In this document: piece by piece, positions 1-64,000 of the stretch | Layout: every line of letters begins with the position of its first letter | How positions within the stretch are numbered: position 1 is the stretch's first letter | Assembly (NCBI RefSeq): GCF_035084215.1 | Contig: NW_027138892.1 | Location: 372,001 to 436,000, forward strand | From: Heptranchias perlo | Taxonomy: Eukaryota | Reading direction: 5' to 3' | Length of the DNA stretch: 64,000 nucleotides | The notes under the pieces: generated by a model | What the model was told of the DNA's origin: nothing | The model's input: the letters and a program-made list of their open reading frames with translations, nothing else | Database searches by the model: none | Program-made: the position numbers and the translations under genes

Positions 1-2900
1 AAGCCGACATCGCGGAGGAACGGATTCCCGAGCAGCGGCTCCTGCAGGACGGCCGCTACCCCCGACGGGCGAGAGCTCCGGCTGGAGGCGACCATGGTCC
101 AGACCCTGAGCAGATCCTGGTACAAGACAGGCAGCTCCTGCAAAGACGTGCGGCCGCCCACCAGCGAGACGAACAGGAGCTGCGTGTCGTAGTTCAGGCC
201 GTGCAGCTGGCGGAAAAAATACGTCGCCAGCGCACGCCATCTAAGAGGACGCTCCGCGTACAGGTATCGCTGCAGCATCCGAAGGCGGAAAGTTGCCACC
301 TGGGTGCGGACGCACACCAGCCCCTGACCGCCCTCCCTAAGCGGGAGACTCAGGACCGCGGCAGCGACCCAGTGCATCCCTTTGGCCCAGAAGAAGTCGA
401 CGAACTTCCTCTGAATCTTGGCGACAAAATCAGGGGGGGGGGTCAAAGGAACCAACCGGTACCACAACATGGCGGCCACCAGCTGGTTTATGACCAGCAC
501 TCGACCCCTGTAGGATAACACTCGGAGCAGTCCTGTCCAGCGCGCCAGGCGAGCGGTGACTTTGGCCTCCAGCTCTACCCAGTTCGCCGGCCAGGCTTCC
601 TCGGCAGGGCCGAGGTAGACTCCCAGGTACCGGAGGTGCGTGGTGCTCCAGGCGAAAGCCCTGAGCTCCTCCGGCATGGAGTCCACCCGCCACTGACCCA
701 CCAGGAGTCCGGAACATTTCTCCCAGTTGATTCTTGCGGAGGACGCGGCAGAGTAGACCTCTTGGCACTCGCGCATTCTCCGCAAGTCAAGGGGATCGGT
801 GACCATGAGGAGCACGTCGTCGGCGTAAGCCGAAAGGACGACCTCCACGCCCGGCTCGAGCAGAGCCAGTCCCGACAGCCTCTTTCGCAAGAGGTGCAGG
901 AAAGGCTCTACGCAGATGGTATATAATTGGCCGGACATGGGGCACCCCTGACGCACTCCTCTCCCGAAGCGAAGGGGCGCCGTCAAGGATCCGTTAACCT
1001 TAATCAGACACTCCGCGGCGGCGTACAGAAGTCGGATCCGGGCGACGAAATGCGACCCGAATCCGAAAGCGCGCAGAGTCCCGAATAGATACTCGTGATC
1101 CACCCTGTCGAACGCCTTCTCCTGATCCAAGGAAAGGAAGGCGACCGACAGACCAGCCCTCTGGGAATGGTGGATCAGGTCCCGGACCAGGTGGATGTTA
1201 TCGTGGATCGTCCGGCCCGGGACCGTGTAGGACTGGTCGGGGTGGATCATGTGGTCCAGCACGGTGCCGAGGCGAGCAGACATCGCCCTGGCGAAGACCT
1301 TATAATCCGTGCTGAGGAGGGAGACCGGGCGCCAGTTTTTAAGGTTGCGGAGATCCCCCTTCTTAGGCAGCAGGACCACGACCGCCCTGCGCCACGAAAG
1401 GGGCATCTCCCCGGTCGCCAGACATTCCCCCAGGACCCGCGCGTAGTCGCCCCCCAGGACGTCCCAGAAGGCCCTGAGGAACTCCACGGTCAGCCCGTCC
1501 AGCCCCGGGGATTTGCCCCTAGAGAGCTGGTGGAGGGCGCCGGTCAGCTCCGCCAAACTGAGCGGAGCGTCCAGACGCTCGGCGTCCTCCGGGCCGACCT
1601 TCGGCAAGTCCTCCCACAAAACTCTGCGCGCCTCCTCGCTGGACGGATCCGGAGAGAACAGAGCCTCGTAGTAAGATCGAGCACGGGCCCTGACTCCCTC
1701 CGGGTCCGAGACGAGGGACCCGTCGTCGGCCAGCAGCGTAAGGAGCTGCTTACGAGCCCCCCGCCGCTTTTCCAGCGAGTAGAAGAAGGGAGAGCCGCGG
1801 TCCAGGTCCCGCAGGAGCTGGAGCCGCGACCTCACGTACGCTCCTCGGGACCCGACCAGTTGCAGGTCCCTCAGAGCGTCCTTCTTCTCTTCGTACACCT
1901 GCCGCAGGGCCGGATCCTCGGCGGCCTGACCGAGACGGGACTCCAGGCCAAGCACCTCCTGCTCCAACCGCCTGACCTCGGACTCCCGCCTCTTAGTCGA
2001 CCCCCTCGCGTACTCTTGACAGAAGAGGCGGACGTGAGCCTTGCCCACGTCCCACCATAGCCTCAAGGAGGAGAAGCCTCCCCGCTTCCCTCTCCAGTCG
2101 CTCCAGAACAGACGGAACGAGTCCCGGAACCGCGCGTCCTCCAGCAGCCGGTTGTTAAAGTGCCAGTACGCGGACCCCGACCGGGCGCGGAGCAGAGCGA
2201 GCTCCATCCACACCAGGTGGTGGTCCGAGCACGACACCGGCTGGATGGAGGCAGACGGGACGCAGGAGGCGTACGCCCGCGAAACGTACAGGCGGTCGAT
2301 TCTGGTGCTCCCCCCTCCGGCCCTCACAAAGGTGAACTGGCCGGAGTCGGGATGGAGATTCCGCCAGACGTCCACCAAGTCGAAGGACCCGACCAGGTCC
2401 CTCAACTTCTCCGTCGCCGTTCGGGCACGCGCGGGACCGGAGCGGTCCCTCGCCTCGAGGGTACGGTTAAAATCCCCCCCGAGGATAATGCACTCGCCGG
2501 CGTCGACGGAGTTTAGGTAAGTGGACACTTCTTCAAAGAAGCTCACTTGCTCGCCCTCGGACCAGGGGGCGTACACGTTCACCAGGTGAAGCGGCACGTC
2601 CCCGTGGCGAAGGGCTACGTGGAGCAAGCGGCCCGGCACCGGCTCCTTGACCCCCAAGATCTCCGGCTGAAAAGTCGGGGCCAACAAGATGGCCACCCCG
2701 CTCGAAACGCTGGCGAGGTGACTCAAGTAGACCCCCCCTCCCCATTCCAGGATCCACGTGGCCTCGTCTCCCGGAACGGTGTGGGTTTCCTGCAGAAAGC
2801 ACACCGCATACTTCCCGTCCCGAAGGACCGAGAACTTGTCAAATCTACGGCGGGCGTCTCTGCCGCCGTTGATGTTGAGGCTGGCTATGGTTATCTCCAT
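1..2900 (-). CDS. Tx1 ORF2p (APE endonuclease + reverse transcriptase), running off the window edge
   Basis: ATG at 2900: MEITIASLNING...FLQETH...VNVYAP...ILGGDFN; RT motif SAYADD at about 830-813. Frame checked at 2900, 827 and 5 and is the same. The ORF track lists no stop-terminated ORF from this ATG, consistent with an open frame. Confidence 0.9.
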   Translation of the reverse strand, partial: MEITIASLNINGGRDARRRFDKFSVLRDGKYAVCFLQETHTVPGDEATWILEWGGGVYLSHLASVSSGVAILLAPTFQPEILGVKEPVPGRLLHVALRHGDVPLHLVNVYAPWSEGEQVSFFEEVSTYLNSVDAGECIILGGDFNRTLEARDRSGPARARTATEKLRDLVGSFDLVDVWRNLHPDSGQFTFVRAGGGSTRIDRLYVSRAYASCVPSASIQPVSCSDHHLVWMELALLRARSGSAYWHFNNRLLEDARFRDSFRLFWSDWRGKRGGFSSLRLWWDVGKAHVRLFCQEYARGSTKRRESEVRRLEQEVLGLESRLGQAAEDPALRQVYEEKKDALRDLQLVGSRGAYVRSRLQLLRDLDRGSPFFYSLEKRRGARKQLLTLLADDGSLVSDPEGVRARARSYYEALFSPDPSSEEARRVLWEDLPKVGPEDAERLDAPLSLAELTGALHQLSRGKSPGLDGLTVEFLRAFWDVLGGDYARVLGECLATGEMPLSWRRAVVVLLPKKGDLRNLKNWRPVSLLSTDYKVFARAMSARLGTVLDHMIHPDQSYTVPGRTIHDNIHLVRDLIHHSQRAGLSVAFLSLDQEKAFDRVDHEYLFGTLRAFGFGSHFVARIRLLYAAAECLIKVNGSLTAPLRFGRGVRQGCPMSGQLYTICVEPFLHLLRKRLSGLALLEPGVEVVLSAYADDVLLMVTDPLDLRRMRECQEVYSAASSARINWEKCSGLLVGQWRVDSMPEELRAFAWSTTHLRYLGVYLGPAEEAWPANWVELEAKVTARLARWTGLLRVLSYRGRVLVINQLVAAMLWYRLVPLTPPPDFVAKIQRKFVDFFWAKGMHWVAAAVLSLPLREGGQGLVCVRTQVATFRLRMLQRYLYAERPLRWRALATYFFRQLHGLNYDTQLLFVSLVGGRTSLQELPVLYQDLLRVWTMVASSRSSRPSGVAAVLQEPLLGNPFLRDVG

Positions 2901-2929
2901 GGCAAGAGCACAGCGCAACCTACTTAAAC

Positions 2930-4972
2930 CTAATGCGCGGAGGGAGCGGGGCCGCTAGTCGACCGCCACTCGCTCAAGAGCCCGGTGAGGAGGGATCTGA
3001 GCCGACGCAGCCCGACCCCGCCGTCGTCCCCTTCCGCGGCCACGGACGCGACGGCGGCCAGGACCGAGCGGATTAACTGCGCCGGCTCCGACCAACGGTC
3101 GAGGGCCAGCCGGACGCCATCGCGACGATGGCTCCAAACGGACACAAAATCCCGGAGTTCCTCAACGGGGATGAGGGGAGACTCGGTGTCGGGCACGAGG
3201 GCGTCCACCACCTCACTGGTGGCGAACTCCAAATCCTCCCCAGTGCCCACCACCGAGTCCCCGACCTCCTCCGGATCATCGTCGCCCGCGGCCGACCCAC
3301 TCCCCGCACAGGGTGCGGAGAACGAGACGGCCGCGCCGGCCAGCCCCGCCTCTGTCACGATCCCACCCCCCGGATCGTCGGCAGAGGAGTCCCCCCCGGG
3401 CTCTACCGGGGGCTCCGGGTCAGAGGGCGGCGCCGGGCGGGGACCCTCCCCATTCTCCGGGCGGTGAAAAACAGGCACCCGGATATAGGGGCAAACCGGG
3501 GAAACCGGGGAGAACGTGTACTCCAGTTCTCCCACCTCCCCCGGCTCCGTGCCCAGATACTGGGAGGAGGGGGTCCCCCCACCCACGTCGCCACCGACCG
3601 ACCCGGCCGGTGAGATGTTTTTATTAAACCCCGCCACCAGGTCGAGCAGGTCCTGGGAGAGGTCGAGCCGGGGGCAGACGAATCCGGCCTCTTCGGCCTC
3701 GCCCACCCCGGCACCCAGGACGCCCGACCCGGTGAACAGGGTAGTGTCGGGTAAATGCGGATCCGCGACCCCCCCTATCGGCGGGGTCTCTCCATCCCCC
3801 CCGGGAGGCACGGGCACGATCTCCTCCCCCCGAGAGGTGGATGACCCCCGCCGCTGTTCGGATGTCACGGGCGGGGCCGCAGGATCCGCGACCGGCACCG
3901 ACTCCCCTTCCACGGGGGGCCGTCCCTTAGCAGGGAGCCCGTTCGCTTCCGGGGAGTGGTGCCTCTTTTTCTTCCAGGAGGGTCGCGGAGGGAGGGGGGA
4001 CTCCATGTCTGCTGGGACCCCCGCCTCCGCTCCCTCCTGATCACCCGCCAGCCCGGGCTCTGTCGCGACCGCGAGATGTTGACTGGCCGCGGTCACGGCC
4101 TCGGGCTGACTGAGATCTTCTCTGTCCCGGGGACCAGCCTCTAGATTCTTCCTCTTTCTCCGCGCCTTTCTCTGGCGAGGGTTCCCCTCCTCCCCCCTGG
4201 CGGAGGCCTCGACGCCAACCTCCACCCGCGCAGTTGACTCTCCCGACGCGGGGGCGGGGTTGGGGGGAGGAGCGGTGGCGGCGCCAGCCCCGGCCGCCGT
4301 AGCTGTTTTGGCGGCCTGAGAGGCAGGGCAGTTCCTCTTCAGGTGCCCCACCTCCTTACAGGCATGGCACCGCCCACCCTCTGCCGTCCAAAAGACGCGG
4401 TAAGGGGTCCCCTCGTGGAGGGCGTTAAAGCCCCCCTCCGTAACCTCCTCCCGTGCCAGCTTGACGAATGCCTGGCGACGGAAGGAGTAAACATGCCGGA
4501 GGCTGTTCTCCCTGAGTCCGAGCGGCAGCGGCGTTACCCCCGACCTCACCTCCCCCAGTTGACGTAGGTGGGGGAGGAGGAGCTCGTCCGACAGGAAAGG
4601 CGGGACGTTAGATAAAATGACCCGCTGCGCGGTGGCCTCCAGCGGGTCCACCGGCAGGAAGGTCCCGCCCACCGTGAGCCCCTTACTAAGGGCCAGGGAC
4701 ACCGCCCGCTCGGACCTCAGGAAGAACACCGCCCTCCCGTACATTTTTGAGGCCGCGACGATGGCCGAGGGGCCGACAACCTCGGCCATGGCCTTTACGC
4801 AGGCCTCAATGGTCATGTTGGGGTGGGCGTAGCTCTTCACCCCATGCTTCCTCGTAATGAGGCGGAAAGGCGCCGGCCCAGCAGGAGCGGCACGAACTGT
4901 AGGAGCGGCCCCCGAGGTAACCGCCGCATACGTCCTGCTGGGTCCCGGCACCGGCGAAGATGGTGAAGCCAT
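2930..4972 (-). CDS. Tx1 ORF1p (nucleic-acid-binding, zinc knuckle), 680 aa
   Basis: Tx1-type N-terminal motifs (ASKMYGRAVFFL, RVILSNVPPF, HVYSFRRQ), CHACKEVGHLKRNC (CX2CX4HX4C), then a low-complexity acidic/Pro-rich region. Confidence 0.92.
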   Translation of the reverse strand: MASPSSPVPGPSRTYAAVTSGAAPTVRAAPAGPAPFRLITRKHGVKSYAHPNMTIEACVKAMAEVVGPSAIVAASKMYGRAVFFLRSERAVSLALSKGLTVGGTFLPVDPLEATAQRVILSNVPPFLSDELLLPHLRQLGEVRSGVTPLPLGLRENSLRHVYSFRRQAFVKLAREEVTEGGFNALHEGTPYRVFWTAEGGRCHACKEVGHLKRNCPASQAAKTATAAGAGAATAPPPNPAPASGESTARVEVGVEASARGEEGNPRQRKARRKRKNLEAGPRDREDLSQPEAVTAASQHLAVATEPGLAGDQEGAEAGVPADMESPLPPRPSWKKKRHHSPEANGLPAKGRPPVEGESVPVADPAAPPVTSEQRRGSSTSRGEEIVPVPPGGDGETPPIGGVADPHLPDTTLFTGSGVLGAGVGEAEEAGFVCPRLDLSQDLLDLVAGFNKNISPAGSVGGDVGGGTPSSQYLGTEPGEVGELEYTFSPVSPVCPYIRVPVFHRPENGEGPRPAPPSDPEPPVEPGGDSSADDPGGGIVTEAGLAGAAVSFSAPCAGSGSAAGDDDPEEVGDSVVGTGEDLEFATSEVVDALVPDTESPLIPVEELRDFVSVWSHRRDGVRLALDRWSEPAQLIRSVLAAVASVAAEGDDGGVGLRRLRSLLTGLLSEWRSTSGPAPSAH

Positions 4973-5669
4973 GACCTAAAGAGCCACACCCACCCCAAGT
5001 CTCAGGCCTTTGGATGGAAATTGGCCTTTTTTTAAAAGAATTCTTGAGGATACCTCTCTCCCCGAATCCCAGTGCTTGGTTGGGAGAGGGCCCCTTTGTT
5101 GTTTTTATATATTCCCAGAATACCCCGGAGAGCAAGGGAATATCCCAGAGAGCAGGAGAAGGTGGGAGGGATGGATGGCAGAATGGGAAGGAGGGAGTCT
5201 GCAGGGGTAGGCTGCTGCAGAAGTGGGTGGAAGAGGGGCGGGGTTGCACCTTAAAAGGTGGATCCTCTTCTGCCTGTCTTCCGGTGGGCAGGGGGAGGAG
5301 ATGTCTTCCCCTAGACAGCTGGAGCTGCCTAGGCTCAGTCCTCCAAAGATTTGAAAAAGAAAGTAACTTCACCCAGGCAGCTCCAGCTGTCCCGGGCCAG
5401 ACACTTGGGGGGGACCCCTGTCCTCTGAAGTCTTCTTCCTCCCCCTACCTTCAGCCGACACACCTCACTGCACCGACCACCTCTTCCTCCCACTGGTTGG
5501 TGCTCTTTTTCTCCTTCTCCCTCCCTCCTTGTTGATGGTGGTTTCTCCTTCTTTCTCCTTCTCCTTCTCCCCAAGGGACCCAGGCAAGGGCCTGCTCTCT
5601 CTGCTCTCCACTCCACTCAGTGGCAGTCCAGCCACAAACACCTCCAAGGCCTTGCTGGTCTGTATTGCA

Positions 5670-5835
5670 AAGCTCTGATTGGCTCTGGATATCAATCTCT
5701 CCCCCAGAGCCCTGTCCTTTGTTAATTGGTGCCTGGATTCATGGAAGATTCCTGATTGGCTATCAGGGATTGTCAATCATCATTGGTGCTGTCCATTCCT
5801 GGTTTAAATGCAGGCTGTCCCAGCAGTATAAATAC
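5670..5835 (+). promoter_or_regulatory. Ferritin gene A promoter: four inverted CCAAT (ATTGG/Y-box-like) motifs and TATAAATA
   Basis: CTGATTGGCT at about 5675 and 5752, ATTGG at about 5725 and 5782, TATAAATA at 5827. Confidence 0.7.
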
Positions 5836-5915
5836 AAGAGCTTGTGAGGGAAGAGGTTAGGTTGTTTCATGCAGTGGTGTTTGAAGTGAGGTTTCTGTTA
5901 ACAGTAAAAGTTAAG

Positions 5916-8140
<2,225 letters not shown>

Positions 8141-10130
8141 CTGGACTGTTGTCCATGTTGCAGATATTCAACTTGTGTATTGAAGTTTTATGTTGCCATC
8201 TCTCTGAACTGGGAATGGAATTCCAAGTCTAAGATTAACTTCCAAACATTGTAGTTGAGTGTTCTTGCAGCTGAAATAAAACATTTTGATGTTGAGCTGG
8301 TTCCTTTTCTTCAGTAATTCAGCACATTCTAACACCAATGCACGTGGCCTTGCGTCAAACAAAAAAAAATTCTAAGAAATAGGTTGTCACCGTGATAAAA
8401 TCTGATTTGTTTGGGCACATGGATGTTTTAACCCCTTCCCCTCCAGAAGACTTAATTTGGTTTTGTAGCAGCCTAGGATGGCCATCAGGCCAAAATTAGA
8501 TTTGTACCTAACAGCTTTCAATATTTGGTGTTCTGTAGTAGAGATTAAAATGTAATCTGATTCCAGTAAGACCTCTTCCTTCACATAGGCTTGAATCCCT
8601 TTTGGAGAGTGTGCATTTTTTTATTACTATTCGTTCATGGGATGTGGGCATCAATGGTGATTACAGTAGTTAACCTTCTGAATAAACAACCCCACACATT
8701 GCTGCTGACTTGTCCATTGTAGGACATGAGGGAAGTGTTCCCTGAAGCAGGTATTCAAATTTAAGTAGTTACAAAAATCCTGGAGCAAAGTAAGACCAAA
8801 TCTCCAATTGTTCCTGCTAGGGTTAACTGGCTCTTTCCTCCTTCTCTTCAGCCCATCTTTTTCTTCCTGTGCAGAACTTTGGTCCAGCTCCTGCTATTTG
8901 TTTCAATCTCAATTTTTATTTTCCAGTCTCTGTTCACCTCATGCTCCTTTTATATCCTGGACCCCATAGCCTCTAAAATACTTCCATTTGCTGTTGCAAA
9001 TCTAAGAGCCCCTCTAAGTTTCCCTTGCTGGATTCTGTTTCATTAAACAGTTCTTGCCCCATTCCCCTCTCCTTGCGAATACAATCTTTGTGTAATCTTA
9101 TTTGGCCTGGAACCAAATAACACTAGATCCCAATTGCCAAAACTGCCACTTATAAGTCTACTGAAGAGTTGGAGAATAGAGCCATCTAATTAAAGGCTCA
9201 ACCACCAACGACTTGGTCTGTTTAAAGCTTTAACTGAGTTTGCACCAGTGATGTTCAGGTTATTCTCACACAGGGATCATATGATCAGATCAGTCCATCG
9301 ACCCCACTTTTCGTTGCTTCATCTTTCCTTCACTAGGTTCCACCTTTGATTTTTTAGCCTGCTGTTTGTTGTTGATCCGACAGTATTCTGATGTGATCTG
9401 GAACACAAAATATCCACGGGGCCCCATCCTTCCCTGACCGGATTTCGGGAAATATCAGTAACTCCCCTTTCTAATGAGAAAATTCACCACTCGACTCTTT
9501 CCACTTGGTGTTTGACTGTCCAAAAAGTACAAGAGATTAATCATTGAAACAAGGGATTACCAAACCCAGGAAATACCAGATAGTCTGTTCACCACTGTCG
9601 CTCACTGTATATACAACCAACACTACACACAGTGTTTGCCTCTCACCGCAATCCCTCCCAACACCAACCCCCCCCCCCCCCAAATCCCTTCAGTCAATGG
9701 TCCACAGTCTCTTCCCCGTGGAGTGCTCTGCATTTTATTGTTTGTAAAATGTCATGATGACAAAACAAGAACTCAACATGCCGTGGCCCCCTTCACTTTC
9801 CAGCCGATGTGTGTACAGATGCTCACTGACCCTAGAATTGATGGAGTATTGAAGGACTTGTGTTTAACACGTTCATCACACCCACTTTCCATTCGCCTGA
9901 CTCGCTGTTGGTTGCTGTTCACAGGCTCTGATCTGTTTGGATGTTGCCTCAAACCCGCAGCTACTTGCCAAATAACCAACTCACGGATCCATCCAGAATT
10001 ATTCAAAGACACTGACCCGCAAACAACAATTAAACCTGTGGTTCTGGATCTTTGAACCGTCACGATCACTGACCATAACCGATGGGATGGGGGCAGATCC
10101 ACCAATTGACAATTTGGTCCATTATGGTCA

Positions 10131-10400
10131 AGTGCCCGGGTGGCCCCGGAGAGGGAGCATGTGGTGTCCACCGTTACGCTTGATGCCTTCCGCGACCGCT
10201 GGGCACCGCAGGGTATAGACTGTCTTTCAGACATCAATAATAGAATCCTGATTTAATTGGGAAAGTATCCTGTTGTTTTTGGTGGCACTTGATGCTTATT
10301 TTGGTATCTTTTCAGTTTGATTGGACCATCCAATATTAGTGGTGCCCTGAGAGGGTCACTTGTGATGGTTTATGTTTGGTGACCCTGGGGCAACCCAGAG
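10131..10400 (+). mobile_element. Tx1 3' fragment (older subfamily)
   Basis: Encodes a degenerate ORF2 C-terminus (ARVAPEREHVVSTVTLDAFRDRWAPQG...ILI*), homologous to 51995-52119. The 3' boundary is approximate. Confidence 0.75.
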
Positions 10401-10502
10401 TCTCCCTTATTGGTCCATCAAAGAAAGGTCGATTATGGTCAAGAATATGGTCACGATCACATTTTTTTTTCTTTGGAGTGTGGGATGGAAGAGCAGCCAT
10501 GG

Positions 10503-10678
10503 TTTTTTTGCTTTTCCTTTTTTTTGTGTTTTAGGCCCCCCTTTTATTAGAAGGGGAGGGGGGGTTGGTTGTGTTTATGTGCAGTAAATCAATAAACCCA
10601 AAATAAGTGTCAAATTATAATTTTATTACATCGATCCAGGATGCACTCCAGTCCCTGCGGTGCCCACCGGTCACGGAA
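10503..10678 (-). mobile_element. 5'-truncated Tx1 3' end with terminal hairpin and A-rich tail
   Basis: Reverse complement reads FRDRWAPQGLECILD..., followed by the CCCCTTC-(T/A)ATAAAA-GGGGGGCCTAAAA motif and a tail. Confidence 0.85.
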
Positions 10679-10699
10679 ACAGATTTTACAGTTTGAGGA

Positions 10700-10900
10700 A
10701 AGTCAAAGCAATTGGATCTTTATTGAATTGTCAGCCAATGATGCTCCTCCTTCAAAGTTCTGACTGGCTCTGGGTGTCATCTCCCTTCCTCCCTTTTCTT
10801 GATTGGTGTTCTGAGAAAGGATGTAATTTCTGATTGGGTATTGCCAACTGTCACTCATCATCTAGGCTGCCACGCCCAGGATTAACCAGCAGTATAAATA
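10700..10900 (+). promoter_or_regulatory. Ferritin gene B promoter (multiple CCAAT boxes + TATA)
   Basis: ATTGG/CCAAT at about 10711, 10735, 10802, 10833. CCAGCAGTATAAATA at 10887-10900, shared with the gene A core promoter. Confidence 0.7.
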
Positions 10901-10974
10901 TGGAGCTTTGGGTGGCTGTTTTTCAGTTTCGTGCTTCAATAGAGTTGTTTAGTTTTGTTAAAGTTAATTTAAAG

Positions 10975-13542
<2,568 letters not shown>

Positions 13543-14899
13543 ACTGACTGCAGGGATAAAGCTTATTGTTCAGTACTCCTGTTTATAGTCTGAAGAACCC
13601 CTATCCTGTAGCAATGGTGACTTTGTACTAAGAGCTCTGAGACCTGGGCTCTTGATGTGAAATGTAATAGTAACTGGAAATAAACTGTTACAGAAGACTG
13701 GGTTTTGGCTCCTTGTAAATTGAGTGAATGCTTATTTTTCAGATTAACATAATTCAGCTGTTGTAACAAATTACATTGGGCTATGTATTGGCTTTAGGGT
13801 GAGATTCTGCCCTATGACATTTTTTCTTCTGGGGTCATATCAATGTAGTGACTTGGGTGTTGAGGGCCAATGTGTCTGCCTTGAGTGTAAATTGTATTTA
13901 TGCAGTAAAATGATTACTGCTGATTTCAATGCAAAGAACAATACAGTAATGAGTTACTGTTCCTATTAGTACTGCATATTATCAACTGTTTAACTCATTA
14001 ATGATGCAAAATCAGCTGCTGTAACATTTTGTTCCAATAAAACACAAGGAAAGTGAACTAGTAATTTCAGTCCAACAGGCAATTTTTTAAGAATAGTATC
14101 TGCCTGGGGAAGAACAATCCAGATGCTTTTTTTTCCAAAGATGCTACAGACCTCAGTAGGTAGTTGGGGTAGCTTATGAAATCACTCACTATTACTCCTA
14201 ATAAACTGTTTGTTTGGAGTCAAATAGGTCTCATATGGGGGAGTGCAGGTTCCCTGTTTGTCTATTTCCCTTCATTTTCATCTTCTGCCCCCCAACCCCC
14301 TGTTAATCTCCCCCATGAATAATAAATTGGGTATGGTACAGAAAAAATACCTCGAACTAAACTCCAGCAAACAAAATCTTCCTTCTGGGAGACGTAGTAA
14401 ATGCACTAAACAACTAACTTGAACCATTAAGTTGAATAGATAAGGCTCCTAAACTCTTCCATACCACTACTGTTCCATCAATTCATAAACCCAATATAAG
14501 CAGCTCATCCATAAATCTATCAATTTGTATTTATCCCATTGTGCAGTTAATACTAGATTACAATTCTAAATTCTACTGGATCACCATTTCATTTAAACCA
14601 AGTTAAATAGATATTTTGCCTGAAACTCCACATCCCAATGCCATCAATTCATAAACACAATACAATCAGCTCCTCCATAAATGTGTCGATTTGCCTGTCG
14701 TTCTATTGTGTGTTCCATACCAAATTGTAATCAACCTTTCCAAATCCTATGGGTTCTCCATTCATCTCCTTCACCCCTATGAATGGATTCAAATGTTGAT
14801 GCTGTAGCTGTAATTATCCAGTGTTTCCAAGTGAAGTTTAGGAACTTGTGACTTGCACTGGGTGTGATAGAATTGCCGTCTTCAGTCAGTCCATGTTAA

Positions 14900-15210
14900 T
14901 ATCTTTATATTGATGGAGTAAATAAGGGGAAACTGATTCCAGTAGCAGACCGGTTAGTAACCAGCAAACACAGATTTAAGGTGATTGGTAAAAGAACCAG
15001 AAGTGACACGAAACTTTTTTCAGTGTTCTGATCTGGAATGCATTGCCTCATCGGGTGGTGGAAGCAGATTTAATAACTTTCAAAAGGAAATTGGATAAAT
15101 ACTTGAAGGGGGAAAGAGCAGGGGATTGGGACTAATTGGATAGCTCTTTCAAAGAGGCAGCATAGGCACAATGGGCTGAATGGCTTCTTTCTGTGCTGTA
15201 ATAGTAGGAT
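14900..15210 (+). mobile_element. CR1-type LINE 3' fragment
   Basis: Typical CR1 3' end (...ttggataaatacttgaag...gggctgaatggc...tctgtgctgt); mirrored at about 53190-53490. Confidence 0.7.
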
Positions 15211-15334
15211 ATTATGATCTCTAAAGGCACTTTTGGGATATCAATGTCACCACATTTCATACGTTGTTGAGCCATAATTTTACGAGTCAGTGTGGATTAT
15301 CTGGTAGCTTTGACTGCTGCATAGTTCGCACCTT

Positions 15335-15705
15335 TGAGGTGTAGTCACTGTTGTAAGGTAAGAAATGCGGCAGTCAATTTGCCTCCAGCAAGGACCCAAA
15401 AACAGCAATGAAATATTGACCTGATAATCTGTTTTAGTGATGTTAGTTGAGGGATCAATATTGGTCCAGATATTGGGGAGAACTCCGCTGCTCTTCCTCG
15501 AAATAGTGCTGTGGGATATTTTACGTCCACCTGAGAGAGCAGATGAGGCCTCGATTTAATATCACATCCAAAAGACGGCACCTCCGACAGTACAGCACTC
15601 CCTTAGTCAGCCTAGATTATGTGCTCAAGTCTCTAGATGATGACTTGAACCCACAACCTTCTGACTCTGAGGTGAGAGTGCTGCCACTGAGCCACAGCTG
15701 ACACA
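15335..15705 (-). mobile_element. tRNA-headed DeuSINE-like SINE (SacSINE1-like)
   Basis: A/B boxes (tggctcagtgg...ggttcaagtc) and a Deu-domain-like core ctgtcggaggtgccgtcttttggatg. Mirror copy at 52688-53060. Confidence 0.7.
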
Positions 15706-16132
15706 AATGGAGATGTTTGTGTGGGTGACATTGCATTCAGTAATCTTCACTGCCTCTCATTCTCGCTGAATATCCTGAATTTTACCAAACAACATTTCAT
15801 GAGAATCAAAACTAAAAATGATGCATCCCACAATGCTTTGCCCAGTTGATGCCCCCATGCTGCCAATCCTCAGACACACCCATTCTCTATATTAGAACTG
15901 GGGACGATTCACACCATCCATGGGATGGAATTTCCATTTCTCTGACCAATGGTGGTTTGCAAATTCACTCAAGACAACTTGATTGCTTTGAATATTGTCT
16001 CAACATCACAATCACTAACAAGTAATAAACTTGACCAGATTATGAAAAGCCACTTCAGTGAAAATATCAAATTATTATCAAATAATTCAAAGTTATGATT
16101 CCAAGAGATTGAAACAAAGAGAAACTTTCAGA

Positions 16133-17953
16133 TTTTTTTTTTCTTTTTTTTTTCACTTTCAGATCTTTTTTTCTCCGTTTTTCTTTTTTTTTATTTTGTT
16201 AGGCCCCCCTTTTATAAGAAGGGGGGGTGTGGGGTGTGCTTAAATACTAAAACCAAACAAACCAAAACCAAGTGTTCAAATTAAAATTTTATTATCCTCG
16301 TCCAGGATACACTCCAGCCCCTGCGGTGCCCACCGGCCGCGGAAAGCCTCGAGCGTACCGGCAGACACCGCGTGCTCCATCTCCAGGGCCACCCGGGCGC
16401 GGAGCATTCCGCGGAAGAGAGGCAGACAGGCCGAGCAACCGCCCCCACGGACCACGATCATCCTAGACCTGTGGATGGCCACCTTGGACAGGCCCAGGAG
16501 CAGGCCCACGAGAACGTCCACCGACCTGCCCGCCCCCCTCATCACCGGGCGGCCAAAGATCAGGAGCGTGGGACTGAAATGCAGCCAGAACTTGAGGAGC
16601 AGCCCCTTCAAATAATGGAACAGGGGCTGCAGTCTCGCAAACCCAGTGTACAGATGGAACAAGGACTACTCCAGGCCGCAGAAATCACAAGCGGCCTGGG
16701 TGTCCGTGAAATGGCGTAACCGCCGGTTGCACGCGACTGCTCCGTGCGCCACCCTCCACCCCAGATCCCCGATGGAACACGGGAGGATCCCTGAGTAGAG
16801 AGCCCCCCACTGGGAACCCCCGTCTCCGCCGGACGGCAGGATGGTACGACAGGGCGTGTCCGGCCGAGAGACGAGGGCGAGGAAGTGGAGGGTGTGCAGG
16901 AGCAGCCCGTACAGGAAATCCCTCCGCGCGGTGTGAAACGGCACGGAGGGAATTTCCGAGAGACGGCTCAAGTTGTGAGGCGCGGCCCCCCGAGGGAGGT
17001 TCCGGGGTTTGGCGCCGAGGAGGAACTCCGTCCGAACGGGGGTCAGGTCGGACGGGATGGCTCCGCACGCCTGAGCCGCCTCCACATCCCGAGTGGAGTC
17101 AGGGCCGAGCGCCGATTTCAACGCCCGGATGGCGATGGCCGCGTCCCCGGCACGCCACGAGGACATCTGTGCGGCGAGCGCCCACGGCTCCAACCAACCC
17201 GACCCACCGCCATCCAGGACGTCCCTGACTCTGGTCACCCGACCGGCCACGGCCCTCCGCACCGACAGCCGCGAGTGGCCGAAGCCGATATCGCGGAGGA
17301 ACGGATTCCCGAGCAGCGGCTCCTGCAGGACGGCCGCTACCCCTGACGGGCGAGAGCTCCGACCGGAGGCGACCATGTTCCAGACCCTGAGCAGATCCTG
17401 GTAAAAGACAGGCAGCTCCTGCAAAGACATGCGGCCGCCCACCAGCGAGACGAACAGGAGCTGCGTGTCGTAGTTCAGGCCGTGCAGCTGGCGGAAAAAA
17501 TACGTCGCCAGCGCACGCCATCTAAGAGGACGCTCAACGTACAGGTATCGCCGCAGCGTCCGAAGGCGGAAAGTTGCCACCTGGGTGCAGACGCAGACCA
17601 GCCCCTGACCGCCCTCCCGAAGCGGGAGACTCAGGACCGCGGCAGCGACCCAGTGTATCCCTCTGGCCCAGAAGAAGTCGACGAACTTCCTCTGAATCTT
17701 GGCGACAAACTCAGGGGGGGGGGTCAAAGTGACCAACCGGTACCACAACATGGCGGCCACCAGCTGGTTTATGACCAGCACTCGACCCCTGTAGGATAAC
17801 ACTCGGAGCAGTCCTGTCCAGCGCGCCAGGCGAGCGGCGACCTTGGCCTCCAGCTCTTCCCAGTTCGCCGGCCAGGTACCGGAGGTGCGTGGTACTCCAG
17901 GCGAAAGGCCTGAGCTCCTCCGGCAGGGAGTCCACCCGCCACTGACCCACCAG
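16133..17953 (-). mobile_element. 5'-truncated, inactivated Tx1 copy (ORF2 C-terminal half, 3'UTR, tail)
   Basis: Near-identical to 1-705 in the overlap. Has a 32-bp deletion between CCAGG microhomologies at about 17875 (frameshift), an in-frame TAG at 16666-16668, and the C-terminal CDFC...H...C motif. Confidence 0.92.
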
Positions 17954-17984
17954 AAAACTAGACGAAACTGGAGTGCATCCTGGA

Positions 17985-18363
17985 TATCCACAGGTCCATG
18001 ATGCTCGCGGTCCGTGGGGGCGGGCACTCGGCCTGTCTGCCTCTCTTTCGCGGGTTGCTCCGCGCCCGGGTGGCCCTGGAGATGGAGCACGCGGTGTTTG
18101 CCGGTACGCTTGAGGCTTTCCGCGACCGCTGGGCACCGCAGGGGCTGGAGTGCATCCTGGACGAGGAAAATAAAATTTTAATTTGATGCCTGGTTTCGTT
18201 TTATTTGGTTTTTAGTACTTAAGCACACCCAACACCACCCCCCCTTCTTGTAAAAGGGGGGCCTAAAAAACAGGAAAAAAAAAAGGAAAAAAAAGGGTGC
18301 TGGTTGGTGGGTAAAGTGATAAAAGAAAAAGAAATAAAGGAAAAAAAAAAGAGAAAAAAAAAA
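17985..18363 (+). mobile_element. Short Tx1 3' end with compound A-rich tail, fused head-to-head to the preceding copy and abutting the ZP3 5' region
   Basis: ORF2 C-terminus ...WAPQGLECILDEENKILI*, terminal hairpin at about 18238-18262, tail. Confidence 0.9.
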
Positions 18364-18407
18364 GGTGCTGGTTGGTGGGTAAAGTGATAGTTGAGTTATT
18401 TGGTATC

Positions 18408-21262
18408 ATGGGGGATTTTGTAGTGAGAGGTTTGTTCCCGGTGCTGGTGTTCGTTGGAGCGGTTTGTTGCTCTGATATTTGGCAACAGTTTAGAGGCCAG
18501 AGATTTCCATGGAGAAGAGTAAAACCCACCCCTGTGCCCCAGAGAGTCCCTCCCCCTGTCCCTCCCTTTGGTTCCCATTTCAGTGTGTCTGAGGGGAGAA
18601 GTCTGTCCCCACTGCAGACTGTGATGGTGCAGTGTGGAGAGCAGAACCTGCTGGTGAGGGTAGACATGGATTTATTTAGAACCAGGCACCTGATTAAAGC
18701 TGCTGACCTGACCCTGGGGACAGCAGGTTGTCGGCCAACTGGGATCTACTCTCAGAACCACACTGTCCTCTTTGACAATGGGCTCCATGAATGTGGCAGC
18801 AGATTGCAGGTAATGTGATTCCTCAACTCTTGCTCCAATTTCACTGTGTGGATTACTGCCCACTCTGAACTCATTAACATCGGGTGAAACTCCAGCCACT
18901 GAGGAGATCCCTGAATGAAATCTGTGTATAAATTTTTGCCCACTGTGAAGTATCACCCTGTGTGAAACTACTTCTTTCTGTTGACATGTCAATCTTCGCT
19001 TTATATTTAAAAAGAACTTCAACTTGTCACTGAGGGACTGCATCTTTCTTAAATGGGTCATTGCTACTCTCGAACTCTGAGATTCAATTCTATTGACCTT
19101 GAACCTTCACCTGCATTTCTCCAAACCACTCTGTTCTTTTGTGCCTCAATTGATTTATCTTTTCCGTTCCTTCCTGTGGATATTCAGGCCTGTTGCCTCA
19201 ACTTGTGGTCAATGAATGATCAGTGTGGAAGTTCCTGTTGAGACTTCCCTTGAAAGATGAAACAAGTGGAACAATAATTGGGATACAGTGTATTAAAGGG
19301 GAACTCCACTTTTGGTTGTTACACCTGCCAAGACCATTGATTCCACGGACACAGATGAGATTTAAAAGTGATGTTGTGTTTTGTGCTCCATATCAGGGGT
19401 AACTTGAGCCCCTTAAGGTGAAAGCTCTAATCTATATGGGAAAGAATGCTCATCAAATCTGGCAGTGCCAATCATTTCAGGGGTTTCTGACTGCAGGCCT
19501 GAAGTCCCCTGTAATAGAAGGTGGACTGAGCAGAGTAACAGAGGCTGCTCCAGGCAACTTCTACCAATGGTGGAGCTACTTCAATCATGTGTCATTGAGG
19601 AGCAGCTGAAACCCCTCAAACTGCTGCTTAACAGGGTAGGAAAATGACCAGAAATAGCTTTTGTTCAATGAGACCAGCTCTTCATTCCTTAACCTGATGT
19701 ATTTCAGATGGCTGGCGATTTCCTGGTCGACACCACCCACCTGAACCACACCCCAAATGCTCGTGGATCTGTTATTGTGAGAACTAATGGAGCAATCATT
19801 CCCATTGAGTGCCACTGTTTTAGGTAAGAATCTTTACTCTATTGCAAATAAGGTCTACAGCAGGTGCAGTTCTGTGAAGTTGTCCTGAAATTACTGTACT
19901 GTCCTTTCAGGAAGGGCAATGTGAGCAGTGACCCTATCAAGCCCACCTGGATCCCATTCAGCTCTACCAAGTCTGGAGAAGGGCTTCTGTCATTCTCACT
20001 GCGTCTTATGAACGGTATGTGATGGGTGGATGGGGAGTGCTTTTCTGTGGTCTCCCACTGGGAGTTACGCCCACTGTCTCCAACCCTTTTCCTCTTGTAC
20101 TTCAGATGACTGGCTTACAGAGCGCACCTCGACTGTCTACTACCTGGGTGACCTCATTCACATTGAGGCCTCTGTTTCAATGACCAACCACATGCCCTTG
20201 AAGCTCTACATTGACAGCTGTGCAGCTACATTGAGCCCAGACAAGGATTCCACCCCAAGATACATCATTGACTCCCATGGGTAAGGAGCTCTCTGCTTTC
20301 TCCAGCTGGTTCTGTCTCAATCGGTTCACTTAATTCACTTTGTCCCTTTTTAAATCTTTCTTCAGTTGCCTCCTGGACAGCAAAGCTGAGGACTCCTTTT
20401 CAACCTTTGTGTTGCCAAGAGGTGAACGTGAGCTGGACAAACTCCAGTTTGATCTGGATGCGTTCCGCTTCTTTGGAGATGACCGTTCCTTGGTAAGAGG
20501 AAGCCAAACATTGGGGTCCCCATGTTGGGAGGAGGTCACTAAATAACAACTTGTATTGAATGTGTCCCTCAGATTTTCATCACTTGTCACCTGAAAGTTG
20601 CTGCAGTGGATCGGAGAGATTCAATGAACAAAGCTTGTACTTTCCAGAATATGTAAGTTCCCTCTCTCTCACTCAGGGATGTGTTATATTAAAGGGTGAT
20701 GGACAACATGGTTGATAAACTGATTCTCTGGTTGAGCTGGACCCCATTGGAAGAATCGACCAATGACGTGTGTGCCTGTTGTCATCTGGGCAACTGCAGT
20801 GCCAGTAGGGAATTCCGACTTGATTCCAGAGGAAGGAGGGATCTTGTATCTGGACCTGGTAGGACATTGATCCTCTTGATTGTTGGAGGTCACCCTTTAC
20901 CCTCTCTAACTGGAATGTTTGATATTGCAGGGAGTGATGCTGAGTTGAAGTGGGAGGGTGAGGCCTCACTTGGACCCTTGGTCATTCTGGATCCTGATGT
21001 GATAGACCTGGCAACTGAGCCCCTTAATGAGGTTGAGCAAAGGATGCAGGAGAGGTCTCCAGGTGGTGAGTTGGCCGACTGCTAGTTTCCATTTTCCCCT
21101 CAGTATTTCCTTCACTAACCATTGGTTTCTTGTTGCTTTATAGGTGTGGCGTCTGAGGTGGTCCTGATCTTGGCCCTGACTGTGAGCGCTGTCTCTCTGA
21201 TCTCTGCTTCTTGGATTGCCTTGTTCCTGAACAGGAAAAACAAGCAAACCCAGTTTAACTAG
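18408..21262 (+). CDS. zp3: Zona pellucida sperm-binding protein 3 (ZP3/ZPC)-like egg-coat protein, about 459 aa; possibly an incipient pseudogene
   Basis: Exons 18408-18809, 19708-19823, 19911-20014, 20106-20280, 20366-20492, 20573-20652, 20737-20858, 20931-21065, 21144-21262 join in frame. Signal peptide, ZP-N (VQCGE, LHECG), ZP-C ([34 protein letters not shown]), furin site RGRR, EHP LGPLVIL, TM helix. AATAAA at 21276. The exon 7 acceptor is a weak GAG. Confidence 0.88.
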
Positions 21263-24019
21263 TTATCAAATGACCAATAAAGCAGTGACCACTTGTATCT
21301 TCTCATGGCTGGTTGCTCATTTCTCACTGTCTCCAGTCAACGACACAATGAGTGCTCAATACCGTGTTAGTAACACACTGCACTCCTCCGTCAGTTCCTC
21401 CTGTTTGTGAAATGGGTTGAAATGGGTCCATGTAACTAGTGGCAGAATGGCTGGTAATAGTGTATCCAGGCCCAGTCCAGGGATGGCTGCAACAATGGGT
21501 GAAGGCTTGCCAGGCCCTCATTGTGCAGGTCAATGAGCTCTGAAGGGACAGTGGGACTGGCCTGAAGTACTGGTGCTGGGTGGTTGACTGCCCAATCATT
21601 CCCTTGGTGCTCTGTGGCCATTGATCACTCGAATCCGCACATGGGCTCCAAACTCCTAAACTTTCCCATTTGGAGCTAATTGTCCAAACACCAATAGGAT
21701 TGAAAATGGGTGGACTTGAACTCTCTTCCAAGATTGAAGATCTCTGCCCCTGGTGTGAAGATCTTTGTTTTGTTGGGCTGGGGCTCCAAGTAAATTTCCA
21801 ATGCCCAGTGTAATGATTAATGTTCACAGGGGGCAATGTTTTGCTCATTGGGTACAGGCACAGAGTGCGAGGGACGGGGAGCCCAGCGGTTGTGATTTAC
21901 CTCTGTTGGATTTGAATTTCACCTGTCTTCTCGTGAGCACAGACTGAAGTTTCGTTATCCTCAGCTTCCCCTCACGGCAGGCCCTCAGGATTGTATTGTA
22001 AGTAGTTAGTCCTATTTTTCAGATAACGTTATTGTTTATCATTCACTATATTTGAGGGGTGGCAATAGGAACAGGAGTTGGCCATTTAGCCCCTCTCGCC
22101 TGGTCCACCATTCAATGAGATCATGGTTGATCTGTGACATAACTCCATATACCTGCCTTAGTCATATCCCTTACCTTTTTGATTAACAAAATTTTAACCT
22201 GAGATAATAGATTTAACAATTGAGCTAGCATCAACTGCCATTTGTGGAAGAGTGTTCCTAACTTCGCCCACTCGTTGTGTGTAGAAGTGTCTCTTAACTT
22301 CATTCCTGAAAGTCCTAATTCGAACTTCGAGGTTATGTCCCCTGGTCGTTAAACTGGCTGTGTCTTTATAACTTTACAGTGAATTGGGTACAATCCATGT
22401 CTGGGACAACCTTGCCTTTGAAATACTGAAATTTGTTCATAAAATGTTCAGATTTAATAAGAGCATATTTGTTTATCTTTACTGAGCTGGGTTTTTCTTT
22501 TTGGTAAATCAGACATTCAGGGGGTCTATTAAACAGGATGGGAGCTGTTAGCAGTAAACACCCTCTTCAGACAACATTCTTTAGCAGGTGGAAACCACTT
22601 CTCCATTTAAATCAAATCATAGTAATATTTTACTTGAGCTATAATCACTGAAGTTTAGTGTTTAAACATAGCAGGAGATCCAGGCTCGTTCTGTTGCAGC
22701 AGAATCACAATAAGTTAGTGGGAACTTTTAACAATAGCAATTCATTTCTGCTCACTTCACACAAGGTGATGTTTCTTCCAGTGGAAACTGCAGTCAGACG
22801 GCCCCTCCTCACTTTCACTCTGAGCTTCCTCACACTATTGATGAATAATGTTAGGAAACATTAAACCCAATAGATGACAATACATTGTAGTGTAGTGTAG
22901 GGCCATCCTACCCTCTTCTGACTGTTGTCTGATTCACATGTAAACATTTCAGGGAGGCTTTACAAACTGGATATACTGGCCAGGACACCAGGAGAACTAC
23001 TTTGGGGTATTTTTAAAATGTTGCAACAAAATACCATGTAGAAATGCTTCATGAATTCATTCTCAATGAAGCTTAGGATCTTACAGGACAGAAACAGGTG
23101 ACTTTCCTTTCGCCTCCTCATCCAATCTAATGTTCCTCTGTTCCAAGGTGCCTCCACTATTATTCCCATTTAAAATAATTCATGGAGTCTGTGTGAACAA
23201 CATTTTCGGGCAGAACTCTACATTGTCCCCTCCCTATAAAGATATTTTTTTGAACCGTAGACATGTATCTTTTGCCATGTTACATTTGAACCGAGGGGTT
23301 ATAGAATCATAGAAATTTACAGCACAGAATGAGGCTATTCGGCCCATTGTCTGTGCCAGCTGAAAAAGCTATCCAGCCTAATCGCACTGTTGGTCTTGGT
23401 CCGCAGCCTTGCAGGTGACGGGACTTCAAGTGCGCATCCAAGTACTTATAAAAAGCGATGTTGGTTTCTGCCTCTACCACCCTTTCAGCGAGTCAGGTTT
23501 AAACCCACACCACCCTCTGGGTGAAAAAAATTATCCCCAGATCCCCTCGAATTCTTCCAATTATTTGAAATATATGCCCCCTGGTTATTGGCCTCTCTGC
23601 TAAGGGATATAGGACCTTTATATTCTTTTTTTATTTGTTCATGGGATGTGGGTGTTACTGGCAAGGGCAGCATTTATTGCCCATCCCATTTGCCTTTGAG
23701 AAGGTGGGGGTGAGTTGCCGCCTTGAAGTGACGCAGTCCGCGTGGCCCCCAATAATTTTATACACCTCAATTAAATCCCCCCCTCAGCCTCCTCTGTTCC
23801 AATGAAAACAACTCCAGCCGATCCAATCCTTCCTCACAGCTAAAATTCTCCAGTCCTGGACCATCCTTGTAAATCTCCTCTGGACCCTCTCTGGTGCAAT
23901 CCCATCTTTCCTGTAATGTGGTGACCTGAACTGGACACGGGTTAAATTTATTAGTCCGCCTGTTCCCACAGGTCCCAGTCGAGTTTCTTCATTCCTTTCC
24001 TTGGTTCAATCCGTCATTC

Positions 24020-24520
24020 ACCGATTGGGTTTATGACCGGTCACCACCTCCTGTGATTTCCCCAATTGGCTGCCCCTCTTCTCAGAGATTCTCTCGCTCC
24101 ACAGACCACCTGCACTCTGTCGGTTCCACCAATCCGGGAAGCTTCACCTGTGATTGGATGAACTCGGTGACCCGGGCCCGTCATGGCTGCCCAATCTCCC
24201 ACAATGCAGAGCGGCAGAGAAAAGGCCCCATCTGTGAGACAGGCCGCGCTGCACTCTGGGAGAATATTCGCACATGCGCACATCACCCGCCGGATCAGCG
24301 ACCGCTTCCTGTTGTGTCGCGAGACAAACTTTCCGTTTTTTCGGTTGAGAACGAGCGGTTTTTATTGTGACGGAAACTGACGTCACTTTTCCTTTGAATC
24401 GCGCGGTTTGATTTAAATAAACGGCGCACATGCGCAGTGTGGCGCGTCCCTCTTAAAGGGCCCTGGACCGGCCGAGAGTCCCCGAGCCCGGGGACAGGAC
24501 CGAGAGACGGGCAATGGGAT
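24020..24520. promoter_or_regulatory. CpG-rich promoter-like island without an identified downstream gene
   Basis: CCAAT x4, NRF1-like GCACATGCGCA at about 24269 and 24426, perfect CRE TGACGTCA at 24378, ETS-like CTTCCTG, CHR-like TTTGAA. Confidence 0.5.
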
Positions 24521-24554
24521 TAGAGCGGAGGGCGGCAGCACAAGTTGGTGAAAC

Positions 24555-25190
24555 CGTTAAAACAGCATCCGGTTCCTTGGCTTAATAATAGAGAAATAGA
24601 GCACAAAAGCAAGGAAGTTATGTTAAACGTTTATAAATCATTGTTCAGGCCTCATCTGAAGTATTGTGTCCAATTCTGGGCACTATAATTTATTAAGGAG
24701 GTCAAGGTCTTGGAGAGGATGGAGAGGAGATTTCCCAGAATTATACCAGGGATGGGGTTTAGTTGTGTGGAGAGACTCGAGAACCTGGGATTGTTCTGCT
24801 TCGAGCAATGAAGGTTAAGGGTAGAAGTAATCCACGTGTTCAAAATTAAGAGGGGTTTTGATCGAGTAAATAAGGAGAAACTTCACCCACTGGCGGGAGG
24901 GTCGGCAACCAACGGACGCAGATTTAAGATGATTGGCAAAAGAACCAGAAGGGAAATAAGGAGATTTTTTTTACACAGCGAATTGTTATGATCTGGAACG
25001 CACTGCCTTAAAGGATGGTGGAGCTCGATTCAATCGTAACTTTAAAAGGAAAATTGGATAAATACTTGAAAAGGTAAAAATTACAAAGTTTATGGGTAAA
25101 GAGCACGGGAATGGGAGTAATCGGTTACATCCTTCAAAGAGCTGGCCACTGCACGATGGGTCGAATGGCCTCTTGTGCTGTGAGATTCTA
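24555..25190 (+). mobile_element. CR1 LINE 3' fragment
   Basis: Degenerate RT C-terminus (LYKSL.RPHLKYCVQFWA) and CR1 3'UTR; duplicated at 41350-41850. Confidence 0.8.
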
Positions 25191-26374
25191 GGATTGTATA
25201 TTTTCCATATATTTGTTTCTGTAAGAAGGACAATGACAGGCTGTCTGAGCAAAGCAGATGTTCAAAAGGTCCAAACACACGAGGCATCGAAGAATCAGGT
25301 GTAGATTTCAGCCCAAATATGTTTTTTCTGCTCCAGTCATCAGCACAACACAGACCCCTGAAACACAACCAGTCACTCCTTCCAATATCACAGAGCCAGA
25401 AACAGACCAGCTCTCAGTTTGCTTTCGAGTGAGTGCTGAACTCATCACATGGTGTCTGCACTAAACTGGCAATTAGAATCTCCTAATCACTTGGCTGTTT
25501 GTTAATACGGTAAAAGAATCAGATTTTAACTGACCTGCCCTTTTCAATCCATTCATTGATCATTCACAGAGTCCCAAAGAGGCCTCTCAGAGTGTCTGAA
25601 TCAGCTGTACTAAAGATGATCCATTAGTTCTTCGCGATGAACGTGATGAAAACATATGTCGCTCGTTGATTTTGGTGTCAGAGGGTTAGATATTTATCTC
25701 ACAGTGGGAGAGAGATGAATAAGATGAAATAAAGCGAGTGTCTGTGGTAATGTTTGAATGACCGACACCAATCCGGAATTTGTGCAATGCTGAATGTTTC
25801 AATTCACAATGTGGATTTCCAATGGATTCTCTGCAATGTTAACACAAATCCGTTTGTTCCACAGGAGATGGTCGTGGTTCTGGTCACAGGAAATATACAA
25901 ATTCAGAAAATTTATTGTCTTGAATTTCTATATACTTCAGTTCCCAGAACGAATAATTACAGACTCTCTGGGGTACATTTTCCGCTTGGTGATCTGGTGT
26001 AAAACTGGCCTTGCAGATTGACCGCTCGTTACTAAAACCACCTGGGGCAGGAATTCTTCCTGGACGGTACCGCCTGACGGCCGGTATCGCTCGCTGAAGC
26101 TTCCTCCTGATATTCAGTCAAGTCCCACTGAAGTCAAGGGAACTGAATATCAGGTGGGATGTGTGATGGGCGGCCTATCCGCTATCACCCACTTTGTGCT
26201 ACAGCCCAAGACCATTCTGATTCCCATTGAAATGAACGGCAGGGAAATTCCCGCGGTTTGTACAAACAGCGGGCGGTCCGCCCACCAAATGACCTCCGGG
26301 CGGTGAAGACATATGTCGACACCTCCTCGTCACCGGGGCAGATTCGGTACTGGCGCTCGGGCATGAAACTGCCG

Positions 26375-26488
26375 TTGGCTCTGTGGGACTGGATAGACCC
26401 AGACCGACTGGAAGTGTATGGGGATATGCTTCTGGCAGACAGCATGGCAGAGTCCACGAGGAAAGGCATCATCACCCTCATCTCCAAG
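26375..26488 (+). mobile_element. Small L1/Tx1-type ORF2 fragment from a different lineage
   Basis: LWDWIDPDRLEVYGDMLLADSMAESTRKGIITLISK resembles the pre-RT region (W...PDLLEV...R.GIITLI.K). Confidence 0.55.
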
Positions 26489-26516
26489 TGAAGCTTTCTT
26501 ACATCGCGTCTCAGGC

Positions 26517-26920
26517 AAGTTTATCCTTGCTTAGATAAGGAGACCAAAACTGTACACAGTACTCCAGGTGTGGTCTCACCAAAGCCCCGTACAATTGCAA
26601 CAAGACTTCCTTACTCTTGTATTCCAGCCCCCTTGCAATAAAGGCCAACATGCCATTTGCCTTCCTAATTGCTTGCTGTACCAACATGTTAACTTTCTGT
26701 GTTTCTTGCACCAGGACACCCAAGTCTCTCTGAACATGAATATTCAATAGTTGCTCACCATTTTAAAACATTTTGTTTTTCTATTCTTCCTATCAAAGTG
26801 AATAACCTCACATTTCCCCACATTATACTCCACCTGCCACCTTGTCCACTCACGTAACCTGTCTGTATCCCTTTGCAGACACTTTGTGTCCTCCTCACAG
26901 CTTACTTTCCCACGTAGCTA
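26517..26920 (-). mobile_element. CR1 LINE RT fragment
   Basis: RDLGVLV...KANGMLAFIARGLEYKSKEVLLQLYGALVRPHLEYCVQFWSP. Confidence 0.85.
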
Positions 26921-28117
26921 GCGTCAGAGATCTTTTTACACTCATATACATTGTAAATAGCTGAGGCCCAGTAAAGGCCGGTATCGCTCGCTGATAAGTC
27001 AAGGGTAAAATCCCTACGAGGACATTGGTCCCAGCCTTGTTGAGGTGCAACCCGTCCATCTTGTACAGGTCTTTAGTATTAATCAAAGTGCACAATGAGG
27101 CCCCCGGTAAAGCGAGTATCTCCCCACAGATACTACCTGACCTGCTGAGTGTTGCCAGCAGTTTCTGGGTTTATTTTTGAGCTTTCACGATAGCAGTTTT
27201 CCTGACAACCTGCAACTTGCCTCAAGGGCGCAGCTTCAAGCACAACTTTCTTGTGCTCTTCTCACACACAAGATCGCACTTTACTTTCCGACACATGCGT
27301 TTAAAATCTGCCGTTTCCGCACACAGCGTCCTGCGCCACGAGAATTTGAAAGACCTTCCGCTCATGGCCTGTAATCGCTCCTTTTTCCCCACAGGCGCTC
27401 TTTACATTTATCCTCTACTCGATTCAATCACAGGTTTCAACAGAACTATTAAGATCAAGGCGGAACACTTCCGATCTTACTGCACCGCCCCAACTTGCCA
27501 AATGTGAACCTTTCAACCGCCATTCACAGCTCTGTAGCGCTGCCCGTCACTCACGCAACTCAACTGCTGAGAGAAAAGAGCCAACAAGCATCAAAACAAA
27601 AACCCCAGTTCTTCAGTTACCATCCCCTGGATCACAAGATTCCCCAAGTAAATTTCGTGAACATTCGGGCGGCTGTCTTTCCAGAGACCAGCCCTGCTTT
27701 CGTCGTGTTTGTCTGTCGAGCGGTCACGCAGATCGAAATGTATCGACTGGTTTCAAGGCACAAATGAACATTGGTGCGAATGGGACATGTGCCCAATAGA
27801 AACAGCGGTCGGAGCAGAACAAACTTAAAGGCATGAGATCGTGAAAGTGAATGTTAGAGTCGGCAATGGAGCAGGAAAGTGTCCATGAAATAGAAGGAGG
27901 GAAGTAAAGGCGGCCCATTGACTGTGGAAGGAAGAAAAAGCTGGGAGAAGAGGCGGGTTTGAACTGTGGAACATCAAGTACAGGCATGTGAGAGTGCTGG
28001 GATTTGACGGAATTAAAAGGTTTCACCAAAATAATATTATTTCTTGTGCGAAAGATTGATTTCTTGCTGCATTCTCTTAGCATATGTGGCAAAGGAGAAA
28101 ATCGGTAAATGACACTC

Positions 28118-28189
28118 TGTGGAGACTCGGATTCGCACGAAGGTCACTGCGACCACAACGCAGAGTATTAACCACAAAACGATCACGAC
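28118..28189 (-). pseudogene. tRNA-His(GTG) pseudogene
   Basis: Degenerate copy of the intact gene at 42857-42928 with broken acceptor and T stems. Confidence 0.8.
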
Positions 28190-28293
28190 GAGGGACATCA
28201 GGTGTGGCAGTTGTGCCCGAACAACAGCAATGGCGCTGCTTCGAAAAGAAGGATTCTGAGCGATGAGGCCAAAACAACCAGCACCTCAAATTG

Positions 28294-28376
28294 TAGCAGC
28301 GGTGGGATTTAAACCCACGGCCCCCACAGAAACTGGGACCTCAATCCAGCGCCTTCGACCGCTCAGCCACACTACC
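28294..28376 (-). pseudogene. tRNA-Leu pseudogene (anticodon now GAG)
   Basis: Reverse complement GGTAGTGTGGCTGAGCGGTCGAAGGCGCTGGATTGAGG...; B box mutated (GTTTAAATC). Confidence 0.8.
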
Positions 28377-28501
28377 ATGTCACCTCTGCTGCTCTCAGAA
28401 TCTGGGAACTGGTGATTGAAAAGCGGCTTTCTTACTCTGATCTTTCAGTCCAAGACTTTTGCTTTTACAAAATAAAAGGGCTTTCTTTGCACTGTTCATG
28501 C

Positions 28502-53060: not shown

Positions 53061-54853
53061 GGTGCGAACTATGCAGCAGTCAAAGCTACCAGATAATCCA
53101 CACTGACTCGTAAAATTATGGCTCAACAACGTATGAAATGTGGTGACATTGATATCCCAAAAGTGCCTTTAGAGATCATAATATCCTACTATTACAGCAC
53201 AGAAAGAAGCCATTCAGCCCATTGTGCCTATGCTGCCTCTTTGAAAGAGCTATCCAATTAGTCCCACTCCCCTGCTCTTTCCCCCTTCAAGTATTTATCC
53301 AATTTCCTTTTGAAAGTTATTAAATCTGCTTCCACCACCCGATGAGGCAATGCATTCCAGATCAGAACACTGAAAAAAGTTTCGTGTCACTTCTGGTTCT
53401 TTTACCAATCACCTTAAATCTGTGTTTGCTGGTTACTAACCGGTCTGCTACTGGAATCAGTTTCCCCTTATTTACTCCATCAATATAAAGATATTAACAT
53501 GGACTGACTGAAGACGGCAATTCTATCACACCCAGTGCAAGTCACAAGTTCCTAAACTTCACTTGGAAACACTGGATAATTACAGCTACAGCATCAACAT
53601 TTGAATCCATTCATAGGGGTGAAGGAGATGAATGGAGAACCCATAGGATTTGGAAAGGTTGATTACAATTTGGTATGAAACGCACAATAGGACTATAGGC
53701 AAATCGACACATTTATGGAGGAGCTGATTGTATTGTGTTTATGAATTGATGGCATTGGGATGTGGAGTTTCAGGCAAAATATCTATTTAACTTGGTTTAA
53801 ATGAAATGGTGATCCAGTAGAATTTAGAATTGTAATCTAGTATTAACTGCACAATGGGATAAATACAAATTGATAGATTTATGGATGAGCTGCTTATATT
53901 GGGTTTATGAATTGATGGAACAGTAGTGGTATGGAAGAGTTTAGGAGCCTTATCTATTCAACTTAATGGTTCAAGTTAGTTGTTTAGTGCATTTACTACG
54001 TCTCCCAGAAGGAAGATTTTGTTTGCTGGAGTTTAGTTCGAGGTATTTTTTCTGTACCATACCCAATTTATTATTCATGGGGGAGATTAACAGGGGGTTG
54101 GGGGGGGGGAGAAGATGAAAATGAAGGGAAATAGACAAACAGGGAACCTGCACTCCCCCATATGAGACCTATTTGACTCCAAACAAACAGTTTATTAGGA
54201 GTAATAGTGAGTGATTTCATAAGCTACCCCAACTACCTACTGAGGTCTGTAGCATCTTTGAAAAAAAAGCATCTGGATTGTTCTTCCCCAGGCAGATACT
54301 ATTCTTAAAAAAATTGCCTATTGGACTGAAATTACTAGTTCACTTTCCTTGTGTTTTATTGGAACAAAATGTTACAGCAGCTGATTTTGCATCATTAATG
54401 AGTTAAACAGTTGATAATATGCAGTACTAATAGGAACAGTAACTCATTACTGTATTGTTCTTTGCATTGAAATCAGCAGTAATCATTTTACTGCATAAAT
54501 ACAATTTACACTCAAGGCAGACACATTGGCCCTCAACACCCAAGTCACTACATTGATATGACCCCAGAAGAAAAAATGTCATAGGGCAGAATCTCACCCT
54601 AAAGCCAATACATAGCCCAATGTAATTTGTTACAACAGCTGAATTATGTTAATCTGAAAAATAAGCAATCACTCAATTTACAAGGAGCCAAAACCCAGTC
54701 TTCTGTAACAGTTTATTTCCAGTTACTATTACATTTCACATCAAGAGCCCAGGTCTCAGAGCTCTTAGTACAAAGTCACCATTGCTACAGGATAGGGGTT
54801 CTTCAGACTATAAACAGGAGTACTGAACAATAAGCTTTATCCCTGCAGTCAGT

Positions 54854-57416
<2,563 letters not shown>

Positions 57417-57711
57417 CTTTAAATTAACTTTAACAAAACTAAACAACTCTATTGAAGCAAGAAACTGAAAAACAGCCACCCAAAGCTCCATATTTATACT
57501 GCTGGTTAATCCTGGGCGTGGCAGCCTAGATGATGAGTGACAGTTGGCAATACCCAATCAGAAATTACATCCTCTCTCAGAACACCAATCAAGAAAAGGG
57601 AGGAGGGGAGATGACACCCAGAGCCAGTCAGAACTTTGAAGGAGGAGCATCATTGGCTGACAATTCAATAAAGATCCAATTGCTTTGACTTTCCTCAAAC
57701 TGTAAAATCTG

Positions 57712-57888
57712 TTTCCGTGACCGGTGGGCACCGCAGGGACTGGAGTGCATCCTGGATCGATGTAATAAAATTATAATTTGACACTTATTTTGGGTTTATT
57801 GATTTACTGCACATAAACACAACCAACCCCCCCTCCCCTTCTTATAAAAGGGGGGCCTAAAACACAAAAAAAGGAAAAGCAAAAAAAC
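57712..57888 (+). mobile_element. Tx1 3' end (mirror of 10503-10678)
   Basis: FRDRWAPQGLECILD..., hairpin CCCCTTCTTATAAAAGGGGGG, tail. Confidence 0.85.
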
Positions 57889-60255
57889 CATGGCTGCTCT
57901 TCCATCCCACACTCCAAAGAAAAAAAAATCTGATCGTGACCATATTCTTGACCATAATCGACCTTTCTTTGATGGACCAATAAGGGAGACTCTGGGTTGC
58001 CCCAGGGTCACCAAACATAAACCATCACAAGTGGCCCTCTCAGGGCACCACTAATATTGGATGGTCCAATCAAACTGAAAAGATACCAAAATAAGCATCA
58101 AGTGCCACCAAAAACAACAGGATACTTTCCCAATTAAATCCGGATTCTATTATTGATGTCTGAAAGACAGTCTATACCCTGCGGTGCCCAGCGGTCGCGG
58201 AAGGCATCAAGCGTAACGGTGGACACCACATGCTCCCTCTCCGGGGCCACCCGGGCACTTGACCATAATGGACCAAATTGTCAATTGGTGGATCTGCCCC
58301 CATCCCATCGGTTATGGTCACTGATCGTGACGGTTCAAAGATCCAGAACCACAGGTTTAATTGTTGTTTGCGGGTCAGTGTCTTTGAATAATTCTGGATG
58401 GATCCGTGAGTTGGTTATTTGGCAAGCAGCTGCGGGTTTGAGGCAACATCCAAACAGATCAGAGCCTGTGAACAGCAATCAACAGCGAGTCAGGCGAATG
58501 GAAAGTGGGTGTGATGAACGTGTTAAACACAAGTCCTTCAATACTCCATCAATTCTAGGGTCAGTGAGCATCTGTACACACATCGGCTGGAAAGTGAAGG
58601 GGGCCACGGCATGTTGAGTTCTTTTTTGGTCATCATGACATTTTACAAACAATAAAATGCAGAGCACTCCACGGGGAAGAGACTGTGGACCATTGACTGA
58701 AGGGATTTGGGGGTGGGGGGGTTTGGTGTTGGGAGGGATTGCGGTGAGAGGCAAACACTGTGTGTAGTGTTGGTTGTATATACAGTGAGCGACAGTGGTG
58801 AACAGACTATCTGGTATTTCCTGGGTTTGGTAATCCCTTGTTTCAATGATTAATCTCTTGTACTTTTTGGACAGTCAAACACCAAGTGGAAAGAGTCGAG
58901 TGGTGAATTTTCTCATTACAAAGGGGAGTTACTGATATTTCCCTAAATCCGGTCAGGGAAGGATGGGGCTCCGTGGATATTTTGTGTTCCAGATCACATC
59001 AGAATACTGTCGGATCAACAACAAACAGCAGGCTAAAAAAAAAAATCAAAGGTGGAACCGAGTGAAGGAAAGATGAAGCAACGAAAAGTGGGGTCGATGG
59101 ACTGATCTGATCATATGAACCCTGTGTGAGAATAACCTGAACATCACTGGTGCAAACTCAGTTAAAGCTTTAAACAGACCAAGTAGTTGGTGGTTTAGCC
59201 TTTAATTAGATGGCTCTATTCTCCAACTCTTCAGTAGACTTATAAGTGGCAGTTTTGGCAATTGGGATCTAGTGTTATTTGGTTCCAGGCCAAATAAGAT
59301 TACACAAAGATTGTATTCGCAAGGAGAGGGGAATGGGGCAAGAACTGTTTAATGAAACAGAATCCAGCAAGGGAAACTTAGAGGGGCTCTTAGATTTGCA
59401 ACAGCAAATGGAAGTATTTTAGAGGCTATGGGGTCCAGGATATAAAAAGGTGCATGAGGTGAACAGAGACTGGAAAATAAAAATTGAGATTGAAACAAAT
59501 AGCAGGAGCTGGACCAAAGTTCTGCACAGGAAGAAAAAGATGGGCTGAAGAGAAGGAGGAAAGAGCCAGGTAATCCTAGCAGGAACAATTGGAGATTTGG
59601 TCTTACTTTGCTCCAGGATTTTTGTAACTACTTAAATTTGAATACCTGCTTCAGGGAACACTTCCCTCATGTCCTACAATGGACAAGTCAGCAGCAATGT
59701 GTGGGGTTGTTTATTCAGAAGGTTAACTACTGTAAATCACCATTGATGCCCACATCCCATGAACAAATAGTAATAAAAAAATGCACACTCTCCAAAAGGG
59801 ATTCAAGCCTATGTGGAGGAAGAGGTCTTACTGTAATCAGATTACACTTTAATCTCTACTACAGAACACCAAATATTGAAAGCTGTTAGGTACAAATCTA
59901 ATTTTGGCCTGATGGCCATCCGAGGCTGCTACAAAACCAAATTAAGCCTTCTGGAGGGGAAGGGGTTAAAACATCCATGTGCCCAAACAAATCAGATTTT
60001 ATCACGGTGACAACCTATTTCTTAGATTTTTTTTTGTTTGACGCAAGGCCACGTGCATTGGTGTTAGAATGTGCTCAATTACTGAAGAAAAGGAACCAGT
60101 TCAACATCAAAATGTTTTATTTCAGCTGCAAGAACACTCAACTACAATGTTTGGAAGTTAATCTTAGACTTTGAATTCCATTCCCAGTTCAGAGAGATGG
60201 CAACATAAAACTTCAATACACAAGTTGAATATCTGCAACATGGACAACAGTCCAG

Positions 60256-63298
<3,043 letters not shown>

Positions 63299-63487
63299 CC
63301 AAACTACTTTTTTTTTTAATAGACCAGCAACTGACTATAAACAATATGAACATAAGGACCTCAAACCTAAGCTGCTATATTTATTCTTTCAGACCCAACC
63401 CATCTTTAACTACAGGATGTGACATCACTGATGATAAATGTTTGGCAGCCAATCAAATAACTGCTTTCTCATCACACGAACGGAAAA

Positions 63488-63562
63488 AAACCCTAACCCC
63501 TCCCCCTGAAAAAAGTGGGGGGGGCCTAAAAACACCAAAAAAAATGAAAAACACACAAAAAC
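63488..63562 (+). mobile_element. Very short Tx1 3' terminus (hairpin + tail) upstream of ferritin gene C
   Basis: CCCCTCCCCCTGAAAAAAGTGGGGGGGGCCTAAAAAC plus an A-rich tail, matching the family terminal motif ...GGGGGGCCTAAAA. Confidence 0.6.
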
Positions 63563-64000
63563 CCAATATCTTCAGGATCCTCCTTTCATTCAATCACTTC
63601 TCTTGTTCTATTTCATAAGTTTCTTCACTTCATTTTAACCTGCTGTTTGTTTTTATTCTGTGACCTGTCTGTTTTTTAACCTCTCTTTCTAATGATTTCT
63701 CCCCCTGCTCCTCATTTGTTCTGTTCTTTTCTCCCCATCTCCCCCATTCCCCAGAATCCCACCCATTCCCATGTCCCCTTGTAACACTGTGCAGTCTGCA
63801 GCCTGTGTGTCCATGTCCCTGTGCTTCAGTCAGCCTGAGTCACTCTCTTCAATAAAAAATATTCCTTCCACTACGAGCATGCTATCCAGTCCCTCGGTGC
63901 CATTGTCTCAATGTTACTCTTTTAATTGAACAAGAAGGAGACACTGAGTTTCTCTTTTTTTCTAATGGGTCTTTGAGCCCCAGTGTCAGGAACCCCGAAA

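Follow-up and report, generated by a model that had tools for sequence, protein, structure and literature searches.

Promoter-proximal insertions of a Tx1-clade LINE at ferritin and ZP3-like genes of the shark Heptranchias perlo

Target choice by APE-type LINEs is usually credited to the reading of sequence by their endonuclease, and the element described here belongs to the Tx1 clade, as does Mutsu of zebrafish. The endonuclease of Tx1L, another member, is reported to be sequence-specific, and a loop of the endonuclease to influence nicking preference (PMC1950540). The preferences described for Tx1-clade families include weak preference and stacked insertions, and a family is counted as having a preference when one kind of sequence makes up over 20% of its flanks across the genome (PMC4494074). 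In Dictyostelium, TRE5-A inserts upstream of its target genes and in the opposite orientation, and its ORF1p binds TFIIIB (PMC5911963).

The window analysed here is a stretch of 64,000 nt from Heptranchias perlo (GCF_035084215.1, contig NW_027138892.1, positions 372,001-436,000 of the forward strand). The original prediction saw in it a candidate new system; this was overstated, and the element is a Tx1-clade LINE with an unusual target preference. We found no description of a promoter-proximal insertion habit for vertebrate elements of this class.

The element and its endonuclease

The most complete copy and two of its parts are as follows.

1..5622, minus strand: Tx1 copy A, 5' end retained, head-to-head with ferritin A
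2301..2333, minus strand: region of the betaB6-betaB5 hairpin loop of the endonuclease, 8 residues, Gly-rich
5313..5392, minus strand: long hairpin in the Tx1 5' UTR (z -6.4), kept at 51208-51290 (z -5.2)

Copy A has a 5' UTR of about 650 nt, an open ORF1 (4972-2933, 680 aa) with a CCHC knuckle visible in the sequence, and an ORF2 that is open from 2900 as far as the edge of the window (966 aa) and contains APE and RT domains (PF03372 and PF00078 in Pfam); a Pfam match to PF13966 in the 3' copy (E 3e-4) falls under that family's own cut-off. The layout of ORF2 (an APE endonuclease, an RT and, at the C-terminus, a zinc finger) is that of the Tx1 clade, and other traits of the clade are present, namely two ORFs, an A-rich tail, 5' truncations and target-site duplications, the last at only 3/8 sites. 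In a tree of 19 rows, selected out of 76 usable ones and without a non-Tx1 outgroup, the RT branches with Xenopus Tx1L (P0004) with support of 100/99. A single family had been proposed; several subfamilies are present instead, judging by the divergence of 3' ends, 5' UTRs and 3' UTRs. Copy A and the copy at 16133 are 92% alike and the two Tx1 5' UTRs (copy A and 50918) 75%, and the 3' UTR of the copy at 10133 is unlike that of the other copies.

The 5' UTR hairpin corresponds to no Rfam family at the gathering score, and its weak miRNA-type matches reflect the hairpin shape; the search for an RNA-gene target or a ribozyme within the 5' UTR likewise gave nothing at that score, and the 3' UTR does not fold better than shuffled sequence. 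ORF1p carries a conserved helical C-terminal domain (10 hits; model pLDDT 73) with no Atlas hit and no Foldseek match at E 0.001, and the best VIA match (Z 7.1, rmsd 3.0 over 73 residues) is generic helical. In fused gene models among the ORF2 homologs, the RT precedes the host domain in 5/8 and follows it in 3/8.

The endonuclease loop is 3 residues shorter than that of Tx1L, and the Tx1L-type loop tip is absent. All 79 parsed ORF2 homologs have a loop of 11 residues, versus 8 here, in a set of 120 examined (41 unparsed) that includes many near-identical turtle records. Among 120 endonuclease-domain homologs (68 parsed), the loop has 11 residues in 64, 13 in one and 7-8 in three; these three, records without genomic context, are among the four closest relatives (58-65% identity), and the fourth ends within the loop. 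Since replacing the L1 loop entirely with glycines lost most activity, and the loop grafts described in the same work did not carry specificity over (PMC1950540), loop length alone is no predictor of behaviour.

Insertions, host promoters and rearranged flanks

The host genes are listed first, then the duplicated block and the remaining Tx1 pieces.

5623..8141, plus strand: ferritin A, ATG at 5916, four exons that give a 175-aa open frame
10680..13543, plus strand: ferritin B, TATA at 10893, ATG at 10975, open frame of 176 aa
18364..21262, plus strand: ZP3-like gene with nine exons and a 458-aa open frame
50690..50917, plus strand: ZP3 stub, CCAAT at 50786, ATTGG at 50815, E-box at 50823, TATA at 50842, codons 1-9
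60255..63489, minus strand: ferritin C, with a promoter and exon 1 of its own ahead of exons 2-4 duplicated from A, 175 aa open
6673..16871: duplicated block, inverted copy at 61728-51524, 98.6%
10133..10426, plus strand: older Tx1 3' end, 17-bp target-site duplication (10116-10132 / 10427-10443)
10503..10679, minus strand: stub B, Tx1 3' end, no target-site duplication seen
16133..17953, minus strand: 5'-truncated Tx1 copy, short flank duplication within the tail
17954..18363, plus strand: Tx1 3' end, its 5' end joined to the 5' end of the 16133 copy via a 17-nt template-jump piece
50918..52260, plus strand: Tx1 5' UTR of a second subfamily, sense, with a fusion near 51520 to the duplicated 16133 copy
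62420..62460, plus strand: decayed remnant of an old-type Tx1 within intron 1 of ferritin C (41 bp matched at 83%, E 3e-6)
63490..63562, plus strand: stub C, Tx1 tail, 5' junction uncertain by about 5 bp

We take the first, second and fifth of these genes to be ferritins, from the original prediction and from characteristic motifs; ferritin exon 1 alone (34 aa) gives no Pfam hit. The product of the ZP3-like gene is 93% identical to a Heptranchias perlo ZP3-like protein, and the host reading frames are intact.

Tx1 insertions cluster at these promoters beyond chance within the window, so that the central claim is largely confirmed. Less than 300 host bp separate six of the eight Tx1 events from a ferritin or ZP3 TATA position, as against 0/33 other repeat segments (Fisher P 6e-6, with the inverted 10-kb duplicate left out), these controls being unclassified repeats that were found only via self-comparison and may be older and purged from promoters. 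The 300-bp cut-off was set after the data had been seen, in a single window picked for its clustered look; across cut-offs of 150-1000 bp the binomial P is 2e-5 to 1e-3. If the junction of the 10133 copy is placed as first estimated, the count falls to 5/8. The preference is not exclusive, 2/8 events lying away from promoters: the piece at 62420-62460, overlooked by the original prediction, is not promoter-proximal, and no promoter is seen beside the tail of the 16133 copy, as had been stated.

The individual positions proposed earlier were borne out. The 5' end of copy A lies at about 5622, 205 bp from the ferritin A TATA (5827); stub B precedes the TATA of ferritin B by 214 bp, and stub C is about 105 bp from a TATA-like box of ferritin C (63385); the tail end at 18363 falls just past the position of TATAAAA, as judged from the homologous promoter (50842-50848), its distance being zero by construction, and a Tx1 5' UTR joins ZP3 at codon 9 (50917/50918). 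Between the 10133 copy and the TATA of ferritin B there are 289 host bp. The spacer is indeed free of the element, with no blastn or tblastn match from about 18440 to about 50900; it holds six tRNA genes or tRNA-derived heads (28-48 kb; Rfam, ARAGORN), none near a Tx1 copy. An antisense orientation to the gene is right for A, B and C, but 10133, 18363 and 50918 are sense, so that the six proximal events divide three each way.

The insertions had been called independent on the ground that the ferritin promoters were non-homologous. This ground was wrong: the promoters of A, B and C are homologous, with ATTGG boxes and TATA in common (in ferritin A, four ATTGG boxes at 5678-5786), and those of A and B are 66.5% alike over 185 bp, introns 1 and 3 aligning over only 37 and 27 bp. 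Independence itself holds within the window, because junction positions, lengths and subfamilies differ, the Tx1 junctions sitting at differing positions within homologous ferritin promoters. With 3' ends that are 73-89% alike, the preference has lasted across subfamilies.

Some of the junctions may be rearrangement breakpoints and not insertion sites, since target-site duplications are so few and the flanks are mismatched at three sites (C, 16133/17986 and 50918), all of which look like rearrangements. Site C is bordered by a ferritin promoter and, at its opposite end, by ZP3-upstream-like DNA, stub C continuing (to 63625) into DNA 90% like the ZP3 upstream region 50703-50771; 16133 and 17986 are joined 5' end to 5' end; and the 5' UTR at 50918 abuts the breakpoint of the duplicate within ORF2. 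The breakpoints of the duplicated block are in ferritin exon 2 and inside Tx1 ORF2, and the duplicate of about 10 kb carries three insertions along as copies. At the ZP3-like gene (18364) the native upstream promoter has been replaced by Tx1; the piece at 17954-18363 has a double A-tail and a 26-bp duplication of the sequence following the ZP3 TATA, likely the result of two stacked events. None of 61 ZP3-like models from other sharks and rays matched the Tx1 interval at the N-terminus, in a comparison of translated pieces only.

The "oocyte-type" status of these genes is only indirectly supported, by run X5 (presumed RNA; tissue not recorded), which contains contigs of ZP3 exon 1 and joints between spliced ferritin exons; among the recorded runs, none labelled as RNA contains the stretch. 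One X5 contig joins codon 12 of ZP3 exon 1 to an antisense Tx1 tail, a junction absent from the window. In DNA run X1, whose contig depth is no copy number, depth flanking the A junction is 231 at 5479 and 249 at 5628, and that of the ferritin block is 224-343 versus 58 for one ferritin A intron contig.

What may guide the insertions

No shared target sequence had been seen, and we agree: the junction flanks differ everywhere and hold no common word, in a small sample of eight events. Nor did this small sample reveal one conserved target at a fixed nick position, of the Tx1L, Keno or Mutsu type; and no RNA gene, microsatellite or transposon was found as target, Rfam and ARAGORN yielding only the tRNA-like genes, which lie apart from every copy; a possible exception is the 16133 copy, whose flank is a moderately repeated sequence. 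Since clustering and independence hold and no target word is shared, a positional preference appears to be the best reading of the clustering.

We tentatively favour, as an account with a fair chance of being wrong, a relaxed endonuclease that acts in oocytes and nicks open promoter DNA, leading to repeated Tx1 insertion at promoters. Several Tx1-clade subfamilies would have inserted independently beside the ferritin and ZP3 promoters, the short-loop endonuclease likely nicking open, factor-bound promoter DNA and not one fixed sequence. The element would be transcribed in oocytes, possibly aided by an adjoining promoter (four CCAAT boxes lie 55-159 nt upstream of copy A, which is directed away from them, and the 50918 copy sits sense behind a ZP3 TATA), at a time when nucleosome-poor DNA at the CCAAT and TATA boxes of amplified genes would be the most accessible substrate. 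The A-tail could prime on T-rich nicks, such as those in a TATA box; insertions would persist thanks to gene redundancy, and adjacent copies may later seed deletions and inversions, giving rise to the mismatched flanks.

Tethering, in which the protein particle of the element (for example the C-terminal domain of ORF1p) would bind an NF-Y or TBP-family complex and insert nearby, seems to us doubtful, if worth serious attention. Six junction positions lie 19-55 nt past CCAAT/ATTGG, the distance being 26, 31 and about 36 nt for three of the 5' junctions; the control repeats are absent from the same promoters; the helical domain of ORF1p is conserved; and there is precedent in the insertion of TRE5-A via TFIIIB (PMC5911963) and in the report of promoters bound by NFYA in growing mouse oocytes (PMC13060261). 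However, 28% of host positions already lie within 60 bp of CCAAT/ATTGG, no box lies closer than 98 nt to the 50918 junction, and offset and orientation vary (0-289 bp from TATA; 3 sense, 3 antisense), unlike the narrow distance and single orientation of the TRE5-A type. A constant offset of about 27 nt past CCAAT was considered and dropped, as it fits only three or four junctions, and those approximately. In its boldest form, which we regard as equally doubtful, a shark Tx1 lineage would have dropped sequence reading, become tethered by a Pol II factor (NF-Y or an oocyte TBP complex), and would borrow promoters for oocyte expression and rearrange the ferritin and ZP3 arrays.

The duplicate with its three copied insertions, the mismatched flanks, the similar X1 depth across the A junction and the ferritin block, and the fact that both copies bearing a 5' end touch a promoter would also be expected if insertion were broad, promoter-adjacent copies became sources, and the units spread via segmental duplication, transduction and ectopic recombination. 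We consider this improbable, as it leaves unexplained the different subfamilies, the different offsets and the short 3' stubs, which make up 4/6 proximal events (10133, B, 18363, C) and are not retainable as source elements; two of them (10133 and 18363) have target-site duplications in promoter DNA. Moreover, the ZP3 stub retains DNA upstream of TATA that would be missing from an RNA transcribed from this promoter.

Less probable still is a sequence specificity of the usual Tx1 kind, directed at some short or degenerate word that happens to recur in these related promoters. Target preference is frequent in Tx1-clade families (PMC4494074), the promoters are homologous, and both the 16133 flank and the 5' flank of B show CAGA with a T run behind it; but the remaining flanks have no word in common, the junctions, though in homologous promoters, do not occupy homologous positions, and the endonuclease lacks a loop tip of the Tx1L type. 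Chance, like the spread of a single ancestral insertion by gene duplication, is disfavoured and barely credible in spite of the small sample, the post hoc window and the duplicated block, given the P value against the controls and the fact that junctions, 3' ends, orientations and subfamilies differ at two unrelated gene families, which a single duplicated insertion does not explain.

Comparison with known systems

Among the closest described elements is Tx1L of Xenopus laevis (ORF2 YTX2_XENLA, P0004), which shares with the shark element 54% identity over 966 aa in the window, the RT branch and the APE-RT-zinc finger layout. Tx1L has an 11-residue loop with an RDGH tip, and its endonuclease is reported to be specific for a site in the Tx1D DNA transposon (PMC1950540), whereas the shark element has an 8-residue loop and is found at dissimilar promoter positions. 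Mutsu likewise consists of LINE subfamilies within an amplified, oocyte-expressed gene array, the 5S rDNA (PMC5340908), but the target sequences it uses are fixed and belong to an RNA gene of Pol III, unlike the varied positions at Pol II protein-gene promoters seen here. Crocodilian Tx1-Mar, Tx1-8_Crp, Tx1-4_AMi and Tx1-9_AMi, and Keno, Kibi and Koshi, also show Tx1-clade target preference, their reported targets being DNA transposons, LTR elements, U2 genes and microsatellites (PMC4494074) rather than promoters of host protein genes; the LTR-preferring families could share a promoter mechanism with the shark element.

TRE5-A is similar in being an APE-type non-LTR element placed relative to a promoter complex, TRE5 insertions having a single orientation and a distance of 44-54 bp upstream of tRNA genes (PMC5911963). 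The shark element, in contrast, is spread over about 300 bp, in both orientations, at Pol II genes, and leaves six tRNA-like genes unhit. A vertebrate LINE lineage at Pol II promoters without the loop tip makes a switch from sequence-based to position-based targeting testable, and would tie a LINE to the turnover of amplified egg-gene arrays in sharks.

Tx1 insertions and host promoters

This analysis draws on the window, one mapping of sequencing reads and protein searches. The element is a member of the Tx1 clade: ORF2 of its copy A shares 54% identity with the Xenopus Tx1 ORF2, and the two fall together in a reverse transcriptase (RT) tree of 19 chosen rows (support 100/99).

1-5622, minus strand: copy A, with 5' UTR, open ORF1, and an ORF2 (APE and RT domains) that stays open as far as the window edge

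Two 5' UTRs, otherwise 75% alike, carry a long, nearly invariant hairpin (5313-5392, minus strand, z -6.4; 51208-51290, plus strand, z -5.2) whose arms each contain the word CAGCTG and for which no Rfam family was found. A stingray VWA7-like gene model (P0100) starts with an RT 71% identical to that of the element, which places a relative of the element, also a Tx1 copy, in the 5' part of that gene or upstream of it.

The window contains four ferritin genes (so named after the original prediction and known motifs), together with a complete ZP3-like gene and a ZP3 stub; all four ferritins and ZP3 (458 aa) have open frames with normal splice sites. The DNA is that of a shark: the top matches of ZP3 exon 1 in the protein search are exclusively shark and ray ZP3-like proteins, among them, at 90%, a cluster from Heptranchias perlo with 38 members; one row labelled Salmonella looks like contamination. 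A 10.2-kb block (6673-16871) is repeated in inverted orientation at 61728-51524 with 98.6% identity. In X5, a sequencing run presumed to be RNA, some contigs carry splice joints over ferritin introns (6016 to 12348, 11075 to 12348) and others cover ZP3 exon 1, their loose end being a match to exon 2; in run X6, exon 1-2 joints are absent among the matches listed. Since contig depth cannot rank genes, X5 shows just that ferritin and ZP3 are both spliced in one library, and the label "oocyte" comes by inference from ZP3 biology.

With mirror copies left out, we count eight insertion events (A, an older one at 10133, B, 16133, 18363, 50918, 62420 and C), the decayed piece at 62420 having been overlooked in the original prediction, whose coordinates and promoter distances otherwise hold on re-measurement. 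The stacked 18363 tail was scored once, and the fused 16133 copy was not scored against the ZP3 TATA. Six of the eight events lie less than 300 host bp from a TATA position (A 204, 10133 289, B 213, 18363 0, 50918 75, C 104), versus none of 33 other repeat segments, unclassified and found by self-comparison of the window (Fisher 6e-6); below 1000 bp the figures are 7/8 and 2/33. With a rougher 10133 junction, five of eight events remain at 300 bp, and binomial P is 1e-3, 3e-5, 2e-5 and 2e-5 for 150, 300, 500 and 1000 bp, the cutoffs being post hoc and the window picked for the clustering pattern. The clustering of Tx1 at promoters in this window is a real local pattern.

The stretch at about 18440-50900, as predicted, yielded no piece of the element in a similarity search. 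The repeat-rich spacer within it (28293-48433) holds six tRNA loci, either genes or tRNA-derived heads (Leu, Asp, Glu, Phe, His, Glu), none with a Tx1 copy nearby in the window. A 54-bp minisatellite forms two arrays of opposite orientation (34700-35621 and 50298-50679), the second adjoining the upstream end of the ZP3 stub. The unannotated stretch 26240-26488 matches a Heptranchias ZP3-like model (P0158) in its C-terminal part, with 94% identity over 83 aa, which suggests that the spacer belongs to a conserved repeat unit.

Independence of the insertions

The insertions had been considered independent in part on the ground that the three ferritin promoters are non-homologous. This argument is wrong, the promoters being homologous (A versus B 66.5% over 185 bp, with unalignable introns); independence nevertheless stands on other grounds. 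The junctions occupy differing promoter positions, the copies differ in length, their 3' ends are 73-89% alike and two 5' UTRs 75% alike, and 10133 has another 3' UTR than the other copies. Target sequence is duplicated at 10133 (17 bp), in the 16133 tail and in the 18363 tail, where the repeated 26 bp are those that follow the ZP3 TATA. One X5 contig, of depth 62, runs from codon 12 in ZP3 exon 1 into an antisense Tx1 tail, a further junction absent from the window; being a single contig, it could be a chimera.

How promoters may be reached

The reading we tentatively favour is position-based insertion by access to open promoter DNA. The element would be active in the oocyte, where a loosely reading endonuclease would use as substrate the open DNA that surrounds CCAAT and TATA boxes in amplified genes; insertions would later be tolerated and recombine. 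The betaB6-betaB5 hairpin of the endonuclease is three residues shorter than in Xenopus laevis Tx1 (Tx1L), with a tip of glycines. Of 120 ORF2 homologs examined, many of them near-identical turtle records, 79 were parsed, and each of these has a loop of 11 residues. Among endonuclease-domain homologs (68 of 120 parsed) it has 11 residues in 64, 13 (as parsed) in one and 7-8 in three; the four closest (58-65% identity) comprise these three and one that ends inside the loop. The short loop is thus a lineage marker and not a defect of copy A. According to PMC1950540, this loop alters nicking preference in L1, the Tx1L endonuclease nicks almost exclusively its own site, specificity was not carried over by loop grafts, and most activity was lost when the loop was deleted entirely. 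In view of these results, relaxed specificity of the endonuclease of our element is an inference.

Tethering in the manner of TRE5-A, a Dictyostelium element, is a less probable route. The conserved, helical C-terminal domain of ORF1p (2933-3262, minus strand; 10 matches among 1.84 billion representatives) would suit it, but the domain has no Pfam match and no clear PDB match, and the fold search was uninformative.

Promoter capture and recombination alone seem to us rather improbable. Flanks are mismatched at three sites: the C stub lies between a ferritin promoter, on the 5' side, and DNA at its tail that is 90% like the region upstream of ZP3; the 16133 and 17986 copies are fused 5' end to 5' end via a template-jump piece, the ZP3 promoter being gone; and the 5' UTR of 50918 runs into the breakpoint of the duplicated block inside ORF2. 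Some junctions may therefore be rearrangement breakpoints, which takes weight from the promoter count and supports a role of recombination. Short stubs with duplications in promoter DNA, however, would be left unaccounted for.

Other traits of the locus may be mentioned here. Ferritin C (60255-63385, minus strand) is chimeric: a promoter, exon 1 and intron 1 of its own are joined at exon 2 to the ferritin A duplicate, which suggests recombination between paralogs. The intact ZP3 gene has lost its own promoter (18247-18364), and in the Tx1 3' UTR upstream of it the loop of a C/G hairpin contains a TATA-like word (18249). The flank of the 16133 tail (15750-16132), moderately repeated in DNA contigs, ends in CAGA and a T-run, as does the B junction, and may once have lain upstream of a ferritin copy that has since been deleted.

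Sequence specificity we consider unlikely. The window shows no shared target word, with flanks that vary from each junction to the next; of the six proximal copies, three are sense. A constant offset of about 27 nt past CCAAT/ATTGG is only a loose fit: four 5' junctions lie 26, 31, about 36 and 55 nt past the nearest upstream box, two nick sites placed by means of the homologous ZP3 promoter 29 and 19 nt, and 50918 98 nt, with 28% of host positions less than 60 bp from such a box. When membership was tested, the element fell outside both the sequence-specific Tx1 type and the TRE5 type. Chance is very improbable, and the weights given to the separate readings make a real promoter preference of some kind quite likely.

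Comparison with known elements

Known Tx1 targets comprise a DNA transposon, U2 and 5S genes, microsatellites, Mariner, Harbinger and LTR elements (PMC4494074, PMC4640811, PMC5340908). Among the open-access papers that our searches listed, we found none that describes a preference for protein-gene promoters in Tx1 or in any other LINE of vertebrates; flank figures in the supplements of PMC4494074 may bear on the matter. Tx1L nicks almost solely its own site and has an 11-residue loop, whereas our element has a shorter loop with a glycine tip and dissimilar flanks. Positional targeting by a non-LTR element is described for TRE5-A (PMC5911963); that element, however, is found at tRNA genes, whereas ours lies at ferritin and ZP3 promoters and falls outside the TRE5 type.
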